Positions 1 through 64,000 of a stretch of DNA of 64,000 nt are shown piece by piece. Location: positions 64,001 to 128,000 of the forward strand of contig OZ244197.1 of the NCBI GenBank assembly GCA_965216785.1, in the 5' to 3' direction. Both the position numbers and the translations under genes were made by a program. The stretch is from Thermodesulfobacteriota bacterium (GTDB taxonomy: Bacteria > Desulfobacterota_D > UBA1144 > Nemesobacterales > UBA2774). A model generated the notes under the pieces. That model was given only the letters and a program-made list of their open reading frames with translations. It did no database searches and was not told the DNA's origin. The first letter of the stretch is position 1, and each line of letters begins with the position of its first letter.

Positions 1-7
1 GGGTGGA

Positions 8-511
8 ATGTCGCTTGTGACCGGAAACGAGCACGATGAGTTCGGCCTCGTATCAACAGACCCCGATAACCGTTTGCGTATGATGGATAAACGAATGAAT
101 AAGATGGAAGACGCCAAAAAAGACCTTCCCAAAGGAAGGCTTTACGGGGATCAGGAATCTAAAATCGGGTTTATAGGCATAGGAATGATGTACGGCGTCA
201 TTTTAGAAGCCATGGAGAGGCTCGAACAAGAAGGAATCCACACAAAATATTTACAGCCAAGAACAATATGGCCTATGCTGGATGAGACAATAGATTTTAT
301 AAACGACTGTGACCGCGTATATGTAATCGACTTAAACGCCGGGGCTCAGCTGGCGCGTCTATTTATGCACCAGGGAGCTGAGAAGAATAAGATAATAAGC
401 ATTACCAGATACGACGGGCTGCCTTACAGACCTGGTATACTGGTTAAACAGATACTTGAAGAAGAAGCTAAACTCTTAAACGGCCAAGGTAAGGAGGCAA
501 AGCTGTTATGA
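8..511 (+). CDS. korA: 2-oxoacid:ferredoxin oxidoreductase alpha subunit, C-terminal part (gene begins before the window)
   Basis: GNEHDEFG...R..MMDKR..K, YLQPRTIWP and DLNAGAQLA motifs of the OFOR alpha C-terminal domain; overlaps the beta subunit start (ATGA). Confidence 0.85.
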   Translation: MSLVTGNEHDEFGLVSTDPDNRLRMMDKRMNKMEDAKKDLPKGRLYGDQESKIGFIGIGMMYGVILEAMERLEQEGIHTKYLQPRTIWPMLDETIDFINDCDRVYVIDLNAGAQLARLFMHQGAEKNKIISITRYDGLPYRPGILVKQILEEEAKLLNGQGKEAKLL

Positions 512-1386
512 CCACAGAGCCCAAGACTAAAACCTTTACACCCGCAAGACCTATATGGTGCGCTGGATGCGGAGACTTCGCTGTACAGGGAGTGCTTGAG
601 AAATCACTCAAGAACATGGGTATACCGCCTCATAAATTTATGTTCCTGGCCGGTATAGGCTGTTCAGGCACTATCCAGAATAACGTTAAGTGCTACGGCT
701 ACCACGCGCTCCACGGAAGGGTATTGCCCGCTTCGATCGGAGCAAAGCTCGCAAACCCAGATTTAACCGTTGTTGCCGCGGGCGGGGACGGAGACGGATT
801 CGCGATAGGCGCAGGCCACCTGGTTCATACGTTTAAGAGTAACCCCAGCATTACATATATAGTGATGAATAACAGCAATTACGGCCTCACAAAGGGCCAG
901 GCTTCACCTACAAGCCCCACAGGGTACAGAGACAACCCGGAAACGGGACTGGACTCGATACTTCTGGGTCTAAGTTTTCCCTCAACGACATTTTTAGCGC
1001 GCGGTTTCAGCGGCAACGCCGCTCAGCTGGAGAGCCTTATGATGGCGGCGCTCGAGCACACGGAGGCGGGAAGAGGGTTTGCTTTCCTCGAAGTGCTCTC
1101 CCCATGCGTCACCTATTACGACACGCACAGGGAATGGCGCGCCAAGGTATATAACATAAACGAGGAAGAGGGATTTGACACTTCGGACAGGGCCAATGCT
1201 TTCAAGAGAGTTCTGGAGCTTAAAGAGGAAAAACGCATCCCTATAGGTCTTATTTACAAAGGCGAGAACACTTCGCTAGAGAAGCTTATAGTGAACGAAA
1301 ATGAAACCTACCCGGCTTTGCAGGAGATCGGCCACACGGATCATAGAGCCGAGTATGATAAGTTCATAAAGGCTTATCTGGGATAA
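508..1386 (+). CDS. korB: 2-oxoacid:ferredoxin oxidoreductase beta subunit (TPP-binding)
   Basis: WCAGCGD, GIGCS, HGRVLP, GGDGDG and NNSNYGLTKGQASPT motifs. Confidence 0.92.
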   Translation: MTTEPKTKTFTPARPIWCAGCGDFAVQGVLEKSLKNMGIPPHKFMFLAGIGCSGTIQNNVKCYGYHALHGRVLPASIGAKLANPDLTVVAAGGDGDGFAIGAGHLVHTFKSNPSITYIVMNNSNYGLTKGQASPTSPTGYRDNPETGLDSILLGLSFPSTTFLARGFSGNAAQLESLMMAALEHTEAGRGFAFLEVLSPCVTYYDTHREWRAKVYNINEEEGFDTSDRANAFKRVLELKEEKRIPIGLIYKGENTSLEKLIVNENETYPALQEIGHTDHRAEYDKFIKAYLG

Positions 1387-1705
1387 CTAATCGGCTACAC
1401 TGCCCTTTATTCAATTTTTAGGAAATCCCAGGGTGTTTTTGTACCTAATTCACTCTTTTCCTAGACAAAATCCTAGTTGAATCTATAATGTCTAGTACCG
1501 TATCGGAAATGTGTATTTCAGCGTGAAATCCATAACGTTCGATTCGTCCAAAGATTTTGTTATTACAATAGGAAATATGGGGATTTTACGGGCCGTTTGA
1601 GATTGCGGGTCATATATTCTTATGCTAAAATTATAAGCGAAAATTGATGGATAAATATATCTCTCCCCAAAAAGCAACTCATAGTAATTCAACAGGATTA
1701 AAAAT

Positions 1706-4519
1706 ATGAATATTACCGATATGTTTCACGGACCTAACTCGGGCTATATACTCGAGCTTTACGACCGTTATCTGGAAGACCCAAGCTCCGTAGACTCGGA
1801 AACAAGAGCGATTTTCGATAACTGGAAGCCCGAATCCGAAGACGGAGCGCACGTAGAAGCCCGTCCGCAGGACATGGAGAAAATTGTGGGCGCGGCTAAC
1901 CTTGCCCTGGCAATCAGGGCATTTGGTCATCTGGACGCTAAAATCAATCCTCTGGGAATCAAATGCTCAGGAGACCCCTCGCTTGACCCCGCGACACACA
2001 AAATAACGGAAGAGGACCTTTTTCAGCTGCCTTCAAGCCTGATCGGAGGCCCGATAGCAGAAACCACGACCAACGCTGCGGAGGCGATAGATAAGCTCCG
2101 CTCTGTATACTCGTCATCAGTGGGCTATGACTATTACCACCTGCACTCTATTGAAGAAAGAAGGTGGTTAAGACATGCGGCGGAATCTGGGACATTCAGA
2201 CCCCCTAATGATCCTATTAATGAGAAGAGACTCCTCGAGAGCCTTACTCAGACAGAGGTACTTGAGAGGTTCCTTCATAGAATATTCCCCGGAAAATTCC
2301 GTTTTTCCATAGAAGGCGTGGACACTCTGATCCCTATGTTTAACGAGATCGTGGGTCTGGCCGCAGAGTCTGACATCTATCATATTCTTATAGGGATGGC
2401 TCACCGCGGACGCCTGAACGTCATGCACCACGTCATGAACAAACCCTACAAGGGGACACTGATTAAGTTCAAAGACCCTGTGCTTCAGAGAGACTTCAGG
2501 GACTATATGGGCTGGACAGGTGACGTAAAGTACCACGAAGGAGCGAGGCACGCTATTAAAAAAGGCAGGCCGATCGACATGGAAATCACGCTTGCCCCGA
2601 ACCCCAGCCATCTTGAGTCGGTAAACCCGGTAGTAGAAGGTATGACGCGCGCGGCGGGAACGAAAGCGGATAGGCCCGGGGCGCCTGAGTTTGACCGCAC
2701 TGTCTCGATGCCAATAATCGTTCACGGCGACGCTGCGTTCCCGGGGCAGGGAATAGTGTCGGAGACACTTAATCTGTCTCGTCTTCCGGGATACAGCACT
2801 GGCGGGACAATACATATAATTACCAATAATCAGCTCGGTTATACCACACTGCCAAGGGACAGCAGAAGCACTCTTTACGCAAGCGATCTGGCAAAGGGGT
2901 TTGAGATACCGATAGTGCACGTAAACGCGGATGACCCTGAGGCATGCATCGAATCCTCGAGGCTCGCCTTCGCGTATGTAGAGGAATTTCACAAAGACTT
3001 TCTGATTGATCTGGTCGGCTACAGGCGGCACGGCCACAACGAGGCCGATGAGCCAGCTTTCACACAGCCAAAATTATACGAGATTGTAGATAAGCATCCT
3101 ACGGTTAGAGAGATCTGGTCAAACACCCTAATTGAAAGGGGCATTATAGATAGTGAAGAATCTGAAGAAATATTAAACAAATACAATGAGCAGATGCATA
3201 AAGACTTTGAATCGCTCGCGCCTGAAGACATACCAGAGGAGTCTCAGTCTGAGAGGCCGCCTGCGGGCGCGGCACAAAAGGTGAAGACATCTGTATCGGC
3301 AGGGGCGCTCAGGGAACTGAACCAATCGCTGCTTAAAGTACCGCCGGATTTTAAAATAAACCCCAAATTAAAGCGCGCAAGAGAACGCTGGGCGAATGCA
3401 CTCGAAGGCACAGATAGCAAGACAGTGGATTGGGCGATGGCAGAGCAGCTCGCGTTTGCCTCTATACTGGCTGACGGCACTCCGATACGGCTGACGGGGC
3501 AGGATTGCGAGCGCGGCACATTCAGTCACCGCCACGCTGTGCTTCATGACTTTATGAGCGGAGAGTCTTATAACCCTCTCCAAAATATCCCTCAGGCGAA
3601 AGCGGCTTTTGAAATCTACAACAGCCCGCTCACAGAGAACGCGTGCATCGGCTTTGAGTACGGCTACAACATACATAAGCCCGAATCACTCGTAATCTGG
3701 GAAGCTCAGTACGGTGATTTTATAAACGGCGCGCAGACTATCCTTGACGAATACCTGGTATCGGCAAGAGCCAAATGGGGCCAGACGCCTTCTCTTGTAC
3801 TACTTTTACCGCACGCATACGAGGGACAGGGCCCTGATCACTCATCAGGCAGAATGGGTAGGTTCTTAGATTCGGCTGCTGAAATAAATATGCGCGTTGC
3901 CAACTGCACGACTTCGGCTCAATACTTTCATTTACTTAGACGTCAGGCCGGAGTGCTGGATATAGACCCGCTTCCGCTGATTATTCTGACTCCCAAGAGC
4001 CTGCTTAGAAACTCATTAATATTCTCATCCTTGAAAGAGCTGACGCAAGGAACTTGGCAGCCGGTTATCGATGACGATATGGATGATAAACAGGCTAAAA
4101 AGGCCAAGCGTCTGATACTGTGTAGCGGAAAGGTATACTGGGACCTGGTATCGAGTGAATACTATGAGAAAAACAAGGGGGATATCGCGATTACCAGGGT
4201 GGAGCAACTCTATCCCATACCGACGGTCATGATTCGTAAGGTGTTTAGCAGATATCATAATCTTAAAGAAGTCGTATGGCTTCAGGAAGAGCCTGAAACG
4301 ATGGGGGCCTGGATGTTTATGTTCCCGTTCTTCAGAAAACTGATCGACGGCAGGTTTCCGCTGCACTACATGGGCAGGAAGCGTAACTCGAGCCCCGCTG
4401 AAGGGTCGCTGTCGATGCACAGAGTAAATCAGCAGGCTCTGGTCCAGCAAGCATTCATGCTGGACAAAGAACTGCCCAATCTGGATGAACTTGGTATTAC
4501 GTGGGTAAAAAATGTATAA
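1706..4519 (+). CDS. sucA: 2-oxoglutarate dehydrogenase E1
   Basis: [39 protein letters not shown] and EGQGPDHSS motifs. Confidence 0.97.
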
Positions 4520-4536
4520 ATTATCGGAGAGAAAAC

Positions 4537-5805
4537 ATGTCGATTGATATTAAAGTTCCTGAGCTTGGAGAATCCGTAGTCGAGGCGACCGTAATCAGAT
4601 GGTTCAAGTCCGTAGGAGACCCCGTTAAAATAGGTGAGGCTCTCGTCGAGCTTGAAACCGAGAAGGCCAATTTTGAGGTTGCCGCTGAGAGACAGGGAGT
4701 ACTGACTGATATTGTTAAAGGGGATGATGAGGACGTTGAGGTCGGAGACGTAATCGGGGTGATGGAGGAAGGCGCCGCAGCACAAAGCGGTGCGGAAGCA
4801 AAGGCAGAAGCTCATGAAGCCGAGGAAGTTAAAATTGAGGTGAATGAGGAAATAGAAGAAGTTACCGAAAGCGAGAAAGTGACGCCGGTTGCAAGACGTA
4901 TAGCGGAAGAGCACGGAATCGATATAAACCTGGTAGCCGGAACCGGGCATGGAAACCGCGTGACTAAGGAAGATGTTGAAAACTTTATCGCAAATCAAGG
5001 GAAAGGGGAACCTCGGGCAGAGGAAGTGTCAAACGCCGAGCCGATACGTAAAGATGTAGCACCGATTCCGGCAGAGCAGGCCCCGCAGATCACATTAGGA
5101 AGAGACGTAAGGGAAGAGCGCATCAAGATGTCCCGCAGGCGCAGAACCATTGCGCGCCGCATGCTAGAGGCCAAGCAGACGACAGCCATGCTTACGACGT
5201 TTAACGAGATAGACATGGGCGCTGTGATGGAGCTGAGGAAGCGAAGAAAAGAAATATTTAAGGAAAAATACGGTGTTGGCCTCGGGCTTAATTCGTTTTT
5301 TGTTAAAGCCGCCATCGGAGCGCTGAAAGAGTTCCCTCAGATAAACGCAGAGATCGACGGCGACGACATGATTATTAAGCATTATTATGACATCGGGATA
5401 GCGATCGGAGCCTCTGAAGGGCTTGTCGTACCTGTGCTCAGAAACGCTGACAGTATGACGTTTGCCGCAATAGAAAAAGCTATTAAAGAGTTCGCTCAAA
5501 AATCTGAAGACAACACGCTGTCGCTGGAGGACATAATGGGCGGCACGTTTACCATCACTAACGGAGGCGTATTCGGCTCAATGATGAGCACGCCCATATT
5601 AAACCCTCCGCAGGTCGGGATATTGGGGCTCCATAAGATAGAGCCAAGACCGGTTGTAATTAACGGACAAATTGAAATTAGATCGATGATGTACGTTGCC
5701 CTCAGCTATGACCACAGGATAGTGGACGGACGAGAGGCGGTGCAGTTCCTGGTGAGGTTAAAGGAGCTTATCGAGGATCCGGAGTCGCTGCTTCTAGAAG
5801 GGTAA
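4537..5805 (+). CDS. sucB: Dihydrolipoyllysine succinyltransferase E2
   Basis: Lipoyl domain (ETEKA), E3-binding domain ([13 protein letters not shown]), catalytic [10 protein letters not shown]; ATG 4537 follows a GGAGAG RBS. Confidence 0.96.
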
Positions 5806-5824
5806 AACACTCTCGGACGCGGCT

Positions 5825-6541
5825 CTAGTTTTTAAAACCTACTTTGTTTTCTTCCCAATAGGGATCCGCGTACTTTTGAACCCCTAAACCAAGTAGATCG
5901 AGGAACCATATCTTAATATCGCTTGCTAGAACCCGGTAGATGCCGCCTTTGTTAAAACGTCTTGGCGAGGTTTTTACGGCTCTGCTCAAAAGCTCTAACT
6001 TCCCTTTATTCCTTAATATTCTGCAGAAGTGGGCTGACTCTAAAAGAGGTATACCGGGGTAACCCCCTACCCTGTTAAATACCTCAGCGCGTACGAATAT
6101 ACCCTGGTCTCCGTAGTAGCGCTGCCTGACTCTGTAGCGCACGCGGTTTACAAGTTCGACCACGCGGAGTCCGAATTCAGAGCCGCTCAAAGAGAATTCA
6201 AACGCTCCGCCTATGGTAGCCGCATCGCTAAGAGATTTCTCGATCAGGAGATCATACGCGGGAGGAAGGATGGTGTCGGCGTCCAGAAACAAATACACAT
6301 CTCCGCTAGCAATGGAAGCGCCTTTATTCAGTACATGTGACTTTCCCGAGTTATTATCATCACATTTGACGAGCTTTGCTCCTAAACTCTTTGCAATCTC
6401 GGGCGTCCCGTCCCAAGAACCTGAGTCCACGACTATGAGCTCATAAATATTTTTTGAGTATGCGTTTTCTTTTGCCTTGAGAATGGTGTCGGGTAGGTAA
6501 TCGGCTTCATTAAGAGTTGGGATTATTATGCTCAGCTTCAT
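5825..6541 (-). CDS. GT2 glycosyltransferase (TIGR04283-like)
   Basis: LSIIIPTLNEA, VVDSGSWDGT, FLDADT, YGDQG and TSPRRF motifs. Confidence 0.85.
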   Translation of the reverse strand: MKLSIIIPTLNEADYLPDTILKAKENAYSKNIYELIVVDSGSWDGTPEIAKSLGAKLVKCDDNNSGKSHVLNKGASIASGDVYLFLDADTILPPAYDLLIEKSLSDAATIGGAFEFSLSGSEFGLRVVELVNRVRYRVRQRYYGDQGIFVRAEVFNRVGGYPGIPLLESAHFCRILRNKGKLELLSRAVKTSPRRFNKGGIYRVLASDIKIWFLDLLGLGVQKYADPYWEENKVGFKN

Positions 6542-6656
6542 GGTCGTATCTGGAATCAATTGGGTTATCTAAAGTATAGATAAGTATTAGATGAGAAAGT
6601 AGGGATTTGTATTCAAAAAGCAAGAATTTCTCAGATACTAGCTAACAATTTGATAG

Positions 6657-9185
6657 TCATGAAATGGCCGGAAGATCGGCTACAGAACTGAATTTTCTGA
6701 GAACCTCTTCTAATAGGCCCGGGTATTCAGAGAGCTCGGGGTCGGCCCTGACAAGATCGAACGCTTCTTCTCTGGCCTCGCTTAAGATCCTAACATCTCT
6801 CAAGAGATTCGCGAACATGAACTGAGGTAGACCGGACTGCTTTGTGCCGAGGAAATCACCAGGGCCGCGTATTTGTAAATCGGCCTCAGCTATCTTAAAC
6901 CCGTCTGAGGTCTGCTCCATAATTGTAAGCCTCTTGTCGGCGTCCTCTGAGCGCTTGAAACCTGAAAGCAGAATACATATAGAATCGTGCTCTCCCCTTC
7001 CGATCCTGCCCCTTAGCTGATGGAGCTGGGTGAGACCGAAGCGCTCTGCGTTTTCTATAACCATTACGGCGGCGTTCGGAACATCGACCCCTACCTCAAT
7101 GACCGTTGTCGAGACAAGAATCTGTAAGTGGTTTGAGATGAATCTCTTCATTACGGCTTCTTTTTCCTCGGTCTTCATCCTGCCGTGGAGGAGCCCTACT
7201 TTGTACTCGGGGAAGACGTCATTACTTAACTCCTCCGCCATTTGAGTTGCGTATTTCAAATCTTTGAAATCAGGATTCTCGGACTCTTCAATCATTGGAT
7301 ACACAACGTAGGCCTGTCTTCCTTTCTGAATCTCCTTCCTTACGGTTTCATATGCTTTTTCACGCGAGCCTTTGTGATCATAGTAGAGTTTTGTTTTAAT
7401 TTTCTTTCGTCCCGGTGGGAGCTCGTCCAGGACCGAGACGTCGAGGTCGCCGTAAACCGTAAGGGCAAGTGTGCGCGGTATGGGTGTTGCCGTCATGACC
7501 AGCACATCGGGGTTTGTGCCCTTACTCATAAGCTCGGCCCTTTGCATTACACCAAAACGGTGCTGCTCGTCTATGACAACGAGCCCGAGGTTCTTGAAGT
7601 CCACTTTTTCCTGAAGGAGCGCGTGAGTGCCGACTGCTATCTGCGCTTCGCCCGACTGAAGAGCTTTGTAGTAGGTATTTTTCTCGCTCTTTCCGAGGCC
7701 GCTTTTGAGAAATACGACGCGCATACCCATAGCTTTTACATAGCTCAACACTGAGGCTAGATGCTGCTCCGCCAGGATTTCCGTCGGGGCCATGAACACT
7801 GCCTGGTAGCCGCACTCTACTGCCTTTAGTATAGATAGCACGGCAACTATTGTTTTACCGCTGCCGACATCGCCCTGAAGGAGCCTGTTCATTGGTGTCT
7901 CAGAGCGCATGTCGTTTTCTATCTCGGAAACTGCTCTTTTCTGAGCCTCCGTGAGATCGAATGTGAGGCGGGTGAGGAGTTTTGATGTAAGCTTTCCCGT
8001 GGGTGAAAAGGTTATCCCGGGAAGCCTTGCGACGTCACGTTTCTTGAGCGCAAGGCCAAGCTCCGTTAAAAAGAACTCGGAGTAGGCAAGCGTCTTATGC
8101 GGCTGCGAAAGATAAACGGAGTCCGCATCTGCTAGGTCCACTACACGATCGCCCCGGGCCGGGAAATGGACCCTTTCAAGCGCGTTATCAAAAGGGAGAA
8201 GCGCTCTATTTTTGTTAACGTATTCGGGGAGACTGGATTTTAGCGCCGGGCTGTACGTGTCGACGACAAACTTCATGATACTTCTCATCCGTCTCTGCCC
8301 TATACCTTCGGTTAAAGGATATATGGGAACAATGCGGTTAAAATGGACGTTGTCGTGGTCTATATCCTCCCCTTTATCAATTACCTCTATATCCTCAGGT
8401 CTCGGGTGAACCACCTGAAGCGCGTCCCTGTATCCGAACGAGACCTCGCCGGTGAGTATTACGGAAGCCTCTTTCTTGTAGGCCGCCCTTAGATATTTCT
8501 CACTGAATTTAAACCATACGAGGGTAACCATCCCCGTACCGTCAGATACGACGACCTGATACATGGAGCCTCTTCTGGTGCGCACCCTGCCGGAGAGCAT
8601 TATCTCACCCATAAAAGTCTCACGCTCTCCGGCTACTAGCTTTGAGATGCTCTTTACAGTAGTTCTGTCCTCGTACTTTCTGGGGAAATAGTAGAGCGCG
8701 TTTTCGATATTCTCTATACCCTTTTTCTTTAGAAGCGATGCTATTCTGGGCCCTACCCCCTTTACGTACTGTATGGAGATTTCAGACAAATCATCACCCT
8801 TTGACACAGTTTCATTGCTAATACGCTCTGGGGTTTTAGAATTACGAGAAGGTTCTTTTTTCTCCGTGGGTTTTGGCGTTCCTGCCTCTTTGGCCACATC
8901 TTGCGCCGCCTCGCGCATCATTGCCCGCACATCGTGAAGAGCTCTTTTAATTAGCTCTTTTTTATCAGGCTCTGAAAGCCCGTCATAACCTGAAAATGAA
9001 TCTTTAAGGGACTGGAGGACTGATATGGTCTTTTGGGATAACGGAAGTGAGAGCGCTTTTAGTGTGAGATCGTCTACGAGCCCCGACAGCGACTTTACTT
9101 TATCTATATTTGAATAATTGTTCTTTGAGATAAATGTAAGCGGTTTCTCTAGCGTAGTTAATATTGCTCTTAGCTCATCTGACAT
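6657..9185 (-). CDS. recG: ATP-dependent DNA helicase RecG with N-terminal extension
   Basis: QGDVGSGKT, DEQHRFG, MTATPIPRT and QLRGRIGRG motifs. Confidence 0.97.
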   Translation of the reverse strand: MSDELRAILTTLEKPLTFISKNNYSNIDKVKSLSGLVDDLTLKALSLPLSQKTISVLQSLKDSFSGYDGLSEPDKKELIKRALHDVRAMMREAAQDVAKEAGTPKPTEKKEPSRNSKTPERISNETVSKGDDLSEISIQYVKGVGPRIASLLKKKGIENIENALYYFPRKYEDRTTVKSISKLVAGERETFMGEIMLSGRVRTRRGSMYQVVVSDGTGMVTLVWFKFSEKYLRAAYKKEASVILTGEVSFGYRDALQVVHPRPEDIEVIDKGEDIDHDNVHFNRIVPIYPLTEGIGQRRMRSIMKFVVDTYSPALKSSLPEYVNKNRALLPFDNALERVHFPARGDRVVDLADADSVYLSQPHKTLAYSEFFLTELGLALKKRDVARLPGITFSPTGKLTSKLLTRLTFDLTEAQKRAVSEIENDMRSETPMNRLLQGDVGSGKTIVAVLSILKAVECGYQAVFMAPTEILAEQHLASVLSYVKAMGMRVVFLKSGLGKSEKNTYYKALQSGEAQIAVGTHALLQEKVDFKNLGLVVIDEQHRFGVMQRAELMSKGTNPDVLVMTATPIPRTLALTVYGDLDVSVLDELPPGRKKIKTKLYYDHKGSREKAYETVRKEIQKGRQAYVVYPMIEESENPDFKDLKYATQMAEELSNDVFPEYKVGLLHGRMKTEEKEAVMKRFISNHLQILVSTTVIEVGVDVPNAAVMVIENAERFGLTQLHQLRGRIGRGEHDSICILLSGFKRSEDADKRLTIMEQTSDGFKIAEADLQIRGPGDFLGTKQSGLPQFMFANLLRDVRILSEAREEAFDLVRADPELSEYPGLLEEVLRKFSSVADLPAIS

Positions 9186-9275
9186 TGATAAGATTTTACA
9201 GTGACTTATGAATCTATTTCAAGTTTTGGAGCAGGGAAGTCTTAATCTATTGCTATGAAAAGATACACGAGTAGC

Positions 9276-9392
9276 TGTGTAATATTGCACAACTCTTGAG
9301 CTTTGGAGTCTCCTTTGTGCAAACACTGATTATCTAAGCTGCTGTGATTACAACAAATATTGAAATTTCATATAAGTGGCATATATATTGCA
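9276..9392 (+). promoter_or_regulatory. sigma54 promoter with TGT-N10-ACA upstream activator site
   Basis: TGGCATATATATTGCA (9377-9392; GG-N10-GC) and palindrome TGTGTAATATTGCACA (9276-9291). Confidence 0.7.
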
Positions 9393-9500
9393 AATTTTAA
9401 GATAAAAACCGGATTAGGTAGGATGGCGGAGGATATTTACAGACTTAATAATTGTCCGCTCGGGGTTTATTCACACCAATTTATATCTAAATAAAGGAGA

Positions 9501-10649
9501 GTGACAATGAAATATCAAGAAGCTCAGACAGCTCAGAACGAAAGCCCTTCCTTTAGTGATACATATGATAAATCCGCGGACAGTGTGGGCAATGAGAGGG
9601 AGCAGTTCTTCAATGTCCAAAATAGCGAAAGCGATTCGATAAAAGAAAACCACTCTGTACTGCGCCCACAGGAAAATAGAGCCCATACGGACGACCAATT
9701 CAGAATAATGAACGATTACTTTAGTGATATAGCCAATGAACCCTTACTTACCCTGAGAGAAGAAATAGAGCTTCCGACAAAGATTAAAAAATGCGAATCT
9801 AAAGCAAAACAGATAGAGTCGTGGCTCGAATCAGAGGAGCAAAGCAAACAAAATGAGAGGGGCTGTCAATGCTTAATAAAAAACACTCAGAGATTACAAG
9901 CCTCACATAGAGCGTACACAGAAAGATCCAAACAGCTTAAGAAGAGATTTGCTAACGCTAACCTGAGGCTGGTCATAAGTATAGCGAAGCGATACGTGAA
10001 TCATGGCCTTCCTTTTCTAGACCTCATACAGGAAGGAAATATAGGGCTTATGAGGGCTATAGACCGATTTGATCATACAAAGGGATACAGATTCTCGACC
10101 TATGCTTCCTGGTGGATATACCAGTCTATTACAAGGGCGATATTGGTGCATAGAGGAGCAGTTAGGGTCCCCGTATACCTGCTTGAGGTAACGAACAGAG
10201 TCTACAGAACGAGATCAATCCTACTTAAAGAAACCGGAAAGAACCCCACTTCTGAAGAGATAGCGGAGCAGTCCGGTGTGCCGATTAAGTATGTTAAGCG
10301 AATACTTAAAATTACAAATGAATCAGTTAGCCTGGACTCGCCTATTGACGGTGAAAAGAGAACGCTCTACGATTTCATAGAGAACAGCGATTCGATTTCC
10401 CCTGACTATATTATCGTTGAGGATGAGCTCAAAAAAAGCATACGTCATTCCCTGTCGCTACTGAGCCCTAAAGAAGAAGAGGTACTTAGAATGCGGTTCG
10501 GAATAGACAGGAAAGATACCGTGACACTGGATGACATAGGCAAAAAATTTCAACTTACGCGAGAACGAATCAGGCAGATTGAGAAAAAGGCTCTAAGGAA
10601 ACTATCTGTTTGCAAGATGAGGGAAGCTCTTAAAAACTTCCGCACATAG
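9501..10649 (+). CDS. RpoD/RpoS-family sigma70 factor lacking region 1.1
   Basis: [33 protein letters not shown] and TRERIRQIE motifs. Confidence 0.93.
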
Positions 10650-10725
10650 AGCTATTTGATAAGAAATCTGGAAATAATAGCAACTTTGTTTAATTTGCTA
10701 CTGCTTTAAATAACACTACTTCACT

Positions 10726-10841
10726 TGTGTGATTTGACACATTTGAGTGAATCTTATATAATGTTTTTTCACAATACCTGCACTAAGCAATTGATATTAT
10801 TATATATTGCAAAATAACAGTGTCTTGGTACGGAAATTGCT
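10726..10841 (+). promoter_or_regulatory. sigma54 promoter with TGT-N10-ACA site and IHF-like site
   Basis: TGGTACGGAAATTGCT (10826-10841); TGTGTGATTTGACACA (10726-10741); TATCAATTGCTTA on the minus strand at ~10783-10795 matches WATCAA-N4-TTR. Confidence 0.7.
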
Positions 10842-10897
10842 CTAATCAATAATGCCGGCCATAGGTGGCAGGCAAATCAATCCAGGAGGGTTACATT

Positions 10898-11125
10898 ATG
10901 AGATTACTCACCTATTTGTTCGCGCTCATGCTGGTAATGGGCGTTTCATTCGGCGGGGCTTCAATTATCACGAGCCAGCCAGTTATGGCAGAAGAAGGCG
11001 AAACTGCAGGCGGCGAAATGACAGATGAGGCCGCAGGCGATGACGAAGGCGCGGAAGCAGCTACAGATGAAACCGCTGAAGGCGAAATAGAAGGCGGCGA
11101 AATGGCTGATGATGCCGAGAAATAA
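10898..11125 (+). CDS. Small secreted acidic low-complexity protein
   Basis: AGGAGG RBS, signal peptide, E/D/G/A-rich mature region. Confidence 0.7.
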   Translation: MRLLTYLFALMLVMGVSFGGASIITSQPVMAEEGETAGGEMTDEAAGDDEGAEAATDETAEGEIEGGEMADDAEK

Positions 11126-11145
11126 GATTTTGAGTTTTTGACTAT

Positions 11146-11177
11146 AATCGGGGGGAGTACCATGCTCCCCCTTGATT
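11146..11177 (+). terminator. Hairpin, probable intrinsic terminator
   Basis: AATCGGGGGGAGT-ACCAT-GCTCCCCCTTGATT inverted repeat after the stop codon. Confidence 0.55.
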
Positions 11178-11226
11178 GCCTCCAACCTATCTATAAAGTA
11201 ATAAAATCCTATGATATCTTTTAGGT

Positions 11227-11439
11227 ATGTCTTTTCTTACGGCGGTATTGGTTGTATCGAATTTTTATCTGGCGCAAATGGGATCTGAATCTATCCAGAT
11301 ACAAAACCATCCGAAACTATATTGCGACAGGGCGTATGAGATATGCCTGACAAAGATATGCATGAGCCAGGACCCGGTGGAGAAACAAAAATGCATGGAC
11401 CGCTGTTACCAAGATTTACTGGAATGTGAGAAGAGGTAG
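11227..11439 (+). CDS. Small 6-Cys protein
   Basis: Hydrophobic N-terminus; C-x6-C-x4-C...C-x3-C-x6-C pattern. Confidence 0.5.
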   Translation: MSFLTAVLVVSNFYLAQMGSESIQIQNHPKLYCDRAYEICLTKICMSQDPVEKQKCMDRCYQDLLECEKR

Positions 11440-11518
11440 TTGAAGGGACTCGGTATTCACCTTACGATTGTAAATTCTAATAGTTTTAGCCCTCCGGATA
11501 TTTAATCGAAGATCAGCA

Positions 11519-11830
11519 CTATGTATTATCAGTATCGTTAGAATTATTGGTATCGTCGTCAGCCCGTCTGGAAAAAAGCCCTTTTATCTCTTTTCCGAGA
11601 ATAGACCAGAAATCTTTAAGATTGGTATATTTATGGTCGATTTCTTCCAAATAATCGTCTAGATTGTCGATGGCTTCGTGCTGCTCCTCTTCCTTCTCTT
11701 TATTTAACTGCTGCTTTAGATTTGTCAGAGAGTCTTCAAGATCGGTTATTTTACTCTCAAGCTCTTTTTTGCGGTCATTTGTCAATTTCATATTCATCAC
11801 CTTACGCTCTCCTGGCTTCAATCTACTCAC
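11519..11830 (-). CDS. Hypothetical coiled-coil protein
   Basis: Charged heptad-like sequence; overlaps the stop of the Na/Pi symporter. Confidence 0.6.
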   Translation of the reverse strand: MSRLKPGERKVMNMKLTNDRKKELESKITDLEDSLTNLKQQLNKEKEEEQHEAIDNLDDYLEEIDHKYTNLKDFWSILGKEIKGLFSRRADDDTNNSNDTDNT

Positions 11831-13032
11831 CAGCCAAGTATTTGGCTTACAAAGATAAATATCAAAGGCACTATGAAAAATACTGAAAAAATATACGCAA
11901 CAACATAAAGCTTATTCTTTACGGCAGCGTAAGCAAGCTTTTGTGCCGCGATTAGCGGTATTGTTCGCAAAAACGGAATACCGAATATCACTACGACACC
12001 AAGCACATTATAGACCAGATGGATTAATGCTATCTCTAACGCAAAAATAGCATTTGACCCGGTAATCGCGGTTGCGGCAAGAAGCGCCGTTATACATGTA
12101 CCTATATTAGCTCCCAACGTAAACGGATACACTTTTTTCAGACTAAAGACACCGCTCCCCGCAAGCGGAACGATGAGGCTCGTTGTCGTAGATGATGATT
12201 GTACAAGAACAGTAATAAGCGCTCCCGCGGTAATCCCTGAGAGGGGACCGCGTCCCACGGCGCTGTGCAGTATTTCCTTTGCGCGCCCGACCATTAAAAT
12301 CCTGAGCAATTTGCCTATGAACGTGATTACCAGAAATATCAGCGCTATGCCGATCACTATCATCGCTATCCCCGCTATAATTTCGGGAAGCCATCCTAGT
12401 ACGGTTTCATGCAAAAAGTTAACCGGAGGGTTAATTATAGGCTTCATAAAATTCAGCCCTTTCATGGACATTGGGTTACCGCCAACCAGGATCTTGGCCA
12501 GAAACGCGCCTATTTTGTCCAAAATACCAAAAGCTATTTCCAGAGGCAGGAATATCAGAACATTCATAATATTAAAAGAATCGTGGACTGTAGCTGCCGC
12601 AAACGCTCTTTTGAATTCATTACGTTCTTTTACATGCCCTAAGCTGACAATGGTATTCGTTATCGTCGTGCCAATATTCGCGCCCATCACCATCGGAATG
12701 GCTGTGGTTACGGGAAGTCCACCCGCTACAAGACCAACTATAATTGAAGTGACGGTGCTCGAGGATTGAACAAGCGCAGTGGCAAAGGTGGCGATGAGAA
12801 GCGCGGTTATGGGGTTACTTGCAAAGGCAAAAAGCTGTTTTGCCTGATCGCCTGCGGCCAGTTTAAAGCCACTCCCGATTAAAGCTACTGCAACCAATAA
12901 CAAATAAATGAGACCAATTATGAAAAGCCACTGTACCCATTTGGATTGAGTAGAAATTCCGGATAAACCTTCCGACTTATCGGCATGTCCAGTAACTGTT
13001 GAGGGTATGGTTTTACCTCTTGTGATATCCAT
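11827..13032 (-). CDS. nptA: Na+/phosphate symporter (NptA/SLC34-like)
   Basis: Two QSSS...GANIGT repeats; polytopic membrane protein. Confidence 0.9.
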   Translation of the reverse strand: MDITRGKTIPSTVTGHADKSEGLSGISTQSKWVQWLFIIGLIYLLLVAVALIGSGFKLAAGDQAKQLFAFASNPITALLIATFATALVQSSSTVTSIIVGLVAGGLPVTTAIPMVMGANIGTTITNTIVSLGHVKERNEFKRAFAAATVHDSFNIMNVLIFLPLEIAFGILDKIGAFLAKILVGGNPMSMKGLNFMKPIINPPVNFLHETVLGWLPEIIAGIAMIVIGIALIFLVITFIGKLLRILMVGRAKEILHSAVGRGPLSGITAGALITVLVQSSSTTTSLIVPLAGSGVFSLKKVYPFTLGANIGTCITALLAATAITGSNAIFALEIALIHLVYNVLGVVVIFGIPFLRTIPLIAAQKLAYAAVKNKLYVVAYIFSVFFIVPLIFIFVSQILGW

Positions 13033-13159
13033 TTATAATCTCAGCAATAACTTTAACCAAATACGCTTTATGTGCAAAAGGTAAGCTACAACATAAATCC
13101 AGGGTTATATCGTTTTGACAACCGGATAATTAAATGTATTAGGGAGTTCCAAGAGGAAA

Positions 13160-13207
13160 TGGTCGGGGTGGCCGGACTTGAACCGGCGGCCTCTGCGTCC
13201 CGAACGC
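13160..13207 (-). repeat. Displaced 3' half of tRNA-Pro (outer att site of element A)
   Basis: 48 bp identical to 33273-33320 and 45803-45850. Confidence 0.95.
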
Positions 13208-13323
13208 GTAGGGACAAAAAGTCCTAAACGTTTGATATAACTATAAGTTCCTGAATATATTCGAATAAAAGAGATTAACCACAATTCTAATATATCGATT
13301 GTTTAGAATGTTTTGATTTAGTA

Positions 13324-13343
13324 TAGACACCTATTTGGACACC
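13324..13343 (+). repeat. Integrase arm-type repeat, element A left end
   Basis: TAGACACCTATTTGGACACC, matched by TGGACACCTATTTAGACACC at 33183-33202. Confidence 0.7.
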
Positions 13344-13480
13344 TAATCGACTGAATATGCAGAGTGGGTCAAACCTCACCAAACATAGCGCCGACAACTA
13401 TTATTGATTGGTATATCTTTGGTTCAATGTTTATGCTTGGCATCTTTGCATTTATACATGCTTAATTTTATCTCAATCGA

Positions 13481-14437
13481 CTATTTCTTATTTACCTGTA
13501 GAAACCCGATATTTTGGTGCTTATCAAAAGACATAATGATATTATCAATATCATATTTGGGAATATCGCTCGTACAATCTAACAATTCAAACTGATCACG
13601 ACCAATGAGTTCCCAATCCATAAAGCTTTCCATATAACCTATTTCTCTCATTTCTGGTAGAACATTTGTAATTAATAGCACACCTTGCGGCGATAGTTTC
13701 TGAAATAGTTTGTGAGTAAGCTTTTGTGCTGTTCTTTGTTTCAAATAATCATATAACCCTGAAGCATAAATTAAGTCATATCCTGAATGCTTGAAATTGT
13801 TTCTCAAAATATCGACAACAGAGACAGCACTAGCCTGGACACTACTACCAGAGTAATTTCTGTTCACGTAGTTAACACTTTCTATGTCCTGGTCTATTGC
13901 AGTGTATTCTTCTATTTCATCATTTCTAAAAGATTCAGATAGTTCAATCTCTCTTAGATGACCGCACCCTATCGACAGAACTTTTGTCTTATCGGTAGCA
14001 CGGGCAACGCTGTCTATGACTCTAGCAATATATTGCCTCCGAAGGCGTACGGAATCACATGCAGTCGTATTGAAAGTGTATTCTCGGATTTCGTTACCGA
14101 GTTCGTTAACACCATCAAAATTCACACTTGGATGTCCATATATCATATCCAATAGGTATGCATCTCCAGCATATCCCCTGGGCTTATTGTAAGCCCTCTC
14201 TGTTATAGGGTCTTGATATATAAATTCTTTTATAGGATGGTCCATTAGATAATTCCCTACGATATATTTCCACTCACCTACAGAGCAATTTAGCTTTAGA
14301 TGTCTTAACCCGGCGTAAAAATTATCTAGCGCCTCAGTAATTTTACTATTATTTATTTGATTGTATGCTTCCTCTAGTAGACAAGACGTAAAGTCATCAC
14401 TATATATTTTCCGGGCTAAATTATTTTGTGTCATCAT
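13481..14437 (-). CDS. Class I SAM-dependent methyltransferase, PhcB-like
   Basis: KPRGYAGD, VLSIGCGHLRE, DQD, YDLIYASGLYDYL and MESFMDWELIGR motifs. Confidence 0.75.
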   Translation of the reverse strand: MMTQNNLARKIYSDDFTSCLLEEAYNQINNSKITEALDNFYAGLRHLKLNCSVGEWKYIVGNYLMDHPIKEFIYQDPITERAYNKPRGYAGDAYLLDMIYGHPSVNFDGVNELGNEIREYTFNTTACDSVRLRRQYIARVIDSVARATDKTKVLSIGCGHLREIELSESFRNDEIEEYTAIDQDIESVNYVNRNYSGSSVQASAVSVVDILRNNFKHSGYDLIYASGLYDYLKQRTAQKLTHKLFQKLSPQGVLLITNVLPEMREIGYMESFMDWELIGRDQFELLDCTSDIPKYDIDNIIMSFDKHQNIGFLQVNKK

Positions 14438-14469
14438 TCTCTCCTTTTAGATTATGGTTTCAAGTAGCT

Positions 14470-14652
14470 TTATGAGATTTCAATATTTCCAACTACATCC
14501 TTTAACTGTGATCCGTCCTCATGGGTGTATAAAATGTAAAGGGATACTTCTTTCACCCTCTCCTCTTCGGACTCTTCTGAACTTGCGGCATTAGCCGTCT
14601 TCTCCAGAAATGCTTTCACAACTGCTAAATCTGATTGCTCTATTATCATCAT
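14470..14652 (-). CDS. Small hypothetical protein (~60 aa), first gene of the sigma54 operon with the methyltransferase
   Basis: AAGGAGGT RBS before ATG 14652; lies directly downstream of a -24/-12 promoter. Confidence 0.55.
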   Translation of the reverse strand: MMIIEQSDLAVVKAFLEKTANAASSEESEEERVKEVSLYILYTHEDGSQLKDVVGNIEIS

Positions 14653-14689
14653 GACTAAGACCTCCTTTTTCATTATGTGACTTTATAAA

Positions 14690-14865
14690 TGCAACCGGTA
14701 TGCCAAATATATAACTCTCCTTCATCATTAAGTTTTCTAAATTTCAATCTTGTCGGCATGTAAACTACGTTTACATATCGTAAACTCCGTATACATATCA
14801 GTGATTCACACACACTAACTTATTTAATGATTAAAGAGGCTTACGTTTTTGGCATTCTGATTGCT
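14690..14865. promoter_or_regulatory. Two divergent sigma54 promoters sharing a central tandem enhancer
   Basis: TGGCATACCGGTTGCA (minus, 14690-14705); TGGCATTCTGATTGCT (plus, 14850-14865); TGTAAAC-N3-GTTTACA boxes at 14759-14775 and 14779-14795. Confidence 0.85.
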
Positions 14866-14900
14866 CTTTAAGGATATAGAACTTTAAGGAGGTAGTTAAA

Positions 14901-15695
14901 ATGAGGATATTGATATTTCTGAGTGTTTTATTTAGCGGTTTATACTTTTCACAGGATGTAACTGCCGAGGGTATAGTATTCTGCCAGAGTAAAATCTTTA
15001 AAGTCGTAAGATACAGGGGCGGCGAGCCCGGAAGCTGTAAACGATTTGAAAATGAGATTGTTATAACTACCGAAATCGGTGAGGCTGGACCTCCCGGGCC
15101 TCAGGGACTAGCTGGACCTGCAGGACCTCAAGGTGATCCTGGACCGGATGGACCAGCCGGACCTGAGGGGCCACAAGGACCGGCAGGACCTATGGGAGAT
15201 GTCGGACCGGAGGGCCCACCAGGTGATATAGACCAAGGTCTTTTGGATGATCTTCAGGAACAAATTGATATTCTAGCAAGTAAGGCATGTGGAGATGGAG
15301 AATTAGATATAATTTTTGGTGAAGAGTGTGATGATGGAAACGAATTAGACCAAGACAGTTGTTCATCTGATTGCTTAATCACAGGCCCAAGTGGTCCTTT
15401 TTGCGGTAATAGAACAATTGAAGATCCTGAAGTATGTGATGCCGATATAATTCTGACTAGTTGTATAGACTTGGGATTTGTAACAGGAGACCTAAGATGT
15501 TCGGACGACTGCCTATCTTTTGATACATCAGGTTGTCTTGACTCAGTATGCGGCAATAACAACCAGGAAAGTGGTGAAGTTTGTGATGGAACAGATTTGG
15601 TTGGTATAGATTGTACTGACTTTGGATTCACAGGAGGTTCCTTAGCATGCGGTTTTGACTGTGTTAGTTTTAATACATCTAATTGTTCTAATTGA
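14901..15695 (+). CDS. Secreted collagen-like protein with Myxococcus-type cysteine-rich (DUF4215-like) repeats
   Basis: Signal peptide, Gly-X-Y run, [11 protein letters not shown] and two CGN...E.CD...C..LGF..G.L.C repeats. Confidence 0.8.
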
Positions 15696-15783
15696 ATAAA
15701 GATGTCTCTGACGAATTAGGTTGTTTTATCTTGAATCTTTATAATTTATTGTCAATACTAGGTTAATTATGATTTCATAGATT

Positions 15784-18700
15784 TTGAAAGGAGTATGTTC
15801 TTTGGAGTGTTCAGCTTGTAAATCTGCAATCACATCAGGTGAAAAATTCTGCGGCAATTGCGGAAAGAAAGTAGGGGTTGAGTGTCAGAGCTGCGGCAAT
15901 GAAAATCCCCTTAAGAACAAGTTCTGCTCAGAATGCGGCAGCAAACTGAGTAACGGAACTGTATCTAAACCTGAGAGCTTCTCAAAAGATATTCCTGTAC
16001 AGCTTGCCAGAAAGGTGATAGAAGAAAAAGCACATCTTGAAGGCGAGCGTAAACAGATAACGGTCCTATTTGCGGACATATCAAATTTTACAGCATTATC
16101 CGAGAAGCTCGATCCGGAGGACGTAAAGAACCTAGTGGACGGATGCGCCAAGCTTATCATTCAGGATATTTACCACTATGAGGGTACGGTAGACAAATTT
16201 ACAGGCGATGGTGTTATAGCCCTATTCGGCGCTCCAATTTCACTAGAAGATCATGCAGCCCGTGCATTGAGCTCAGCGATTAAAATCCAGGAATCTGTGA
16301 AGGAATACAGCCGTAAAATAAAGAGCGAATTTGGGTATGAATTAGAAATGAGGATCGGGATAAATACAGGGCTCGTTGTGGTGGGGAGTATAGGGAACGA
16401 CCTTAGCATGGATTATACGGCTATGGGCGATACGATTAACCTCACTTCGAGACTCGAATCGTTTGCTGAACCCGGCACAATTCTGGTCAGCGAAAATACT
16501 CAAAGGTTAGTGAGTGACAGATTCAGTTTCGGTCCGGGCGAAGAATACCGAGTAAAAGGAAAAAAATCGGCCGTAACAGCTTACAAGGTATTAGATACGA
16601 AAGAGGATGTAACGCTTCGCGACTTTCAGACTGAAGGTAGACTGACCAGATTCGTCGGGAGAAAAAGAGAGATAAATACCCTCACTGATAGAATCGACCT
16701 GGCAAAGGAAAGCCAGGGGCAGATTATCTCCGTTATAGGGGAGGCTGGACTTGGGAAAACCCGCCTTATCCATGAGCTTAGAGACTTATTAGGAAATGAA
16801 GACCTTAGATGGGTAGAAGGCAAGAGCCTGTCTTATGGCAAGTCGATACCATATTTCCCTATCATTAACCTGCTGAAAAGTTTTTTTAGGATCGAGTCTG
16901 ATTATAGCGAGCGGGTAACTAAAAATAAAATCGAGAAGGAAATCAGAGAGATTGACTCAGATTTATTGTGGACTCTTCCATTCTTATACAGCCTGTTATC
17001 AATCGGCCCCTCCGATAAGAGTATTGAGCAAATGCACGAACGGGAGATAAGGAGGAAGAGCTACGAGGCTGTTAATTCCATCTTCCAGAGACAGAGCAGA
17101 AAGCAGCCGCTACTTTTAGTAGTCGAAAACCTCCACTGGGTGGACAGCGCTTCAGAGGAGCTTATAAATCACATTGTGCACAATATCGCCAGAAGCAGAA
17201 TTATAATACTGGTCTCAACCCGTCCGGGACATTTACATCTGTTTTCCGATAAATCCTACTATACTCAGATAATTCTAAGCCCCCTTTCAGACGCCGATTG
17301 CGAATCTATGATCAAGCAGATCCTGAAAACTCAAGACGTGTCGCGGGACTTACAGGATTTAATTTTGAACAAATGCGAAGGAAACCCATTGTATCTGGAA
17401 GAGGTCGTTAAGGATCTATTAGAGCAGGGCGCTATAAAGGTATCCATGGGAAAAAGCTCTCTCAGTAAAAAGGGCCATGAACTGGCAGTCCCGGGGACGA
17501 TACTTAGTATTATAATGAGCCGGGTGGACAGATTAGATGAGAACCTTAAAAATACGCTCCAGTGCGCCTCCGTGATAGGGAGAGAGTTTTCGTTCCCTCT
17601 ACTGAACGGCATTACAGGCGGCGGCATAGAATTACATGAAGACCTTGAAAAACTGAAAGAACTTGAGCTGATATACGACAAAGGACCCTCACCTGAGCCT
17701 GAATACTTGTTTAAGCACGCGCTCACTCAGGAAGCCACCTACAACAGCCTTCTCTTCGGTAGAAGAAAAGACCTTCACCTATCAATCGGGAAGCTACTCG
17801 AGAACACACATAAAAACAGGCTCGAAGAATATTATGAGACCCTGGCTTACCACTTCTATCACGGTGAAGACGTAGAGAAGTCTTTAGAATATATGACTCT
17901 AGCTGGAGACAAGGCTTTCAGGCTCCACTCTACTAGAGAGGCCATGGAGTTCTACCAAAAAGCTATTGAGCTCATTATTAAGCAGCCTGAAACCGAGGAA
18001 AATAAATCAAAAAGAGCAAACCTTACCATAAAGCTGACAAGGGTGCTCAGATTTTTCGAATCCCCTAAAAATATACTAGAAATGCTCAAAAGCATTGAGG
18101 ATATTGCTGATACACTCGAAGACTATAATCTAAGGTCCAGAATAATGTCTCTGATCGGTTTATTTACTGTGCTATTGGCTAAGAATCAGGAAGCCGGAAT
18201 CCCCTATTGTGAGAAGAGTATCGAGATCGCGAGCACTTTGAAAGATGAAAAAATCACATCACTGGCGTTCTATAGCCTCACAATGGCCTACTATTTTACA
18301 AGAGGAAAAAACGAAGGAGCCGACCTTTTCAAAAAAGCTTACAAAATTTCAAATAATGCCGGAGATTATTTTGAGGCGAGTCATATTCTGCTGCTCCATG
18401 GTATTTCACTTTGGCATTGGGGAGACTATGAGAAAGCCCAACAATACATAAAGAATTCTCGGGACTACGCTGAAAAAAGAAAAGCTCCTACAATGGCTGC
18501 ACACAGTTATTGCGCACATGGGGGTTACGGGGTGTTTTATGGAAACTTCACACAAAACTACGTCGACGACTGTAAAAAAGCGATGCAAATGTTTAAAGAA
18601 TTAGACGACGTGTACTACTATCTTATAGTTTCAGGCTGTTACTGGTACGGAGTTTACAAAACGACAGGGAATAAAGAAGCGGTTAAAAATCTCGAGGAGA

Positions 18701-19155
18701 CAATAAAGAAAAAAGAAGAAAATGATATGTGGATATGGCAGCCGATGCTTTATTCATATTTAGCTGAAGCATACTGTGATTTAGGTATTGAAAGGGAAGC
18801 GCTCGCATCATGTAAAAAATCGATAGAAATAGCAGAGGGAGCCGGGAACAAATTAGAAGCAGGCAGAGGCAGGATCGCCTTAGGAAAATATTATATAGAT
18901 AAACAAAATCGAGACTTGAAAAAGGCGGAAGTGAGTTTTAAAGAAAGTGTTGAAAACTTTGATGTTATTGAAGCAAATTCGGGCCTTTGTATGAGTTATT
19001 TCAATCTCGGTGCACTTTATAAAGAACAGAAAAACTATAAAGAAGCAAAAGCTTATCTTTCTAAAACTATACCGATGGCTAAAAAAGCGGGGTTATGGTG
19101 GTATTTACGGAGCTCAGAACTCCTCTTAAACGATATAAAGGAAAGCACATCATAA
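15784..19155 (+). CDS. Double zinc ribbon - class III adenylyl cyclase - STAND NTPase - TPR protein
   Basis: CxxC x4; VLFADI, DKFTGDG, TAMGDTINLTSRL; FVGR, GEAGLGKT, ENLHWVD, GNPLYL; TPR-like tail (start may be TTG 15802). Confidence 0.9.
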   Translation: MKGVCSLECSACKSAITSGEKFCGNCGKKVGVECQSCGNENPLKNKFCSECGSKLSNGTVSKPESFSKDIPVQLARKVIEEKAHLEGERKQITVLFADISNFTALSEKLDPEDVKNLVDGCAKLIIQDIYHYEGTVDKFTGDGVIALFGAPISLEDHAARALSSAIKIQESVKEYSRKIKSEFGYELEMRIGINTGLVVVGSIGNDLSMDYTAMGDTINLTSRLESFAEPGTILVSENTQRLVSDRFSFGPGEEYRVKGKKSAVTAYKVLDTKEDVTLRDFQTEGRLTRFVGRKREINTLTDRIDLAKESQGQIISVIGEAGLGKTRLIHELRDLLGNEDLRWVEGKSLSYGKSIPYFPIINLLKSFFRIESDYSERVTKNKIEKEIREIDSDLLWTLPFLYSLLSIGPSDKSIEQMHEREIRRKSYEAVNSIFQRQSRKQPLLLVVENLHWVDSASEELINHIVHNIARSRIIILVSTRPGHLHLFSDKSYYTQIILSPLSDADCESMIKQILKTQDVSRDLQDLILNKCEGNPLYLEEVVKDLLEQGAIKVSMGKSSLSKKGHELAVPGTILSIIMSRVDRLDENLKNTLQCASVIGREFSFPLLNGITGGGIELHEDLEKLKELELIYDKGPSPEPEYLFKHALTQEATYNSLLFGRRKDLHLSIGKLLENTHKNRLEEYYETLAYHFYHGEDVEKSLEYMTLAGDKAFRLHSTREAMEFYQKAIELIIKQPETEENKSKRANLTIKLTRVLRFFESPKNILEMLKSIEDIADTLEDYNLRSRIMSLIGLFTVLLAKNQEAGIPYCEKSIEIASTLKDEKITSLAFYSLTMAYYFTRGKNEGADLFKKAYKISNNAGDYFEASHILLLHGISLWHWGDYEKAQQYIKNSRDYAEKRKAPTMAAHSYCAHGGYGVFYGNFTQNYVDDCKKAMQMFKELDDVYYYLIVSGCYWYGVYKTTGNKEAVKNLEETIKKKEENDMWIWQPMLYSYLAEAYCDLGIEREALASCKKSIEIAEGAGNKLEAGRGRIALGKYYIDKQNRDLKKAEVSFKESVENFDVIEANSGLCMSYFNLGALYKEQKNYKEAKAYLSKTIPMAKKAGLWWYLRSSELLLNDIKESTS

Positions 19156-19187
19156 TTGACAATTTACTCATGGATAGAAGGTGAACT

Positions 19188-19937
19188 ATGGCATTTGAAG
19201 AAATAGAGAATAAAGTTGTTCTAATAACAGGGGGCTCGGAAGGTATAGGATTTGGGATTGCAAGAACTTTCGTCAATGCCGGTGCTAGAGTAGCTATCAC
19301 AGGACGAAATATAAATAAATTGGACAAAGCCAAAGAGCTTCTTGGAAATGATGTATTTTCGATTAATGCAGATGTTGCTCAAACCGAAAATTCCGCTGCC
19401 ACTATTGAGAGAGTTGTCAGCGAATTTGGGAGATTGGACATACTAATTAACAACGCCGGAGAGGGGAATCAAAAACCGTTATCTAAATGCGATATTAACG
19501 ACTATGACTTTGTTTTTAATACGAACGTAAGGGGGTTATTCGCTCTGACTCAGGCCGCAACCCCTGAGCTTAAAAAAACAAGTGGGAATATCATAATAAT
19601 AGCTTCGTCACTCGGTTTAAGACCGGCGCCCATGTACGGGGTCTATTCGGCTTCCAAAGCAGCTGTTATCATGTTCGCTCAGATGTGGGCTAAGGAACTT
19701 GCTCCGGACGTAAGAGTCAATTCGATAAGCCCCGGCGGTGTAGATACACCGTTATGGGACAAGCTGGTTGGTAAGGAAAAAAAGGAAGATGTTCTCAGCT
19801 TTGTCAAAGAACGTCATCTGGTAAAAAAGCTCGGCAGCCCGGATGAGATCGGAGGAGCGGCTCTTTACCTTGCTACTGAAGACTGGGTAACCGGAAGTAA
19901 TTTGGTGATAGACGGCGGTCTTTTCTATTCGATATGA
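19188..19937 (+). CDS. Short-chain dehydrogenase/reductase
   Basis: TGGSEGIG, NNAG and YSASK motifs. Confidence 0.92.
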   Translation: MAFEEIENKVVLITGGSEGIGFGIARTFVNAGARVAITGRNINKLDKAKELLGNDVFSINADVAQTENSAATIERVVSEFGRLDILINNAGEGNQKPLSKCDINDYDFVFNTNVRGLFALTQAATPELKKTSGNIIIIASSLGLRPAPMYGVYSASKAAVIMFAQMWAKELAPDVRVNSISPGGVDTPLWDKLVGKEKKEDVLSFVKERHLVKKLGSPDEIGGAALYLATEDWVTGSNLVIDGGLFYSI

Positions 19938-20097
19938 CTCTAAAATTCACGAATTAGAATCCCAAATTAGCTTCACTTTTCTTCAACTGTAAACATCCAT
20001 TACAGTTAAAATAACTATTTTCTGTTGTTAAGTTCCTTAAATCTCCCAAATTTTAAGTATATATTCAAATTCCAAGATTCACCCTCCTGGCAATCTC

Positions 20098-20170
20098 TGT
20101 AAGCAGGGTTGACACTTCTGTCAAATTATTCAATGTTTTCAGATGTTTAGAATTTGGCACACTGCTTGCA
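20098..20170 (+). promoter_or_regulatory. sigma54 promoter with enhancer box
   Basis: TGGCACACTGCTTGCA (20155-20170); TGTAAGC-AGG-GTTGACA (20098-20114); a further box at 19988-20004. Confidence 0.8.
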
Positions 20171-20207
20171 AAAATATTAAATCAAAAATCACTTGGAGGT
20201 GATCGAT

Positions 20208-20549
20208 ATGATAGTAGTTCAGATTATTAACTTTAACTTAAGCGGTATGAGTGAGACGGAGTATGAGCAGACCTGTGATAATTTAGCCGGCTCATTCGCT
20301 GAGGTTCCAGGACTTCTGGCCAAATACTGGCTATCTGACCGGGCCAATAACAGTTACGGCGGGGTGTATTTATGGGAAGACCGTACGTCGCTTGAGCGTT
20401 TTACCCGCTCAGAGCTTTTTAATAGTGTTGCCACTCATCCCAATCTGGTAAACATCTCTTCACAGGTATTCGATGTGCTGGAGGGCCCTACCCGAGTTAC
20501 AAGGGGCTTTGACGCTGTAAGCGCAATTGAAAAAGCCCGTGCGGTTTAA
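20208..20549 (+). CDS. YdhR-family putative monooxygenase
   Basis: VPGLLAKYWL...YGGVYLWED motif; GGAGGT RBS. Confidence 0.8.
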   Translation: MIVVQIINFNLSGMSETEYEQTCDNLAGSFAEVPGLLAKYWLSDRANNSYGGVYLWEDRTSLERFTRSELFNSVATHPNLVNISSQVFDVLEGPTRVTRGFDAVSAIEKARAV

Positions 20550-20576
20550 GTACAAAAAACTCAAGGAGGTGTACAA

Positions 20577-20852
20577 ATGAAATTTATAGCGGTCCATCCA
20601 CTAAATAGTCCTATAAGAGAGGACCAGATTACCGACGCAGCCAGAGCGTGCAGGGCGGAGAACAGTAACAACGCCTGCTGGATAGACAGCTGGACCCAGC
20701 TTAACGACGAAGGAGAGATCACAGTTATCTATTGTCAGTACGACGCAAAGGACGCAGAATCCGTAGCAGATCTTCTTAAAAAGGGAGCACCAGACCTTCC
20801 GGTCGAGGGTATATACCTTATGGGTAAGCTCGAAGCAGAAAATTACAGGTAA
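20577..20852 (+). CDS. DUF4242/SCO4226-like small protein
   Basis: W..SW....G....YCQYDA pattern; paralog of 23707-23988. Confidence 0.6.
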   Translation: MKFIAVHPLNSPIREDQITDAARACRAENSNNACWIDSWTQLNDEGEITVIYCQYDAKDAESVADLLKKGAPDLPVEGIYLMGKLEAENYR

Positions 20853-20861
20853 AAACAGTTC

Positions 20862-20892
20862 GGGCGTTAGGTACGTATTGTATCCAACGCCC
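20862..20892 (+). terminator. Hairpin after the DUF4242 gene
   Basis: GGGCGTTAGGTAC...GTATCCAACGCCC. Confidence 0.5.
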
Positions 20893-20963
20893 TTATACCT
20901 GGGCGAGAAAGTGTCTTGAATTAAGAAAATCTAAAGTGATATAATGTCTTAGGGGAGGTTGAC

Positions 20964-23624
20964 ATGCAGCGTTCCGCGGTAGAAAAAAATAAGATCATCG
21001 GCTCAAGCGCAAAGCTTTCTGAGGTCGTGGACTTAATTTTGAAAATCGCCGATACACCGACCAACATACTTATCACTGGTGAAAGCGGCACAGGAAAGGA
21101 GCTTGCCGCAAGTCTACTGCATGAAAAGAGCAGCCGCTCAGATAAACCTTTTATGGACATCAATTGTGCGGCTATACCCGAGACGCTTCTGGAGAGTGAG
21201 CTCTTCGGTATTGAAAAAGGGGTCGCGACGGGGGTTGAGAGAAGAGAGGGTAAAATCGAGCTATCCGCAGGGGGGAGCCTTTTCCTTGACGAAATAGGCG
21301 ACATGAGCCTCGGCGCTCAGGCAAAGCTGCTCAGGGTCCTTCAGGAAAGGAGCCTTAAAAGAGTAGGCGGCAAAAGCGACATCGCCGTTGACCTGAGGAT
21401 AATCGCAGCCACGAACAAAGACCTTCTTTCGGAGATAAAAAAGGGGAAATTCAGAGAGGATCTTTATTACAGGATCAACGAAGTACATATTAAGATGCCT
21501 TCCCTGAGGGAAATACGTGAGGATATACCCAGTTTGTCCGAGCATTTTCTTCATTCACTCTGTCATGAGCTCAATATGAATACACTCCGGTTTAGTGATT
21601 CAGTCCTGGACCGACTATCGAGCTACAGCTGGCCCGGAAACATCAGAGAGCTTAAAAACGAGGTTAAAAGGGCAGCGCTCCTGGCCGATGGCCATATAAT
21701 AGAAGAAAGAGATTTATCTCCAGATATTTTGAATTTCTTTAAAAACAAGGATGCCAGTCAAGGTCTTGTAAGTGAAGCAACTTCGCTACCTCGAGCAGTA
21801 GAAGAGCTCGAAATCCAGATGATAAAGCAAGCCCTAAAATCATGTCAGGGAAACAGGGTAAAGGCCTCTCAGATGCTTGGAATATCAAGGCAGGGACTAA
21901 TAAAAAAGATAAGCAGATACAGGATAGATCAGGGTAGCTCTCAGAAAAAGAAAATTTCAGACCGATTGCTCAAGTCAAGCAAAAGATCGTTTGTCGGAAG
22001 AGCAAATGAGATTAAAGAAATAAAGGATCTAATCAAGTCCAAGAAGTCTACTTACTATGTCTTATTTATTCACGGCATAGGAGGGATTGGGAAGACAAGT
22101 ATGGTTAAGGAACTTTTAAATTCCTTGGACGCTAAGGTTAGTACAATTTACCTTGATTGTAGAGACATAGAGCCGACGGAGAACGGTTTTCTAACATCGC
22201 TGGGTAATGAACTTAATCTCAAGAGCACCAGAATTACAGTAGAGCGTGTTTTAAAGAGTTTGGAGAAGAGAAAGGAAAGAACACTACTGGTACTCGACAC
22301 CTATGAGACTTTCGGACTTATGGATACCTGGCTCAGAAAGACTTTTATACCATCTCTACCTGAGAATTTTCTTACAATAATCATCGGAAGACACCCGCCA
22401 AATAATTCATGGTTTACAAGCTCAGGCCTTGGGACTCTTATTAAGAGTATTGAGCTTGAGGAGCTTTCTTATGAGGACGCGATCAACTTCTTAATACTCC
22501 GTGGGCTTACGTCAGAAGAAGCAGAAAAGACCTATTCATTCGCCCGGGGGCACCCGATGGCTCTTGAGCTAGCAGCAAATTCGGTATCATCAAAACCCAC
22601 TCGAGACATTTCATACAAATCATTCCCTAACATTATTCATCAGCTGACGCAGGATTTCCTGCTGGGTCTAGATAAGAAGACCAGAAAGACGCTCGAGAGC
22701 CTCTCTTTAGTGAGGCGCTATGACGACACCCTACTGAAACACTTACTAAACGAAGACTACGAAGAAGGTATCTTTGACAATCTCTTAGAGCTCCCATTCG
22801 TCAGCCTAACAGGAGAAGGATGCTTGATACACGATATAGTAAGGGAAACTATAGCTCGTGAGCTATCACTCCGTGATCCGAAGAGGTATAAGGATTCGAA
22901 AAAAGCCGCATGGGTATATCTGAATGAACAATCGCTTGCGAAGCACGGTGAATCACTCTGGCAAGCTACTGCCGATTTGCTATACACTATAGAAAACCCG
23001 GTTGTAAGGGATGCTTTCTTTCCTAAAGGTGCAATGGGTTATGTCGTCGAGCCACTATCTCATGAGGATAAAGAGCATGTAATTGATATTGTGCGTGAGT
23101 CCGAATCGGGTGAACCTGCCGATATAATTGAGAACTGGCTCACATATTATCCGGGCAGTTTCAGTGTTGTTAAAGATATAACCGGTGAAGTTGAGGCGTT
23201 CTTTATTTTATGCGAGCCTAATGAGATCGATAGGAGCCCTTTATCTGAGGATAAAATACTCGACGTTTGGTTTAAGCACTTGGAATCTAATCCTCTAGAT
23301 TCCACAGACAAAGCGCTATTTCTAAGGAGGTGGCTCAGTAGAGGACATGGTGAAGGTCTTTGTCCTGCACAAGGAGCTTCATGGCTCGACGTTAAGAGAA
23401 ACTACATGGAGCTTAGACCTAAATTAAAAAGGCTTTATACAACACTGACTGATTTAGAAAACTATAAGCCTGTCGTATTACCGTTAGGTTTTTCTCTTTT
23501 AGATAGTTCAGAGATTGAGCTCGAAGAAACAACTTACTATTCCGCCATTATTGATTTCGGACCGGACAGCGTCGACGGATGGCTCAGAAAACTTATCGGT
23601 CTTGAGCTTGGTATTGGTCAGTAA
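20964..23624 (+). CDS. sigma54 activator (AAA+ and Fis-HTH) fused to a STAND-type NTPase and C-terminal sensor-like domain
   Basis: GESGTGKE, ESELFGIEKGVATGV, FLDEIG, WPGNIRELKN, HTH LGISRQGL; then FVGR, GIGGIGKT, LLVLDTYE, GHPMALEL. Confidence 0.85.
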   Translation: MQRSAVEKNKIIGSSAKLSEVVDLILKIADTPTNILITGESGTGKELAASLLHEKSSRSDKPFMDINCAAIPETLLESELFGIEKGVATGVERREGKIELSAGGSLFLDEIGDMSLGAQAKLLRVLQERSLKRVGGKSDIAVDLRIIAATNKDLLSEIKKGKFREDLYYRINEVHIKMPSLREIREDIPSLSEHFLHSLCHELNMNTLRFSDSVLDRLSSYSWPGNIRELKNEVKRAALLADGHIIEERDLSPDILNFFKNKDASQGLVSEATSLPRAVEELEIQMIKQALKSCQGNRVKASQMLGISRQGLIKKISRYRIDQGSSQKKKISDRLLKSSKRSFVGRANEIKEIKDLIKSKKSTYYVLFIHGIGGIGKTSMVKELLNSLDAKVSTIYLDCRDIEPTENGFLTSLGNELNLKSTRITVERVLKSLEKRKERTLLVLDTYETFGLMDTWLRKTFIPSLPENFLTIIIGRHPPNNSWFTSSGLGTLIKSIELEELSYEDAINFLILRGLTSEEAEKTYSFARGHPMALELAANSVSSKPTRDISYKSFPNIIHQLTQDFLLGLDKKTRKTLESLSLVRRYDDTLLKHLLNEDYEEGIFDNLLELPFVSLTGEGCLIHDIVRETIARELSLRDPKRYKDSKKAAWVYLNEQSLAKHGESLWQATADLLYTIENPVVRDAFFPKGAMGYVVEPLSHEDKEHVIDIVRESESGEPADIIENWLTYYPGSFSVVKDITGEVEAFFILCEPNEIDRSPLSEDKILDVWFKHLESNPLDSTDKALFLRRWLSRGHGEGLCPAQGASWLDVKRNYMELRPKLKRLYTTLTDLENYKPVVLPLGFSLLDSSEIELEETTYYSAIIDFGPDSVDGWLRKLIGLELGIGQ

Positions 23625-23653
23625 AATTAATCTAATTTATTATTGGATTAAGC

Positions 23654-23697
23654 AATTAGGGTATAGCGTGTAATTCTCAGCACGCAATACCCTAATT
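23654..23697. terminator. Bidirectional hairpin between convergent genes
   Basis: AATTAGGGTATAGCGTG...CACGCAATACCCTAATT. Confidence 0.6.
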
Positions 23698-23706
23698 GTT
23701 AAATTA

Positions 23707-23988
23707 CTACCTGTAATCTTCACCATATACCTCGGCTATCTGAAAGATACCATCAGATGGCGGCAGCTCTGGTACGGATGATGAGAGGGTCGCGTGAATG
23801 GAATTAACATCTTTACTGTCCCACTCACAAAAAACTCTCGACACTTTTCCGTCATCAGTCAACTGAAGCCAGCTCCTGACCCAGTAAGCATCAGTGCTGA
23901 GGTTGGCCTTGCACTTTTGTGCAATCGGCACAACGTCCTCGCCGTTTACTGGTGGGTTAACCGGGTGAATAGCTATATATCTAGGCAT
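23707..23988 (-). CDS. DUF4242/SCO4226-like small protein
   Basis: Alignable to 20577-20852 (IAxHP, WxxSW, FCEWD, E.YR). Confidence 0.6.
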   Translation of the reverse strand: MPRYIAIHPVNPPVNGEDVVPIAQKCKANLSTDAYWVRSWLQLTDDGKVSRVFCEWDSKDVNSIHATLSSSVPELPPSDGIFQIAEVYGEDYR

Positions 23989-24030
23989 ATACTTATACCT
24001 CCTATTAGGATTTAATAATTTAGATTTCGA

Positions 24031-25134
24031 TCAATACCGAGACATAATATTCTCATGAAAACTATTCATAGCTTTTATAGGATCAGGCACAGGGGCTATC
24101 ATTATCTGATTTATACCCTGTGACTCCATCCTTTTAATCGTGTCGATGATCTCGCTGCTGGTTCCAACGAGAACTGATGCTTCTATCATCTCCGGCGTGA
24201 GCACATCGTTAAATTCCTCGTTCCAGAAAAAATAGTTACTGTAGTAGGCAAGGTGTCTTCTTTCGGGGTTGTCCAGGTCTGAAGGATACGCGTTTGTGAA
24301 TTTCATGACCCCGTCCCTTAAGCTCTCAGGAAGCGGCTCGCCCGGAGTTGTACCTGTGTTTTTCCCGTGGTTTTCAAGTGACTTCGCGAGTATATTCAGA
24401 CATACAGAGACCATAGGTCCCAGCTGATGTCTGACTGATTCAGTTTCAAGAGATTCGCCTTCATCCAGAATATAAAAAGCGCTAAGAACCATGGTATATA
24501 TGTCCTCAGGGTTTCTTCCTGATTTCTTCGCGCCCTTTCTGATTCGCTCCATACAATAATCTATGTACTCCTCGTCTATCGCCCCAAGAAGCATTACACC
24601 GTCCGCAAGCTCTCCGGCAAGCTCAAGAGTCTTTGGTCCGCTTCCGGCCATAAATATTGGTATTTCGTCTTTGGTATTTATAAAGCCCATATCTGGACTC
24701 AGGAATTTAACAGGTCTCTTCCTCTCCTGAGATAAATACTTATCCGGGCCTTCACTGTATTCCGCCTCTTCACCCTTGAGCATTTTTCTATATATGCCAA
24801 CGTCATTCCGAAGCTCATCAAGCTTAGCTATCGGCATACCCCAGGCCCGTCTCGCGGTGTTACCGGTACCGATCCCGAGAACACACCTGCCGGGCGCAAG
24901 CTCGTTTAGAGTAGCCATGGCTCTTGCGGTAACTGGAGTCATCCTGGCGCGCGGGCATGTGACGCCAGGGCCAAGCTTTATTTTTTTTGTATTGGTGGCG
25001 CAAAGGGTTAACGTTTCAAAAACATCGCTCCCTATGCTGTCATACGGCATAAAATGTGTGAACCCCTTATCTTCGCCATGGGCCACCCATTGCCATGAAT
25101 GTATATGTGAGGGAAAATGCAATCCAAAGTCCAT
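24031..25134 (-). CDS. LLM-class flavin/F420-dependent oxidoreductase
   Basis: TKKIKLGPGVT, APGRCVLGIGTG and AGSGPKTLELAGELADG motifs. Confidence 0.88.
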   Translation of the reverse strand: MDFGLHFPSHIHSWQWVAHGEDKGFTHFMPYDSIGSDVFETLTLCATNTKKIKLGPGVTCPRARMTPVTARAMATLNELAPGRCVLGIGTGNTARRAWGMPIAKLDELRNDVGIYRKMLKGEEAEYSEGPDKYLSQERKRPVKFLSPDMGFINTKDEIPIFMAGSGPKTLELAGELADGVMLLGAIDEEYIDYCMERIRKGAKKSGRNPEDIYTMVLSAFYILDEGESLETESVRHQLGPMVSVCLNILAKSLENHGKNTGTTPGEPLPESLRDGVMKFTNAYPSDLDNPERRHLAYYSNYFFWNEEFNDVLTPEMIEASVLVGTSSEIIDTIKRMESQGINQIMIAPVPDPIKAMNSFHENIMSRY

Positions 25135-25180
25135 TTTTTAGCACCTCCAAGATTTCTTTTCAACTTCTGTGAATATTATT

Positions 25181-25286
25181 TGCAAGGTGTGTGCCAAATC
25201 TATAACTAGCTGATATCGTTAGATTATATTCTCTAACTTGTCGGAAATACGTAAACTAAATTTACGTATTGTTAACTAGATTTACT
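25181..25286 (-). promoter_or_regulatory. sigma54 promoter with tandem enhancer
   Basis: TGGCACACACCTTGCA on the minus strand (25181-25196); boxes at 25250-25266 and 25270-25286. Confidence 0.85.
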
Positions 25287-25326
25287 GTCTGTTGGATAGG
25301 GACTGATTCTTGTCCAGAATGGTCTA

Positions 25327-26859
25327 TCAAATGTTGTATCTCTTCATTTTTTTGAAGAGCCCTTGCCTAGTTATATCAAGGAGCTCAGATGCTTTTTGTT
25401 TATTACCCCCGGTTCTAGCAAGGGCGTCTTTAATCATCTTGACCTCTATTTTCTCGACAACGCTCTTAATAGTTTGAGACGCGTCAAATTCCTCTAATGA
25501 TGGTGTACCGTCTTCTCCACTATCTTCTAATATATAGTGAGAAAGGTCTTCTTCTTGAATCACATCTCCTGAAGACATTATAATCGCTCTTTTCATTTCA
25601 TTTTCTAGCTCTCTTACATTACCAGGCCATGTGTATCCTTGAAGTCGCACAAGAGCGTCATTTGACAGACTTAGGGGCTCTCGAGAATATTCTTTAGAGT
25701 ACTTTTGTAAAAAATATTTGGCTAAAGTTTCAATATCTTCTTTAATGTCACTGAGAGAAGGCATTTCAATATGTACTACGTTTAAGCGGTAGAAAAGGTC
25801 CTCACGGAATGAATCTTTTTTGATCGCCTTTTTGAGATCCTTGTTTGTCGCCGCTACAACTCTGATGTCTACGTTAATCTCTTTCTTGCCGCCTAGCCTT
25901 ATAACTTTCCTTTCCTGAAGAGCTCTCAGGAGCTTAGCCTGTGCCGCCAGGCACATATCCCCTATCTCATCGAGGAACAAGGTACCGCCGTTTGCCATCT
26001 CAATCTTTCCTTCCCGTCTATCAACTCCGGTGGCGACACCTTTTTCAATTCCGAAAAGCTCGCTCTCGAGAATTGTGTCAGGTAAAGAGGCACAGTTTAT
26101 ATCAATAAAAGCCTTGTCTGAGCGGAGACTGTTATAGTGAATCATTCTGGCTGCGAGCTCCTTGCCAGTCCCGCTTTCTCCAGTTATCAGAACATCCAAA
26201 GGGCTCGATGCTATTTTTTCAATCAGTCTGACCACTTCAGCAATCTTTGGACTTGTACCCACTAATTCATTTATAAAAAACTTCCCTTCACTCCTTTCTC
26301 TCAGGATTTTGTTTTCGCGCTCCAGGCTTTTCTTTGATCCCTCAAGGTTACGTATGTGCTTTGCGTTTTCGATTGCGACAGCTGCGTTCGAAGCAAAAAT
26401 TTCGAGTATGTCCCTATCATTTGAGGTGAACTTGCCCCCGGTTTTGTTTATGGCTTGGAGAACACCTACCGACCGACCCTGAAAGTTTTTAATCGGAACA
26501 CAGAGTAACGATTTGGTTCGGTATCCCGTGCTTTTATCAATAGCAGGATTGAATTTCTTATTTTTGTAAGCGTTGTCTACAATTACAGATTTTCCTGAAA
26601 CAAATACCTCCCCTGCTATGCCATCATTGGAATCGAAGCGAACTGTCTCATTTGTACCGAGCGCAATCTTAGACCAAAGCTCATCTGTGAAGTCATCGAA
26701 TAGAAAAAGCGTCCCCCTGTCTGCTCCTACGATTTGTGCTGACTCCTGCACAATGAAGTCAAGAAGCAGATCGAGGTCTTTCTCCGCCCTCATCATACTC
26801 CTAAGGTTATAAAGGCTTTGATATTCTGTTTCCTTATTTATCATTTCATTTTTAGACAT
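25327..26859 (-). CDS. GAF - sigma54 AAA+ - Fis-HTH enhancer-binding protein
   Basis: GAF with DKSTGYRTKSLLCVP and INK...F...D; GESGTGKE; GVATGV loop; HTH LDITRQGL. Confidence 0.92.
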   Translation of the reverse strand: MSKNEMINKETEYQSLYNLRSMMRAEKDLDLLLDFIVQESAQIVGADRGTLFLFDDFTDELWSKIALGTNETVRFDSNDGIAGEVFVSGKSVIVDNAYKNKKFNPAIDKSTGYRTKSLLCVPIKNFQGRSVGVLQAINKTGGKFTSNDRDILEIFASNAAVAIENAKHIRNLEGSKKSLERENKILRERSEGKFFINELVGTSPKIAEVVRLIEKIASSPLDVLITGESGTGKELAARMIHYNSLRSDKAFIDINCASLPDTILESELFGIEKGVATGVDRREGKIEMANGGTLFLDEIGDMCLAAQAKLLRALQERKVIRLGGKKEINVDIRVVAATNKDLKKAIKKDSFREDLFYRLNVVHIEMPSLSDIKEDIETLAKYFLQKYSKEYSREPLSLSNDALVRLQGYTWPGNVRELENEMKRAIIMSSGDVIQEEDLSHYILEDSGEDGTPSLEEFDASQTIKSVVEKIEVKMIKDALARTGGNKQKASELLDITRQGLFKKMKRYNI

Positions 26860-26900
26860 TTTTATCTGTTATTCCGAATATAACATATCACTTAATATAA

Positions 26901-27006
26901 CGTCAACATCGTTTACAAATTGTAAACGCTGTCTACATCAATTTTCTTACCAATAGGTATTTATCCAATGATTCATGGTGTTTAGTGTTTTGGCATACGC
27001 TTTGCG
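26901..27006 (+). promoter_or_regulatory. sigma54 promoter with tandem enhancer
   Basis: TGGCATACGCTTTGCG (26991-27006); boxes at 26901-26917 and 26921-26937. Confidence 0.85.
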
Positions 27007-27041
27007 ATTAGTATTCTCAAAACTTTGAGGAGGTAGTAATC

Positions 27042-27617
27042 ATGAGATATACATGTTTAATTTTGAGTGTTGTTTCATTTATGTGGTGTTCAATGTATGT
27101 GGAGGCCCAGGAAGATAAGTTTTTGACAGATGAGGAAATAATAGAACAAAAACTTGTTGAACCTTGGTCCCCTGATGCAGTCGGAAAAACCCAGTTTCAG
27201 AAACTTATGGATGATACTATTCGTAGAACAGTTGCTTGGAAGTTCATGCAACTTACATTACCTGGTACGGGTCAACATGTTACTAATATTAGAAAGAATA
27301 ACGACTACGAATTATGGACTTATGTCTGGAATAACGGAACAGAATTATCTATAAATCCATTACGTGTACGAGTTGTAGGTAAACCCGGGGAAATTAAATT
27401 TTATAGATCTTGTCGTCGACAAAACTTAACAAACAGTAACAGGATAAGTGTTAGTTTTTCAGATTTCCTTCCTGGTCGAACGAAATACCTATCTGTTTGT
27501 TTCCGTGCAATGAAAAATATGTCAGTTGCAAACTTTAGTGTCAAACTAGGATTGTACGGAAAAATAGATCCTATAGGTAGTTCATGGCTTACCATGAATC
27601 CTAGAGTTTCAGAGTAA
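27042..27617 (+). CDS. Secreted hypothetical protein
   Basis: GAGGAGG RBS, signal peptide, downstream of a sigma54 promoter. Confidence 0.7.
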   Translation: MRYTCLILSVVSFMWCSMYVEAQEDKFLTDEEIIEQKLVEPWSPDAVGKTQFQKLMDDTIRRTVAWKFMQLTLPGTGQHVTNIRKNNDYELWTYVWNNGTELSINPLRVRVVGKPGEIKFYRSCRRQNLTNSNRISVSFSDFLPGRTKYLSVCFRAMKNMSVANFSVKLGLYGKIDPIGSSWLTMNPRVSE

Positions 27618-27756
27618 AAAGATATTATAAGATGGATTTAGTATGGGTGTGGGTTAGCCCACACCCTTCAAACCGAGAACATATAAATACAATGAATTGG
27701 ATAGAAAAAATATAAGATGGACTAGGTAGATACTGCAGTTTGTTCCAAAAATATAT

Positions 27757-27867
27757 TCTAAGCTCTGCAAAATCCGACGTTGTTTTCAAGGTTCCTTTAT
27801 TACCCCAGCTTGCTCTCTCATGGTAAATCACTGTTGCTATTTCTTCGTCTGATAGCTGATCGCTCAA
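27757..27867 (-). pseudogene. C-terminal fragment of a c-type cytochrome
   Basis: QLSDEEIATVIYHERASWGN resembles cytochrome c C-terminal helices; no CxxCH present. Confidence 0.5.
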
Positions 27868-28058
27868 GACTTATAGCAAACATGCTACGAATCAATACGC
27901 TAAAGTAACCATATTAGGATCTATAGGAGACTCTAAAGACTAAACATTACATTATTCTGAAAACACTCCTTCTTCGCAAACAGATCAAAGCCATTCTTAC
28001 AGTGGACAACATCTAGTATTGAAATAACTTCCTTATAGTAGTTATAATCACTAAGTAA

Positions 28059-28994
28059 ATGAAGCCTTCTATGAAACCTTCTTTTAATCAATTATGCGAG
28101 TGGGAAGAATTAAATAAACAGGGCTTGCTTCCTGAAAACATTAAAATGACGTTTGAGCAGGCACAATATCAAGTGCAACAAGTTATTAATGCTTCAGGTT
28201 TAAGAGAAGCGCTCTCCAAGACAAAATCTCAAATTCAAGAAGTAATAGATACTTCAGGATTGAAAGAAGTGCTCTACGGGGTAAATGCTCAAATGCAAGA
28301 ACTCTATGAAAACATCAAACCATCATTAATACTCCTCGGTGAATTTTACGAACGAAAAAAAGATCATGATGAGAACTATCAAAAAAAATATCCATTAGGT
28401 TATTACTGCTTTAGTAATAAAAGTAGTGATGTATCTTATCGAATACTGAAAGATAAGGTTCGAATGAGAGTAAAAGAATATGGGATATATTTTGATAATA
28501 GAAGGAATTTTAATAGATCCTCTAAAGGTGAATTAGCTGAAACCTTGTTTGAGAATGAATATCTAAAAATTTTTCAAGAAACAAAAGAACTCTATTCACT
28601 ATCTGCAGTCGAGTTTGAGAATGCGGATTTCGGTCTAGATTGTATTAAAAGAATTGATAAGCTTCCTGAAAGAGTACGAAGCAATTTTCGTTATAAACTG
28701 GATAGTTTGAATAAACAACAGTCATTTGAAGAAAATTTAGAGAGAAGATTAGAACTCGAAGCTGAATTGCTTATGTCTGATTCATTAGAACTATCTGAAA
28801 TTATAGAGATTGTAGAAGCAATAGAAAATCTGCCAGATAAACAACAAGAAGCAATAAAGATGTTTTACATTCAGGGGTACACACAAGCAGAAGCGTCACG
28901 ACAATTAGAAATATCAGAACCTAGCTTCAAAGAAAGATTAGATAATGCACACAAAACCCTAAGAAAGAAATTTCAAAATATTTTCGTACAATAA
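28059..28994 (+). CDS. Protein with C-terminal sigma70 region-4-like HTH
   Basis: AIENLPDKQQEAIKMFYIQGYTQAEASRQLEISE..F..RL. Confidence 0.7.
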   Translation: MKPSMKPSFNQLCEWEELNKQGLLPENIKMTFEQAQYQVQQVINASGLREALSKTKSQIQEVIDTSGLKEVLYGVNAQMQELYENIKPSLILLGEFYERKKDHDENYQKKYPLGYYCFSNKSSDVSYRILKDKVRMRVKEYGIYFDNRRNFNRSSKGELAETLFENEYLKIFQETKELYSLSAVEFENADFGLDCIKRIDKLPERVRSNFRYKLDSLNKQQSFEENLERRLELEAELLMSDSLELSEIIEIVEAIENLPDKQQEAIKMFYIQGYTQAEASRQLEISEPSFKERLDNAHKTLRKKFQNIFVQ

Positions 28995-29062
28995 AAATTC
29001 TACCCTAAGAATCGCCCATTTAGGTTACCTATATATATTAGAAGCAGTAATTGGAGGTAATC

Positions 29063-29251
29063 ATGATAAATGGCCGCATAGCAATAACTCTCTCTCAGAA
29101 AGGCATAGATACCGTTTCATTTGTTTCAAGTAATAAAGCGGAAGCTCTGAATCTATTTCTGATCATAAAGGAAGAGCTCGAAAATTTTGAAGATAACATC
29201 AAAAAATTGATTGAAAGTCATGAGGTGAAAGAAAATGACTTTAACCAATAG
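29063..29251 (+). CDS. Small hypothetical protein
   Basis: GGAGGT RBS; coupled to the downstream xis. Confidence 0.55.
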   Translation: MINGRIAITLSQKGIDTVSFVSSNKAEALNLFLIIKEELENFEDNIKKLIESHEVKENDFNQ

Positions 29252-29441
29252 AGGTAAGCTTCTTACTCCCAAAAAGGCTAAAGAAACTTATGGTATCGAG
29301 ACTACGAAAATTTATAACTGGATACGTAATCGCCGGTTTACATTCATCAAATTGGATAAGGAGATCTTATTTTGGGAGAAGGACCTATTGGATTTTTTGG
29401 AACAAAATACTAGCTATTCATGTATTGATATTGGTGAGTAA
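29235..29441 (+). CDS. Excisionase-like HTH protein
   Basis: LLTPKKAKETYGI...IYNWI...FIKL..EILF....L..FL pattern of MerR/HTH_17 Xis. Confidence 0.75.
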   Translation: MTLTNRGKLLTPKKAKETYGIETTKIYNWIRNRRFTFIKLDKEILFWEKDLLDFLEQNTSYSCIDIGE

Positions 29442-30234
29442 TTTGAGAGCAGATAAAGAATCAAATTTGGACGATCGCATATTAACATCAGAGTATGGTT
29501 ATTTCCAAATACCAAATTCTATTTTTAATCTCAAATTACCACCTAATGAATTACTAGTGCTCTTTAATCTTATTAGGCGAGCAGATAAAACCGGAGAGTG
29601 TTACCCAAGTATCCCAAGAATAGGAAGAGATACAGGAATAAAATCAGAAAATACAGTTAGAAAAGCACTAAGGGGAATAATGAATAAGAAACTCGTTAGG
29701 AGAACCGGCAGAACATATCGTAATGTGCATATAATGAAGATAACCCCCAGCATCTATCAAAGCATTATAAGATCGAGTGAAAAGAATAGAATTACGAAAA
29801 ATGTAAAGCGTGATAGTTATATTAACCCTTCAATAATTGAAGTGGTGACCCCTTCAAATAATGATCTACAACCCCATGAATATTTGAGTACTAAGGAAGA
29901 AAAGAATGAATACCCATTTTTTAAGGAAAACAAAAAGGGATACAGCACGAATTCTCTCAAAAAAAATTCATTTAGGAGGAAATGCAATAAGAACGACAAT
30001 GATCCATCAATAATAACAAAGTTAGATTTAGAGATTCCAGTAAATCAGGCAAAAAGAATATTAGGGGAATTCGGGATAAAAGAAAATAACCAGCAAGGGA
30101 ATCCATTATATTATTCCAATTTGGATCCTAAGCAGACAAAAGATGCTATAGATGAGCTTGAAAGGATAAAAACAATAAATATGCGAGAACATCCGAAAGT
30201 ATATGAAAATAATTTGGATCCCTTCGATATATGA
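29434..30234 (+). CDS. HTH_36-type replication initiator
   Basis: YFQIPNSIF...CYPSIPRIGRDTGI.SENTVRKAL; probable GTG start overlapping the xis stop. Confidence 0.7.
   Translation: MSNLRADKESNLDDRILTSEYGYFQIPNSIFNLKLPPNELLVLFNLIRRADKTGECYPSIPRIGRDTGIKSENTVRKALRGIMNKKLVRRTGRTYRNVHIMKITPSIYQSIIRSSEKNRITKNVKRDSYINPSIIEVVTPSNNDLQPHEYLSTKEEKNEYPFFKENKKGYSTNSLKKNSFRRKCNKNDNDPSIITKLDLEIPVNQAKRILGEFGIKENNQQGNPLYYSNLDPKQTKDAIDELERIKTINMREHPKVYENNLDPFDI
29824..29890 (+). repeat. Three iteron-like repeats within the rep gene
   Basis: CCC-TTCA-N5-TGA-like units at ~29824, 29848 and 29871 (23-24 bp period). Confidence 0.45.
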
Positions 30235-30245
30235 TAAATGGTCTA

Positions 30246-30300
30246 AGGGAGGGGGGTGTAATTTGTTACAACCTAAATCATGGAGACCGACGGGGCAGTC
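30246..30300 (+). other. cos-like packaging signal
   Basis: GGGAGGGGGG...AGACCGACGGGG just upstream of the P27-type terS, as in HK97-like phage ends. Confidence 0.4.
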
Positions 30301-30367
30301 AATTTCTTGTATAGTCAGCAAAAAAACTTTCGAGCGTAAAAAAATCTCGTGATGGAGGTATTAACAA

Positions 30368-30817
30368 TTGCCAAGAGGTGGACATAATAAAAAACCTGAA
30401 TCTTTGAAAATTATTCAGGGAACATTTAGAAAAGACAGAGCAAATCCAAATTCTCCAAAACTAAAGTCTATAGCTCCTAGTCCATCATATAGCCTTCCCA
30501 AACAGGCAAAAAATGAATATTTAAAACTCAGCAAGTTATTGCTCGACATGGGAGTACTCTCAGAACCAGATCAGGGTGAACTTGAGAACCTTTCGATAAT
30601 CAGAGCTCAGATAAAGTATCTTTCAAAGAGACTTTTCAACGTGACCGATATGAATGAATTCCGAAAAGTACAGATAGCAATTAATGATGCAATAAAGATA
30701 AGCAATGCATTGTCTATAAGATTTGGATTAAGTCCTGCAGATCGAAGTAGAGTGAATTTATCGCAGGAGAAGAAACATAACAAGTGGGAAGAATTTGAAA
30801 GGAGAAATAGCATATGA
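30368..30817 (+). CDS. terS: P27-family terminase small subunit
   Basis: MPRGG..KP..LKIIQGT.R.DR N-terminus; FGLSPADRSRV C-terminus. Confidence 0.8.
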   Translation: MPRGGHNKKPESLKIIQGTFRKDRANPNSPKLKSIAPSPSYSLPKQAKNEYLKLSKLLLDMGVLSEPDQGELENLSIIRAQIKYLSKRLFNVTDMNEFRKVQIAINDAIKISNALSIRFGLSPADRSRVNLSQEKKHNKWEEFERRNSI

Positions 30818-31218
30818 AAAAAACAAAAATACCAGACATAAAAATTATAAGTGGTGAATTTAACAATAACATTCCTGAGATGCCGAAAGATCTTTCACAT
30901 GAAGCTAAATATTGGTGGAAAAGACTTATTAAAAGTATTGATTCTAAAGTCTTAATGCCATGTGATGATCTAGCCTTAATTCTACTAGTTGATTCGTTGG
31001 CTGCTTATCATAAAACTAAAATGAATATTCGAAAATTCGGTGATTCATATGAAACTGTAGATGATGAGGGACACAAAAAGAGATATATGAGGCCAGAAGT
31101 AGAAATTTTATCTATATTCTATCGATCTGTTATTTTCGGGCTTCGAGAATTTCTAATCAGCCCGTATTCTAGAGAAGATTTTAGTGATTTTATAGATGAT
31201 AGTACTGATAATATATGA
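30814..31218 (+). CDS. terS: Second, diverged P27-family terminase small subunit
   Basis: P.DLS.EAK.WW.RL, D..AL, RPEV and EFLISPYSR motifs. Confidence 0.65.
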   Translation: MKKTKIPDIKIISGEFNNNIPEMPKDLSHEAKYWWKRLIKSIDSKVLMPCDDLALILLVDSLAAYHKTKMNIRKFGDSYETVDDEGHKKRYMRPEVEILSIFYRSVIFGLREFLISPYSREDFSDFIDDSTDNI

Positions 31219-31437
31219 AATACCACTTGAACAAATTAGATTTAATTTGTGTGTAAGAATTTGATTTAACTAGTTCAGGAATGTTCATTAGATTATACTG
31301 AGTTTTTGTTAAAATTGATTTTGTATCTTGATTGTAATTAAGGATACTTCATAAGTGTTATAATATATGAATGAAAAATACAATCCGACCAATCAATATA
31401 GAGAGTCAAAGATTATGACGTAATTTGGGTATTTGAT

Positions 31438-32115
31438 ATGATTGCAATATTGAAAAGAGCTTATTTTTCACCTTACCACTTATTTTCTGCTAACAATTTC
31501 CTAGATCGTGCATCATCAATTGAGTTTAAACATACCGGGAAAGATAGATTTGATTTCAATCATAACTCTTATGTAATTAGTTCCATTATATCATCTGTCG
31601 CATTTTTAGAAGCGGCTATTAATGAACTATTCCAAGATGTATATGATGATCATGAAAGTTACACAAGCCTCATCGATAATGATGTCAAAAAAACTATGAA
31701 AAAAGTGTGGCAGATGTTAGAAAGAAGACCCGTATTAGAAAAATACCAACTAGCACTAGAACTATCAAATGTAAAAGCTTTTTCAAAAGGTCGCAATCCT
31801 TATAGTAGTACAAATTTAGCAATTCTATTGCGCAACGAGTTAGTACATTACAAACCCAAAACTTTCGGAGCAGGTAAAGTACATAGCTTTGCTAATAAGC
31901 TCAAAGGGAAATTTGAATTAAACCCACTTATGTCAAACCCATCAAACCAATTTTTCCCTGATCAGTGCTTGAGCAAAGGATGTGCAGAATGGGTATTAAT
32001 ATCTTGCCTCTCTCTGACCGAAGAATTTTTTTCTAGGATGCAAGTAACTCCGACTTATCAAAGACTGGATGAAATCGATATTCAGACTCTTAAGGAAAAA
32101 CTACTAATTGGGTAA
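31438..32115 (+). CDS. HEPN-like protein
   Basis: SVAFLEAAINE and LRNELVH (R-x4-H). Confidence 0.6.
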   Translation: MIAILKRAYFSPYHLFSANNFLDRASSIEFKHTGKDRFDFNHNSYVISSIISSVAFLEAAINELFQDVYDDHESYTSLIDNDVKKTMKKVWQMLERRPVLEKYQLALELSNVKAFSKGRNPYSSTNLAILLRNELVHYKPKTFGAGKVHSFANKLKGKFELNPLMSNPSNQFFPDQCLSKGCAEWVLISCLSLTEEFFSRMQVTPTYQRLDEIDIQTLKEKLLIG

Positions 32116-32182
32116 AAATTATATGCGAAAAAATAATGCTAATTCTATAAAACTTCATGAGTCAATTAAATAGAGGGGAAAT

Positions 32183-33370
32183 ATGTCTGTATTCAAGAAA
32201 AATAACCGTTGGTATATAGATTATTACCTTCCTGATGGAAAAAGAAAAAGAGAAGTAGTAACTATCGATGGAGTAGACCCATCTAAAATATCCCGAGAAG
32301 ATGCAAAAAAAGCATTAACAATCCGCAAGGCTGAGTTAGCAGAAGGCAAGTTTAAAATTGCTCAGACTAGAAAACCAATACCCTTCAAAAAACTGGCAAT
32401 GAGGTACTTGGATTATTCAAAAACTAATAAGAGAGCTTGGGTAAGAGATGAGCAGTCTCTTAATCATCTCGAGGCTTTCTTTGAAAATAAAAAACTTCAC
32501 CAGATCACACCTTGGCTAATAGAAAAATATAAATCAGAAAGGAAAAGAATAGTAAAGCCGGCAACTGTGAACAGAGAACTGGATACTCTAAGACATATGC
32601 TGAATATAGCGGTCGTTTGGAAGATGATAGATGAGACCCCTTACAAAGGTATCAAACATTTTAGAGTAAATAATTCAAATCTAAGAATCTTGAGCGAATC
32701 GGAATTTAATAACCTCTATGAATCTGGTTCTTTAGAATTAAAACCAATCATTCTAACTGCATACCTGACAGGTATGAGACTAGGAGAAATTCTGAAACTA
32801 AGATGGGAAGATATAGATTTTAAGGATGATTATATCGTAGTCAGAGATAGTAAGAATTATGAAAGTAGAGCGATTTCCATCCACCATACCCTAAAGAAAG
32901 CTTTGTCACAACTTAAAAGCAATACTCAATCTGAATATGTTTTTGAGGGAAGAAAAACTGTTAAAAGAGCTTGGCAAAAAGCGTTGAAGCAATCAGGTAT
33001 TACACATTGCAGATTTCACGACTTAAGACATACATTTGCCAGCAACCTAGTTATGAAGGGAGTCGACATTGTAACTGTCGCTGAGCTTTTGGGGCATAAA
33101 GATTTATCAATGACAAAACGTTATTCTCATCCTAGTCCGGAACATAAGAAGAAGGCTATTAATAGGCTAAATCTCGATAGTATGGACACCTATTTAGACA
33201 CCAAAACGTCTCAGAGGAATGAACAAAAGAGGGAAGAAGCGGGACAAGATACTGTAATTAATAGAGAAAAAGTGGTCGGGGTGGCCGGACTTGAACCGGC
33301 GGCCTCTGCGTCCCGAACGCTATTCAAGACTTTTGTGTTAGTCTGTGTGCAAACGTGTGAAGTTGCATAA
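32183..33370 (+). CDS. int: Tyrosine integrase of element A (reads through the att site)
   Basis: GMRLGE, HDLRH, LGH and RYSH catalytic residues. Confidence 0.95.
   Translation: MSVFKKNNRWYIDYYLPDGKRKREVVTIDGVDPSKISREDAKKALTIRKAELAEGKFKIAQTRKPIPFKKLAMRYLDYSKTNKRAWVRDEQSLNHLEAFFENKKLHQITPWLIEKYKSERKRIVKPATVNRELDTLRHMLNIAVVWKMIDETPYKGIKHFRVNNSNLRILSESEFNNLYESGSLELKPIILTAYLTGMRLGEILKLRWEDIDFKDDYIVVRDSKNYESRAISIHHTLKKALSQLKSNTQSEYVFEGRKTVKRAWQKALKQSGITHCRFHDLRHTFASNLVMKGVDIVTVAELLGHKDLSMTKRYSHPSPEHKKKAINRLNLDSMDTYLDTKTSQRNEQKREEAGQDTVINREKVVGVAGLEPAASASRTLFKTFVLVCVQTCEVA
33273..33320 (-). repeat. 3' half of tRNA-Pro (A/B junction att site)
   Basis: 48 bp identical to 13160-13207 and 45803-45850. 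Confidence 0.95.
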
Positions 33371-33643
33371 TTGCCTTTATTTATTGAGTAATTCCATAGA
33401 CTAGAGTATATACCTTTTGTGCGTAGTTGAACTTGATTGTGTGAAAGGGGAACTGGGTTACTGACATTTTCACTGACATGTGGGGGGGGGCAGTACACAC
33501 CCTACCCCAGGCGAGCCAAGCTCTACCCGAACGCATATGGGTGGTAAGACTCTCGCCTCGGAACAAATAATCTATGGGTTGTCTATAACAAACTTTAATT
33601 ATAGTCACATATATAAAATCCTATTTTTCTGAGGCAGGTCAAG

Positions 33644-34462
33644 TTACTTGCAGTACTGTTTTACAGCATCAGTAGCTTGTGGGAATCCCAATTTGCTTGC
33701 TTCGGCAATATCTAAACACCCAGACTTACGTTGACCGAGAGTCATTTTCACAACTCCCCTGTTATATAGTGCTGCAACATTTTTTGGATTAAGTTCTAGA
33801 GCTTTATCAAAATCATCTATTGCTCCTCGATTGTCTTGTAGCATACTCTTAGTTGTTCCTCGGTTGTAAAATGATTGTTCATCTTTTGGATTCAATTCTA
33901 TCGCTTTGCTGTAGTCATCCAGCGAACCTCTTATATCACCTAAGGAAGACTTGGCATTACCCCTATTTAGATAAAAATTAGAATTACTTGGATTTAATTC
34001 AATTGCTTTATTGTAATCTTTTATTGAACTATGCTTATCTTCCAAATAAGAATAAATAACTCCCCTGCTATTAAAAGCTTCGGCATCATCAGGGTTCACT
34101 TCTATCGCCTTGTTACAGTCTTCAATCGCTCCAAGATAATTGCCTAGCGCTGCTTTCGCTAAACCCCTTTGAGAGTAGGCTTCACTATAATTTGGATTTA
34201 ATTCTATCGCTTGCGTGTAATCCTTTATTGAATCCCTGTAATTTTCCAATGCAAGCTTAGTAGCTCCTCTAAGATAGTAAGCCTTTGTGTAATCTTGCTT
34301 AAGCTCTATTGCTTTATTGAAATCCTTTAATGCTCCATAATCATCTCCATTTTCGAATTTAATAAATCCTCTATCAAAATACTCTTCGGCTGTCTGGGCA
34401 AAGACTAATCCAGTTAGAAATATTAACAATATAAATACGATTAAGAATTTCATTATTATCAC
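33644..34462 (-). CDS. Secreted TPR protein
   Basis: Signal peptide, AQTAEEYF, 34-aa KAIELNP repeats, GCLD...YC cap. Confidence 0.9.
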   Translation of the reverse strand: MIIMKFLIVFILLIFLTGLVFAQTAEEYFDRGFIKFENGDDYGALKDFNKAIELKQDYTKAYYLRGATKLALENYRDSIKDYTQAIELNPNYSEAYSQRGLAKAALGNYLGAIEDCNKAIEVNPDDAEAFNSRGVIYSYLEDKHSSIKDYNKAIELNPSNSNFYLNRGNAKSSLGDIRGSLDDYSKAIELNPKDEQSFYNRGTTKSMLQDNRGAIDDFDKALELNPKNVAALYNRGVVKMTLGQRKSGCLDIAEASKLGFPQATDAVKQYCK

Positions 34463-34468
34463 ATCATG

Positions 34469-34876
34469 TTATTCCCAATCTCGTGGATTGAGAGATGACA
34501 AGCCTTCATAAATATCATTATGATGTAAAAAATACCAAGCTTCTTCTTTTGTTTGCATATTTTTTAACCACGATTCAATTTGAACATAAACTAGCCCTCT
34601 AACCATAGCCTTATCCATTATTTCTTTTAATGAGTCATAATCTTTTCTAGTAAAGTATTGATAATAATGATTCTTCATAATTACTCTAATAGAATTGCAA
34701 GTCGAAGTTTTCATGAATTGATGAATGTCTGTAATGTCTAGGTTTGGAAATTTATCTTCCAATAGGCTGGTTTGTATATGAATTAAAAAAACTTCATACG
34801 GACGCCCTACAGTATAGTGCTTATACATTAGGAACAAGAATATTAAAACTATAATAATTCCAATACTAGCTAGCAA
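34469..34876 (-). CDS. Membrane-anchored hypothetical protein
   Basis: N-terminal TM helix; AAGGAG RBS. Confidence 0.6.
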   Translation of the reverse strand: MLASIGIIIVLIFLFLMYKHYTVGRPYEVFLIHIQTSLLEDKFPNLDITDIHQFMKTSTCNSIRVIMKNHYYQYFTRKDYDSLKEIMDKAMVRGLVYVQIESWLKNMQTKEEAWYFLHHNDIYEGLSSLNPRDWE

Positions 34877-35064
34877 GAAGTTACATCTCCTTAAATGTCT
34901 GCTAAAGTCTGTTTCTATTTAGAATTAGATTAAAGCCAGAGCTATACAATTACAAGGTGGTTTTCGCTAATTGAGAAATTCCAAAAGGATAAGATATTAA
35001 GGTGAGCTCCGTAGTAGAATCATTTGATACTTAATAACCTAAAATACGGTAGGCCTAAAAGATG

Positions 35065-35478
35065 TTAAAGCTCAGCCTTACTATTAGATAAGGATTCATA
35101 ATCAATTGTGTGTATTTTAATGGCCTTGCGGTTTGCTCTTTCAAGCATATCGCAGACAATAGAGTTTTCACTAAGTATATGGGCAAAGACGACTACGAGG
35201 TCTACCTGGTGTTCTTGTAGCATAATTTGATTGCGGCGTTTATAACCGTAGTCACCCATAGACTTGTGGGTAGGATATATAACTTGGTCGATACCTATCT
35301 TAGCGCAGAGGGCTTGAGCCGCTGTCTCAGGACCTGGTTCGCCTCCATGAATGATAAGAAGCTCTTTCCCCTTTGAATGAGATTCTTTCCTTAACCTGAG
35401 GATTAAATCTTGTACTATTCTATCGTATGTCCAGTGAGGGGAACCGCAAATAACGACTCTCAATACCGTCTCCGTCAC
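35065..35478 (-). CDS. SLOG/YspA-like (DUF2493) protein
   Basis: RVVICGS, LIIHGG.PGPE and RRNQIML motifs. Confidence 0.75.
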   Translation of the reverse strand: MTETVLRVVICGSPHWTYDRIVQDLILRLRKESHSKGKELLIIHGGEPGPETAAQALCAKIGIDQVIYPTHKSMGDYGYKRRNQIMLQEHQVDLVVVFAHILSENSIVCDMLERANRKAIKIHTIDYESLSNSKAEL

Positions 35479-35716
35479 CCCTACAGAGACAGTCCCATGG
35501 TTGTTTGAAAAGTCTAATATCTAGCCTCCTTGAATACAAGGGGTTTCATTGAGATTCATATTTGGAATTTGTGTTTGAATTTGTATAGACTCATACTGCT
35601 TTGTTAAGCTGTTTTTAGGGAGATTAATTTTACCAGCTATTTAATGGGAAGTAGTATACTCAAATCTAGTTGTCATCTATGCTTCAAAAAAGTATAGTTA
35701 ATTTAGGTAATGTTGG

Positions 35717-36184
35717 ATGATAATCAAATATATTCTTATAGCACTAGCTTTGCATATTAGTATTACGATTGCCTATCCCGGAGTTTATGCAAAGGATGCA
35801 AGTATAGATGATTGCAAAGAATTTGTTATCGTATATAACCGATATACCAAAAAGCAGGAAAAACTTTTGACTTTTGATTCTAGAGAAAATATTCCAAATA
35901 TTACTGTAGAAAGGGTCAAGAAAACTCATTATGCTGGAATTGTAATCGGAGACCCGGAAGGGAAAGAGCCGATAGGCATGGTACATGTTGCTGATTGCGA
36001 TTTGTCAAAAGCGATATTAGATAAATCGCCAAAAAAATCATTGATTAATACAAGGACCACTGACATTTTCTATTTACCTACAGAAATAAAAGGATGCTAT
36101 GCTTTTAATGATTTTACTGAAGAGGAACGCAAACTTGGATATTATCAATTGGACTTTGTGAGATGTGAGAGCCTTGAAAAGTAA
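35717..36184 (+). CDS. Secreted hypothetical protein
   Basis: Signal peptide; 4 Cys. Confidence 0.6.
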   Translation: MIIKYILIALALHISITIAYPGVYAKDASIDDCKEFVIVYNRYTKKQEKLLTFDSRENIPNITVERVKKTHYAGIVIGDPEGKEPIGMVHVADCDLSKAILDKSPKKSLINTRTTDIFYLPTEIKGCYAFNDFTEEERKLGYYQLDFVRCESLEK

Positions 36185-36368
36185 AACTTAACCAAAATTG
36201 AAGACGAAGTATTCATAATGGGGGGGTATAAGCAGAATATTTGGCTACCTTTATTTATTGGTTTTAATGTACACAATTCCAACTTAAATCCTGCTTGACA
36301 AATGGGGAGCAGTAAATTGCTTAATGTTAAGTTAAAGCAATTAATCTGATTCGGAGAGTAATCAGAAA

Positions 36369-37358
36369 TTGACCAAAGGAACTACAAAGGCAAAGAAACG
36401 AAAAGATTCTGCTAAGAAAAAAGAATCTACATCCAAAAGCAAGATTATTCCCAACATAAAACCATATTTGGTCCATCTTTTAGCTAGTGCATTCGAAAAC
36501 GAAACCCTTCAGTTTACAGCTTCAAAGTCAATTGAGTCCTTAGCTAATACAGGGGATATTAAACACTTAAGAACCTTATCCACTATTCCGAGTATTTACC
36601 TAGAAAAAATATTTTGGAAACAGCTCAATGAGTGGAATTATTATGCTTATGATGGTGATAAAAATGCTGAGCTACTATTAGAAACAGTATTTAAAGGCTC
36701 TAGAAATGCGATTATTACATATAAATCCAAGAGAACCGGGAGACCCCCTAAATCGTTGCCTCATGAGATTGCAATTGTAGATGAATATTTCAAGTTACAA
36801 GAAGGACTATTAAAGAACGCAGTTGAGGACGGCCAGAAGAAAGAGATAAGCAAATATTACTCTGACCTCGATAATGGCAAGGTATCCAAAAATGACAAAG
36901 TATTAGCAAAGCAAATCCAAGCAAATATCGAGAGAAGGAAGAGAAATCTAACAGCATTTTTAAGAAAAGAAAAACTAGAAATTTCTAATACTAAAGTCGA
37001 TAAGATGCTTCTTAATTCCAACTCAGAAATATCAATCGAGATACTAGCTTCAAGGCATGGAGTAGGTACTAGAAAGATAAAGGGACTTTTAGCAAAAGAA
37101 GACCCTGATTATAAGTATGTAGTAGATTTTTATTCGCCTGGGTCCACAACTAAAAGGATAGATTATATTAAGTATCGTGTAGAAAGAGTAAAAGCTCGGC
37201 AAGAATCAAATGATGATGATAGCTATTATAGGATTCTGTCCAAAAAACTAGGAGTACCAGTCAAAACGCTCAAAGAACAAAACCCCCATATTCATCCTAC
37301 TACGGTCAGAACTCCCCATATATCTAGAGTCTCATCAAAGTCTCCATCCAAAAAATAA
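36369..37358 (+). CDS. Basic hypothetical protein (first gene of the element core)
   Basis: Long ORF upstream of xis; GRPPK AT-hook-like motif. Confidence 0.6.
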   Translation: MTKGTTKAKKRKDSAKKKESTSKSKIIPNIKPYLVHLLASAFENETLQFTASKSIESLANTGDIKHLRTLSTIPSIYLEKIFWKQLNEWNYYAYDGDKNAELLLETVFKGSRNAIITYKSKRTGRPPKSLPHEIAIVDEYFKLQEGLLKNAVEDGQKKEISKYYSDLDNGKVSKNDKVLAKQIQANIERRKRNLTAFLRKEKLEISNTKVDKMLLNSNSEISIEILASRHGVGTRKIKGLLAKEDPDYKYVVDFYSPGSTTKRIDYIKYRVERVKARQESNDDDSYYRILSKKLGVPVKTLKEQNPHIHPTTVRTPHISRVSSKSPSKK

Positions 37359-37382
37359 TTCCCCCATTTCACATCACTACAT

Positions 37383-37426
37383 TTTTCGTGTGCGGAAACT
37401 AACCCTTCTATTTCCACACACGGGAA
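37383..37426 (+). other. Stem-loop between the core gene and xis
   Basis: TTTTCGTGTGCGGAAA / TTTCCACACACGGGAA, with G-U pairs on the plus strand. Confidence 0.45.
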
Positions 37427-37484
37427 TTTTACGCATCCATGTACCTTTATTTTCAAATTATCACAACTCTAAAGGAGTAGACAC

Positions 37485-37703
37485 ATGAATAGTTTGAAAC
37501 CAAGACTTATTGATAGGGAAGAGCTTCTGGAGTTATACCCAGCCCTTGCAAGTAAAGGTAAAAATAAATTTTATCGTCTTCAATGGCTAACCCGTTCTCG
37601 GCAAATTCCGGTAATAAGAATCGGGCGGAGGTTGTATTTTGATGTGACCGAAATTGAAGCCTGGCTTGATAGTAAGAGAGTTCATATCGGAGTAATAGAA
37701 TGA
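37485..37703 (+). CDS. AlpA/Xis-like HTH protein
   Basis: IPVIRIGRRLYFD..EIEAWL; AAGGAG RBS. Confidence 0.75.
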   Translation: MNSLKPRLIDREELLELYPALASKGKNKFYRLQWLTRSRQIPVIRIGRRLYFDVTEIEAWLDSKRVHIGVIE

Positions 37704-39241
37704 ACCGGTACGGTGAACATAAGAAGGCACCAAAGTTTCAAAAATCACTTTACACTGAAGAGGTGGAGCAGACTGAGATAATTATTCTTGCGGCTCTTAT
37801 TTTTGGGGATTTAGACTTTTCGGAGGTACAAGGTGTGTTAGTTAGTAGAGACTTTTATACTGAAGACCATCAATCTATTTTCAAGGTACTTGAAGAGCTT
37901 TACAGAAAAGGTGAGCCAACTGACATTCTGACTGTCACTAATGGGCTTCGTAATGCTAGAAGAAGTAACGGTCGGGAATGGACACAATACCTTTTGTCTC
38001 TCGATGCTAATGCTCTACCACTTAGCACTAATAATCTGGACTACCATATCCGGAATATTATAACCTTCTCTCGAAAACGAGAGCTTTGCAATGATGCACA
38101 TAATCTTGCTATGGCAGTTTCGAACGATAATCTCGATGATGTGAGAAGCCTTGTTGATGCTATTTCAAATTATCAATATGACGATACGTTTAATGATGTA
38201 CTTATACTCGCTGAACAAGCAATAACTCCTCGGACTTGGCTCTTAGAAGGTGCAATACCGGATGGTTATCCAACAATCATTTATGGGGCTGGTGGTTTGG
38301 GTAAGAGTTTTCTAGCATTACAGCTCGCCATACTCGCGTGCCAAGGAGGACAAAAATTCTTACATCTTAAATTCCCGGAAAAGCCTAAGAATGTCTTACT
38401 AGTAGATTATGAACTTGACGAAAGTGAGCAAGCACGACGTGCTAAGCAAATAGCCAGAGGCTTAAACCTCCCAGACGTACCAATAAATCTACATTACATA
38501 TCACCCGCTCAAGGGCTGGCTAGGTTACTTCCGAAACTCAAAGGATTAATACAATCAAAAGATATTAGGTTCGTTATCATAGACTCCATAGGAGCTTCAG
38601 GAACGGACGGGGAGAGCGTCCAGGATGTTGTGAGCCTACTGACGAAAATTAAAGAACTAGGAGCACCAACACTAGTACTGGACCACCAGAGCAAAATGCA
38701 GTCTGGTGACAAATATGGGAATAAGACCCCGTTCGGCACTGTTTATAAAGAAAACTTATCTCGCTCGGTATTCCAATTGTCCAAGGTTGAGGCAGTGGGT
38801 AATAGGGTAACTCTTAAGCTGAGACATAGAAAAGCAAATTTCAGCAGGCTTCTGGATGACTTGGTATTCGACATGTATTTTGAGGGGGATAGAGTCCTTT
38901 TCACGGAGTCAAATGTTAAATCTGATGAAACCAAGGAGGTTGACTTAGTTGATGCAGCTATCAGGGAGCTTGAAGGAGAGGGAAGAAAAGTCAATCAAGA
39001 TGCTATAAAGGAAAGACTCAAGGGAGTTCTGGCTAAGAATAAGGTTGTATCGATATTAGAAGAAAGGAAGGGAGAACTTTGGGACGAAAAACCGGGTAAC
39101 CGCAAGGAAAAATTATATAAATCTAAAAATCCAAAAAGCGGTTCCCTTAGTAATCAGACTTTTGGACTTTTGGAAAATGAGCGAGATTTTGAGATTCCTC
39201 CCGAGTTGATGGATGATAATGAAGAGCTTGGAGGTTGGTAG
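37700..39241 (+). CDS. DnaB N-terminal domain plus AAA_25/RepA-like helicase
   Basis: DFYTEDHQSIF; WLLEG.IP; GAGGLGKS; VIIDS; LDH. Confidence 0.8.
   Translation: MNRYGEHKKAPKFQKSLYTEEVEQTEIIILAALIFGDLDFSEVQGVLVSRDFYTEDHQSIFKVLEELYRKGEPTDILTVTNGLRNARRSNGREWTQYLLSLDANALPLSTNNLDYHIRNIITFSRKRELCNDAHNLAMAVSNDNLDDVRSLVDAISNYQYDDTFNDVLILAEQAITPRTWLLEGAIPDGYPTIIYGAGGLGKSFLALQLAILACQGGQKFLHLKFPEKPKNVLLVDYELDESEQARRAKQIARGLNLPDVPINLHYISPAQGLARLLPKLKGLIQSKDIRFVIIDSIGASGTDGESVQDVVSLLTKIKELGAPTLVLDHQSKMQSGDKYGNKTPFGTVYKENLSRSVFQLSKVEAVGNRVTLKLRHRKANFSRLLDDLVFDMYFEGDRVLFTESNVKSDETKEVDLVDAAIRELEGEGRKVNQDAIKERLKGVLAKNKVVSILEERKGELWDEKPGNRKEKLYKSKNPKSGSLSNQTFGLLENERDFEIPPELMDDNEELGGW
39119..39173. repeat. 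Inverted octamer repeats at the end of the helicase gene (ori-like)
   Basis: TCTAAAAATCCAAAAAG ... CTTTTGGACTTTTGGA. Confidence 0.4.
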
Positions 39242-39562
39242 ATGAGGTCAGTGCTAACGGAAAAAGACAGGCTTTTGAAACTGACATTAGACGGTATAAC
39301 CAAGAGGTATCCGTCTGGCCTATATGAATGGCTTTTCAAATATAAGATTGAAGTTCATGAGCGTATAATCGAGCTAGAGGACAGGATTGATGAGAATTTC
39401 AACGATAATGGAAGCATACAGGAGCTGAAAGCCCTTTTGAGAGGATACTGGGTAGAGCACATAAAAGCTGAACGGGATTTTGAGCTGAGTGGCAAGCCTG
39501 ATGCATCATTGGAGGAAATAAGGTCTGAAAGGATAGATACGCTAGAGCAAAGGCATGTTTAA
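39242..39562 (+). CDS. Hypothetical protein
   Basis: Coupled between the helicase and HTH genes. Confidence 0.6.
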   Translation: MRSVLTEKDRLLKLTLDGITKRYPSGLYEWLFKYKIEVHERIIELEDRIDENFNDNGSIQELKALLRGYWVEHIKAERDFELSGKPDASLEEIRSERIDTLEQRHV

Positions 39563-40008
39563 TGAAAAAAAATGAGCTTAGCTTGAAAGATTTTCCGCCG
39601 AAACTGCGAAGACTAGCCCGATTTATGCTCGAAAATGAAGAAAAAAAGACTGTTTCGCATGCTTGTCGAGAGCTTGGTTTCAACAAAAGAAGTATTTTCA
39701 CTATGATTCACCGGTCTAAAAGAAAAGGTCATGATTTCAATGAGTTGCTAGCGGATGTATCAGATTTTTATCTCAAAACAGAGTTGATTAATGTTGATAA
39801 AAAGACCATAGAATGGGCCTTAACAGGCTCGGCTCGGGATAGAGAATTATTTTACAAGCGTATAGGGGTGCTTAAAAACAGCCCCAAGATTGAGATTAAT
39901 AACAATCTAGGGCTTACTTTTGCTGTGAAAGTGGATAACGTGAGCGACTCTAATAAAAGGCCTAAAGGGCAAAATGAATTAAGACCTTATATTCCTAACA
40001 AAAGTTAA
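39562..40008 (+). CDS. HTH protein (phBC6A51-like, possible TerS)
   Basis: TVSHACRELGF..RSIF HTH; WALTGS.RD.ELFYK. Confidence 0.5.
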   Translation: MKKNELSLKDFPPKLRRLARFMLENEEKKTVSHACRELGFNKRSIFTMIHRSKRKGHDFNELLADVSDFYLKTELINVDKKTIEWALTGSARDRELFYKRIGVLKNSPKIEINNNLGLTFAVKVDNVSDSNKRPKGQNELRPYIPNKS

Positions 40009-40047
40009 AAATACTAATTTACTACTATCGCACTATGTCATGCTTAG

Positions 40048-40662
40048 TTAGAAACTATATTGTTTTGTAATACCGGTTTGTTTAAGTATTTCAGGACGTT
40101 CTGTTTCAATTTCAGTAACATTATCCTCTACTATATCTAATTTTAATTGGTCCCATTCAAAGTTATGTATTTTTACTTGGTCGAACTTAGAGTAAGCAAT
40201 CCAAAAAAAACAACTATCTTTGATATTTTGAGGGAAAAGGAGAGGGTACTTGATAACCTTGTTCTCAAAATTTCCTTGTTTAATTCGTTCTATTCCATTC
40301 CTCCATTCAGAAATGAACACCTCACCTATATCAAAAGATGGATGAATCACAAGATATGAAGGGTTAACAATATGCAGGTCCGTGTCTTTACTATATGCCA
40401 TAATTTCAGCGCGATTATCGACGATGTCAAGAAGGTCATTATTAATAATCTCAACGTAATTATCTCGAACAGCATCACGGTTCAATGATACAATTGAGAC
40501 TACAGCCCAAAATGGTTTATATTTCTTACCCAAATCTACACCAGATATTAGCTCACACCACTCTTCTACAGTATCCACCTCATGGTTCGAACAACTTAAG
40601 AACAGGGAAAATAATATTAATGCAAGGGCAGATTTTTTCATTATTGTTTTGACCTGTGTCAT
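40048..40662 (-). CDS. Lipoprotein
   Basis: FLSC lipobox. Confidence 0.65.
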   Translation of the reverse strand: MTQVKTIMKKSALALILFSLFLSCSNHEVDTVEEWCELISGVDLGKKYKPFWAVVSIVSLNRDAVRDNYVEIINNDLLDIVDNRAEIMAYSKDTDLHIVNPSYLVIHPSFDIGEVFISEWRNGIERIKQGNFENKVIKYPLLFPQNIKDSCFFWIAYSKFDQVKIHNFEWDQLKLDIVEDNVTEIETERPEILKQTGITKQYSF

Positions 40663-40735
40663 AATGCCATATCTTATTACATTTTTGTAAAAATATAAAG
40701 GCGGGGAGACAAGAAAAATATTCAGTTATTAGGAT

Positions 40736-40984
40736 GTGTATATTATAATAAATACCGTGACTACTTTAGCGCTTATATTAAAAATCATTGTTTATATATG
40801 GATTGTACTAATACTTATTAATATTGCCATCGTATTGGTAAGAATTGTGTTGGAACAAGGAATATTTCGGTTATGGGAAACTTTAAGCCCTTTTAATCTT
40901 AGCTACTATATTCCTATGTTCATAGCGCTAGCTCCTGGAATGATATTAATATATATTGCAAATAAATTACAAGAACGGGCATAA
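40736..40984 (+). CDS. Small membrane protein
   Basis: Two hydrophobic segments. Confidence 0.5.
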   Translation: MYIIINTVTTLALILKIIVYIWIVLILINIAIVLVRIVLEQGIFRLWETLSPFNLSYYIPMFIALAPGMILIYIANKLQERA

Positions 40985-41028
40985 AAATGAATTGAAGCAC
41001 AATTAAGAAATAAGTTGATAGAGAAACT

Positions 41029-41835
41029 ATGAAAAAATCAATCCTATTATTGTTAATCGTTTTAATACCAACATTTGCTGTTAGTCAGACGGCTGAAGAG
41101 TATTTTGATTTAAGTCTCAATAAAATTGATAATGGTGATTACTCAGGAGCAATACAAGACTTAAACAAGGCAATAGAGCTTAAACCTAATCAAGATGCAT
41201 ATAGCAATAGAGGACTTGCTAAATCTAAATTAGGTGACAATAGAGGTGCTATTGAGGATTATAACAAGGCTATAGAGTTAGACTCTAAATTTGCTCCGGC
41301 TTATAATAATAGGGGTATGGCAAAGGGTAACCTAGGGGACTACAGTGGTGCAATACTGGATTACAATAAGGCTATAGAGCTAAACCCCCAATTAACTGAT
41401 GCATATGCTGGTAGGGGTGATGCTAAATCTAAATTAGGTGACAATAGAGGTGCTATTGAGGATTATAACAAGGCTATAGAGCTAAACCCTAAATTTGCTT
41501 TAGCATACTACAACAGGGGTCTAGCTAAAGCTAAACTAGGTGACTTTAAAGAAGCTATACAGGATAATAACAAGGCTATAGAGCTAAACCCCAATCTTGC
41601 TTTAGCATACTACAACAGGGGTCTAGCTAAAGCTAAACTAGGTGACTTTAAAGAAGCAATGCAGGATTGGAATAAGGCTATAGAGTTAGACCCTAATCTT
41701 GGTTTAGCATACCTTAACAGGGGTGTCGTTAAGTTAAATAACGGTCAAAATGAATCCGCTTGCCAAGACTTCTCTAAGGCAGGTGAGATGGGTATTAGTC
41801 AAGCTTATGATGTTATAAAGCAATACTGCCAGTAA
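41029..41835 (+). CDS. Secreted TPR protein
   Basis: SQTAEEYF, KAIELNP repeats with ~60-nt identical DNA duplications, ACQD...YCQ cap. Confidence 0.9.
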   Translation: MKKSILLLLIVLIPTFAVSQTAEEYFDLSLNKIDNGDYSGAIQDLNKAIELKPNQDAYSNRGLAKSKLGDNRGAIEDYNKAIELDSKFAPAYNNRGMAKGNLGDYSGAILDYNKAIELNPQLTDAYAGRGDAKSKLGDNRGAIEDYNKAIELNPKFALAYYNRGLAKAKLGDFKEAIQDNNKAIELNPNLALAYYNRGLAKAKLGDFKEAMQDWNKAIELDPNLGLAYLNRGVVKLNNGQNESACQDFSKAGEMGISQAYDVIKQYCQ

Positions 41836-41859
41836 TAATTAGAAATTAAAGAATGCACG

Positions 41860-42081
41860 ATGCTGATAATATTTAGGATAATTTCAATTCCATTTTTCTT
41901 GTTAGCATTCCTGAAATGGATTACATATAATCCTGATTGCAACCCATTTCTAATTGGCGGATGCGGGTTATTAGATATAGGTATTAGTGGAACAATTGCT
42001 ATGGTCATAAATTGGGTAATTATTGTCGTTCTACTTGTAATAGGGGTTTGGTTATGGGATAAGGGGAAAATAAAAAGTTAA
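41860..42081 (+). CDS. Small membrane protein
   Basis: Two TM segments. Confidence 0.5.
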   Translation: MLIIFRIISIPFFLLAFLKWITYNPDCNPFLIGGCGLLDIGISGTIAMVINWVIIVVLLVIGVWLWDKGKIKS

Positions 42082-42098
42082 AGAGATTAGAAATAGAG

Positions 42099-43346
42099 AT
42101 GGGAATAGAATGGAATAAAAATTATAATGAGCAACAAATTAAAGTTTTATTAGAAGAAGTGCAAAAAATAAGTTTGAGTCCACTTACACTTGGTATAAAT
42201 TCAGTTATTTGTTCAGCTTTAAAATTCAATGATGAAATTTTTCGTGAAAAAGCTGAAGAACTTGTCATCACTGCAATAAATAATATTGGTAGGAGAAATA
42301 TTAATAGAAATAACATTTTAGTTGAATTGGATAAGTTACAAGGGGAATATATTAGAAAGGCAAAAAAGAATTATCATATAGCCACAAGTATTTCTCTTGC
42401 TACTCAGGACAATATTAATAGTATAAAATGCGATAATGTAAAATTTGATTTCTACAAAACATTCCCTAAGAAATACAAAAGGCAAGCATACTTAAATGAT
42501 AAAAAGCATATTATTAATAGTGTGCTACAAAATCCAAATATCCCTAATAACTACTCGCCTATTATCATTAAAGTTAGAGCTAGAACAGGAGTAGAAGCGG
42601 GTAAAATAGCCTTAGATTACTTAGATTTCATTATTGGAATCTGGAATTTCGCACTGAATTTTCCCAAAGGCCCTACTATGCATTTCAAAGAAATTAAACA
42701 AAATCCAATTAATACAGTACTAAAAGGGCCAATCCATACTATTCACAAACAAAACGGTGATATAGATAATGAAGATTTATTTTTTTATGAAGATGACTAT
42801 TATGGACCGATTCAACCTACTTATATTAATAGTAGGAAATTTCAAGAGATAAAAAATACCGAAATGAGAATTAGGAGACGTCTATCGATTAATAAGAAGT
42901 GGGGTTTAAAAATCAGAGACTCTCTAATTAGATACTCGAGAGCACTTGAAAATTATAATTACTCATATTGTTTCTTGCAACTTTGGAATATTCTGGAATT
43001 TCTTACACGTGCAGAAGAAATAGGAAATCATACAATTACTGTTAAAAAAACAGGGAATTTATTCCATAAAGACGAAGCCGAAATACAAAGAGCTTTGATA
43101 GATTTCCTAAGAATTACCAGAAATTCATTAGTACATTCAAGTCAATTCCAATCAGGTGTAAAAAAGATGGACATCACACATCAGCTCAAATTTTATGTTG
43201 AAGAATTAATCCGGTATCACTATGCAGCAATTAAAATTTTTGATAATTTTAATCAAGCTCTCAATTATTTAGATTTGCCGTATGACGAAAAAGAGATTAA
43301 AAGTAGATTAAAAGTCTTAAAGGTATTTTCTAAAAATAGATTGTGA
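42099..43346 (+). CDS. ApeA-like HEPN-domain protein
   Basis: YSRAL...FLQLWNILE and RNSLVH (R-x4-H). Confidence 0.65.
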   Translation: MGIEWNKNYNEQQIKVLLEEVQKISLSPLTLGINSVICSALKFNDEIFREKAEELVITAINNIGRRNINRNNILVELDKLQGEYIRKAKKNYHIATSISLATQDNINSIKCDNVKFDFYKTFPKKYKRQAYLNDKKHIINSVLQNPNIPNNYSPIIIKVRARTGVEAGKIALDYLDFIIGIWNFALNFPKGPTMHFKEIKQNPINTVLKGPIHTIHKQNGDIDNEDLFFYEDDYYGPIQPTYINSRKFQEIKNTEMRIRRRLSINKKWGLKIRDSLIRYSRALENYNYSYCFLQLWNILEFLTRAEEIGNHTITVKKTGNLFHKDEAEIQRALIDFLRITRNSLVHSSQFQSGVKKMDITHQLKFYVEELIRYHYAAIKIFDNFNQALNYLDLPYDEKEIKSRLKVLKVFSKNRL

Positions 43347-43649
43347 CCTGTATACTGCTCCTCTTTTGTTAAGCCCAGTTATAGTTGGAATTATTAAGAA
43401 TGCGAATGCTTCCTAGCTATTATGACAAGCTCCTGCATAGGGTTTTCTGTAAAAAATCTAACTTAACTTATGGTCCTACTAAGGAGGGTGGCAGGTCAGG
43501 GGTTTGACAATAAAGCCTATAGACTATGTATCTGTTTCTAAGTAATTTTTTAGAAGCAATGAGAAAATGAGAAGAGTCATTCTGTATATAGTATTATTTT
43601 TTTGTAATCTAGCTTAAACAAATGAATAAAGCCTATGTTTATTAGGTTA

Positions 43650-44266
43650 TTACTGGCAATACTTCTTGATTAAATCATAGGCATCCATATACCCTAGCTC
43701 ACCCGCTTTAGACAGGTCTAGACAGCCAGAATCTTTTTGACCTAGATTTATTTTAGCACCAGCTCTGTTGTAGTATGCCAGTGCACCTTTAGGGTCTAAC
43801 TCAATAGCCACGTTACAGTCTTGTATCGCTCCTCTGTTATCACCTAGATTTATTTTAGCACACACATTCTAGAGTAATCGTTAGCAGCCAGAGCATCAAA
43901 ATTAGGATTAAGTTCAATAGCTTTTTTACAATCCTGTATTACTCCCAAATCGTCACCTAAACCTGATTTGGAAATAGCCCTAATTTGATAAGCTAACATC
44001 AGGAATAAATTATAGTAATCAGTAATATTAGGATATGGATAATCTATTATTATTTGCTCAACAATATCAATCGCTTTGTTGCAGTTTTGTATTGCTCCTC
44101 TGTAATCTTTTTTTAGAGACATTCTTATTGCACTATTCCTTAAACGTGTGGCCTAGATTTCTTTGTCCCGCACCTCTTCTCTTATTATCTGGAATTGTTC
44201 AATAGTCTCGGCAAGAGCTAACTCAAGTGTTATCAATATCAATAAAAGAAGGATTGATTGTCTCAT
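43650..44266 (-). pseudogene. Disrupted secreted TPR paralog
   Basis: ATG 44266 with signal peptide; in-frame TAG at 44153-44155; frameshift in a (TG)n run near 43860-43868; GCLDLSKAGELG...YCQ cap. Confidence 0.8.
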
Positions 44267-44448
44267 ACTTATCCCATTATATTATTTTCTCTCTTAATTG
44301 TTATCCCACAGTCTTCTCTGGTTCTCTCTAGCATCCGCTCTGCTTCTGTGGACAGCTCCTGATATTTGATAATGTACTGCCCCCCATAATAGGTCCATAA
44401 GTAAAGTTTGGTTTTAGAAAAATGGAGCGGTACAAAAACTGATGTGCG

Positions 44449-44486
44449 TTGACTATGTTAGAATATGTAAGTATAATATACTTACA
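44449..44486 (+). promoter_or_regulatory. sigma70 promoter with overlapping palindromic operator
   Basis: TTGACT-17-TATAAT; perfect inverted repeat TGTAAGTATA-A-TATACTTACA (44466-44486). Confidence 0.7.
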
Positions 44487-44699
44487 GTGACAGCAAAAAG
44501 ATTAAGAACTAAAATGTTTCAGGTTTGGCTGCATCCGAAAGAGTATGAGTTTCTAAATACATATGCCAAAGAAAATATGATGACAGCGTCCGAGATAGTA
44601 CGCGGATGGATACACGAAGTCATGAAACGGGAAGGGCTTGTGATTAAGGAGCCTTCTCTTCCGGAGCTCTCAAAAACTAAAAAGGGGGTTAAGAATTAA
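44487..44699 (+). CDS. Ribbon-helix-helix (CopG-like) regulator coupled to the integrase
   Basis: KMFQVWL..KEYEFL..YAKE..MTASEIVRGWI; its stop overlaps the int ATG. Confidence 0.65.
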   Translation: MTAKRLRTKMFQVWLHPKEYEFLNTYAKENMMTASEIVRGWIHEVMKREGLVIKEPSLPELSKTKKGVKN

Positions 44700-45772
44700 T
44701 GGGGAGTGTATATCTGAGAGGTAATTCATATGTAGGCCAGTATAGAGATAGGGGCAGAATAGTACAGAAGACATTAGGGAAAAAAGGGGTAATTACAAAA
44801 ACAGCAGCTCGGGCAATTCTAGCGAAGCTGGAGGAAGCAGTCATGCTGAAGAAATACGACTTGCTCGATGCCGATATTCCCACCTTGAATGAATTTGCAA
44901 GTGAATATATTAAACATGGCAAAGAAGTATTAAAGAAGAGGTCATGGGAACGTGACATATATGGATTAAGACAGTTCAAAGAACACTATGGCAATCGCTT
45001 ACTTTCTGAAATAACATCTAGGAACATAGATGATTTCAAGAAGATTAGACTTAAAGCTGTCTCAACTGGTACTGTGAACAGGGAGCTACAATGTATTAGA
45101 AGTCTCTTCAATCTAGCTAAACGTTGGAAAAGATTTTTTGGTAATAACCCAGTTAGCGAAGCCAGACTTATACAGGTTAATAACCAAAAAGAGCGCATAC
45201 TTTCAAAGGAAGAAGAGGATAGACTTCTGGCACTCTCTAATCCTTACCTCAAGCCGATTCTGATTACAGCTTTAAACACTGGTATGAGGAAAAATGAGAT
45301 ACTTACCCTAAAGTGGACAAATATTGACCGAGATACTAGTGTGATAACACTGGAACATACCAATACTAAAACTAAAACAACTAGGCGGATACCTATAAAC
45401 TCCGTTCTTAGAAAGCTATTATTAGAGCAAATGCTTAAGTCAGGTGGTAATGAATTTATTTTTCTTAACCCGACGGGTAATCCATATAAACGACATGACT
45501 CAATTAAAGGAGCATTCGAAAGACTTTGTAAAAAGGCTGGTGTAACAGGACTCCGTTTCCATGACCTTAGGCATACCGCTGCGACTAGAATGATAGAAGC
45601 AGGAGCGTCTATTGTGGCCGTGAGTAAAATTCTTGGACACTCAGATATTAAAATGACTATGCGTTATACACATCCCGATACTTCCCTAAAAGAAGCCGTA
45701 GAATTGCTGACAAAACCTATTATTTCCGAGCCAACTACTGACATATCCACTGACAATGAAGAAATGGGTTAA
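44699..45772 (+). CDS. int: Tyrosine integrase of element B
   Basis: GMRKNE, HDLRH, LGH and RYTH catalytic residues. Confidence 0.95.
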   Translation: MGSVYLRGNSYVGQYRDRGRIVQKTLGKKGVITKTAARAILAKLEEAVMLKKYDLLDADIPTLNEFASEYIKHGKEVLKKRSWERDIYGLRQFKEHYGNRLLSEITSRNIDDFKKIRLKAVSTGTVNRELQCIRSLFNLAKRWKRFFGNNPVSEARLIQVNNQKERILSKEEEDRLLALSNPYLKPILITALNTGMRKNEILTLKWTNIDRDTSVITLEHTNTKTKTTRRIPINSVLRKLLLEQMLKSGGNEFIFLNPTGNPYKRHDSIKGAFERLCKKAGVTGLRFHDLRHTAATRMIEAGASIVAVSKILGHSDIKMTMRYTHPDTSLKEAVELLTKPIISEPTTDISTDNEEMG

Positions 45773-45802
45773 TGTGCTCCGAACGAAAGTGCCCGTAAAA
45801 AG

Positions 45803-45880
45803 TGGTCGGGGTGGCCGGACTTGAACCGGCGGCCTCTGCGTCCCGAACGCAACGCTCTAGCCAATCTGAGCTACACCCCG
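45803..45880 (-). tRNA. tRNA-Pro(CGG), intact, CCA encoded
   Basis: CGGGGTG TAGCTCAG...GCGTT CGG GACGC...GGTTCAAGTCC...CACCCCG ACCA cloverleaf. Confidence 0.97.
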
Positions 45881-46553
45881 TATTAAAGACTCAATATTTT
45901 ACCTAGTAAACATGACTTTTCTAGGCCAATTAAGACTCTATAGTTAGACAATGGTAAGACACCATAACCTACTATATTTCCTATGTAAGTATCTATTATA
46001 ACATAATATTCTCTATAAAGATAGTACTAGACACTACTAGAACTAGACTCATTTGAGTACATATTTGACTTGGCTAGTCAATAAGTTTCCTTTAATCTTC
46101 TACTATATTTAGAGGTAAGAGAATAGTGTCTCAGAGTGTTATAAACACTCATAATAGTAGGACTAATGGACTCTATATGACTATATGGTAATAATGGTGC
46201 TAGTCATAGTCTACAGTTGTACTCATAGAGCAATATTGGCTACTATAGACCCCCCTAGAAGACCCATAGGGGTACCTCTACACCACACAATATTCCAGCA
46301 TAGTACTCTTATGTGACCCCCATGATAATGAGGCTAGCTAAGTCCCCCACACACATATAAAATTATCAATAGACCCAGCTAGAAACATATATGACAATAT
46401 GCTCTTTTACTGTTCCCATAGTAAACATGAGAGCAGTTGGGCTTATGAATAGTACCAATAAATAATCCAACTTAAACTATGGAACTAATACCAACATCCG
46501 AACAATGACGATAATAGCTATTTTCGCTGCAGTCTTTCATTATTTTGACACTC

Positions 46554-46745
46554 TCAATCGATTGAAAAACAGTAACCAGATGGTTCAAAGTTCTTCTTGC
46601 CACATACACAACCAGAACCGCACATTGAGTGAGAAAAACACTTACCGGTAAAGCAGATACCAGCGAAGCAAGGCTTTGTCATATACACATAACCGGATAC
46701 TGCAACTGCTATTATAAAAACTCCAATCAAAATATATTTAATCAT
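46554..46745 (-). CDS. Small secreted Cys-rich, knottin-like peptide
   Basis: GGAGGT RBS, hydrophobic leader, C-x4-C-x5-C-x3-C-x-C-x10-C. Confidence 0.65.
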   Translation of the reverse strand: MIKYILIGVFIIAVAVSGYVYMTKPCFAGICFTGKCFSHSMCGSGCVCGKKNFEPSGYCFSID

Positions 46746-47375
46746 TATGCACCTCCATTTATAAGTGTTAAAGCCTACAATAGCCTATTATACATATATC
46801 TCCGTTTTCCAGAAAGCTGTATACTTTGATATACCAACTCAGCCTTTAGGAATATTCTCTTATAACTAGTTGATTTAGCCGTCTCCGACCTGTTATCCAA
46901 TTCTGTCAACTTGCATAAAAAAACTAATAATATCTTTATATTACGTATCCATGTCCACTATACGAGGGTCTAGTACTTATATTAAATATTGACCCTAGAA
47001 AATTACCAGTGATGAGTATTACGTAACTTACTCATATCACTGCATATTATCATTTAGGCACATCTATAATTTGCACTATGAGTCATTTACTGAGAAATAG
47101 TTGCTATAGACCTACAGAGATAATGGTTCAATTGAGACCTATCCACCCCATATCCAAGTGGATAAACTGTCACAAACACTAATACATAGTATATACTTTC
47201 TATTGTATAAATACTACAAATTACCTATTGACATTTGATAGATTATCAGGTTCAATGGTTTTTAACAAGACGTAGAATTATAGACCTAAACATAAATCAA
47301 GATAATCCAATGATAATAGTATCTTAGACCATGGTTTCGCAGATAGATCAATCTATGGCTCTGGAGTGATTAATA

Positions 47376-49643
47376 ATGAATGAATTAGAACTCAGTAGGA
47401 TAGATGATTCCAAGTACAATAGTGTAATAACCCCAGTAAAACGTGAAAAGAAGATACATGAGAACCCACTTATAATAGGATTTGATGCTAACTTATATCC
47501 TTATAAAGGAATGTTTCAGTATCTATCTCTGTCTTTCCATGTTGATGGGGAAACCAGAAGGTACTTTGCCAACGATATATATTATCCTTATAACACACCG
47601 CATACATGCAACGGTAAATACACTATAAAACTTCTTTCAGATTATATCTTTCATTTCCTTTCTGAACTTAAAATTGAATATGATTCAGACTGCATTTACC
47701 TCATAACCCATAATGCAAATGATGAATTAAGCCATTTTGATATATCTAAGAACTACAAACTAAAACCTATAGGTAAGGGTTTATGTTTAGAAGGCACAAT
47801 TAATAACACACTTCTAAATAAAGATCTCAAGCTCAGAATAATTGATATTTATAGCCTTATAAATAAAAGTCTCAAAGATATAGGCAATTATATAGGTATA
47901 CATAGAGTCACATGTAATGAGTTGTTTGAAAGACTTAAGGAATTGAGATTTGAGAATTTAGACATAAGCCAATTATTTGATGACGATATATTCGGGAATG
48001 ACTGCTTAATGGATGCTGAAATAACTTTTGAGGCATTCACGAGACTCAGGTTATTCTTTGTAGAAAATCATAATGTAGACATGCTCAACTTCTATTCACT
48101 CCCCTCACTAGCTGGATACATATTCCAGAGAGATCATATTAATAAACCAACTGTAAGATCAAAAACTATTAAAGAGGCTAGGAAGCAAAAGAAAACTCTT
48201 TCAGATGGTGATGAAAAATATTACGATGTTCCTCAGAAAAAAGAGATATTCAATGGTGATCTTAATGTTAGAAAATGTTCCATGTTGGCCTATCATGGAG
48301 CAAGGATAGAAACTTTCTGCAGAGGCCGGTTTGAAGACAAAAGACTCATATATTACGATGTAGATTCTCTATATCCTTCATCTTCCATACTACAGCCATT
48401 ACCAGTGGCTAATACTAGATGGGTTAACTACAATAAAAGAAACGCTGAAAAGTTTCTTAACCAAGCTGAGGGTTTCGTCGAGGTAGAGTTTAGCTATTCA
48501 CCTGAAACATTTTATCCATGCCTGCCTGTGTCTGGTCTAAGGGATAATATTCTATATTTCCCCCTATCTGGAATAACTTACTGCACTATTTCTGAGCTTA
48601 GAATGGCTATTAAGCTAGGTCTCAGTGATTATATGATTCTTTCAGGTTATTGTTTCTATCCTACCAAAAGAGAAAAGCAACACCCCCTAGCCAGCTTCAT
48701 GAATGACATGCTTGAGAGGAAGCAAAATTCTGAGAAGGGAAGTCTTGAATATATCATGTATAAAATGCAAATGAACTCCCTTGTTGGCAAGCTGGTACAA
48801 AGGGATAAGAACAATGAGACATTAGGAATGTTACATGAAGGCAGTATTTCCAGGGATGTATATGGGAGGGTTGATAATTATAGGAAAGCCAAGGTCGGTT
48901 CTCTGTGGTATCCGGAATGGGCTTCTCTAATTTTAGGAAAAGCTAGAGCCTTAATGTCTGAATTTATATGTAAGGGCACATATTTTATCTCCTCTGATTC
49001 CGTATTGTTACCAAAAGACATAGATATAAATTGTGATTCACTGGACGAATTAAGAAGTGTAGGAAGCAATCTCAGGAAAGAACATGATGTTGACCATGGA
49101 CTAATCATAAGAGCTAGATTGTATGCTCTAAATCCTCTAAATGAAAACCCTAGGCAAAGACATTTAGCTAGGCATGCTGTATCGTGTAAACCTGAAGAGT
49201 TTCGGAATATTATGATCGAGGGATATAAGACTAGAAACATTCCTGACATGTCGTTCACTTCTAAGAAAGCTGTTAAGTATGAAAAATCCATACTAGAAGG
49301 AAAACATTTAAACTCTATGGAAAAGAAGGAATCCAGTATTGAAATAAAATGGGATGGAAAGAGAAGACTATTTAAGGAAGTGGAGAATCCATTCTGTGAC
49401 TTTAGTTGGAGTAGAGCACTAGATGCCAAGGAAGTAGAAAACAATGATATGAGAAGACCTCCTAAACTGAAACCTGGAAGAAAGCAAGGTAAGAAGCTCG
49501 ATACTCCAAAGAAAAGGGACATTGTTAGACTATATAAGGAAGGCAAGAAACAAAAAGAAATAGCTAAGGAATTGGGTATATCCAAAGGATATGTAAGTAA
49601 GGTGTTCAAAGAATTTAATTTGAGTTATCGGGACTTGAACTAA
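47376..49643 (+). CDS. Family B DNA polymerase, piPolB-like, with C-terminal HTH
   Basis: YHGAR.E, DVDSLYP, P.LPV...LYFPL.G, KxxxNSLVGK.VQ, SSDS, WDGKRR; C-terminal KQKEIAKELGISKGYVSK. Confidence 0.85.
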   Translation: MNELELSRIDDSKYNSVITPVKREKKIHENPLIIGFDANLYPYKGMFQYLSLSFHVDGETRRYFANDIYYPYNTPHTCNGKYTIKLLSDYIFHFLSELKIEYDSDCIYLITHNANDELSHFDISKNYKLKPIGKGLCLEGTINNTLLNKDLKLRIIDIYSLINKSLKDIGNYIGIHRVTCNELFERLKELRFENLDISQLFDDDIFGNDCLMDAEITFEAFTRLRLFFVENHNVDMLNFYSLPSLAGYIFQRDHINKPTVRSKTIKEARKQKKTLSDGDEKYYDVPQKKEIFNGDLNVRKCSMLAYHGARIETFCRGRFEDKRLIYYDVDSLYPSSSILQPLPVANTRWVNYNKRNAEKFLNQAEGFVEVEFSYSPETFYPCLPVSGLRDNILYFPLSGITYCTISELRMAIKLGLSDYMILSGYCFYPTKREKQHPLASFMNDMLERKQNSEKGSLEYIMYKMQMNSLVGKLVQRDKNNETLGMLHEGSISRDVYGRVDNYRKAKVGSLWYPEWASLILGKARALMSEFICKGTYFISSDSVLLPKDIDINCDSLDELRSVGSNLRKEHDVDHGLIIRARLYALNPLNENPRQRHLARHAVSCKPEEFRNIMIEGYKTRNIPDMSFTSKKAVKYEKSILEGKHLNSMEKKESSIEIKWDGKRRLFKEVENPFCDFSWSRALDAKEVENNDMRRPPKLKPGRKQGKKLDTPKKRDIVRLYKEGKKQKEIAKELGISKGYVSKVFKEFNLSYRDLN

Positions 49644-49741
49644 TCACTATTTTATCTTCAATCTATCTTCACAATATGAGTCTAGTATATGTATCTAAAT
49701 ATAAGTTTGAAAAGTAGTGTGAATTTCTATAACTTAATAAT

Positions 49742-50521
49742 ATGATTTGTAAATCGGAACAATGTGGAAAGGAAATACCCAATAACTCAATATATTGCCC
49801 ATCTTGTGGTCATATTGTTGGCAACCAACCGCATAAAGTAATAGATGTAATTTATAGAAGTGGTATTTCAGAATTTAACGAAAATACAAGAATAAATCTA
49901 ATATTTAGTAGACATGATGTAGAGTTCCAAGAAAAACCCAAACTAAGTTTCCTAACAAATAAATTACACGAACCCAAGTATGTACTTTCTATAGATAATA
50001 TTAAAAGTGTCAAATTTTATGGAAGCACGGGAACAACTGCAATTAATACAGCAAACGGTGAAATAGTACTGTCAGAAAGACAATTTAGACTTTATGAAAT
50101 TTTTAGTCAATTATCAAATATTCCTTCAGATACTGTAGATGAGATTAAATCACCTCCATCGGATGCACCAGATTTACTTAAGTTCGTATGTATATCCCTA
50201 ATACTATTATCTCTTTTTGGCCTAAAACGATTCTTTAATAATGTAGGTAAAATTGATTTTAGCGATAATGCAAGTTTTGTATTAGGATTTTTTCTGAGCT
50301 TGCCAACTTTTATTTTGTTGATTCTGTCTTGCTACAAAATATTGCGAGGAAGAAAATGGGCATCATATTGTGCTCAAGTACTACTTGCCTTTTTTATATT
50401 GATAGCTTATCTAGAGTTTAAACTATCCCTTTTGGGAATATTAATAATCATAATCATATCAATTGTAATCTTTTATTTGAATACAAGAAAAGTAAAAGAC
50501 TATCTAAGGGATAAAAACTAA
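49742..50521 (+). CDS. Zinc-ribbon membrane protein
   Basis: N-terminal C..C...CPSCG; four C-terminal TM segments. Confidence 0.7.
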   Translation: MICKSEQCGKEIPNNSIYCPSCGHIVGNQPHKVIDVIYRSGISEFNENTRINLIFSRHDVEFQEKPKLSFLTNKLHEPKYVLSIDNIKSVKFYGSTGTTAINTANGEIVLSERQFRLYEIFSQLSNIPSDTVDEIKSPPSDAPDLLKFVCISLILLSLFGLKRFFNNVGKIDFSDNASFVLGFFLSLPTFILLILSCYKILRGRKWASYCAQVLLAFFILIAYLEFKLSLLGILIIIIISIVIFYLNTRKVKDYLRDKN

Positions 50522-50545
50522 TTAAGCCTGTTTGTTATGGATTGA

Positions 50546-50731
50546 CCTAAATTTTATAAGTCCTTACAGTTCGCTAATTCAGTTAGAGCTAAATATCCTG
50601 AAGCATACTTCCGTAGGGGTATAGAACGAATAAGCATCAGTCAGATAGAAACTAGCTGTCTAGATCTCTCAAAATCAGGTGAATTAGGATTTTTCCAAAC
50701 CTGCGATTATATAAAAGAAATATGCCAATAA
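50546..50731 (+). pseudogene. Remnant of the TPR-family C-terminal cap
   Basis: Start-less frame KYPEAYFRRG...SCLDLSKSGELGFFQTCDYIKEICQ*, homologous to the TPR caps in element B. Confidence 0.7.
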
Positions 50732-50744
50732 TCAAAACTACATT

Positions 50745-51788
50745 TCACTCTCTTTTATTTAGCCAGGGCAATCTAGACACGGTCTTTTTCTTATAATCGT
50801 TTGACACATGAGAGTAAATCATAGTAGTAGAAATACTAGAATGTCCGAGTAGTTCCTTAATAGAAACTAGGTCAACCTGATTCATGACTAAATGTGATGC
50901 AAAAGTATGTCTTACTGAGTGAGGGGTAGCTTTTATTCCGGCTTTAGAACATGCTTTATTGAAGCTGTTCTTAATACTCGTAACCCTAGAACCATCAGGG
51001 TGACAGATTAGATAGTTTTTCTGGTCAGCATGTCTAATTGAGACCTGCATTGATTTGGGATGTACATAGTACTTACTCAACCATTCTAACATTTCACTTA
51101 ACTCATAATTGATAGGAACTATCCTGTAGTTGCTAGTCTTCTGACTTTTCACTATGATCACATTATTCTCCAGGTCTATATCAGTGAATTTAAGCTGTAA
51201 TACCTCTCCTATCCTCATGCCGGTATTCCTTAGAACTATTATTATAGGTCTGAGCCATGCACTAGAGCACTCTAATAGACGCTGAACTTCTTCAATAGAT
51301 AGAAAGTTAGGTGGTCTTTTTGGTAGCTTTAAAATAGTAATATGAGGCACTTTTTCAATAAAGTTCCACTCTAATGCCTTTTTTAGTATGGCACTAAGAA
51401 CTGTAAGTTCTCTATTGAGACTAGAAGGAGCCAACCCTTGATCTATTCTGATAGATTTATAATCCTCAATGCATTTATTATCTATCTTCGCTAGACTCAA
51501 ATTACCAAATGAAATCTTGAGATGTTTGATGGCCTGAATTTCTCTTTTATATGTGGATTTCGCCTTATTGGTTTTACAATATTTCAGGTATTGATCTATA
51601 TAGTCATAAAAGAGTATTTCTTTAGTCTCTCTAATGTCTAACCTACCCTTTATATGTTCCAGTTCCAATTGCTTTAGAATCTTTCTGGCTTCCTTCTTAT
51701 CTACTCTCCCAATTCTAATCCACTTCTTCTTTCTATTAATACTGAATACGGCATAATAAGAATTATGTTTGTATGCTAATGAAGCCAT
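50745..51788 (-). CDS. int: Tyrosine integrase of element C
   Basis: GMRIGE, HSVRH, LGH and IYSH catalytic residues. Confidence 0.95.
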   Translation of the reverse strand: MASLAYKHNSYYAVFSINRKKKWIRIGRVDKKEARKILKQLELEHIKGRLDIRETKEILFYDYIDQYLKYCKTNKAKSTYKREIQAIKHLKISFGNLSLAKIDNKCIEDYKSIRIDQGLAPSSLNRELTVLSAILKKALEWNFIEKVPHITILKLPKRPPNFLSIEEVQRLLECSSAWLRPIIIVLRNTGMRIGEVLQLKFTDIDLENNVIIVKSQKTSNYRIVPINYELSEMLEWLSKYYVHPKSMQVSIRHADQKNYLICHPDGSRVTSIKNSFNKACSKAGIKATPHSVRHTFASHLVMNQVDLVSIKELLGHSSISTTMIYSHVSNDYKKKTVSRLPWLNKRE

Positions 51789-51970
51789 AGCATGCCTCCT
51801 GAAGTTGATTCACAGGAAGGTCCTTCAGTAGATGGTGGGTTTTAACATTATCTGGTAAGTCTAGGGCTGTTTGGTTAGAACATGGTTAGACAGCCTTGGC
51901 CTTAACTGGACTAGGAACCATATAACATATTGTACTTACTAGGTATTTTAGGTGGGTCTAAGGTGGTATA

Positions 51971-52017
51971 CTCTGCGTCCCGAACGCAACGCTCTAGCCA
52001 ATCTGAGCTACACCCCG
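51971..52017 (-). repeat. Displaced 5' half of tRNA-Pro behind its probable native promoter
   Basis: 47 bp identical to 45834-45880; upstream TTGCAA-16-TAAATT on the minus strand. Confidence 0.93.
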
Positions 52018-52188
52018 TGAGCATTTAATTTACTATAAATAGAGCGGGTTGCAAGAGAGCATAGTGTACTTTTTTCAGTGCTTTTCTGTACACGCCCTCG
52101 GTGTATTAAATATTGCCATTGAAATATGGATGACACTTAATACTTATCTAGCTTCGATACAGCCTTTAAGAGGTTCGGTTGATTGTAT

Positions 52189-52560
52189 CTAGTCCGAGCA
52201 CACCCACTCTTTTTGTTCGGGATTATATTCGAAGGAATCACACCACCCGTCCATCCACCAGTCTTCCCCTACGGTATAATTATTCCACCAAAAGTTTGCT
52301 GTGCCGGAGACAGTTTCTTTTTGTAATTTGCCTACATTTGTGAATTGAACCCTATCACTCTCACCCAATATCGCATCATCAGTTACTTCAACAACCACAA
52401 AAGAGATTTCCTCATCATCTTTTGTTATTATTTTTACTTTATCCCCAGGTTCTATGAGCGTTTGGATACTAGAAGGATTGTTTTTAATGCCCACATAGCT
52501 AGCGAACGGGGAACAGGATACAAAAAATGTTAGTAAGACGAATAATGTATATTGATTCAT
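52189..52560 (-). CDS. Lipoprotein
   Basis: FVSC lipobox. Confidence 0.65.
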   Translation of the reverse strand: MNQYTLFVLLTFFVSCSPFASYVGIKNNPSSIQTLIEPGDKVKIITKDDEEISFVVVEVTDDAILGESDRVQFTNVGKLQKETVSGTANFWWNNYTVGEDWWMDGWCDSFEYNPEQKEWVCSD

Positions 52561-52590
52561 TCTAATTAGGCTCTTCTAAACTGTTTCATA

Positions 52591-53532
52591 TTATTGAATC
52601 TCATTCACAACATTTACTGTGATATCACCAATTGCCCTAGTCAACATATTCACTACAAGTTCAGTATTGCTTTGCATGTCTTCCACATATTCACATTTAG
52701 GGTCATAATACAATTCCTCTCTTTCCCAAATGACTCTTCCATTTCTGGTTGAAACCATTTTCCCTTTTAAGTCTATCCACGTTCTAACTGAATATTGGAC
52801 ATATCTTTCTATAATCGGTTTCAATGTCTCTAGCTCTTTTAGCAATTCTGCTTGCTTATTAGATATTGCCGTTTCAGAACTAAATAGAAGCTCATTTACA
52901 CCACTTGGACCTATACGGCTATAAGTGTATTGACCATAAACTTCATTCCATCTCGTTATAGCTTCGTTATATCCTGTATCATCTGAGCTTAGCGGTCCCA
53001 AATAAGGTTTCTCCCCGATGAAACCCGATACAAGCTGTTTAGGGCAAAGCTTTACTTCAATATTTTCTATAGCAATATCCAACACCGTGTCAAAACCTTG
53101 TTGTGCCAATATCGAGGGGCTTTGAACTTTTGAAATCTCAGCTTCGAAAGAAGCACCCGTATTTTCAAAATAATCATCAATATGCTCAGACAATAATGTA
53201 TCAATATTGATTTCGGATATATCTTCTCCAAATTCATCCGCATAATTACTGTCTATGTTACTTCTGCGTAATTCTTCAACCACCATAGCTACCAAAAGGA
53301 AAGGTGCTATCAATCCTGAGGCTTCACTATTCATAAAAATCTCGTAATATCTTTTTTGCATCTTAGAAATATTTGCCTGGAGCTCTTCGTCTGCTTGTAC
53401 ATGTATAGCCATTTTTTTGATTCTGGATTTATCCGGTTCAGTTAGAGGAATAATAGTCCTGGTTTTAGGGGCGCAGGATGCTGATAGGATGAACAGGCTT
53501 AAACAAAATATAAAAAATGATTTGTGTTTCAT
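52591..53532 (-). CDS. Lipoprotein
   Basis: SASC lipobox. Confidence 0.7.
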   Translation of the reverse strand: MKHKSFFIFCLSLFILSASCAPKTRTIIPLTEPDKSRIKKMAIHVQADEELQANISKMQKRYYEIFMNSEASGLIAPFLLVAMVVEELRRSNIDSNYADEFGEDISEINIDTLLSEHIDDYFENTGASFEAEISKVQSPSILAQQGFDTVLDIAIENIEVKLCPKQLVSGFIGEKPYLGPLSSDDTGYNEAITRWNEVYGQYTYSRIGPSGVNELLFSSETAISNKQAELLKELETLKPIIERYVQYSVRTWIDLKGKMVSTRNGRVIWEREELYYDPKCEYVEDMQSNTELVVNMLTRAIGDITVNVVNEIQ

Positions 53533-53550
53533 TTTATTTTCCCTGTTTTT

Positions 53551-54606
53551 TTACGGACCGCTGCCGGTGTTTTCATCGGAAATGATTGTCCGGTCGCCAG
53601 TGAATTGGTCTATAAACACAACTGCACGTATATCACGTTCTCTATCAATTACTACAAAATCTCCATCTGCAGTCACTGCAATGGCTTTAGGGAGCAGTAT
53701 TTCCGGACCCATGCCGACGTTTCCATCAGATATGATTGAGCGGTCGCCTGTGAACTGATCAACATGCACTACAGCACCCATACCAGAATCAACTACCACA
53801 AAATCTCCACCAGGCGTCACTGCTATATCCTCGGGCATGTCAAATTCCGGTCCAATCCCGGTCGTCTCATCGGAAATGATCGTGCGGTCGCCTGTGATCT
53901 GATCCACATGTATTACGGTACCGAAGCCACCCAATCCAGTAACAATATCAAGTACTATATAATCCCCGTCTGATGTTGATTCTATGCTAACAGGGACCTC
54001 TATGCCCGGACCATTGCCCGTATTCTCATCAGAGATGATCGTACGGTCTCCCGTGATCTGATCTACATGTACTACTGCGGTCTGAAATCCATTAACCACC
54101 ACAAAATCGCCATCTGGTGTCACTGCCAAATCTCTCAAAAAGAAAAACTCAGGCCCGACACCAGTGTTTTCATCGGAAATGATTGTTCTCTTACCTGTGT
54201 TTTGATCTACATTCGCAACCGTGTTACCACCAAGTACTGCAAAATCCCCGCCTGCTCTTACCGCAATTCGACCAATACCAATATTCGCACCACCTCCCGT
54301 ACGGTCTTTATCTAGGGGTGCAAATTGTGAGATTATCACACGATCCCCTGTAACCTGATCCACATGCACTAACGCCCCCTGATCAGCCACCGCAAAATCT
54401 CCATCTGGCGTTACTACTATGTCATTAGGTTCGTGAAAGCCCATGAAAGGCTCGGACGGTCTAGAACGATTACAGTTTGAGCTCCCTCCAAGGACGCCGC
54501 AGCCTATTCCACAGCATTCAGGAGTATCGCAAGCCGATAATGAGACACTTATCATAATGACTAATAATAGAAAGCCCTGGAGTTTATATCCTTTAACGGT
54601 ATTCAT
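53551..54606 (-). CDS. Lipoprotein with beta-propeller-like repeats
   Basis: LSAC lipobox; ~6 repeats of VHVDQ.TGDRTIISDE.TG.GP; ATG overlaps the upstream TGA. Confidence 0.75.
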   Translation of the reverse strand: MNTVKGYKLQGFLLLVIMISVSLSACDTPECCGIGCGVLGGSSNCNRSRPSEPFMGFHEPNDIVVTPDGDFAVADQGALVHVDQVTGDRVIISQFAPLDKDRTGGGANIGIGRIAVRAGGDFAVLGGNTVANVDQNTGKRTIISDENTGVGPEFFFLRDLAVTPDGDFVVVNGFQTAVVHVDQITGDRTIISDENTGNGPGIEVPVSIESTSDGDYIVLDIVTGLGGFGTVIHVDQITGDRTIISDETTGIGPEFDMPEDIAVTPGGDFVVVDSGMGAVVHVDQFTGDRSIISDGNVGMGPEILLPKAIAVTADGDFVVIDRERDIRAVVFIDQFTGDRTIISDENTGSGP

Positions 54607-55730
54607 ACATTTAACCTCCGCATTGGTTTTCTGAATTTTCTCTGGCAACGACCTAATCCTATTCTCACGGCGGCTATTACCAAAGGGATAAATAGAAAAA
54701 CCGGAATCGATGAAGCAGGGCCAATTGGCGCTACAGAACACCCACCGCCGGCTCCGGCTCCTGCACCGCCAAGTGCCACAGAGAAAACCTGGACACGGTC
54801 AGATTCTACAACGTATACATTGCCTGAGCTGTCCACGGCTACTCCATTTGGGGATACGATTTGAATCCTAGCATTTTCGTCGCTACTGCCGAACTTGAAA
54901 AGAAAGTTTCCGTTTAAATCGAATATCTGGATGCGATTATTGTTAGCGTCTGCGACGTATATATTGCCGGAGCTGTCGAGCGCAATGTCAGCAGGAAACA
55001 TAAATTCACCATCACCTGTCCCATTACTGCCGAACTTGAAAATAAAATTTCCGTTTGAATCAAATTTCTGGATGCGATGATTAGCCGAGTCCGCAACGTA
55101 GATATTCCCAGAATTGTCCAACTCTATATCTAAAGGCCCCATAAACTCGCCATCGCCCGAGCCTTTAGCGCCGAATTTAAAAATGAAATTGCCGTTTGAA
55201 TCAAATACTTGCACGCGATTATTCTCTTGCGCATGAATATCATTATTCGAGTCTGTGACGTAGATATTCCCTGAGCTGTCTAATGCGATGGCAGATGGAA
55301 ATCCAAATTCACCATCATCCGAGCCTTGTGTGCCGAACTCGAAAATGAAATTGCCGCTTGAATCAAACTTCTGGATGAGGCGATTCAATGCATCAGCTAC
55401 GTATATATTGCCTGAGCTCTCCAACCCCAAATCTGTTGGGCCGTCAAATAAGCCGTCAGTATGATTGGTTATGAACTCGAAAATGAAATTGCCGTTTGAA
55501 TCAAACTTCTGGATACGTTTATTTTCAGTGTCTGCAACGTAGATATTGCCTACGCTATCCAATTCTATATCAGATGCACCATCAAATTCGCCTTCACCGG
55601 AACCACAGGACCCAAAAGTTAAAATCAGAGTTACGGATGCTGCAAAAACAATATTCGTTATTATGACCATGAGTAATGGTATTAAAGTGATGGGACGCAA
55701 TATATTCATTACAGTTTGTTTGAATTTCAT
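54603..55730 (-). CDS. NHL-repeat beta-propeller with GC-TM C-terminal sorting signal
   Basis: Six DSSGNIYVAD..N.RIQ.F repeats; GGGCS + TM + basic tail. Confidence 0.85.
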   Translation of the reverse strand: MKFKQTVMNILRPITLIPLLMVIITNIVFAASVTLILTFGSCGSGEGEFDGASDIELDSVGNIYVADTENKRIQKFDSNGNFIFEFITNHTDGLFDGPTDLGLESSGNIYVADALNRLIQKFDSSGNFIFEFGTQGSDDGEFGFPSAIALDSSGNIYVTDSNNDIHAQENNRVQVFDSNGNFIFKFGAKGSGDGEFMGPLDIELDNSGNIYVADSANHRIQKFDSNGNFIFKFGSNGTGDGEFMFPADIALDSSGNIYVADANNNRIQIFDLNGNFLFKFGSSDENARIQIVSPNGVAVDSSGNVYVVESDRVQVFSVALGGAGAGAGGGCSVAPIGPASSIPVFLFIPLVIAAVRIGLGRCQRKFRKPMRRLNV

Positions 55731-55774
55731 GTTAGATCCTCCTTCTTGTATTAAAAATGAGACATTTTTTACAT

Positions 55775-57082
55775 TCAGAATGCACATTCATCAAACTCAA
55801 CTTCACTTGGGAATCGTATCTGTATCCAATTATGAACTATCAAATTTTGCTCTTCTGTGTGTGTTTTCATCAAATTGTTCTTATAGTAATAAGACATATT
55901 ATTGTCTCGAAGCAGTTGAAAGATTTGTCCGTTAAGATTAACAGTCGTAGCCGCAGTGCAGTCGATCTCGCGTATAAAGGGATCAGGTGGCGTATCTAAG
56001 AGACCGTCACCATCGAATACACTTGCGTTGCCCCCGTTATCGAAAAGAAAATCCTCGGCTTCGGCTAGAGTGTCGAATTCCTTGGCAAATGTGTGGCTGA
56101 GTCCAAAGTAATGGCCAATTTCATGTCCAAATAGTTCTATATTCTGCTCTCCACAGATACCAGTATCGTTAAATCCCGGCATAACAATGAAGTCATATCC
56201 AGTCGAAGAGAAACCTCCTCCAGTAGGAAAATTCCCGGGTCCGTGACGGAAGAATACAACTATTTTATTTGGGAACTCTGCCGCAATTGAATTACCAAAA
56301 CTCCTTACATTTTCCCATACCGGACCTGACGTGGACGAAAAGAGTATATTGTTCATATCTGTGTTCATTACTTCCATCCAATCAGGCCCCGTCTCACTTG
56401 GCTCAAACTCAAACTGAATTTTAGAATTGGCAAAGGTCTCGTTAGCTTTGTCTAGCCAAAGTTTCACCTCTTGCGGTGTGATATTGGCACTACGGCTACC
56501 GTCGTCATCAGATACTCTTACAGCAAGTACACGTATAGTTATATTCTTTATATCACATTGAAAACCAGTGCCGCACAGACTCTTTTCATCTAACCTGCAA
56601 GGCTCAAATCTAAACTCTCCGGACGCTACAGGGCTTAAATTCCCGCGGTTGTCCTCGGCCTGCACGGTCCACGTCCAGCCGCCAAGGTTGCTATCTATCA
56701 CAAACGAGTTACAGCTTGTATCGGTATATTCTGAATTGGGTACAAAAGTATTGATTATTGGTAATGTAGCTCCGGTACGCATAACAAATATGTGATAGCC
56801 TTTAATTCCGTTAGGTGAGTCGGAATCGGTCCAATCAAAAAAAATTCTATGGCCATAACCACGGACGGGATCAAGAGGACAGCCTATGCTCGGATTGTTC
56901 TGCTCGATTACATCGTGATTAATCGGTGTCAGCAGGACAGGTGTCGTTACATTTACAGCTTGCTCTGGCGGCGGATCTTCTGTAAATGAGTCTCCATCTT
57001 GCCCGCTGTTACAACCGCCGACTACTCCGAGCCCTATCAATACGACTAATACAGAAAATCCAATTAATTTTAGGTGTCTCAT
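55775..57082 (-). CDS. Lipoprotein zinc metalloprotease (M43/pappalysin-like metzincin)
   Basis: VGGC lipobox; HEIGHYFGLSHTF; DGLLDTPPDP; NNMSY Met-turn. Confidence 0.8.
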   Translation of the reverse strand: MRHLKLIGFSVLVVLIGLGVVGGCNSGQDGDSFTEDPPPEQAVNVTTPVLLTPINHDVIEQNNPSIGCPLDPVRGYGHRIFFDWTDSDSPNGIKGYHIFVMRTGATLPIINTFVPNSEYTDTSCNSFVIDSNLGGWTWTVQAEDNRGNLSPVASGEFRFEPCRLDEKSLCGTGFQCDIKNITIRVLAVRVSDDDGSRSANITPQEVKLWLDKANETFANSKIQFEFEPSETGPDWMEVMNTDMNNILFSSTSGPVWENVRSFGNSIAAEFPNKIVVFFRHGPGNFPTGGGFSSTGYDFIVMPGFNDTGICGEQNIELFGHEIGHYFGLSHTFAKEFDTLAEAEDFLFDNGGNASVFDGDGLLDTPPDPFIREIDCTAATTVNLNGQIFQLLRDNNMSYYYKNNLMKTHTEEQNLIVHNWIQIRFPSEVEFDECAF

Positions 57083-57231
57083 AATTACCCTCCAATAAGT
57101 TTTTTGCCACATGCCTAGACTTATAAACTACTTTTATGTCGATTAGCGCTATCAGTGCTATATTGCGTGTCGTTCTGCACCACCGTAGCCTCCTATTGGG
57201 GAACTCTTCGATTTATAATTCACCCTTTCCC

Positions 57232-57342
57232 TCAATCTTTGATCTTATTAACTATCTCTATAGCAAACAAGAAAAGCGCTATAAGCACTGGACATAACCC
57301 ATATATACAAACATCAATAATCTCATTAAACCACGCATCCAT
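57232..57342 (-). CDS. 36-aa single-TM small protein
   Basis: MDAWFNEIIDVCIYGLCPVLIALFLFAIEIVNKIKD* with a GGGGTG RBS. Confidence 0.35.
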   Translation of the reverse strand: MDAWFNEIIDVCIYGLCPVLIALFLFAIEIVNKIKD

Positions 57343-57597
57343 ATTTACACCCCACTCTTGTAATCTATTGTTAAAGACCCTTATCCATAATTCAGACGTT
57401 TCCACTTAGTTATGTCTATTAATGTGCTCACATCATTCAGGGATTCGGAGAGCATTGTATAGATTCCAAATATATAGAAGCTGAAGAAAATGAGAATAAG
57501 AGAGCAAATCCCCAGGATTTGAAGTAGGTATTTAAATCTTTTAAGTTCGTTCATTTCTTACCTCTTTTTAATTCGCATTGAATTTCCCATTCAGGAA

Positions 57598-57667
57598 ATG
57601 AACACTGTTTAATTCCATAGTATCACAGAATTGAACACTGTTCAAGAGGTAATTTAACAATGTTCAA
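57598..57667. promoter_or_regulatory. Three TetR-type operator palindromes
   Basis: TTGAACACTGTTCAA (57631-57645) and variants at 57598-57612 and 57653-57667, upstream of TetR. Confidence 0.7.
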
Positions 57668-57684
57668 AAAAATCAGTTATACTT

Positions 57685-58293
57685 ATGTATATGGGAAGAA
57701 GAAGCGATCATTCACGTGATAAGATTAAGCAGATGGCTATAGATGCAGGAAGGAATTTAATAGAAACTAAAGGCTTTTCAGGGCTAAGTGCGAGGAAGGT
57801 CGCAAAAGAAATAGGATACACGGTGGGAACATTATACAATGTATTCGATAACTTCACTGACCTAATTTGTCACATAAACTACACTACATTGGAAAGCCTA
57901 AAGGCACATCTTGAAGAAAACTCCAAACCCGGCAAAAACAGAGTCGAGGCGCTAAAACAGCTAGGAGAGTCTTATGTCGAGTTTGCAAGAGACAACACTC
58001 ACCTTTGGTCTGCTCTATTTGAATTTCAGCATCCAAAAGATTATCTATTGCCAAAATGGTATTCCGATAAGGTCAGGAGCATTTTCGAGCTGCCGGTAAA
58101 AATTATAGCTCCAATATTCAATGGAAACATGAATAGGGCGGAATATGAAACAAGGGTAGTTTGGGGAGGCGTTCACGGAATATGCCTTTTAGGTGTAAGC
58201 GATAGACTAGGTCTCGGCAGTGACGAATTGCTCAAATCAAAAGTAAATTCTCTTATCACTAATTATATGAGAGGAATGGGTGTTGAAGAATGA
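57685..58293 (+). CDS. TetR-family regulator (WHG-type C-terminus)
   Basis: LSARKVAKEIGYTVGTLYNVF; WGGVHG. Confidence 0.9.
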   Translation: MYMGRRSDHSRDKIKQMAIDAGRNLIETKGFSGLSARKVAKEIGYTVGTLYNVFDNFTDLICHINYTTLESLKAHLEENSKPGKNRVEALKQLGESYVEFARDNTHLWSALFEFQHPKDYLLPKWYSDKVRSIFELPVKIIAPIFNGNMNRAEYETRVVWGGVHGICLLGVSDRLGLGSDELLKSKVNSLITNYMRGMGVEE

Positions 58294-58338
58294 ATTCAGC
58301 TAGATAATTCCTCTTTAATCCATGTTTGAATTGCTCGA

Positions 58339-59073
58339 CTACATCCTGTTACACCTTAACACAACCGCTCCACCGCTCGAATAATTTCCGGCAGGCGTGA
58401 AGATCGGATCAAGTCCCGACATGTAATCCCCTTCATTTCTAAGAGTGAAGTTCTTGCCCGCCATATAGTAACCATCCGGGAACTCTATATATATATCAGC
58501 CTTATTTTTACCCTTGACGTCTCCGCTTATTTTGCCCCCGCCTTTATTTTTTATCCATATATGGTCATTTGCATTACCAGAAATATGCCCTTCAAGATTA
58601 CTTCCATTTTGCCTGATGTTGAGTATCGCTTTGCCGCATTCCCACATACCTGAAAAGCTCTTAACCTTTGGATCACGGATAGATGGATCCATATTTAAAG
58701 CCTCATATGTTACACCCCAATATATGGAATTCGGATTCTGATCCACGCCGGGATTATTTCTCTGAAAAGACTTTTTTGTTTTATAATATTTACCTGTTCT
58801 AGGGTTTTTGTATCCTCTTGCCTCTGCATGCAAAGTTATTATCCCTACAGGCACACCTAAATCATGATATCCCCCGGGGGGTATTTCTATCTCATTAGTT
58901 ATCGTTTTCTTACTATAGTCAAGAGAGTGATCCGAATAGTACTCCGCCCATACCGTTAAAGTAACTCCTGTGTTATTTTTGATTGTTGCAGCAGTAAGCG
59001 GCCTATAAGCAAATGAATTATCCGCTAAACAAAAGAGAAGAATAAATGCCATAACTGATGTAACAGATTTCAT
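58339..59073 (-). CDS. Secreted hypothetical protein
   Basis: Signal peptide ending SFA. Confidence 0.65.
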   Translation of the reverse strand: MKSVTSVMAFILLFCLADNSFAYRPLTAATIKNNTGVTLTVWAEYYSDHSLDYSKKTITNEIEIPPGGYHDLGVPVGIITLHAEARGYKNPRTGKYYKTKKSFQRNNPGVDQNPNSIYWGVTYEALNMDPSIRDPKVKSFSGMWECGKAILNIRQNGSNLEGHISGNANDHIWIKNKGGGKISGDVKGKNKADIYIEFPDGYYMAGKNFTLRNEGDYMSGLDPIFTPAGNYSSGGAVVLRCNRM

Positions 59074-59227
59074 ATCTAGATCCTTCCATTAATTGATTCT
59101 AAAAGAAGCAGGTTGGCTTCTACCTTGTCATTTTTGATTCAGTCTCTTCATGAGCTACATCTCATTGAGAGTTAATTTACTATAGCATGAGTGGACTGCA
59201 AAATATATATATTGAAACTGAGAAGGA

Positions 59228-59683
59228 TTATTTAATTACCGCGTCCTGCATCCGCTCTGAGTAGTCCCAGGTATATAGCTTTTGGGGGGTTATTATTATC
59301 GCTACTTCATCGCCGCGCGAAAGGAGATAATTGGCCAGACTTGAATCCGTGCCACCTAAGTAACGGATGATCAACTCTTCCAAAATATCCATCGCTCCCT
59401 CCTCTACCAAATTTACCGTTCCCTTCCCTCTTATGCCGCGGTAGGGAGGGGTTTCGGGAGCTATCTCAAATGCGCAGCGGGGGTCTTGACTAAGAAACTT
59501 TACGAGCTTGGAGCTTTTCTGAGTGGAGCAAATGAGCTTACCGTCTGAGTACAGATACCAAAGAGATAGGATCATAGGCCAGCCCTGTGTTGTAATACAC
59601 GAGAGGCGAAGAGGAATGTTGGTATCTGTGAGAAACCTCTCGTCCTGATCAGATAATAGGGTCTTTTTTACAGTATCCGCCAT
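59228..59683 (-). CDS. Pyridoxamine 5'-phosphate oxidase-like protein
   Basis: GWP...SLWY; K...L..DPRCAF; WDYS. Confidence 0.8.
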   Translation of the reverse strand: MADTVKKTLLSDQDERFLTDTNIPLRLSCITTQGWPMILSLWYLYSDGKLICSTQKSSKLVKFLSQDPRCAFEIAPETPPYRGIRGKGTVNLVEEGAMDILEELIIRYLGGTDSSLANYLLSRGDEVAIIITPQKLYTWDYSERMQDAVIK

Positions 59684-59891
59684 CGCATTAAGAAGTCATA
59701 CGCGCCGCAGCGCCGAGCGCTTTTGACTTATTTAGAAGAATTTTAACTGCTAAATCACAAAGAACGCTGGAGCCTTTACTTTCCGACTAATTTAAAGATA
59801 GCTGATCCTCAGTTCTCAGTCTATTCAATTAGTACGGTTCTTGACTGATATGACGCGGCACATACACTCCGCCCGTGTGCTTTTTTAGACT

Positions 59892-60275
59892 CTAAACACT
59901 TGGGGGAAAGAGCCTTGACAGGCTGCCGTAGCAGTCGGGACATATGAACTGGTTTACAGAAACCATAACCAAACTGCCGCCTGCGTGGCCGCATGCCCAG
60001 CAGCGAAAAGCCTCAAGCGGCTTTATATCACTCTCCGCCTGCTCGCTACCGTGATATTTATCGTACAATGATTGGGAAGTGCCTTTGTATTCCATGAGAC
60101 GGCAGAGCACGTACTCATTGCGCTTACGCTCGTGGTACTTCTCGTCTATGTACATGTAAATGAGCATCCGGGGGCCCGAATGAAGAGAGAAAGGATTAAA
60201 AGCTTCTCTTATATCCTCGAAACTATGAGCTTCTTTTTCCTTCTTTAACTGCAAAACGCCGTTCTTATTATTCAT
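59892..60275 (-). CDS. Hypothetical protein with C-terminal zinc ribbon
   Basis: CWAC...CPDC; AGGAGG RBS. Confidence 0.6.
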   Translation of the reverse strand: MNNKNGVLQLKKEKEAHSFEDIREAFNPFSLHSGPRMLIYMYIDEKYHERKRNEYVLCRLMEYKGTSQSLYDKYHGSEQAESDIKPLEAFRCWACGHAGGSLVMVSVNQFICPDCYGSLSRLFPPSV

Positions 60276-60629
60276 ATCGCCACCATCCTCCTTGGGTCTG
60301 TTTACCCTATGAATAAAATAAGTCCTCGTTTACTGAAGCTTCAATATCGACAATACACCGTCAGAAAAGCGAAACGGCTTTCTTTTAAACCTCCTTATGT
60401 ACGTATGGTTTTTAAAACCGGGAAAAACGAGTGAGACAATAAGTCATTATCACAGGCCTGAAAGGGATTTCTGGGCCCGGATGAATCTCCGCCACCTAAT
60501 TTTTGATATATGGAAGTCATATCATGACATCCTTTAATCTTTTAAAGGATATAACCAACAGAAGAAAAAATGTCAAGAAAGCGTCCTTAATATAAAAACT
60601 TTATCTTGGAAGCCTAATTGATGGAATGC

Positions 60630-61628
60630 TTAGTACTCCACGAGCTCTACTCTTCTATTCTTTGCTCTACCTTCTTCAGTAGAATTAGATGCTACAGGGG
60701 CGAGGAAACCGAGGCCTTTCGGGGTGACTCTCGCAGGGTCTATCGCGTGCTCGCTCACCAATACTCCGACAACAGCCTCCGCCCTCTTCTGAGAGAGATC
60801 GGAGTTATAGTCCAGGCTGCCCTTGTTATCCGTATGACCCACGATAAAGAGCTTTAGGTCCGGGTTGTCATTCAGAAGTGTCGCGATCTCCTTAATTGTC
60901 GCTGCCGACTCGGGTTTTATGTCAGCCTTGTCGAAGTCAAAGAGGATGCCGTAAATCGATATACTGCCGGTCTCGAAAATCTCCTCTGCCATAGCGCTCG
61001 CATCCACAGTAACAAGCCCCTCGTCCATGGGGGCAATCTCGATGATGTCTACCTGTGTGTAGATATGGTTTTTGTCGGGGCCGCCGCCCGTGGTGTTCTT
61101 AACGGTGTAGAGAGAGACGTAAATATCCCCGTCTTCACCCGTGTGTTTTGCGGCAAGATAGCGCTGTTCATAGTAATTATCCCCAAAGCCGTTTTTGTAG
61201 TCGACCACTTTGTGGTTGAAGGGTCTGCCTCCGCACTCTTTGTTGCTGCAAGTGAAGAGGATTTCAAAACCCTCTGCTTTAAGGGCATCTTCGTAGTTCC
61301 TGAATACCTCTAATGTGGAGCGGTCTTCGGGCAGGTAGTACGAGATTTTAGTAACATTTCCTTCCAGAGTTTCACTTGCCTCCGCTTTGGAATTGCCGGG
61401 CTCTCCCGGGGCATGAACCACTTTGCCCGTAAGAAGAACATATTCGTCAAACTCCCTGAAGTCATAATCTGTGATTTCAGAGCCATCGTACCTTGAGACC
61501 TTGGGGTGGTCCTGGCTTCCCTGGACATCCGCCGAGTAGGCAAGCTTAAACGGTAGAGCCAGTACAAGAATCAGCAAAGCCAGATTGAACCTTAGAAAAA
61601 GTGATTGATCCATCGTGTTTCCCTCCAA
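60630..61628 (-). CDS. OmpA-family protein with DUF4892-like N-terminal domain
   Basis: DHPKVSRYDGS; VGHTD, LSQKRA, NRRVELV. Confidence 0.9.
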   Translation of the reverse strand: MEGNTMDQSLFLRFNLALLILVLALPFKLAYSADVQGSQDHPKVSRYDGSEITDYDFREFDEYVLLTGKVVHAPGEPGNSKAEASETLEGNVTKISYYLPEDRSTLEVFRNYEDALKAEGFEILFTCSNKECGGRPFNHKVVDYKNGFGDNYYEQRYLAAKHTGEDGDIYVSLYTVKNTTGGGPDKNHIYTQVDIIEIAPMDEGLVTVDASAMAEEIFETGSISIYGILFDFDKADIKPESAATIKEIATLLNDNPDLKLFIVGHTDNKGSLDYNSDLSQKRAEAVVGVLVSEHAIDPARVTPKGLGFLAPVASNSTEEGRAKNRRVELVEY

Positions 61629-61749
61629 CTTAAAAATGAATGGTTAATAATAAATGATATTCATCGGAATAATCAACTACTATTAATACCGGGGAGAGAA
61701 AGTGTTAAGATTGATATATTGAAGCCTGCATAGATTGGAGTAAGACAAA

Positions 61750-62550
61750 ATGGAGTTAAAGGAACTCGGCAATACTGGGGTGATGATAGCAGAGATTGGG
61801 CTAGGTACCTGGAGATATAAAGGAGGGGTCGAGCCGCTGAGAGCGGGTATTGAGCTTGGGGCTACATTGATCGATACGGCAGAGGGATACTATACGGAAG
61901 ACGTCGTGGGAGAAGCTATAAAAGGTATACGAGAAAAAGTGTTTGTCGCAACGAAAGTCTCGGGCAGACACCTGGCTCATGACGAGGTGCTCAGGTCTTG
62001 CGAGGAGAGCCTTTATCAACTGGGCACCGATTACATCGACCTGTATCAGATACACTGGCCGAACCCGAGCTATCCGATAAAGGGTACGATGGAAGCGCTC
62101 GGGAAGCTCGCAAACAGGGGACTGGTGAGATTTATCGGCGTAAGTAACTTTGACATTGATGACATCCAGGAAGCGCAGTTTTACCTGGACAACTACAAGA
62201 TTGTATCGAACCAGGTGAGATATAACTTGAGCGACAGGTCTATTGAGGACGGCCTTTTGCCATATTGCCAGGAGCAAAATATAACGGTGCTCGCGTACAC
62301 CCCGCTCGGCGACGGGAGCCTGACGAGAATGCCGACTATATCGGGGAGAGGAAGGATGAGCGTCTTAAAGGAAGTCGCAGAGGAGTGCGGTAAAACGATG
62401 GGACAGGTGGCGCTTAACTGGTGTAACTCAAGGGCAAGCGTCGTATCGATACCGAAGTCAAACAGCGTAGAGCGGACAATTGAGAACTGCGGGGCTTCTG
62501 GGTGGAGGCTCACAGAAGATCAGATTCGAAGGTTGGATGAAGCGTTTTAG
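61750..62550 (+). CDS. Aldo/keto reductase
   Basis: GLGTW, IDTAEGY, DLYQIHWP, IGVSNF and IPKS motifs. Confidence 0.93.
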   Translation: MELKELGNTGVMIAEIGLGTWRYKGGVEPLRAGIELGATLIDTAEGYYTEDVVGEAIKGIREKVFVATKVSGRHLAHDEVLRSCEESLYQLGTDYIDLYQIHWPNPSYPIKGTMEALGKLANRGLVRFIGVSNFDIDDIQEAQFYLDNYKIVSNQVRYNLSDRSIEDGLLPYCQEQNITVLAYTPLGDGSLTRMPTISGRGRMSVLKEVAEECGKTMGQVALNWCNSRASVVSIPKSNSVERTIENCGASGWRLTEDQIRRLDEAF

Positions 62551-62657
62551 CTCAAAACGCATAGAAAATGAATCTTTTGAAAGATCCGTTTAATCATAAT
62601 TTGCGTATGTATAAATAAAGCAGCGACAAAACCTAGGGGATCTCAAAAGGTTCGATA

Positions 62658-63572
62658 ATGATAAAAAGAATACATGCGCCGTTTAAGCTTGCGGTCTTAG
62701 CAACAATATCAATATTACTTATTACGCTTCTCGTAAAAAGCCCCTCAAATTCATTTACAATAATATCTTATGGAGTCGAAAAGACGGATAGCGCTGAGTT
62801 TGACCAATCTTACGCGCTGTATGATTCGCTGCTGAACAAGTACGTTTCGAAAGGCAGGGTAAATTACCAAGGATTTATTGATTCGAGAGCTGACTTTGAG
62901 GGTTTCCTCGAATCCATGGGCTCGGTTGACCCCGTTGAGTTTGACTCATGGCCTGAGCATGAAAAGCTCGCATTCTGGATAAACGCTTACAACGCTTTTA
63001 CGATTAAGGCAATAATCGACCACTATCCGATTAAAAGAAGCTTCAGCCTCGTAGGTATATTCTACGCCCCCTCGAACAGCATACTACAGATAAAAGGGGT
63101 ATGGAAAAAGCTGCAGTTCCGGGCGGTAGACAGAATGGTTACACTGGACGAGATTGAGCACGAGATACTTAGAAAAGAGTTCAACGAGCCGCGGATACAC
63201 ATGGCGATTGTGTGCGCGTCTGTATCTTGCCCAGATCTGAGCGGCAAAGCGTATACAGGTGATAAGATCGAGGAGCAATTGGCCGCTGCGGCTGTAAGAT
63301 TTGTAAATGATCCTGACAAGGGGGTCTCCATTAACGAGAAAGACGGACGGGTTAAAGTATCCAAGATATTTAAATGGTTCGGGGATGATTTTATAAAAAA
63401 TTACGGGGACGGCGTGAAAATTAAGAATGAGAGCTTGAAGAATAACGCCGTACTTAATTTTATCAGTGATTACCTTGTTTCAGAGAGTAAAAATGACTTC
63501 ATCGAGAAGGGCAACTATAAGCTCGGCTATCTGAAATACGACTGGCACTTAAATGAAATGCCCGGTACTTAA
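62658..63572 (+). CDS. DUF547 domain protein
   Basis: AFWINAYNA, EPRIHMAIVCASVSCP and YDWHLN motifs. Confidence 0.88.
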   Translation: MIKRIHAPFKLAVLATISILLITLLVKSPSNSFTIISYGVEKTDSAEFDQSYALYDSLLNKYVSKGRVNYQGFIDSRADFEGFLESMGSVDPVEFDSWPEHEKLAFWINAYNAFTIKAIIDHYPIKRSFSLVGIFYAPSNSILQIKGVWKKLQFRAVDRMVTLDEIEHEILRKEFNEPRIHMAIVCASVSCPDLSGKAYTGDKIEEQLAAAAVRFVNDPDKGVSINEKDGRVKVSKIFKWFGDDFIKNYGDGVKIKNESLKNNAVLNFISDYLVSESKNDFIEKGNYKLGYLKYDWHLNEMPGT

Positions 63573-63610
63573 CCCCCGTCCGATAATCCCATATGGCCGC
63601 TTCTCTAAGG

Positions 63611-63859
63611 CTACTCGGGCGCGTCCATGCGGCTCATTTCATCCGACGCGTAAGCCATCGCGGAAGAATAGGCGGAGACGCAGTAAGGCACCAAGAAAGT
63701 GAGTACGCATTTAAACACGAGCCTTGGAGTAATATTCATCTCCAGAAGCTGGTCGTGATGATTAATTATTATCAGAATCGGCGCTACGATTACGGCAACC
63801 CTTATTGCCCTCCAAACCGTGTCTTTTCTGAAGAAGTTTCTAATGAATGCATTCATCAT
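63611..63859 (-). CDS. NrtS-like small membrane protein
   Basis: RAI.VA.IV..IL..INH...LTFLVPYCVS. Confidence 0.7.
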   Translation of the reverse strand: MMNAFIRNFFRKDTVWRAIRVAVIVAPILIIINHHDQLLEMNITPRLVFKCVLTFLVPYCVSAYSSAMAYASDEMSRMDAPE

Positions 63860-64000
63860 ATACGTACCTAAATTATATGATTACCACCCACAAATAAAGA
63901 TGCATGGGATTCTGCCTCAGGTAATCTAATATATTCAGATGACCGAAACCCGCTTGGGTTTCCGTTTATAAGATAAACTGAATTACAATCAACTTGATAT

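Follow-up and report, generated by a model that had tools for sequence, protein, structure and literature searches.

Three unrelated integrase elements, A, B and C, are very probably stacked at one tRNA-Pro(CGG) gene, whose intact copy was likely built from island DNA and is likely transcribed from C. The window, the whole stretch of 64,000 nucleotides analysed, contains a sole tRNA according to ARAGORN. This is tRNA-Pro(CGG) (45803-45880, minus), and it is the single copy among 49 tRNA calls in a 3.12-Mb single-contig genome. A 17-mer core occurs exactly four times in the window, at 13191, 33304, 45834 and 51971; 100 shuffles gave no matches. Features are given below with their strand and the evidence used.

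13160-13207, minus: displaced 3′ half, nt 31-78, presumed native and the outer att of A; core at 13191-13207 (exact repeat)
13208-33272, no strand: element A, 20.1 kb, GC 0.39, 3′-restoring (repeats, arm sites, domain searches)
13325-13342, plus: putative arm-type repeat of A with a 12-bp period, paired with 33184-33201 (repeat search)
29290-30234, strand not given: replication initiator of A (domain searches)
30368-31218, strand not given: two small-terminase-like genes of A (domain searches)
32183-33370, plus: IntA, tyrosine integrase; the frame reads through the antisense 3′ half (PF00589)
33184-33201, plus: putative arm-type repeat of A, within the end of intA (repeat search)
33273-33320, minus: 3′ half, nt 31-78, probably A-derived, at the A/B junction (exact repeat, arm repeats)
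33321-45802, no strand: element B, 12.5 kb, GC 0.36, 3′-restoring (repeats, arm sites, domain searches)
33460-33478, plus: putative arm-type repeat of B, paired with 45737-45755 (repeat search)
44699-45772, plus: IntB, tyrosine integrase whose gene converges with that of the intact tRNA (PF00589)
45737-45755, plus: putative arm-type repeat of B, within the end of intB (repeat search)
45803-45880, minus: intact tRNA-Pro(CGG), its 5′ half probably from C and its 3′ half from B (ARAGORN, upstream comparison, arm repeats)
45881-51970, no strand: element C, 6.1 kb, GC 0.34, 5′-restoring (repeats, arm sites, domain searches)
45896-45923, minus: weak sigma-70 match, 9/12, predicted to serve the intact tRNA as an element-borne promoter (segment conserved in four other loci)
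45943-45959, minus: one of two putative arm-type repeats of C; period 11 bp, anticodon 97 nt away (repeat search)
47376-49643, plus: family B DNA polymerase, phi29/His1-like fold, C-terminal HTH (sequence, motif and fold comparison)
50745-51788, minus: IntC, tyrosine integrase, beginning just past the orphan 5′ half (PF00589)
51874-51890, minus: the other putative arm-type repeat of C; anticodon 92 nt away (repeat search)
51971-52017, minus: orphan 5′ half, nt 1-47, presumed native (exact repeat, upstream promoter motif)
52027-52055, minus: family-conserved promoter-like motif, now facing the orphan 5′ half and intC (upstream comparison)

The duplications are exact. Nucleotides 31-78 of the tRNA recur at 13160-13207 and 33273-33320, and nucleotides 1-47 at 51971-52017, all with 100% identity. 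Six bases past the CCA are common to both element-side 3′ halves, giving a 54-bp repeat. The 5′ copy and the copies at 13191 and 33304 have no exact bases in common beyond the core. An earlier note on this DNA had placed 3′ halves at 13160, 33273 and 45803, and 5′ halves ending at 45880 and 52017, with only 17 nt common to all four copies; base for base, this was confirmed. The distance across the outer halves is 38,857 bases. Because the halves are identical in sequence, we read their provenance from their flanks. Beyond the 13160 half are a Na/Pi transporter and a sigma-70 gene, which synteny in relatives marks as host-type for the locus. Five genomes of other species (G011, G014, G012, G008 and G002) have empty sites with AKR/OmpA - tRNA - sigma70/recG synteny, the kind of relative that the earlier note had sought. 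Together with the conserved promoter-like motif upstream of 52017, this synteny supports the claim that the native halves are now ~39 kb apart. The flanks and arm repeats also support an intact gene made of a C-derived 5′ half and a B-side 3′ half. Likewise, three separate elements are supported, each having its own arm repeat at both ends. Relative to the intact gene, A and B lie behind and C lies ahead.

The three tyrosine integrases (PF00589) are 29-34% identical to one another, and the catalytic motifs R, H-x-x-R, H and Y are present in all. Each element has a distinct arm repeat, present at either end at 97-156 nt from the core. At up to four mismatches, the A arm repeat has three matches in the window, two being 13325-13342 and 33184-33201; the B arm repeat has just two, 33460-33478 and 45737-45755. 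For C, the arm-to-anticodon spacing agrees with that of its tRNA-Thr relatives. Putative arm-type direct repeats on either side of the core are as expected for lambda-type heterobivalent integrases. The elements likely entered as circles via lambda-type recombination in the anticodon arm, with the crossover placed somewhere within the 17-nt core. A and B would each have replaced the tRNA 3′ half, and C the 5′ half plus the promoter. Because the arm repeats differ from element to element, we predict that an integrase acts on the element that encodes it. The layout implies that whichever two of the four cores a deletion joined, a single intact tRNA gene would remain. We infer the order of events, together with integrase activity and promoter function; for A and B, either order of insertion yields the observed product. 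An excisionase was not identified among the ORFs scanned, which took in a minority of those below 90 aa.

Element A comprises sigma-54-regulated cargo and a satellite-like core. Its 1123-aa cyclase gene had no match at E<=1e-150 in any of 20 same-family genomes. B encodes a DnaB-N/AAA_25 helicase (37700-39241), TPR genes and hypothetical genes. GC content is 0.34-0.36 in C, B and the core of A, compared with 0.46 for the genome. We presume a likeness of A and B to PICI-like phage satellites, and a resemblance only: the A core combines an integrase with a replication initiator and small-terminase-like genes, and B has its helicase. The IntA C-terminus would vary with att state, giving 385, 392, 395 or 397 aa. 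None of 30 related integrases beside an intact tRNA reads into the tRNA. Hence, we rejected a regulated IntA tail as a conserved switch, and the same count suggests that intA has lost its stop codon.

Possibly, though we would not call it probable, the layout is right but the elements are fixed relics, the tRNA is poorly expressed or dispensable, and nothing relies on the C promoter. Depth in Logan unitigs is similar for the three elements and the flanks, as relics would have it, and the reading of intA into the tRNA points the same way. So do relatives: in G003, G018 and G021 (95-98% complete) the OmpA-sigma70 interval is contiguous with no tRNA-Pro(CGG), and G017 has degenerate copies only. 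Furthermore, Pro(UGG) alone is stated to be essential in E. coli in an excerpt of PMC9643105. Conversely, the repeats are all 100% identical, the arms and integrase motifs are intact, and in long ORFs 31% of the codons for proline are CCG. Relic status would alter the consequence of the stack, not its origin, and is compatible with three elements stacked at the tRNA. Since three relatives do without tRNA-Pro(CGG), the host probably depends on C only weakly. The notion of a host held hostage by C is weakened both by this loss and by the restoration of the gene through any core-to-core deletion.

The stacked-element explanation has the intact gene likely transcribed from the predicted C promoter, within a 62-nt segment between the arm site and the tRNA. 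A sigma-70 consensus scan found two sites against 2.2 expected by chance, which alone is no evidence; consensus scanning did not pick up the motif at 52027-52055. Of 55 distinct regions upstream of tRNA-Pro(CGG), 32 carry a family-type promoter motif, written after the sequences were seen; the orphan 5′ half has it and the intact gene does not. We consider it very unlikely that C is not 5′-restoring, such that the 5′ half and upstream region of the intact tRNA are still the native ones and the 51971-52017 copy is foreign. This would suit G002, of the same genus, where C-type sequence is immediately upstream of the tRNA with no element in sight. However, the family-wide motif is found at the orphan half and in G001, also of the same genus. 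Moreover, the C-type segment occurs in L114 and L122, where flanking genes are just 63-67% identical to those of the window, and it adjoins an IntC arm site. Such a patchy spread fits a mobile origin of the segment. A native 5′ half in the intact gene is already largely refuted. In L114, 301 bp upstream of the tRNA match the C end at 72%, and a decayed IntB-like island is downstream. Judged by sequence, some tRNA-Pro sites that have no element left still carry promoters or arm sites of element type.

Assembly support was drawn from Logan contigs (k=31, six runs), placed over 12500-32400 and 33000-52900; the runs represent one sample, probably the source of the window, and are not independent of the assembly. 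A 48-nt unitig of the 3′ half has ~3x flank depth (819 vs 275-293; X4). A 43-nt unitig, read as a core-to-5′-half bridge, has ~1x depth (270). Three copies of the 3′ half are indicated, which argues against the misassembly raised in the earlier note. It is extremely unlikely that repeat order or number is an assembly artefact, or that the three elements are in truth free circles which the assembly collapsed onto the tRNA: unitigs do break at the repeats and no one contig placed spans the whole stretch, but the repeats are merely 47-54 bp, unitig depth gives three copies of the 3′ half and 1x per element, the arm sites at junctions match the adjoining element, and the genome is one contig. Neither a hybrid B-C junction nor any other core-to-core joint was seen in the k=31 Logan contigs of the six runs, and no excised circle or empty site turned up for this strain. 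On single-element excision these contigs are uninformative either way: the repeats exceed 31 nt, no new 31-mers arise and rare forms are dropped. Loose contig ends at 45803 and 33273 were rejected as excision; they are the 13160 copy placed on its repeats.

Element C encodes intC, polB, a 259-aa zinc-ribbon membrane protein and a 63-aa Cys-rich ORF. By its predicted proteins, it is a member of a small family pairing an integrase with a phi29-like polymerase that has no pipolin KTRG motif. All six class genomes carrying C-type PolB have an IntC-like gene on the same contig. The best tblastn matches of the C PolB were small Fusobacterium and Bacillus plasmids and protein-primed viral enzymes. 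A PolB alignment search had 8 of 20 candidates confirmed in genome contigs and 1 of 10 in viral contigs, while a single-protein search of genome contigs had none of 26 confirmed. The PDB sequence search matched the HTH only, and a tRNA pattern search of viral contigs found none.

C has the layout of a pipolin: att repeats at a tRNA enclose a PolB gene and a tyrosine recombinase gene. With pipolins, as described in excerpts of PMC5695915 and PMC11551731, C also shares direct repeats at a tRNA, the lack of terminal inverted repeats, the finding of no virion genes and the replacement of the first Asp of motif C. In contrast to their SxTTDG and KH-X8-KTRG, C-type PolBs have xS[TSN]DS at motif C and an RxRLY-type sequence, and motif B is without its Tyr; these motifs set them apart. 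KTRG is at the KxY position in 0/26 C-type PolBs, and the string is elsewhere in 1/26. Also unlike pipolins, the C PolB has a fused C-terminal HTH, and its sequence and fold neighbours are protein-primed enzymes. The same excerpts put 99.8% of delimited pipolins at the 3′ end, whereas C restores the 5′ side. Family 1 casposons, as described in parts of PMC6563490 and PMC4779613, are likewise chromosomal elements with a protein-primed-type PolB; unlike them, C is without Cas1 and terminal inverted repeats, and att direct repeats mark its integration. The longest inverted match between the C ends is 11 nt, and the domain search gave no Cas1 Pfam match. On these grounds, we rejected C as a casposon or linear protein-primed replicon, noting that a terminal protein could escape homology.

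Zhao and Williams reportedly described, in 2002, an element in reversed orientation that supplies the tRNA 5′ half, the restored gene being expressed from element DNA. In the class studied here, 5′-restoring islands are common (16 of 54 sampled integrases, with the fragment seen in ten). A quick tree of the 54 rows has polarity switching repeatedly between 5′ and 3′. The 5′ share is far above that in the Islander account (PMC4383910, in part), which lists 159 5′-fragment islands among 3,919. Islander tDNA islands, like those here, have a tyrosine integrase, an anticodon-centred att and a displaced tRNA fragment. In our window, end fragments are co-oriented with the tRNA gene, 5′ upstream and 3′ downstream, and each member has a tyrosine integrase; sizes of 20.1, 12.5 and 6.1 kb for A, B and C lie within the defined 2-200 kb. 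Islander tandem arrays also have one integrase and one fragment per member; 125 tandems are of at least two and four of at least three, among the 3,919. The portion of that account available to us has no description of a single gene with both 5′ and 3′ members. The stack is a rare mix of two known insertion modes, both catalogued already. Other 5′-fragment elements occupy the same tRNA in G022, G013, G028, G036 and G066, and G005 has a complete two-sided stack at tRNA-Arg(CCT). This recurrence, and the absence of the tRNA from three relatives, makes the two-sided arrangement less exceptional. Our literature search found no publication on promoter scars or on stacks on both sides of a tRNA, which does not establish absence from print. 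Archaeal pTN3-like integrases (PMC8371274, in part) resemble C in that the tRNA 5′ half comes from the element and expression is from element DNA. There, the integrase promoter is used and the integrase is split. In C, unlike these, the integrase is whole, at the far end and facing away, and the predicted promoter is in a separate 62-nt segment.

Here nature offers a clean system of three integrases on one attB, with arm sites mapped. It makes testable what stops stacked integrases cross-recombining at a common core, and how attP shifts from a 3′ half to a 5′ half plus promoter. The C polymerase is a candidate for an enzyme intermediate between PolBs that are protein-primed and those that are primer-independent. 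As a tentative proposal, which may well not hold, tRNA integrases of this lineage would switch freely between giving a 3′ half and giving a 5′ half plus promoter, with arm spacing unchanged. Decaying 5′-restoring elements would leave promoters behind, permanently rewiring host tRNA genes. One carrier would be a family of small tRNA-integrating elements whose phi29-like polymerase replicates the circle without terminal repeats, priming unlike pipolins. If such scars are real, tRNA promoters in the lineage turn over via mobile DNA, missed by annotation.

We focused on the single tRNA gene of the window, a tRNA-Pro(CGG) that is the only gene of its kind in the 3.12-Mb single-contig genome. An earlier note proposed that 3' halves of this tRNA lie at 13160, 33273 and 45803, with 5' halves ending at 45880 and 52017, and that the four copies share only a 17-nt anticodon-arm segment. 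Comparison of the copies confirmed that the halves are exact and that nothing beyond these 17 nt is common to all four. The segment did not occur in 100 shuffles. Three intervals separate the copies:

13160, exact tRNA 3' half (nt 31-78)
13208-33272, element A (20.1 kb), satellite-like core and sigma-54-regulated cargo; end repeats at 13325 and 33184 (motif matched 3 times in the window)
33273, exact tRNA 3' half (nt 31-78)
33321-45802, element B (12.5 kb), helicase and TPR genes; end repeats at 33460 and 45737 (2 matches)
45803-45880, minus strand, intact tRNA-Pro(CGG)
45881-51970, element C (6.1 kb), DNA polymerase gene; end repeats at 45943 and 51874 (6 matches)
51971-52017, minus strand, exact tRNA 5' half (nt 1-47)

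Motif matches allow up to 4 mismatches. Each interval encodes one tyrosine integrase (IntA, IntB or IntC) with intact catalytic motifs, and pairwise identity is 29-34%. Each also has its own short direct repeat at both ends, 97-156 nt from the 17-nt core. We take these repeats to be putative arm-type binding sites, after the lambda model. Read in this way, they fix the element boundaries and pair each integrase with its own ends. The proposal of three different elements at one tRNA-Pro is thus borne out. In Logan contigs from one sample, the unitig of the 3' half has about three times the depth of its flanks, and each element about one times. These depths fit the assembly; the sample is probably the window's own source, and hence not independent.

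The cargo of A (13481-27617) includes sigma-54 activators, a cyclase-STAND-TPR protein, an SDR, a luciferase-like monooxygenase and a collagen-repeat protein. A search of 33 other genomes found its cyclase gene in one. The TPR genes of B (33644-34462, 41029-41835 and 43647-44122) encode signal-peptide-like N-termini; similar genes recur in other islands of the same genome and class. The intA gene (32183-33370) has no stop codon before the tRNA 3' half, and its tail is set by sequence past the core (385-397 aa over four att states). None of 30 related integrases reads into an adjoining tRNA. Hence, the read-through probably reflects a lost stop codon.

As the halves are identical in sequence, their origin must be inferred. 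The uninterrupted site sought by the earlier note was found in relatives, where AKR/OmpA and sigma70/recG flank tRNA-Pro(CGG). AKR is less than 200 nt from the tRNA in G011 and G014, and sigma70 about 900 nt. Of 55 distinct upstream regions, 32 have a promoter-like motif, composed after the sequences were seen, ahead of the tRNA piece; in the window, the motif stands before the orphan 5' half and is absent before the intact gene. Synteny and motif together argue that the outer halves are native. The intact gene is flanked upstream by C's sequence and downstream by B's, which supports its proposed assembly from a C-side 5' half and a B-side 3' half. Entry of A before B or of B before A would yield this same layout. 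From the layout, each of six core-to-core deletions would leave one intact tRNA gene, and composite circles would unite arms belonging to different integrases. NHL beta-propeller repeat genes (53551-57112) lie immediately upstream of the native promoter; in the relatives examined, none was seen at this position.

C probably supplies a tRNA 5' half (5'-restoring), and such fragments recur. Relatives G022, G013, G028, G036 and G066 carry tRNA-Pro(CGG) 5' fragments with an integrase or its relic. At tRNA-Arg(CCT), G005 has a complete two-sided stack: 5' fragment, IntC-like gene, intact tRNA, IntB-like gene and 3' fragment. Locus L114 and G013 resemble two-sided sites that have decayed. L143 (G019:C96:10000-29999) is probably a tandem of two 5'-restoring elements; one integrase ends before a tRNA-Arg(TCT) 5' fragment, another before the intact gene. 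The window's genome has four 5' and nine 3' tRNA fragments of at least 40 nt. Leaving out one stray tRNA-Thr piece, the 5' share is 4/12, against 4% in Islander (p = 0.001). Further 5'-fragment islands on its contig, C1, are:

1322020, tRNA-Leu(CAA), no integrase seen
1598985, tRNA-Ser(TGA), integrase ends just before the intact tRNA
1825190, tRNA-Arg(CCT), integrase ends just before the intact tRNA

A tRNA-Thr(CGT) 3' fragment (C1 1606810-1606858) lies inverted within the tRNA-Ser island; the tRNA-Thr gene itself is 1 Mb away.

Integrases were sampled by an IntC search of 120 class genomes and from tRNA-Pro loci, with part of the matches fetched. Dropping 6 of 60 ORFs, with no tRNA piece within 500 nt, left 54. 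In this biased sample of mutually related rows, 16 were 5'-restoring: 10 with a fragment seen and six by geometry alone, one of these relabelled by hand. A quick tree of all 54 gave 10 polarity changes, at least 8 of them forced (shuffled mean 14). A careful tree of 19 IntC-family rows gave 5, at least 3 forced, and a single 5' clade among these rows was rejected (p-AU 4e-5, LG+G4). Apart from G028, IntC's closest relatives are 3'-restoring elements at tRNA-Thr(CGT). Relative to the anticodon, their arms lie at +89 and between -99 and -101, and those of C at +92 and -97. These near-equal offsets suggest that polarity changed within a fixed arm spacing.

In G022, G013, G066 and G005, the element contains about 35-90 nt that nearly duplicate the promoter of its own host. 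In the first three the arm is farther out (-159 to -177). Together, these features suggest that the elements captured host DNA into the stretch separating arm from core. C instead carries a non-host upstream segment, also found before the tRNA in G002 (with metagenome loci L124 and L136), L122, L138 and L114 (alignment scores 55-90; shuffled maximum 34). An arm matrix, built on 7 of 18 IntC-side sites chosen for likeness to C's, gave more than 15 bits for 9 of the 55 upstream regions. Known or likely elements end at five of them (window, G022, G013, G066, L114), and L131 is on too short a contig. The others are G012, L125 and G028, where the arm stands before a 5' fragment split by a newer element. 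A host anchor gene is present upstream at G002, L122, G012 and L125, and the stretch in between contains neither an integrase nor a 5' fragment. We read these four sites and G028 as candidate attR scars, at which the host kept a predicted promoter. However, G002 and L122 lack a convincing arm site, and G012 and L125 lack the C-type promoter.

C's upstream segment (45915-45940) resembles a tRNA D-arm. In G002, 12 nt (L033:11330-11341) match tRNA nt 9-20 exactly, about 40-50 nt upstream of the gene. The likeness may be due to chance or to a fossil 5' half within the predicted promoter. A divergent tRNA-Pro(CGG) in G009 (L162:991-1183; 90%) is preceded, at about 116 nt, by an arm site of the IntC type. 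Sites seen in genus g2 have an IntC-type arm or lack the tRNA.

Host dependence on C's predicted promoter is probably mild, even though CCG makes up 31% of proline codons in long ORFs. In relatives G003, G018 and G021, the OmpA-sigma70 interval is contiguous and contains no tRNA-Pro(CGG), and the anticodon-arm pattern has no match; both copies in G017 are degenerate. In E. coli, a passage of PMC9643105 states that only Pro(UGG) is essential. A second, near full-length tRNA-Pro(CGG)-like copy lies 1.4 kb downstream in some loci (L122:11485-11562; L040:6183-6254 and 7678-7751).

The polymerase of C matches PF03175, and 41 relatives were identified. Within the class, 6 of 120 genomes encode it, always with an IntC-like gene on the same contig; relatives also come from records titled Bathyarchaeota, Myxococcus and Methanobacterium. 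Among PDB entries, the predicted structure (pLDDT 86.7) best matches phi29 polymerase (E 4e-14), and the closest viral model is that of His1 virus polymerase (E 4e-22). Across 26 aligned polymerases, the aspartate of motif A does not vary and motif C retains its second aspartate. All of them lack the first aspartate of motif C and the tyrosine of motif B, and KTRG does not occur at the KxY position in any. Motif definitions follow PMC5695915, except that the motif B tyrosine is taken from general background on these enzymes. C's polymerase also lacks the Exo I glutamate, and C has no terminal inverted repeats. C resembles pipolins in overall build but its polymerase fails the motif test. An ORF of 63 aa (46554-46745), Cys-rich and hydrophobic at its N-terminus, also adjoins polB in G011 and G005 elements (41-46%); its lantibiotic-family match is weak, far under cut-off. 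In L113:841-5380, a polymerase relative is accompanied by small genes and a P-loop ATPase in a virus-like context, with no integrase seen.

Among 3,919 islands, Islander, as excerpted from PMC4383910, lists 159 with a 5' fragment, 125 tandems and 4 triple tandems. Review passages describe 5' integration as rare and note tRNA expression from element DNA (PMC8371274). A literature search of main texts found no published account of two-sided tRNA stacks. We conclude that the layout is real and the earlier reading correct. The locus provides a mapped three-integrase site. Its wider value lies in polarity switching across the lineage, the probable promoter scars and C's polymerase.

Follow-up and report, generated by a model that had tools for sequence, protein, structure and literature searches.

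The 64,000-nucleotide stretch of DNA analyzed here (the window) carries, within 13481..27617, a cyclase, a GAF-containing sigma-54 activator and operator-linked sigma-54 promoters. On balance, we favor the reading that these parts form one circuit, in which a STAND cyclase would produce cAMP, cAMP would switch on the GAF activator, and the activator would drive a sigma-54 regulon of redox and secreted proteins. Directly observed were the domains, the residues of the catalytic site and of the pocket, the promoters with the spacing of their operators, and the repeated occurrence of the two genes together. A presumed trigger acting on the STAND-TPR arm would cause the cyclase to make cAMP, which likely binds the GAF domain of the activator encoded at 25327-26859. 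Bound to operator pairs that lie 70 and 90 nt ahead of four sigma-54 promoters, the cAMP-loaded activator may then switch these promoters on through its GVATGV loop. The regulon is predicted to comprise a 60-aa protein together with a methyltransferase, an LLM oxidoreductase with a DUF4242 protein, and a secreted protein; a further predicted output, comprising a collagen-like surface protein, the cyclase itself, and an SDR, would provide positive feedback. The first-pass annotation had proposed this wiring. Gene neighborhood, phyletic overlap, fusions, the GAF pocket, and the operator agree with it, whereas its likeness to immunity, its tie to a satellite, and its inclusion of a second activator were not supported.

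Catalytic residues of the cyclase and ligand pocket of the GAF domain

The cyclase (15784..19155, plus strand) shows the Pfam domain order DZR, Guanylate_cyc, AAA_16, and TPR, i.e., a zinc ribbon followed by class III cyclase, STAND, and TPR parts. The metal-binding Asp pair (D98, D142), the substrate Lys (K138), and the catalytic Asn and Arg (N219, R223) are intact, as had been claimed. K138, T212, N219, and R223 match CyaB (3r5g), and the cyclase residues are in register with the CyaB and Cya2 structures. In class III adenylate cyclases, the Lys and Thr/Asp are the adenine selectors, and the Asn and Arg the transition-state residues. With this set of residues, the enzyme is predicted to make cAMP. 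The substrate Lys is replaced by Gln in many cyclases of the family, including the closest orthologue. In a small correction to an earlier account, the 3′ neighbor of the cyclase gene is an SDR gene (19188..19937, plus strand; assigned by domain match). An SDR gene also follows the STAND cyclase at loci L107, L232, L239, and L240.

The activator (25327..26859, minus strand) consists of a GAF domain with a cNMP-type pocket, an AAA+ domain with a GVATGV loop, and an HTH. Its GAF motifs read TGYRTKSLLCVP and NKTGGKFTSNDR, so that N, K, F, and D of the NKFDE motif are present and its E corresponds to R149; E is found at this position in 110 of the 120 best homologues. The TGYRT..LCVP and NK..F..D features had earlier been taken as those of PDE/CyaB-type cNMP-binding GAF domains, and the best solved relatives are CyaB2 (1e-35), PmGH (2e-26), and PDE5/PDE2. 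Of the five cAMP contacts of CyaB2 given in the excerpt of PMC4411481 (R291, T293, I308, D356, and N359), four are identical in the activator (R48, T50, I65, and D108, respectively). The fifth, N359, corresponds to T111, and Thr also occupies this position in CyaB2 GAF-A and in PDE5. The pocket positions are near-invariant across the best 120 homologues, and the full set occurred in 0 of 18 control activators. The pocket suggests that this GAF domain likely senses cAMP. The GAF domain of PmGH carries identical motifs, and the excerpted source on PmGH names no ligand for it.

The loop reads GVATGV or GVASGV in all of the best 120 homologues, with GAFTGA absent. GVATGV is without the conserved Phe of the GAFTGA motif, in which most mutations prevent activation (PMC7175178). 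A PF00158 AAA+ domain and a Fis-type HTH are present both in this protein and in the second activator (20964-23624). The GAF activator stayed below the curated NCBIfam cut-offs for nifA (373 vs 529), NorR (335 vs 476), and FhlA (273 vs 830), and comparison of its AlphaFold model (pLDDT 77, pTM 0.48) with the PDB returned AAA+ domains only.

Sigma-54 promoters, operators, and predicted regulon

Eight sigma-54 sites were found in the window against 2.42 expected, a number reached in 0 of 100 shuffles. Five of them fall within 13481..27617, in agreement with the five promoters annotated before, and the host genome has rpoN. A palindrome pair lies 70 and 90 nt upstream of four of these five sites. 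One operator pair (14759-14775 and 14779-14795) is common to two divergent sites and sits 70/90 and 71/91 nt from them. The minus-strand site of this pair (14691..14705) had been placed ahead of a methyltransferase. A class I SAM methyltransferase gene, a predicted regulon member, does follow (13481..14437, minus strand), but a 60-aa ORF of no known family comes first (14470..14652, minus strand). This ORF has a strong ribosome site, and 4 of its 5 changes in a variant element are at third positions. The label "PhcB-like" gained no support from the library models, which gave the methyltransferase only a generic class I assignment; its alphaproteobacterial relatives adjoin GGDEF/EAL genes in both cases inspected. 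The plus-strand site (14850..14864) precedes the genes for a secreted collagen and Cys-rich repeat protein (14901..15695, plus strand; domain matches), the cyclase, and the SDR.

The site at 25182..25196 (minus strand) has its operator pair at 25250..25286, at upstream distances of 70 and 90 nt, and precedes the genes for an LLM-class flavin oxidoreductase (24031..25134, minus strand) and a DUF4242/SCO4226-like protein (23707..23988, minus strand). Beyond the latter, a terminator-like inverted repeat (pair I14; 23647..23704) lies between convergent genes. The site at 26991..27005 (plus strand), whose operator pair (26901..26937) lies upstream at distances of 90 and 70 nt, precedes the gene for a secreted protein of no known family (27042..27617, plus strand), for which the ESM Atlas held nothing above 0.84. 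The collagen/Cys-rich protein, the YdhR and DUF4242 pair, the LLM and DUF4242 pair, and the secreted protein were thus confirmed behind sigma-54 sites. The second subtype of DUF4242 escaped the iterated profile for this family.

The GAF activator gene has a sigma-70-like promoter (26877..26906, minus strand), whose −35 hexamer falls within an operator box, and the activator probably represses this promoter of its own. The operator was found upstream of 16 of 23 activator genes of the host phylum, 11 of which also have a divergently oriented sigma-54 site, and in none of 20 cases with a different recognition helix. The spacing of 70/90 nt recurs at the independent loci L013, L098, and L104. The variant element differs by 9 changes in 471 nt, none of them in operators or promoters, which is too few to be meaningful. 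The sigma-70 and terminator scans were at chance level overall, and the matches of the IHF site scan were unconvincing.

The second activator and fusions of STAND modules with activator cores

The second activator (20964..23624, plus strand) was confirmed as a protein with AAA+ and HTH domains. It is a GAF-less GVATGV activator without an N-terminal domain, in which AAA+ and HTH are followed by STAND and a C-terminal module. The first-pass annotation had counted it, together with YdhR and DUF4242, as part of the circuit. These genes and their promoter instead form a separate accessory cassette (19931..23655), which is no link in the circuit and is missing from the variant element (another study, run X6), where 19930 is joined to 23656. 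Within the cassette, a sigma-54 site (20155..20169, plus strand) precedes the genes for a YdhR-family protein (20193..20549, plus strand) and a DUF4242/SCO4226-like protein (20577..20852, plus strand), both assigned by domain match. Single operator-like boxes at 19988 and 20098 (19988..20114) lie 167 and 57 nt upstream of this site. The second activator probably drives ydhR-DUF4242 and may represent a single-protein short cut, with a STAND sensor wired directly to the AAA+ core. A relative with 48% identity carries a cyclase, which the second activator itself has lost; a sequence search with its sensor module returned no solved relative.

Fusion of GAF-less activator cores with STAND modules took place on at least three occasions, and the cyclase is either degenerate or missing in the products; in the three fused cyclases, the first Asp or the catalytic Arg is absent. 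Six GAF-less cores nest within the GAF-bearing clade, and a single origin was rejected (p-AU 0.0009). The GAF domain was lost exactly where fusion occurs, which is the pattern to be anticipated for a reader of a diffusible product. In these natural fusions, GAF and cyclase activity would have vanished together, i.e., the second messenger would have been edited out of the circuit.

Recurrence of the cyclase and activator pair

Of 21 such activators in the host phylum, 13, from 9 genomes, have a STAND cyclase at a distance of no more than 10 kb, compared to 0.32 expected with uniform placement, although clustering in islands inflates this figure. As controls, we used 80 loci of ordinary activators that were returned by generic peptide patterns in a family-alignment scan of genome contigs. 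Two of these had any cyclase neighbor and none a STAND neighbor; a GV loop was present in two and GAF plus GV in none. The co-occurrence suggested before was thus found in the host phylum, whereas outside it a cyclase is seldom found close to the activator. A cyclase or STAND neighbor was seen at 5 of 58 metagenome loci, three of which resemble host-phylum DNA, and at 2 of 18 metagenome loci of at least 10 kb. Genome loci from two other phyla gave a cyclase neighbor in 1 of 7 cases, without STAND. The phylum of G120 (0/17 matches) and the class of G122 (0/151) were uninformative.

Among 120 genomes, the activator was present in 16, the STAND cyclase in 17, and both in 14, and a class III cyclase was found in 15 of the 16 activator genomes compared to 18 of the 104 others. 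This overlap is confounded by kinship, as 11 of the 14 shared genomes belong to one family, within which p = 0.08. One activator (G049:C101), with nearly full flanks, has no cyclase nearby. Two cyclases were recognized in the host at the Pfam level, each adjoining one such activator, and no Crp HTH passed the cut-off in a search that was positive in 14 of 14 controls. At slightly less than even confidence, we extend the reading to the whole group. The GAF-GVATGV proteins would then be the first sigma-54 activators switched directly by a cyclic mononucleotide, replacing CRP in this lineage. STAND cyclases would feed them in the host phylum, and cyclases of other kinds elsewhere; repeatedly, they would have collapsed into STAND fusions that skip the messenger.

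The integrated element

The genes lie between att repeats (family D5) at 13154..13207, the left end, which matches the 3′ end of tRNA-Pro CGG, and at 33267..33320, the right end. A tRNA-Pro(CGG) gene is located at 45803-45880. A repeat of family D11, common to 13319..13352 and 33178-33211, possibly represents integrase arm sites. The backbone, all on the plus strand, encodes a protein with sigma-70 region 4 (28059..28994), an excisionase-like HTH_17 protein of 68 aa (29235..29441), a phage-type replication initiator (29290..30234), and two P27-type small terminases (phrog_83; 30368..31218), and is followed by a weak HEPN-like ORF (31438..32115, plus strand; Pfam E 0.002, below cut-off), absent from the variant, and a tyrosine integrase (32183..33370, plus strand). 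The listed genes cover 17,600 of 20,059 bp, with no structural, tail, or holin gene among them. One contig spans the element, with flat depth near that of another host contig; since it ends within the att repeats, it fits a circle and an integrated copy alike, and the run it comes from may be the source.

Under the definition of bioRxiv 10.1101/2022.09.14.508007, the element has in common with PICIs an integrase at a tRNA att site, a small HTH protein, Rep, TerS, and zero structural genes. It differs in its 14.5 kb of signaling cargo and in having neither a primase-helicase nor a capsid-morphogenesis gene, the latter also absent from SaPIs. Its regulators gave no match to AlpA, MerR, or Stl of PICIs, and only the 68-aa HTH_17 protein and the sigma-70 region 4 protein were found. 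The system had been thought specific to a satellite. However, a second copy of the module lies elsewhere in the host genome (C1:2998873-3005159), and ordinary chromosomal genes surround the related loci of other genomes. The module occurs generally in part of the host phylum, and a PICI-like element carries it here as cargo. IMG/VR contained no relative of either activator and no instance of the loop pattern, only two marginal TerS matches, and no activator match was found in plasmids at 1e-90.

Alternative explanations

The GAF domain of the activator could sense another small molecule, with the cyclase as a target gene or island neighbor and cAMP acting elsewhere. The cyclase is indeed downstream of an operator-linked sigma-54 site both here and at L107, activators outside the phylum mostly lack a cyclase neighbor, and PmGH combines the same motifs with a ligand left unnamed in the excerpted source. 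We nevertheless consider this unlikely, because the pocket hardly varies in the best 120 homologues, a CRP that could read cAMP is missing from the host, the cyclase at the second host locus is convergent and outside the predicted operon, and all five outside genomes tested carry class III cyclases elsewhere in the genome. Control of the activator through direct contact or co-oligomerization with the STAND protein, in which the cyclase domain would be a scaffold and no diffusible messenger would be needed, is quite improbable in our view. It would account for the degenerate cyclase retained in three fusions, for the Gln in many free cyclases, and for a second activator whose function, if it has one, requires neither GAF nor cyclase. 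The intact cyclase in this element argues against it, as does the loss of GAF exactly at fusions.

We give very little weight to the explanation that GVATGV proteins bind their operators as repressors or sigma-70 regulators rather than as sigma-54 activators. The Phe-less loop, the overlap of the operator with the −35 hexamer, and many Acidobacteria-type loci that have the operator without a divergent sigma-54 site would suit such a role, but the 70/90-nt spacing is fixed at four promoters here and at three independent loci. Moreover, the excerpt of PMC4641369 describes a GVATGV protein, DVUA0100 of Desulfovibrio vulgaris, for which a role as activator of type III secretion genes at sigma-54 promoters was predicted. 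An anti-phage system of the Pycsar or Avs kind, in which STAND-TPR would sense a phage protein and the cyclic nucleotide would drive a defense regulon, is hardly credible, despite the PICI-like element with its weak HEPN ORF, the STAND-TPR architecture, and a cyclase domain that matches PycC models. These matches span the generic cyclase domain only, the target genes include no effector nuclease, TIR, or membrane toxin, the GVATGV pattern is unmatched in IMG/VR, and related loci hold SDR, LLM, DUF4242, and secreted proteins. The likeness to nucleotide-messenger immunity drawn in the first-pass annotation found no supporting evidence, and the regulon hints weakly at chemical or redox cues as what the system responds to.

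Comparison with known systems

The circuit that we favor, from STAND cyclase through cAMP to a GAF activator, shares with Pycsar and Avs a class III cyclase and a STAND protein with TPR. It differs in its purine-type Lys/Thr selector, its transcriptional output, and the lack of a killing effector, the Pycsar criterion, none being found beside the cyclase by PADLOC, Pfam, or NCBIfam. The cyclase-STAND-TPR architecture is that of the STAND cyclases (SWACOS clade; TOMM kinase/cyclase model TIGR03903). We found no description of a paired cNMP reader for STAND cyclases in the literature; the present pair, if correctly read, would supply a cognate output for many orphan ones.

NifA, NorR, FhlA, and Aquifex Nlh1 have the GAF, AAA+, and HTH architecture in common with the activator at 25327-26859, which differs from them in its GVATGV loop and in a GAF domain far closer to CyaB2 (1e-35) than to Nlh1 (5e-8). 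To our knowledge, the known ligands of activators of this type are not cyclic nucleotides. DVUA0100 shares the loop variant, but has an N-terminal region of unknown domain and a type III secretion regulon, and the excerpt of PMC4641369 makes no mention of a cyclase. If our reading is correct, a GVATGV loop without Phe would be able to drive sigma-54.

Adenylate cyclase-CRP/Clr circuits also lead from a cyclase through cAMP to a transcription factor. Their reader is a cNMP_binding-HTH protein working with sigma-70, whereas here it would be a GAF-AAA+ activator working with sigma-54. A circuit of a cyclase and a cNMP-GAF sigma-54 activator was not found described in the literature, and the pair would be an undescribed route from a cAMP signal to gene expression, with a new class of bacterial cAMP reader. 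Such a cAMP-gated sigma-54 switch could serve as a tight, CRP-independent reporter, and, with small, soluble components and a known operator, it can be tested quickly. According to the excerpts of PMC4411481 and bioRxiv 10.1101/600031, the same GAF clade and pocket residues are found in CyaB2 (Anabaena), GacB (Myxococcus), Lcd1 (Leptospira), and PDE2/5/10. The outputs of those proteins are cyclases, GGDEF enzymes, or phosphodiesterases, whereas the output attached to the GAF domain here is an AAA+ sigma-54 activator.

Cyclase and its predicted reader

All genes named by the first-pass annotation were found at their coordinates. The cyclase (15784-19155) consists of a double zinc ribbon, a class III domain, a STAND ATPase and TPRs. 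Its catalytic residues are intact, as had been claimed, and align with those in the CyaB and Cya2 structures: D98 and D142, which we take to bind the metal, K138 and T212, presumably the adenine selectors, and N219 and R223, presumably involved in the transition state. In many cyclases of the family, Gln replaces Lys. PF00211 matched exactly two host proteins, one per module locus. The host also has at least one divergent cyclase-like protein, a membrane protein (G000:C1:2450379-2451614) whose domain is not scored by PF00211. The Walker B motif of the STAND ATPase (residues 448-452) reads ENLHW instead of EDLHW, a variant common to a subgroup of homologues.

The activator with the GVATGV loop (25327-26859, minus strand) carries a PDE/CyaB-type GAF, as proposed; its closest solved relatives are CyaB2 (1e-35), PmGH (2e-26) and PDE5/PDE2. 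For comparison, Nlh1, a known activator, has a GAF that matches it at 5e-8. The CyaB2 contacts to cAMP, R291, T293, I308, D356 and N359 (PMC4411481), correspond to R48, T50, I65, D108 and T111, and R149 replaces the Glu of the NKFDE motif. This pocket is kept in 64 of 79 GAFs taken from the loci and is near-invariant among the best 120 homologues, whereas none of 18 control activators has the full set. PmGH has the same motifs; its GAF ligand is not named in the accessible part of PMC4159591. Mutants of the canonical GAFTGA loop mostly fail (PMC7175178), and DVUA0100, which has a GVATGV loop, is predicted to activate sigma-54 promoters (PMC4641369). No Crp HTH exceeded the cut-off in the host; the control was found in 14/14.

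Recurrence of the pair

The predicted co-occurrence of the activator and the STAND cyclase was confirmed within the host phylum, which we take to be Dadabacteria (homologue names give 'Thermodesulfobacteriota bacterium'), but mostly failed outside it. Among 120 phylum genomes, the GAF-GVATGV activator occurs in 16, the STAND cyclase in 17 and both in 14. These genomes are not independent, as 11 of the 14 belong to one family, within which p = 0.08; phyletic overlap within the host's own family gave p = 0.007. A STAND cyclase lies within 10 kb of 13 of the 21 activator loci (9 genomes), compared with 0.32 expected under uniform placement, although islands cluster genes. Control loci had a cyclase in 2/80 cases, with STAND in 0/80. 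Class III cyclases are present in 15/16 genomes with the activator vs 18/104 others. In seven of the remaining eight loci, one flank is shorter than 4 kb; a DUF4242-cyclase adjoins one of the seven and a broken STAND-sensor gene another. The G049:C101 activator has no STAND cyclase within 10 kb despite nearly full flanks.

The host itself carries a second module copy, L013 (G000:C1:2997206-3005159), where a GAF-GVATGV activator is convergent with a STAND cyclase that has Gln for Lys. They are followed by genes for two secreted proteins, DUF4242, DUF3237 and an oxidoreductase; no integrase was found in the flanks examined.

The metagenome loop-pattern scan gave at least 120 matches, of which 80 were listed with flanks and 58 of these carry a GAF. 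Among these listed matches, a neighbouring cyclase or STAND gene was seen at only 5/58 GAF loci, three of which resemble host-phylum loci, and at 2/18 loci of at least 10 kb. In two other phyla, where few candidates were scored, the activator occurs in at least 4/301 and at least 3/151 genomes; at one of seven loci a cyclase lies nearby, but without STAND. Class III cyclases are encoded elsewhere in all five tested genomes of other phyla. Because the pocket is kept where cyclase neighbours are scarce, the predicted reader is wider than its link to STAND.

Promoters and operator

The five sigma-54 sites reported at 13481-27617 are present (8 matches in the window vs 2.42 expected in a pattern scan), and the host has rpoN. 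Four of them are preceded, at 70 and 90 nt, by a pair of the palindrome TGTAAAC-N3-GTTTACA, with two divergent promoters sharing one pair; the ydhR site has single boxes only, 57 and 167 nt upstream. A box (≤3 mismatches, 57-91 nt) accompanies 6 of 45 intergenic sigma-54 sites of the host, namely these five and one at L013, where the operator is 69 nt from a divergent site. Since the consensus was derived from the element, its test lies elsewhere. When six boxes of the window were turned into a matrix, it located a box at 5/23 intergenic sigma-54 sites of phylum loci, 0/29 of control loci and, among the matches listed, 3/14 of metagenome loci. A box 5′ of the activator gene beat shuffles (≤3/100) in 16/23 phylum rows, and a divergent sigma-54 site accompanies the gene in 11/23; the box test failed in 8/8 rows with the SHQG helix and 12/12 with the REG helix. 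One box contains the -35 hexamer of the activator gene's sigma-70-like promoter, in a scan that was at chance overall. We infer from these sequence patterns that the activator family would bind the box, repress its own gene and activate outward.

Sigma-54-like sites without the operator (9377-9391 and 10826-10840) lie ahead of genes for the host RpoD-type sigma factor and a small acidic secreted protein. A lone DUF4242 gene (G000:C1:2135724-2136002) has its own sigma-54 site, also without the operator.

Fusions of activator and sensor

In three loci, a GAF-less activator core is fused to cyclase-STAND-TPR (1440-1550 aa; L009:2528-7180, L010:520-4842 and L232:8816-13162). The cyclase is degenerate, with the first Asp missing in one and the catalytic Arg in two. 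The second activator (20964-23624, plus strand) joins a GAF-less core to a STAND-sensor module, which is 48% identical over 555 gapless residues to a G042 protein that continues into a cyclase; this relative sits directly behind a GAF activator. P0121 shares the architecture of the second activator at 49% identity (3/4 cluster members full-length). When 29 chosen rows were placed in a tree, six GAF-less fusions nested inside the GAF-bearing clade (99/96). This takes three or more changes, and one common origin was rejected (p-AU 0.0009); a wider activator tree was also built with FastTree. Loss of the GAF and decay of the cyclase upon fusion fit a diffusible messenger made unnecessary, and both are compatible with direct contact between the proteins as well.

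L178:7220-9064 encodes another fusion, in which a cyclase-type zinc ribbon, a membrane helix and an outer domain are joined to a GAF-less core. As an input, the STAND-sensor module is portable, and its outputs are interchangeable (P0121-P0270): winged helix, LytTR, BTAD, Ser/Thr kinase, cyclase, DUF4062 or sigma-54 core (19 of 150 scanned).

Element and accessory cassette

Repeats of the tRNA-Pro 3′ end at 13154 and 33267 flank the module; GC content is 0.415 in the cargo and 0.334 in the backbone. The backbone encodes an integrase, HTH_17, a Rep initiator and two TerS genes; no structural genes were found on it. Two of the five core components that define a PICI (bioRxiv 10.1101/2022.09.14.508007) were found and two were not; for the fifth, an AlpA, MerR or Stl regulator, the element offers only the 68-aa HTH_17 and a protein with sigma-70 region 4. 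The proposed phage satellite is therefore called PICI-like here and is not classed among the PICIs.

Variant cargo (pieces 91-98% alike) and backbone occur in sequencing run X6, from a study other than that of the near-identical runs. One X6 contig runs from 19930 directly into 23656, so that the second activator is missing together with ydhR and DUF4242; on another, the HEPN-like ORF is gone, as is most of the second TerS. The core is accordingly the methyltransferase, 60-aa ORF, collagen protein, cyclase, SDR, DUF4242, LLM, GAF activator and secreted protein. The second activator, noted in the first-pass annotation, is present but accessory, which matches the different operator geometry of its cassette.

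More elements are stacked at the same tRNA-Pro (33267-52000): the first, at 33320-45800, encodes an integrase, a DnaB-like protein and TPR proteins, and the one beyond it carries a second integrase gene, a polymerase-like ORF of 755 aa and a further partial repeat at 51971.

Proposed circuit and known systems

The observed domains, residues, promoters, operator spacing and recurrence of the pair outline a circuit in which a cue would open the STAND-TPR arm of the cyclase, which would then make cAMP. The GAF of the activator would bind this cAMP, and its AAA+ ring would switch on four promoters. The cyclase is downstream of one of the four, here and in L107, so positive feedback is predicted; at L013 it is not downstream of such a promoter.

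Predicted targets across loci are SDR, LLM, DUF4242, methyltransferases and small secreted or collagen proteins. SCO4226, of the DUF4242 type, binds nickel (PMC4186839). The output is tentatively a chemical or redox response; PADLOC matched generic domains only. Stand-alone DUF4242 products may tune the cyclases. DUF4242-cyclase fusions occur near activators (L103:4807-5646 and L107:2616-3455). A small secreted protein without a Pfam family recurs first behind the divergent promoter (L009:2031-2300, L098:8583-8927, L107:9371-9670 and L110:1-304).

GAFs that bind cAMP are already known on enzymes (bioRxiv 10.1101/600031), and STAND and cyclase domains are known in conflict systems, with no sigma-54 link in the accessible text of PMC7159879. 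Neither a cAMP-binding GAF sigma-54 activator nor its pairing with STAND cyclases is described in the titles and abstract starts searched, mostly outside subscription journals; supplements of comparative-genomics papers could list the architecture. The proposed circuit is a variant of the cyclase-cAMP-transcription factor type with a reader that appears to be undescribed.

Follow-up and report, generated by a model that had tools for sequence, protein, structure and literature searches.

The 64,000-nucleotide stretch of Thermodesulfobacteriota DNA analysed here (the window) carries a real gene fusion, conserved in a small bacterial lineage, in which a sigma54-type AAA+ and Fis-HTH activator unit (bEBP) is followed in frame by a STAND ATPase and a GNAT-fold domain. 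We propose, with a probability of roughly 0.6, that this protein is a one-component activator of a ydhR–SCO4226-like promoter in which the resting NOD restrains the AAA+ domain and oligomerization aids activation, and that it originated by read-through.

A conserved activator–STAND fusion

The fusion is encoded by an 886-aa open reading frame free of internal stops, with the following parts.

20916–20945, + strand: sigma70-type promoter-like site of the fusion gene, TTGAAT-18-TATAAT with an extended −10 TG
20964–23624, + strand: fusion gene, 886 aa; sigma54 AAA+, lid, Fis-HTH, linker, STAND NOD, arm and GNAT-fold domain
20994–21737, + strand: bEBP AAA+ domain and lid (aa 11–258); Walker A GESGTGKE, Walker B DE, R164/R170 and R228 kept
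21219–21236, + strand: loop 1, GVATGV (aa 86–91), in place of GAFTGA
21798–21920, + strand: Fis-type HTH (aa 279–319); recognition helix SRQGLIKK, common to GAF-type GVATGV activators
21921–21989, + strand: linker, including an ISDRL helix that also begins stand-alone modules
21990–23030, + strand: STAND NOD and arm (aa 343–689); FVGR, Walker A G371–T378, Walker B D445-T-Y-E448, sensor-1 R476, GxP 529–531, HD 623–624
23031–23573, + strand: GNAT-fold C-terminal domain (about aa 690–870), the predicted sensor; R793-x-x-G796-x-G798 after strand beta4

Pfam matches were Sigma54_activat (aa 11–176, E 4.8e-67), AAA_lid_14 (182–258), HTH_8 (279–319) and AAA_16 (343–403); no NCBIfam family scored above cut-off, and ESM Atlas scores for the full-length protein, at most 0.82, are leads only. 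This layout agrees with a sequence-only reading that had placed the AAA+ and Fis-HTH domains in aa ~1–320, followed in frame by a second P-loop, whose motifs lie where that reading located them (GIGGIGKT, 371–378; LLVLD, 441–445; GHP, 529–531). It had also seen no N-terminal regulatory domain. The 5′ end of the frame is indeed complete, because the last position of the upstream gene is 20852 and the promoter-like site (TTGAAT-18-TG.TATAAT) is kept before the ATG, which rules out a lost N-terminal sensor. Since a scan for sigma70-type sites found 2 versus 2.5 expected by chance, support for this site comes from its conservation in 3/3 related loci aligned.

An assembly artefact or a singleton had been named as outcomes that would undo the fusion, and both were discarded. 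The junction is intact within one 20,119-bp contig and shows 0 differences in sequencing runs X1 and X3, which come from a single study and are possibly the source DNA itself; in runs X5 and X7 no piece bridges it, and a 159-bp X5 piece ends at 21948. Sixteen other clusters at 90% identity share this in-frame order, the strongest evidence that the fusion is real, and the linker from HTH to FVGR measures 21–25 aa in all 17 fusion proteins (the query and one for each of these clusters). Fourteen aligned fusions are 47–82% identical to the query, and every one keeps the ATPase motifs of both the bEBP and the NOD. The fusion is under purifying selection: synonymous sites are near saturation and, where dS is not saturated, dN/dS is 0.03–0.18 in the folded domains, with higher values for the linker (0.25–0.54) and, in a single close pair, for the HTH (0.55). 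An assembly chimera or a recent non-functional read-through would fit the absence of the fusion from the 119 other genomes of the class, two of the same genus included, but it is ruled out by the independent homologues, which come from several sources; with synonymous sites saturated and the junction inside one contig, we give it next to no chance. What had been described as a domain swap thus stands, as a sigma54 AAA+-HTH conserved ahead of a STAND-plus-sensor unit in fusions that share one clade.

An activator half with a GVATGV loop

The front half combines a PF00158 AAA+ domain and lid, in which we take GESGTGKE, DE, R164/R170 and R228 to be the Walker A and B motifs, arginine fingers and sensor II, with a Fis-type HTH (HTH_8) that is internal rather than terminal. 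The host genome carries rpoN, and a −24/−12 promoter with upstream palindromes is linked to the gene. What is missing is a GAFTGA loop with Phe or Tyr at position 3; GVATGV occupies this place in all fusion proteins and in 69/69 clade members examined. On these features we file the fusion as a protein that probably works like a bEBP, within a GVATGV clade, rather than as a canonical bEBP; with this loop, activation of transcription by the fusion is a prediction. As far as the available parts of the sources go, only Tyr is tolerated for the loop Phe, other replacements being inactive (Francke 2011, PMC3162934), Tyr alone is tolerated at this position in PspF (PMC2941729), and the Desulfovibrio GVATGV protein DVUA0100 is predicted to activate sigma54 promoters (PMC4641369).

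Fifteen bEBP-like ORFs are present in the host genome, and three have GVATGV: the fusion, a GAF-containing paralogue at 25327–26859 of the window and one elsewhere. Across the class, the motif occurs in 18/120 genomes at 31 sites. The 28 sites outside the host genome comprise 20 GAF-activators and 8 without GAF, the latter being three in-frame cyclase–STAND fusions, one frameshifted version, two with another tail, one cut by a contig end and one fragment.

A STAND switch ending in a GNAT fold

A structural model of aa 330–886 (pLDDT 87) has the NBD-HD-WHD fold of STAND proteins. The best match of the NOD and arm was MalT (8bob; Z 24.9, rmsd 4.4, 342 aligned), followed by PH0952 (6mfv, Z 21.7), NRC2 (21.5) and Apaf-1 (21.0). 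Residues that we take to be the Walker A, sensor-1 Arg, GxP and WHD His-Asp motifs are present and conserved among relatives (K377 in 115/115, R476 in 114/115, G529 and P531 in 114/115, H623 in 101/115 and D624 in 109/115). The Walker B stretch D445-T-Y-E448 is equally constant (D in 113/115, E in 115/115) and has no adjacent second acid, so ATP hydrolysis is uncertain.

Pfam found neither the TPR nor the GerE match of MalT/LAL proteins, and a TPR or helical sensor at the C-terminus is ruled out by the fold of this region. Folded alone, the last ~190 aa (pLDDT 95) adopt a GNAT fold, matching FeeM (2g0b; Z 13.9, rmsd 3.3, 173 aligned) and RimI (Z 13.2), and all top matches were acyltransferases or GNAT-like domains. 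Sequence searches were less telling: Pfam gave no GNAT match in the fusion protein, ESM Atlas placed the C-terminal piece in unnamed clusters, one with Acetyltransf_1 at 12%, and a PDB sequence search with the module alignment, dominated by the wHTH domains of relatives, returned no GNAT match among the 60 listed. The R-x-x-G-x-G pattern after beta4 is present and yet partly conserved across the family (R/K 67/120, G 116/120, G/A 66/120), with an acid inside the loop (E/D in 112/120), so this domain may bind acyl-CoA. When the STAND-GNAT module was modelled together with the ydhR protein, the predicted complex scored 0.04, which weighs neither for nor against contact.

A widespread module and a rare fusion

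A search with aa 330–886 yielded 835 matches among 7,983 candidates scored. The best 120 of these 835 divide into 84 module–cyclase, 17 activator–module (query included), 7 module–LuxR, 5 module–cyclase–DUF1326 and 5 kinase–module proteins, with one module–wHTH and one module alone. At E values up to 1e-30 the module forms 555 clusters at 50% identity. Among the best 150 representatives at that identity, a C-terminal wHTH was the output in 97 and LuxR in 12; cyclase, kinase and BTAD outputs also occurred, 31 had no output detectable by the probes used, and the bEBP fusion accounted for just one. Because one NOD-GNAT unit is paired with outputs as different as wHTH, LuxR, cyclase, kinase, BTAD and bEBP, the 557-aa module behaves, judging by these architectures, as a reusable mobile input unit.

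Only the host, among 120 genomes of its class, has the fusion; four others carry the module, of the cyclase type or broken, and the named close relatives are labelled Dadabacteria, Thermodesulfobacteriota or Desulfobacterota. Of 72 GTDB module loci, 21 had ydhR and 6 had DUF1326 no more than 2 kb from the module; a SCO4226-like profile matched 0/72, a count from a divergent seed that is no proof of absence. Methyltransferases, tautomerases and peroxiredoxins recurred among the module's neighbours (143 of 220 listed neighbour ORFs scanned). The literature searched, chiefly non-subscription journals without their supplements, held no account of the STAND-GNAT module or of the bEBP fusion; the module is unnamed and apparently undescribed, although supplementary architecture tables could list it.

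A predicted target promoter

The neighbourhood of the fusion contains the following features.

15784–19155, + strand: zinc ribbon–cyclase–STAND–TPR gene (Pfam); candidate cyclic-nucleotide source for the GAF paralogue
19988–20004, unstranded: distal palindromic enhancer-like site, TGTAA-N7-TTACA, conserved in related loci
20098–20114, unstranded: proximal enhancer-like site with one mismatch, 110 bp from the distal site
20154–20170, + strand: sigma54 −24/−12 site TTGGCACACTGCTTGCA before ydhR; predicted target promoter
20208–20549, + strand: ydhR-family gene (PF08803, Pfam); first predicted target
20577–20852, + strand: SCO4226-like small gene (PF14026, Pfam); second predicted target
23707–23988, − strand: another SCO4226-like gene, with 36% identity to the first and without a Pfam match at 1e-5
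24031–25134, − strand: luciferase-like monooxygenase gene (Pfam)
25181–25197, − strand: sigma54 site before the luciferase-like monooxygenase gene, with paired enhancer-like sites at 25250 and 25270
25327–26859, − strand: paralogous GAF–AAA+–HTH activator with the same GVATGV loop; best match of its GAF, the CyaB2 adenylate-cyclase GAF

The −24/−12 promoter and its distal palindrome are conserved in 4/4 fusion loci with ydhR upstream (L084–L087; L087 carries a frameshift and is closely related to L086). A second palindrome lies ~110 bp nearer the promoter, in the window 56 bp upstream of the −24 element. This conserved arrangement of a promoter and two TGTAA-N7-TTACA sites makes the promoter a predicted target of the fusion, which likely activates the adjacent ydhR–SCO4226-like operon directly. 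No bEBP besides the fusion was detected in the 16.8 kb of L086. Elsewhere the arrangement varies: L089 has a promoter and ydhR downstream and only an N8-spaced palindrome, none lying within one mismatch of N7; L090 has no such −24/−12 promoter upstream of the fusion; and the L088 locus comes without upstream DNA.

With one mismatch allowed, the palindrome lay upstream of 5/7 sigma54 sites near GVATGV genes in the host genome, against a background of 3/44 distant sigma54 sites and 3.8% of random positions. Over all GVATGV loci the figure was 13/26, and 7/18 when restricted to 23 regions that were retrieved once the motif had been fixed. The GAF paralogue lies 1.7 kb from the fusion and has a nearly identical recognition helix, so it too could serve the sites at the window's ydhR promoter as an activator.

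Origin of the fusion

Both halves descend from families that are still found as separate genes, according to trees built by quick or FastTree methods, in which composition bias was flagged. In an 80-row quick tree, 15 fusion AAA+-HTH domains form one clade (98) within the GVATGV GAF-activators, and in a 28-row subset AU tests rejected both monophyly of the GAF-activators (p 0.0006) and the grouping of all GAF-less forms into a single clade (p 0.002), ruling out one origin for all GAF-less activator-first fusions. In a 68-row tree, 11 fusion modules form one clade (100) within the cyclase-type modules, whose monophyly was rejected in a 26-row subset (AU, p 0.003). The sister of the fusion AAA+ (support 86, weak) is a GAF subgroup other than that of the L007/L080 activator beside the module–cyclase.

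A GAF-activator gene lies directly upstream of a module gene in L007, L080, the near-identical metagenome loci L091–L094, L106 and L108, and this module gene is a module–cyclase wherever intact (it is broken in L080). The GAF of the window's paralogue matched CyaB2 best (1ykd, E 1.6e-35), then an HD-type phosphohydrolase GAF and PDE GAFs. We infer that read-through between adjacent GAF-activator and STAND-GNAT-cyclase genes, with loss of GAF and cyclase, would have generated the fusion; with both lost, direct coupling probably replaced a two-gene cyclic-nucleotide relay, collapsing it into one protein. GAF was lost more than once in the GVATGV clade, with unrelated tails that include a zinc ribbon and a predicted membrane segment.

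A proposed mechanism and its alternatives

At rest, an ADP-closed NOD would block assembly of a productive AAA+ ring on the TGTAA-N7-TTACA sites, the GAF-less AAA+ domain itself probably being active by default. A cytoplasmic small molecule binding the GNAT domain would open the NOD and allow ADP/ATP exchange and oligomerization; acyl-CoA is the leading, though tentative, candidate for this ligand. Oligomerization would then release and cluster the N-terminal AAA+ domains, which would remodel sigma54-RNA polymerase. MalT, as summarized in the available part of PMC10427625, follows the same sequence of sensor ligand, nucleotide exchange and oligomerization, and NorR without its GAF is reported to be constitutive (accessible portion of PMC2941729); this NorR behaviour, with the recurrence of GAF loss beside unrelated tails, favours repression by the resting NOD. 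The sequence-only reading had STAND oligomerization drive bEBP ring assembly; by our analysis, relief of repression would fit equally well. A fuller version of our proposal is rather doubtful as a whole. It would have a two-gene relay, with a STAND-GNAT-cyclase making a cyclic nucleotide for a GAF sigma54 activator, collapsed into one protein whose NLR-like, acyl-CoA-sensing STAND oligomer gates the sigma54 ring from the C-terminus; the activator would serve a TGTAA-N7-TTACA regulon of its own despite lacking the loop Phe, and the module would be a plug-in sensor, widespread and unnamed.

The Phe-less loop is also the starting point for the foremost alternative, in itself unlikely: that the fusion binds the same enhancer but cannot remodel sigma54, and under STAND control would repress the promoter or compete there. 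The inactivity of published Phe substitutions other than Tyr (PMC2941729 and PMC3162934, both in part), an RQGL recognition helix common to the fusion and its paralogues, and a proximal site so close to the −24 element would all suit a repressor. Yet a loop unchanged in every clade member examined, with all catalytic residues kept, tells against this alternative, as do the −24/−12 sites bearing the palindrome to which the clade's genes are linked and the lack of a second activator in the 16.8 kb of L086.

Two further readings accept an active front half and differ from ours in the role of the tail. In one, the front half is PspF-like, either active without a signal or regulated in trans, and the GNAT domain is no gating sensor but a working acyltransferase or a separate output; the R-x-x-G-x-G pattern and the uniformly acyltransferase or GNAT-like fold matches would be expected of an enzyme, but the pairing of NOD-GNAT with so many kinds of output looks input-like and the conserved acid sits within the loop, so we hold this to be improbable and place it behind the repressor. 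Less probable again is a pure scaffold, in which the GAF-less AAA+ is inactive alone, the ring strictly needs the STAND oligomer and there is no resting repression. Canonical STANDs do switch on N-terminal effectors through oligomerization (per the available part of PMC10427625), and the linker is short, with little variation in length; against this, the GAF of NorR represses and its loss gives constitutive activity (PMC2941729, in part), and repeated GAF loss with unrelated tails suggests that the AAA+ core is independent of a STAND ring. We therefore retain a resting NOD that restrains an otherwise competent AAA+ domain.

Comparison with known systems

If this reading is right, the fusion would be a sigma54 activator controlled from its C-terminal side by an NLR-like switch, an arrangement that the five published bEBP groups do not cover, and its relatives a natural clade that lacks the supposedly essential GAFTGA phenylalanine and has a predicted promoter and enhancer. 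The unnamed STAND-GNAT sensor is reused with at least six outputs. What relatives apparently need two genes and a cyclic-nucleotide messenger for, the fusion likely does directly, and since the parental genes are adjacent in relatives, the step from relay to fusion is directly comparable. The surprise is limited in that all parts are known folds and other families also have activator-first STAND fusions.

The published bEBP groups include sensor-less and LevR-type forms with C-terminal input, and none like the fusion appears in the available parts of PMC7175178 and PMC3162934. PspF and HrpR–HrpS (group 4, type Ic in these sources) share with it an N-terminal AAA+ followed by a Fis-HTH without an N-terminal regulatory domain, but have nothing beyond the HTH and rely on trans-acting proteins for control, whereas the fusion adds ~560 aa of STAND-GNAT and has a GVATGV loop. 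LevR-type (type II) bEBPs resemble it in carrying regulatory domains C-terminal to the AAA+ (PMC3162934, in part); unlike it, they have an N-terminal HTH, take their input from PTS phosphorylation of PRD/EII domains and possess no STAND switch. GAF-type bEBPs (NorR, NifA and FhlA) represent the clade from which the AAA+-HTH descends, and the fusion differs in lacking GAF and in its predicted control from the C-terminus. DVUA0100 of Desulfovibrio vulgaris has the GVATGV loop and is a predicted activator of co-localized sigma54 promoters; its long N-terminal region and different regulon set it apart, by description alone (PMC4641369, in part).

On the STAND side, MalT of E. coli and PH0952 are the closest structural counterparts of the NOD and arm, and MalT is likewise a NOD-switched transcription regulator; its sensor, however, is TPR-like and its LuxR effector C-terminal, where the fusion has a GNAT fold at the sensor position and an N-terminal sigma54 AAA+ effector. 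The sequence-only reading had assumed that STAND regulators usually end in an HTH. This holds for the present module, most of whose representatives have a C-terminal wHTH, but not for STANDs generally: the available part of PMC10427625 gives effector–NOD–sensor as the canonical order and MalT as unusual in its C-terminal effector, so the order of the fusion is inverted for a bEBP and canonical for a STAND.

The nearest parallels are uncharacterized activator-first cyclase–STAND–TPR proteins, which also place AAA+-HTH ahead of a STAND but differ in their cyclase domain and TPR sensor, their length (1,290–1,590 aa) and their separate origins. Eleven belong to the GVATGV clade (domain order checked for 10), with 3 more besides, and the layout also occurs in proteins with a GAFTDA loop (7 of 10 checked). 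The earlier worry that the architecture might already be common is thus answered in two parts: the STAND-GNAT fusion is rare, and an activator placed first and joined to a STAND is not unique to it.

Further sigma54 sites suggest a local regulon

Five more −24/−12-like sites fall in a 17-kb part of the window, and three tandem pairs of the enhancer-like palindrome accompany them:

10825 (+), −24/−12-like site
14706 (−), −24/−12-like site
14849 (+), −24/−12-like site
25197 (−), −24/−12-like site
26990 (+), −24/−12-like site
14759/14779, tandem palindrome pair, common to two sites
25250/25270, tandem palindrome pair
26901/26921, tandem palindrome pair

Spacing within the pairs is 20 bp, as against 110 bp at the ydhR promoter. 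The presence of tandem palindromes at four of the five sites suggests a local regulon of the GVATGV activators, comprising a methyltransferase, a collagen-repeat protein, an LLM protein and a 191-aa ORF. Elsewhere in the same genome (L083:6874-13160, about 2,998,900-3,005,200), the third GVATGV GAF-activator is convergent with a cyclase-STAND-TPR gene; a palindrome and a divergent sigma54 site accompany it, as does an SCO4226-like gene.

A GC-rich inverted repeat (window 20862-20892) separates the SCO4226-like gene from the fusion promoter. It is retained, with changed stems, in three related fusion loci (L084-L086), and terminator prediction did not flag it.

A low-GC region (window 28059-46000), which also contains a sigma70-region-4 protein and a DnaB-like ORF, probably represents integrated elements:

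32183, tyrosine recombinase
44699, tyrosine recombinase
45803-45880, tRNA-Pro

Module neighbourhoods and other activator layouts

Scanning of neighbour ORFs around the STAND-GNAT module in GTDB loci (L037-L063; 143 of 220 listed ORFs covered) revealed nine flanking class I methyltransferases, mostly Rv2258c-like, and three tautomerases. At one locus (L081:10520-11242 (−), G011), a module-cyclase gene is preceded, with a gap of 11 bp, by a sigma54 site, a small ORF that we take from its sequence to be DUF4242-like and a GVATGV fragment of 111 aa that lacks the GAF; this arrangement may be a remnant of the fusion or an assembly error. At another (L007:8291-9559 (−)), an SBP56 gene (selenium-binding/methanethiol-oxidase family) adjoins the module-cyclase gene, and the locus has palindrome-bearing sigma54 sites.

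Two proteins (P0270 and P0272) carry two sigma54 AAA+ domains in a single chain. Four others (P0277, P0282, P0284 and P0286) are activator-first and also contain a zinc ribbon, a hydrophobic stretch and one more domain, a layout that resembles the membrane-anchored ToxR/CadC-like one with a sigma54 output.

Follow-up and report, generated by a model that had tools for sequence, protein, structure and literature searches.

Element C, at positions 45881-51970 of the 64,000-nt stretch of DNA that was analysed (the window), is a 6.1-kb island with a tyrosine integrase; the part of tRNA-Pro(CGG) that it carries is the 5′ half rather than the usual 3′ half. In our view the island is likely to have entered by recombination at the anticodon loop, its polarity being that of the conventional relatives, and likely supplies the tRNA gene with a working replacement promoter. 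C is a real 5′-replacement tRNA island of a known class, and the basic 5′-replacement layout is already known. The reading is built on four findings: the repeat is exact, the integrase is intact, the arm sites stand at a fixed distance from the loop, and the flank that begins at 45881 originates from the element.

The intact tRNA-Pro(CGG) gene (45803-45880, minus strand) represents attR and consists of an element-derived 5′ half and a 3′ half. It is the sole tRNA gene of the window and the sole CGG isoacceptor among the 45 tRNA/tmRNA genes of the 3.12-Mb source genome, and an Rfam scan of 44000-60500 returned nothing but this gene. A first-pass annotation had proposed that the duplicated sequence is the 5′ half, and this was confirmed: a 48-bp direct repeat, with its attR copy at 45834-45881 and its attL copy at 51971-52018 (both minus strand), is 100% identical between the copies and corresponds to tRNA nt −1 to 47, so that it covers nt 1-47 and the base just before them (BLAST E 2e-18). 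The orphan 5′ fragment (nt 1-47, 52017-51971) lies 6.1 kb upstream of the intact gene on the same strand. Along that strand, the order is promoter P2, orphan fragment, integrase gene (int C), zinc-ribbon gene, PolB-HTH gene, 63-aa peptide gene, putative promoter P3 and intact tRNA, followed downstream by element B, a tRNA 3′ copy (nt 31-78, at 33273-33320), element A and a second 3′ copy of the same extent (13160-13207). Common to all 5′ and 3′ copies are nt 31-47, which include the anticodon loop (nt 34-40; 45841-45847, minus strand); this loop, from which the arm sites stand at a fixed distance, is the presumed 7-bp crossover overlap. The G+C content of C is 34%, compared with 46% for the genome. 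No attP/attB joint was found among the contigs of four sequencing runs, and contigs drop rare forms. The one joint listed there, 53612-57234, lies outside the element and fits a paralogous region elsewhere in the genome; 57234-58324 is paralogous to G000:C1:881003-882093 (89%) and 53551-53809 to G000:C1:879945-880197 (69%).

The flank native to the tRNA was identified by a survey of 46 loci with tRNA-Pro(CGG) from relatives and metagenomes, which, after removal of three that were too short and five duplicates, left 38 distinct upstream flanks. The native type, TTG..-N16-TA(A/G)ATT, occurred in 24 of the 38, the element type in five (the window included) and neither in nine, three of which look native with a 17-nt spacer; the element-type class was defined from the same sequences that it counts, and the loci are kin rather than independent samples. 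The orphan copy had been said to keep a promoter-like TTGCAA..TAAATT, and it does: promoter P2 (TTGCAA-N16-TAAATT, 52027-52054, minus strand) is located 9 nt before the orphan fragment and ranks first in the whole genome against a matrix built from the 24 native-type flanks with the source genome excluded, while a second site, P1 (59201), ranks 21st and P3 190,789th. At locus L188 the right end is of the C type (77% over 380 nt) and its arm sites are intact. Downstream, a stretch of 3179 nt matches the empty genome G006 at 99.4% identity, and the tRNA of G006 has the native promoter, 160 nt from and just after a host aldo-keto reductase gene. This same-species empty/occupied pair shows that the 45881+ flank is element DNA, so the test that the annotation itself had named, a comparison with empty-site genomes in which the 45881+ sequence might have proved native, went the other way. 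The empty relatives found are G001 and G006, both from species other than the source species. That the 45881+ flank is nevertheless native in this genus, with the 52018+ unit being foreign or duplicated, or the arrangement an assembly artefact, is very improbable. Such a reading could point to G002, a same-genus genome (82% complete) with a P3-like flank directly before the tRNA and no integrase match, and to the 48-bp repeat, which the short-word contigs cannot phase. The G002 flank contains degenerate arm-site sequence and is therefore read as a remnant; in G001, the other genome of this genus, the promoter is of the 52018 type; G028 has the identical attL junction followed by an integrase 77% identical to int C; and replacement is seen within one species in the G006/L188 pair. 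As for the assembly, independent assemblies of the source sample contain a single 6149-nt unitig (45852-52000) that spans both junctions. Further unrelated flanks precede tRNA-Pro(CGG) at L003, L021, L199 and L201, and arm-like repeats 130-150 nt before the loop at L003 and L199 suggest other promoter replacements.

The polarity of the integration was assessed through the integrase and its arm-type sites. Int C (50745-51788, minus strand; 347 aa; PF00589, E 6e-35) has an intact R192-K217-H290-R293-H316-Y325 set, scores below the XerC/XerD and integron cut-offs, begins 183 nt in from the orphan end and is directed inward. As had been described, its direction is opposite to that of the integrases of the 3′-type elements A (32183-33370, plus strand; 34% identical to int C) and B (44699-45772, plus strand; 29% identical), which face their own att ends. 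Homologues of int C (E ≤ 1e-40) were found in 23 of 120 genomes of the class, and a tree of 31 rows placed int C in a 22-member clade (100/100), with A and B outside; these distant integrases are thus the wrong comparison. Within the clade, C and G028 group with four integrases of tRNA-Thr(CGT) sites (58-64% identity, support 100/99), one of which is in the source genome. The survey of homologous integrases for 5′-type att sites, which had been proposed as a check, recovered both of two arrangements: in four of the 22 members (C, G028, G066 and G022) a 5′ fragment of tRNA-Pro(CGG) runs sense to int, and three (G056, G068b and G005b) are inverted, with an intact tRNA antisense to int and a far-end 5′ fragment found for two. 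Ten show the standard layout of an intact tRNA sense to int (3′ fragment found for two), two have a partial sense tRNA and three have no tRNA.

The P-arm pair of arm-type integrase sites in C (45942-45959, minus strand) lies at −112..−94 from the loop and the P′-arm pair (51873-51890, minus strand) at +87..+105, and the same positions are occupied in the 3′-type Thr elements G005 and G000b. Pairs were also located at −111..−93 and +87 in G021, at −112..−94 in L188 and at +87 in G028 and G066; G011 and G005b yielded none. With 751 genome-wide matches at two mismatches the arm motif is permissive, and the weight rests on exact position. Alignment of the right end of C to those of the Thr elements gave scores of 74 and 67 against shuffle maxima of 50 and 38. 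The shared arm-to-loop positions indicate that the attP scaffold and polarity are unchanged and that only the tRNA-bearing side differs, a side-swap without inversion on a fixed attP scaffold, which is a new detail. The 94-bp spacing is not universal in the clade, since P arms are longer in G022, G013 and G066, where they end at −156, −158 and −152, respectively. These findings do not support the proposal that C integrates backwards, because its arm-to-core geometry and its int-to-tRNA polarity are those of its nearest 3′-type Thr relatives. The mechanism behind that proposal, in which the site is used in reversed orientation with an inverted attP core, does yield 5′ replacement and is exemplified by the three inverted clade members, and the direction of int C relative to A and B would agree with it. 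In the inverted members, however, the intact tRNA is antisense and adjoins int, whereas in C the tRNA is sense and the intact copy stands at the far end, and the arm geometry of C is exactly that of the Thr elements; the inversion reading of C is largely refuted, and we regard it as highly unlikely. A 2002 report by Zhao and Williams is said, by its title, to concern orientation reversal in an element with the 5′ part of its target tRNA gene. Opposite polarity relative to integrase relatives, the mark of that type, is absent from C, which keeps the polarity of its 3′-type relatives, while G056 and G005b fit the reversal better. A single clade of the four Pro-5′ integrases, a group named after inspection of the tree, was rejected (AU p 0.001), which points to repeated origin or integrase exchange.

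On the other side of the element, the intact tRNA is preceded by element DNA with a TAAAAT −10 hexamer, as had been noted, although the hexamer lies at 45901-45896, one base from where it had been placed. The putative element-borne promoter P3 (45881-45923, minus strand) comprises a −35-like TAGAAA (45923-45918), a 16-nt spacer, this −10 and a 15-nt leader to the tRNA, compared with 6-14 nt in the native type. The −35 is weak (four of six matches), and a promoter scan of the region performed at chance level (10 candidates vs. a shuffle mean of 8.2). On visual inspection, TTTACT-N17-TTTAAT was discarded as an alternative promoter, since transcription from it would begin within the tRNA. In C, L188, L196 and L211, the −35, −10 and leader are conserved and the spacer is variable; in L196 and L211 the arm zone has fallen to chance identity (0.28), with 0.67 for the −35, 0.83-1.0 for the −10 and 0.93 for the leader, so that a promoter-sized stretch is what remains. 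The tRNA behind the P3-type flank of L196 and L211 is identical to that of the window at 78 of 78 positions, and the tRNA is unchanged in all five carriers of an element-type flank. Between the reductase gene and the tRNA, L196 shows P3 only, without a native promoter, 5′ fragment or integrase match; in G014, to which L196 is about 89% identical, the native promoter is present. G002 also keeps a degenerate version of P3. The 22-nt P3 motif (two mismatches allowed) occurs in one of the 120 class genomes, the window's own, and thus no native donor lineage was found among them.

From these sequence patterns, we are fairly confident that P3 is a working tRNA promoter, and the claim that the element supplies the promoter of the tRNA is accordingly upheld as probable, given that the −35, −10 and leader persist in L196 and L211 where the arm sites are gone. 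The annotation's wording that the element controls expression of the tRNA is an overstatement if regulation is meant. Promoter domestication in relatives, a new detail, is probable. The main competitor, which we judge unlikely, accepts the same integration and holds that P3 is no real promoter but a conserved IHF or recombination site, with the tRNA silent or read through and Pro(CGG) dispensable. An IHF-like 13-mer (45889-45901, plus strand) overlies the P3 −10 and matches the IHF consensus at 12 of 13 positions in C, L188 and L211; this overlap means that recombination could explain part of the P3 conservation, and three HU/IHF-family genes are present in the source genome. The chance-level promoter scan is in line with this account, as is the co-directional 63-aa peptide gene, which ends about 670 nt upstream of the tRNA. 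In addition, Pro(CGG) can be deleted in E. coli according to PMC9643105, and with a Pro(TGG) in the source genome selection for expression may be weak. Against it, the P3 stretch outlasts the arm sites, L196 and G002 have lost the IHF match yet keep TA(A/G)AAT and the 16-nt spacer, the tRNA is invariant among the carriers, and CCG accounts for about 30% of the proline codons of long open reading frames.

The native promoter had also been proposed to fire toward int. P2 does face int, at a distance of 239 nt, and since no terminator-like site was found between the two, read-through into int is plausible; a consensus scanner did not call P2, and the leader between fragment and int folds no better than shuffles (z 0.75). 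The arrangement is not special, however, as the Thr relatives share the geometry and tRNA followed by int in the same direction is the commonest layout among tRNA-integrase pairs (736 of 1273, in the consulted portion of PMC2951348). The same portion describes the KplE1/intS case (STI), which resembles C in a tRNA sequence placed before and co-directional with int, the region upstream of int overlapping attL and arm sites, from which autoregulation is predicted; in C, int is preceded by no more than the 5′ half of the tRNA, and the functional gene lies at the opposite end. As the likely course of events, the lineage would have arisen from 3′-type tRNA-Thr(CGT) elements by a target switch, in which the 94 bp that separate P arm and crossover would have kept their length while taking up a promoter (61 nt) and tRNA nt 1-33, leaving the P′ side without a tRNA 3′ copy. 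Integration would then place the host promoter and 5′ half at attL, facing int, while the tRNA would be read from the element promoter. Excision would bring P3 to face int in the circle, and int would thus stand behind a tRNA promoter in both states, P2 when integrated and P3 when excised. Upon decay of the element, P3 could stay as the host's tRNA promoter. G022, G013 and G066 have a different promoter solution, a native-type promoter combined with a longer P arm.

An older event is suggested at 59.2 kb, where P1, a relic native-type promoter with a decayed 14-nt tRNA 5′ fragment (10 of 14 matches; 59151-59201, minus strand), keeps the fragment at the same 9-nt distance as in P2. P1 is probably the trace of an older 5′-side insertion. 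In G001 the tRNA follows a homologue of the 127-aa gene at 59892-60275, which places the ancestral tRNA site near P1. The 7-kb P1-P2 stretch may itself be this older insertion with its integrase lost, in which case P2 would be a native-type replacement. No integrase was found in 52019-59150, and no arm pair placed as expected was found around P1 or P2. P1 lies about 80 nt before a 244-aa gene, which it may drive.

5′ replacement had been called rare, which is an overstatement here: the layout is uncommon overall but not in this genome. In the Islander report (Hudson, Lau and Williams, PMC4383910), 159 of 3919 islands carry 5′ fragments, and 5′ recombination is described as ‘considerably less frequent’ (PMC6563490), whereas the source genome has exact 5′ fragments upstream of four tRNAs, Pro(CGG), Leu(CAA), Ser(TGA) and Arg(CCT), each sharing at most six upstream bases with its own intact copy. 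The three further islands occupy G000:C1:1322020-1330340 (Leu(CAA)), 1598985-1618944 (Ser(TGA)) and 1806935-1825231 (Arg(CCT)). No tyrosine integrase was seen in the Leu(CAA) island; in the Ser(TGA) and Arg(CCT) islands the end of int lies immediately before the intact tRNA, and a replacement promoter would accordingly sit in or near the int tail. The source genome also holds a standard 3′-type tRNA-Thr(CGT) element (G000:C1:2672267-2682606; int 59% identical to int C); after it comes a 2.3-kb unit that has no integrase and whose right end is nearly identical. Elsewhere, A/B-type integrases appear in reversed layout at L036 (G036:C10), L182 (G019:C96) and L203; G019 apparently has two stacked 5′-type elements at tRNA-Arg(TCT); and L176 (G005:C1:272000-291500), at tRNA-Arg(CCT), combines an inverted 5′-type element with a second integrase on the opposite side of the tRNA, with more than 80 nt of upstream sequence duplicated along with the fragment.

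With the 5′ site-A islands of Islander, as far as the consulted parts describe them, C shares an upstream same-strand 5′ fragment, an internal tyrosine integrase, a size within 2-200 kb and, presumably, a crossover at the anticodon loop. By the marks used there, C has a same-strand end fragment, 5′ and upstream of the gene, and a non-Xer, non-integron tyrosine integrase, and it is absent from empty relatives. Those parts do not separate inverted from side-swapped 5′ islands or treat replacement promoters. In the present case, a single integrase clade includes both 5′ routes, and a single tRNA gene bears 3′- and 5′-type elements at the same time. The literature searched, which covered a minority of subscription journals, yielded no paper on side-swapped versus inverted 5′ islands. 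In tRNA-dependent lysogeny, likewise, the host tRNA is disrupted without 3′ reconstruction at attL and an element promoter drives the tRNA, as it probably does in C, but those phages carry a whole separate tRNA and a core of about 10 bp in the part of PMC10865867 consulted, whereas in C half a gene is rebuilt at attR, the core is 48 bp and the element contains no second tRNA.

Among the other genes of C is that of PolB-HTH (47376-49643, plus strand; 755 aa), a divergent family-B DNA polymerase (PF03175) with a C-terminal HTH, predicted to be the element's own replication enzyme. It is present in six of the 120 class genomes, where it always shares its contig with a gene of the int-C clade and is convergent to it, and a profile search retrieves 476 cluster representatives (E ≤ 1e-30). 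Across 149 long relatives D328 does not vary, and D541 and K463 are each conserved in 148; D541 is followed by S (111), A (21) or G (17), the first PolC Asp being absent, and the R, R and Y of RARLY in C recur in 138, 108 and 127, respectively. The ExoI glutamate, present in 121 of the 149, is replaced by N in C, which may have cost the enzyme its proofreading. The family further replaces the PolB-motif Tyr by V/I and KxY by RxxY, and none of its hundreds of relatives is closely annotated. The structural model (pLDDT 86.7) best matches the His1 polymerase (E 7e-21) and the phi29 polymerase (E 1e-13); of four annotated relatives tested, a Staphylococcus plasmid polymerase (TTDG, KTRG) ranks first (E 1.6e-36, N-terminal 480 positions only), and identity to annotated relatives is about 25%. 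The element also encodes a 259-aa zinc-ribbon protein with a hydrophobic C-terminus (49742-50521, plus strand; homologues in two related elements) and a 63-aa Cys-rich secreted-looking peptide (46554-46745, minus strand; homologues 42-46% identical in two tRNA-Thr elements), which has a weak lantibiotic-family score below the cut-off. No virion genes were found for C. Viral scans gave 80 loci at 24-41% identity to int C and three weak matches to the polymerase, and a single-protein scan of database genome contigs gave three distant integrases (27-29% identity). TPR-repeat genes occur in element B (33644-34462, 41029-41835 and 43650-44122), and similar-looking ones in the source genome's tRNA-Thr element.

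These traits recall the pipolins, which, in the consulted parts of PMC5695915 and PMC11551731, are likewise small, with a tyrosine integrase, a tRNA target, direct repeats and no virion genes found. The phi29-like PolB without the first PolC aspartate adds to the likeness, and the model of PolB-HTH has an overall phi29-like (pPolB/piPolB) fold. Integrase, tRNA target and direct repeats are present with both ends in C, G005, G056 and G066 and in part in G011 and G021. The motifs differ, with xS(T/S)DS, RxRLY and KxxxNSL(V/I)GK in the C family against SxTTDG and KH-X8-KTRG in those parts of the pipolin reports: C has FISSDSV in place of PolC SxTTDG and RARLY in place of KH-X8-KTRG, and, unlike in the pipolins described there, its PolB has a fused C-terminal HTH. 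The motifs that define piPolB are thus lacking, and element C works like a pipolin but is at most a candidate member of that group. A pipolin-like polymerase in a 5′-replacement island is a new detail. The PolB-HTH group is not described in the consulted parts of PMC7544198, PMC11551731 and PMC4104785, nor was a paper on this family found in the same literature search; pipolin datasets may include the family. More speculatively, and with less than even confidence, C would belong to an undescribed family of pipolin-like, self-replicating islands, with the integrase convergent with a possibly primer-independent PolB-HTH, in which one integrase clade reaches tRNA genes in three layouts (standard, inverted and side-swapped) on a fixed attP scaffold and the side-swapped layout acts as a ratchet that permanently replaces the host tRNA promoter. 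The ratchet is suggested by G002, L196 and L211, which keep the element promoter with no element integrase found beside it.

The relic promoter and the PolB-HTH gene are features absent from the first-pass annotation, and PolB-HTH is a candidate for testing the reach of primer-independent synthesis among family-B enzymes. Two look-alike routes to 5′ replacement are separated here, a flip of the site and a move of the tRNA homology to the other arm. The base-exact spacing shared with the tRNA-Thr elements makes a natural before/after pair for the acquisition of attP sites by integrases, and the pattern in the relatives suggests that a core gene can acquire a new promoter from a mobile element.
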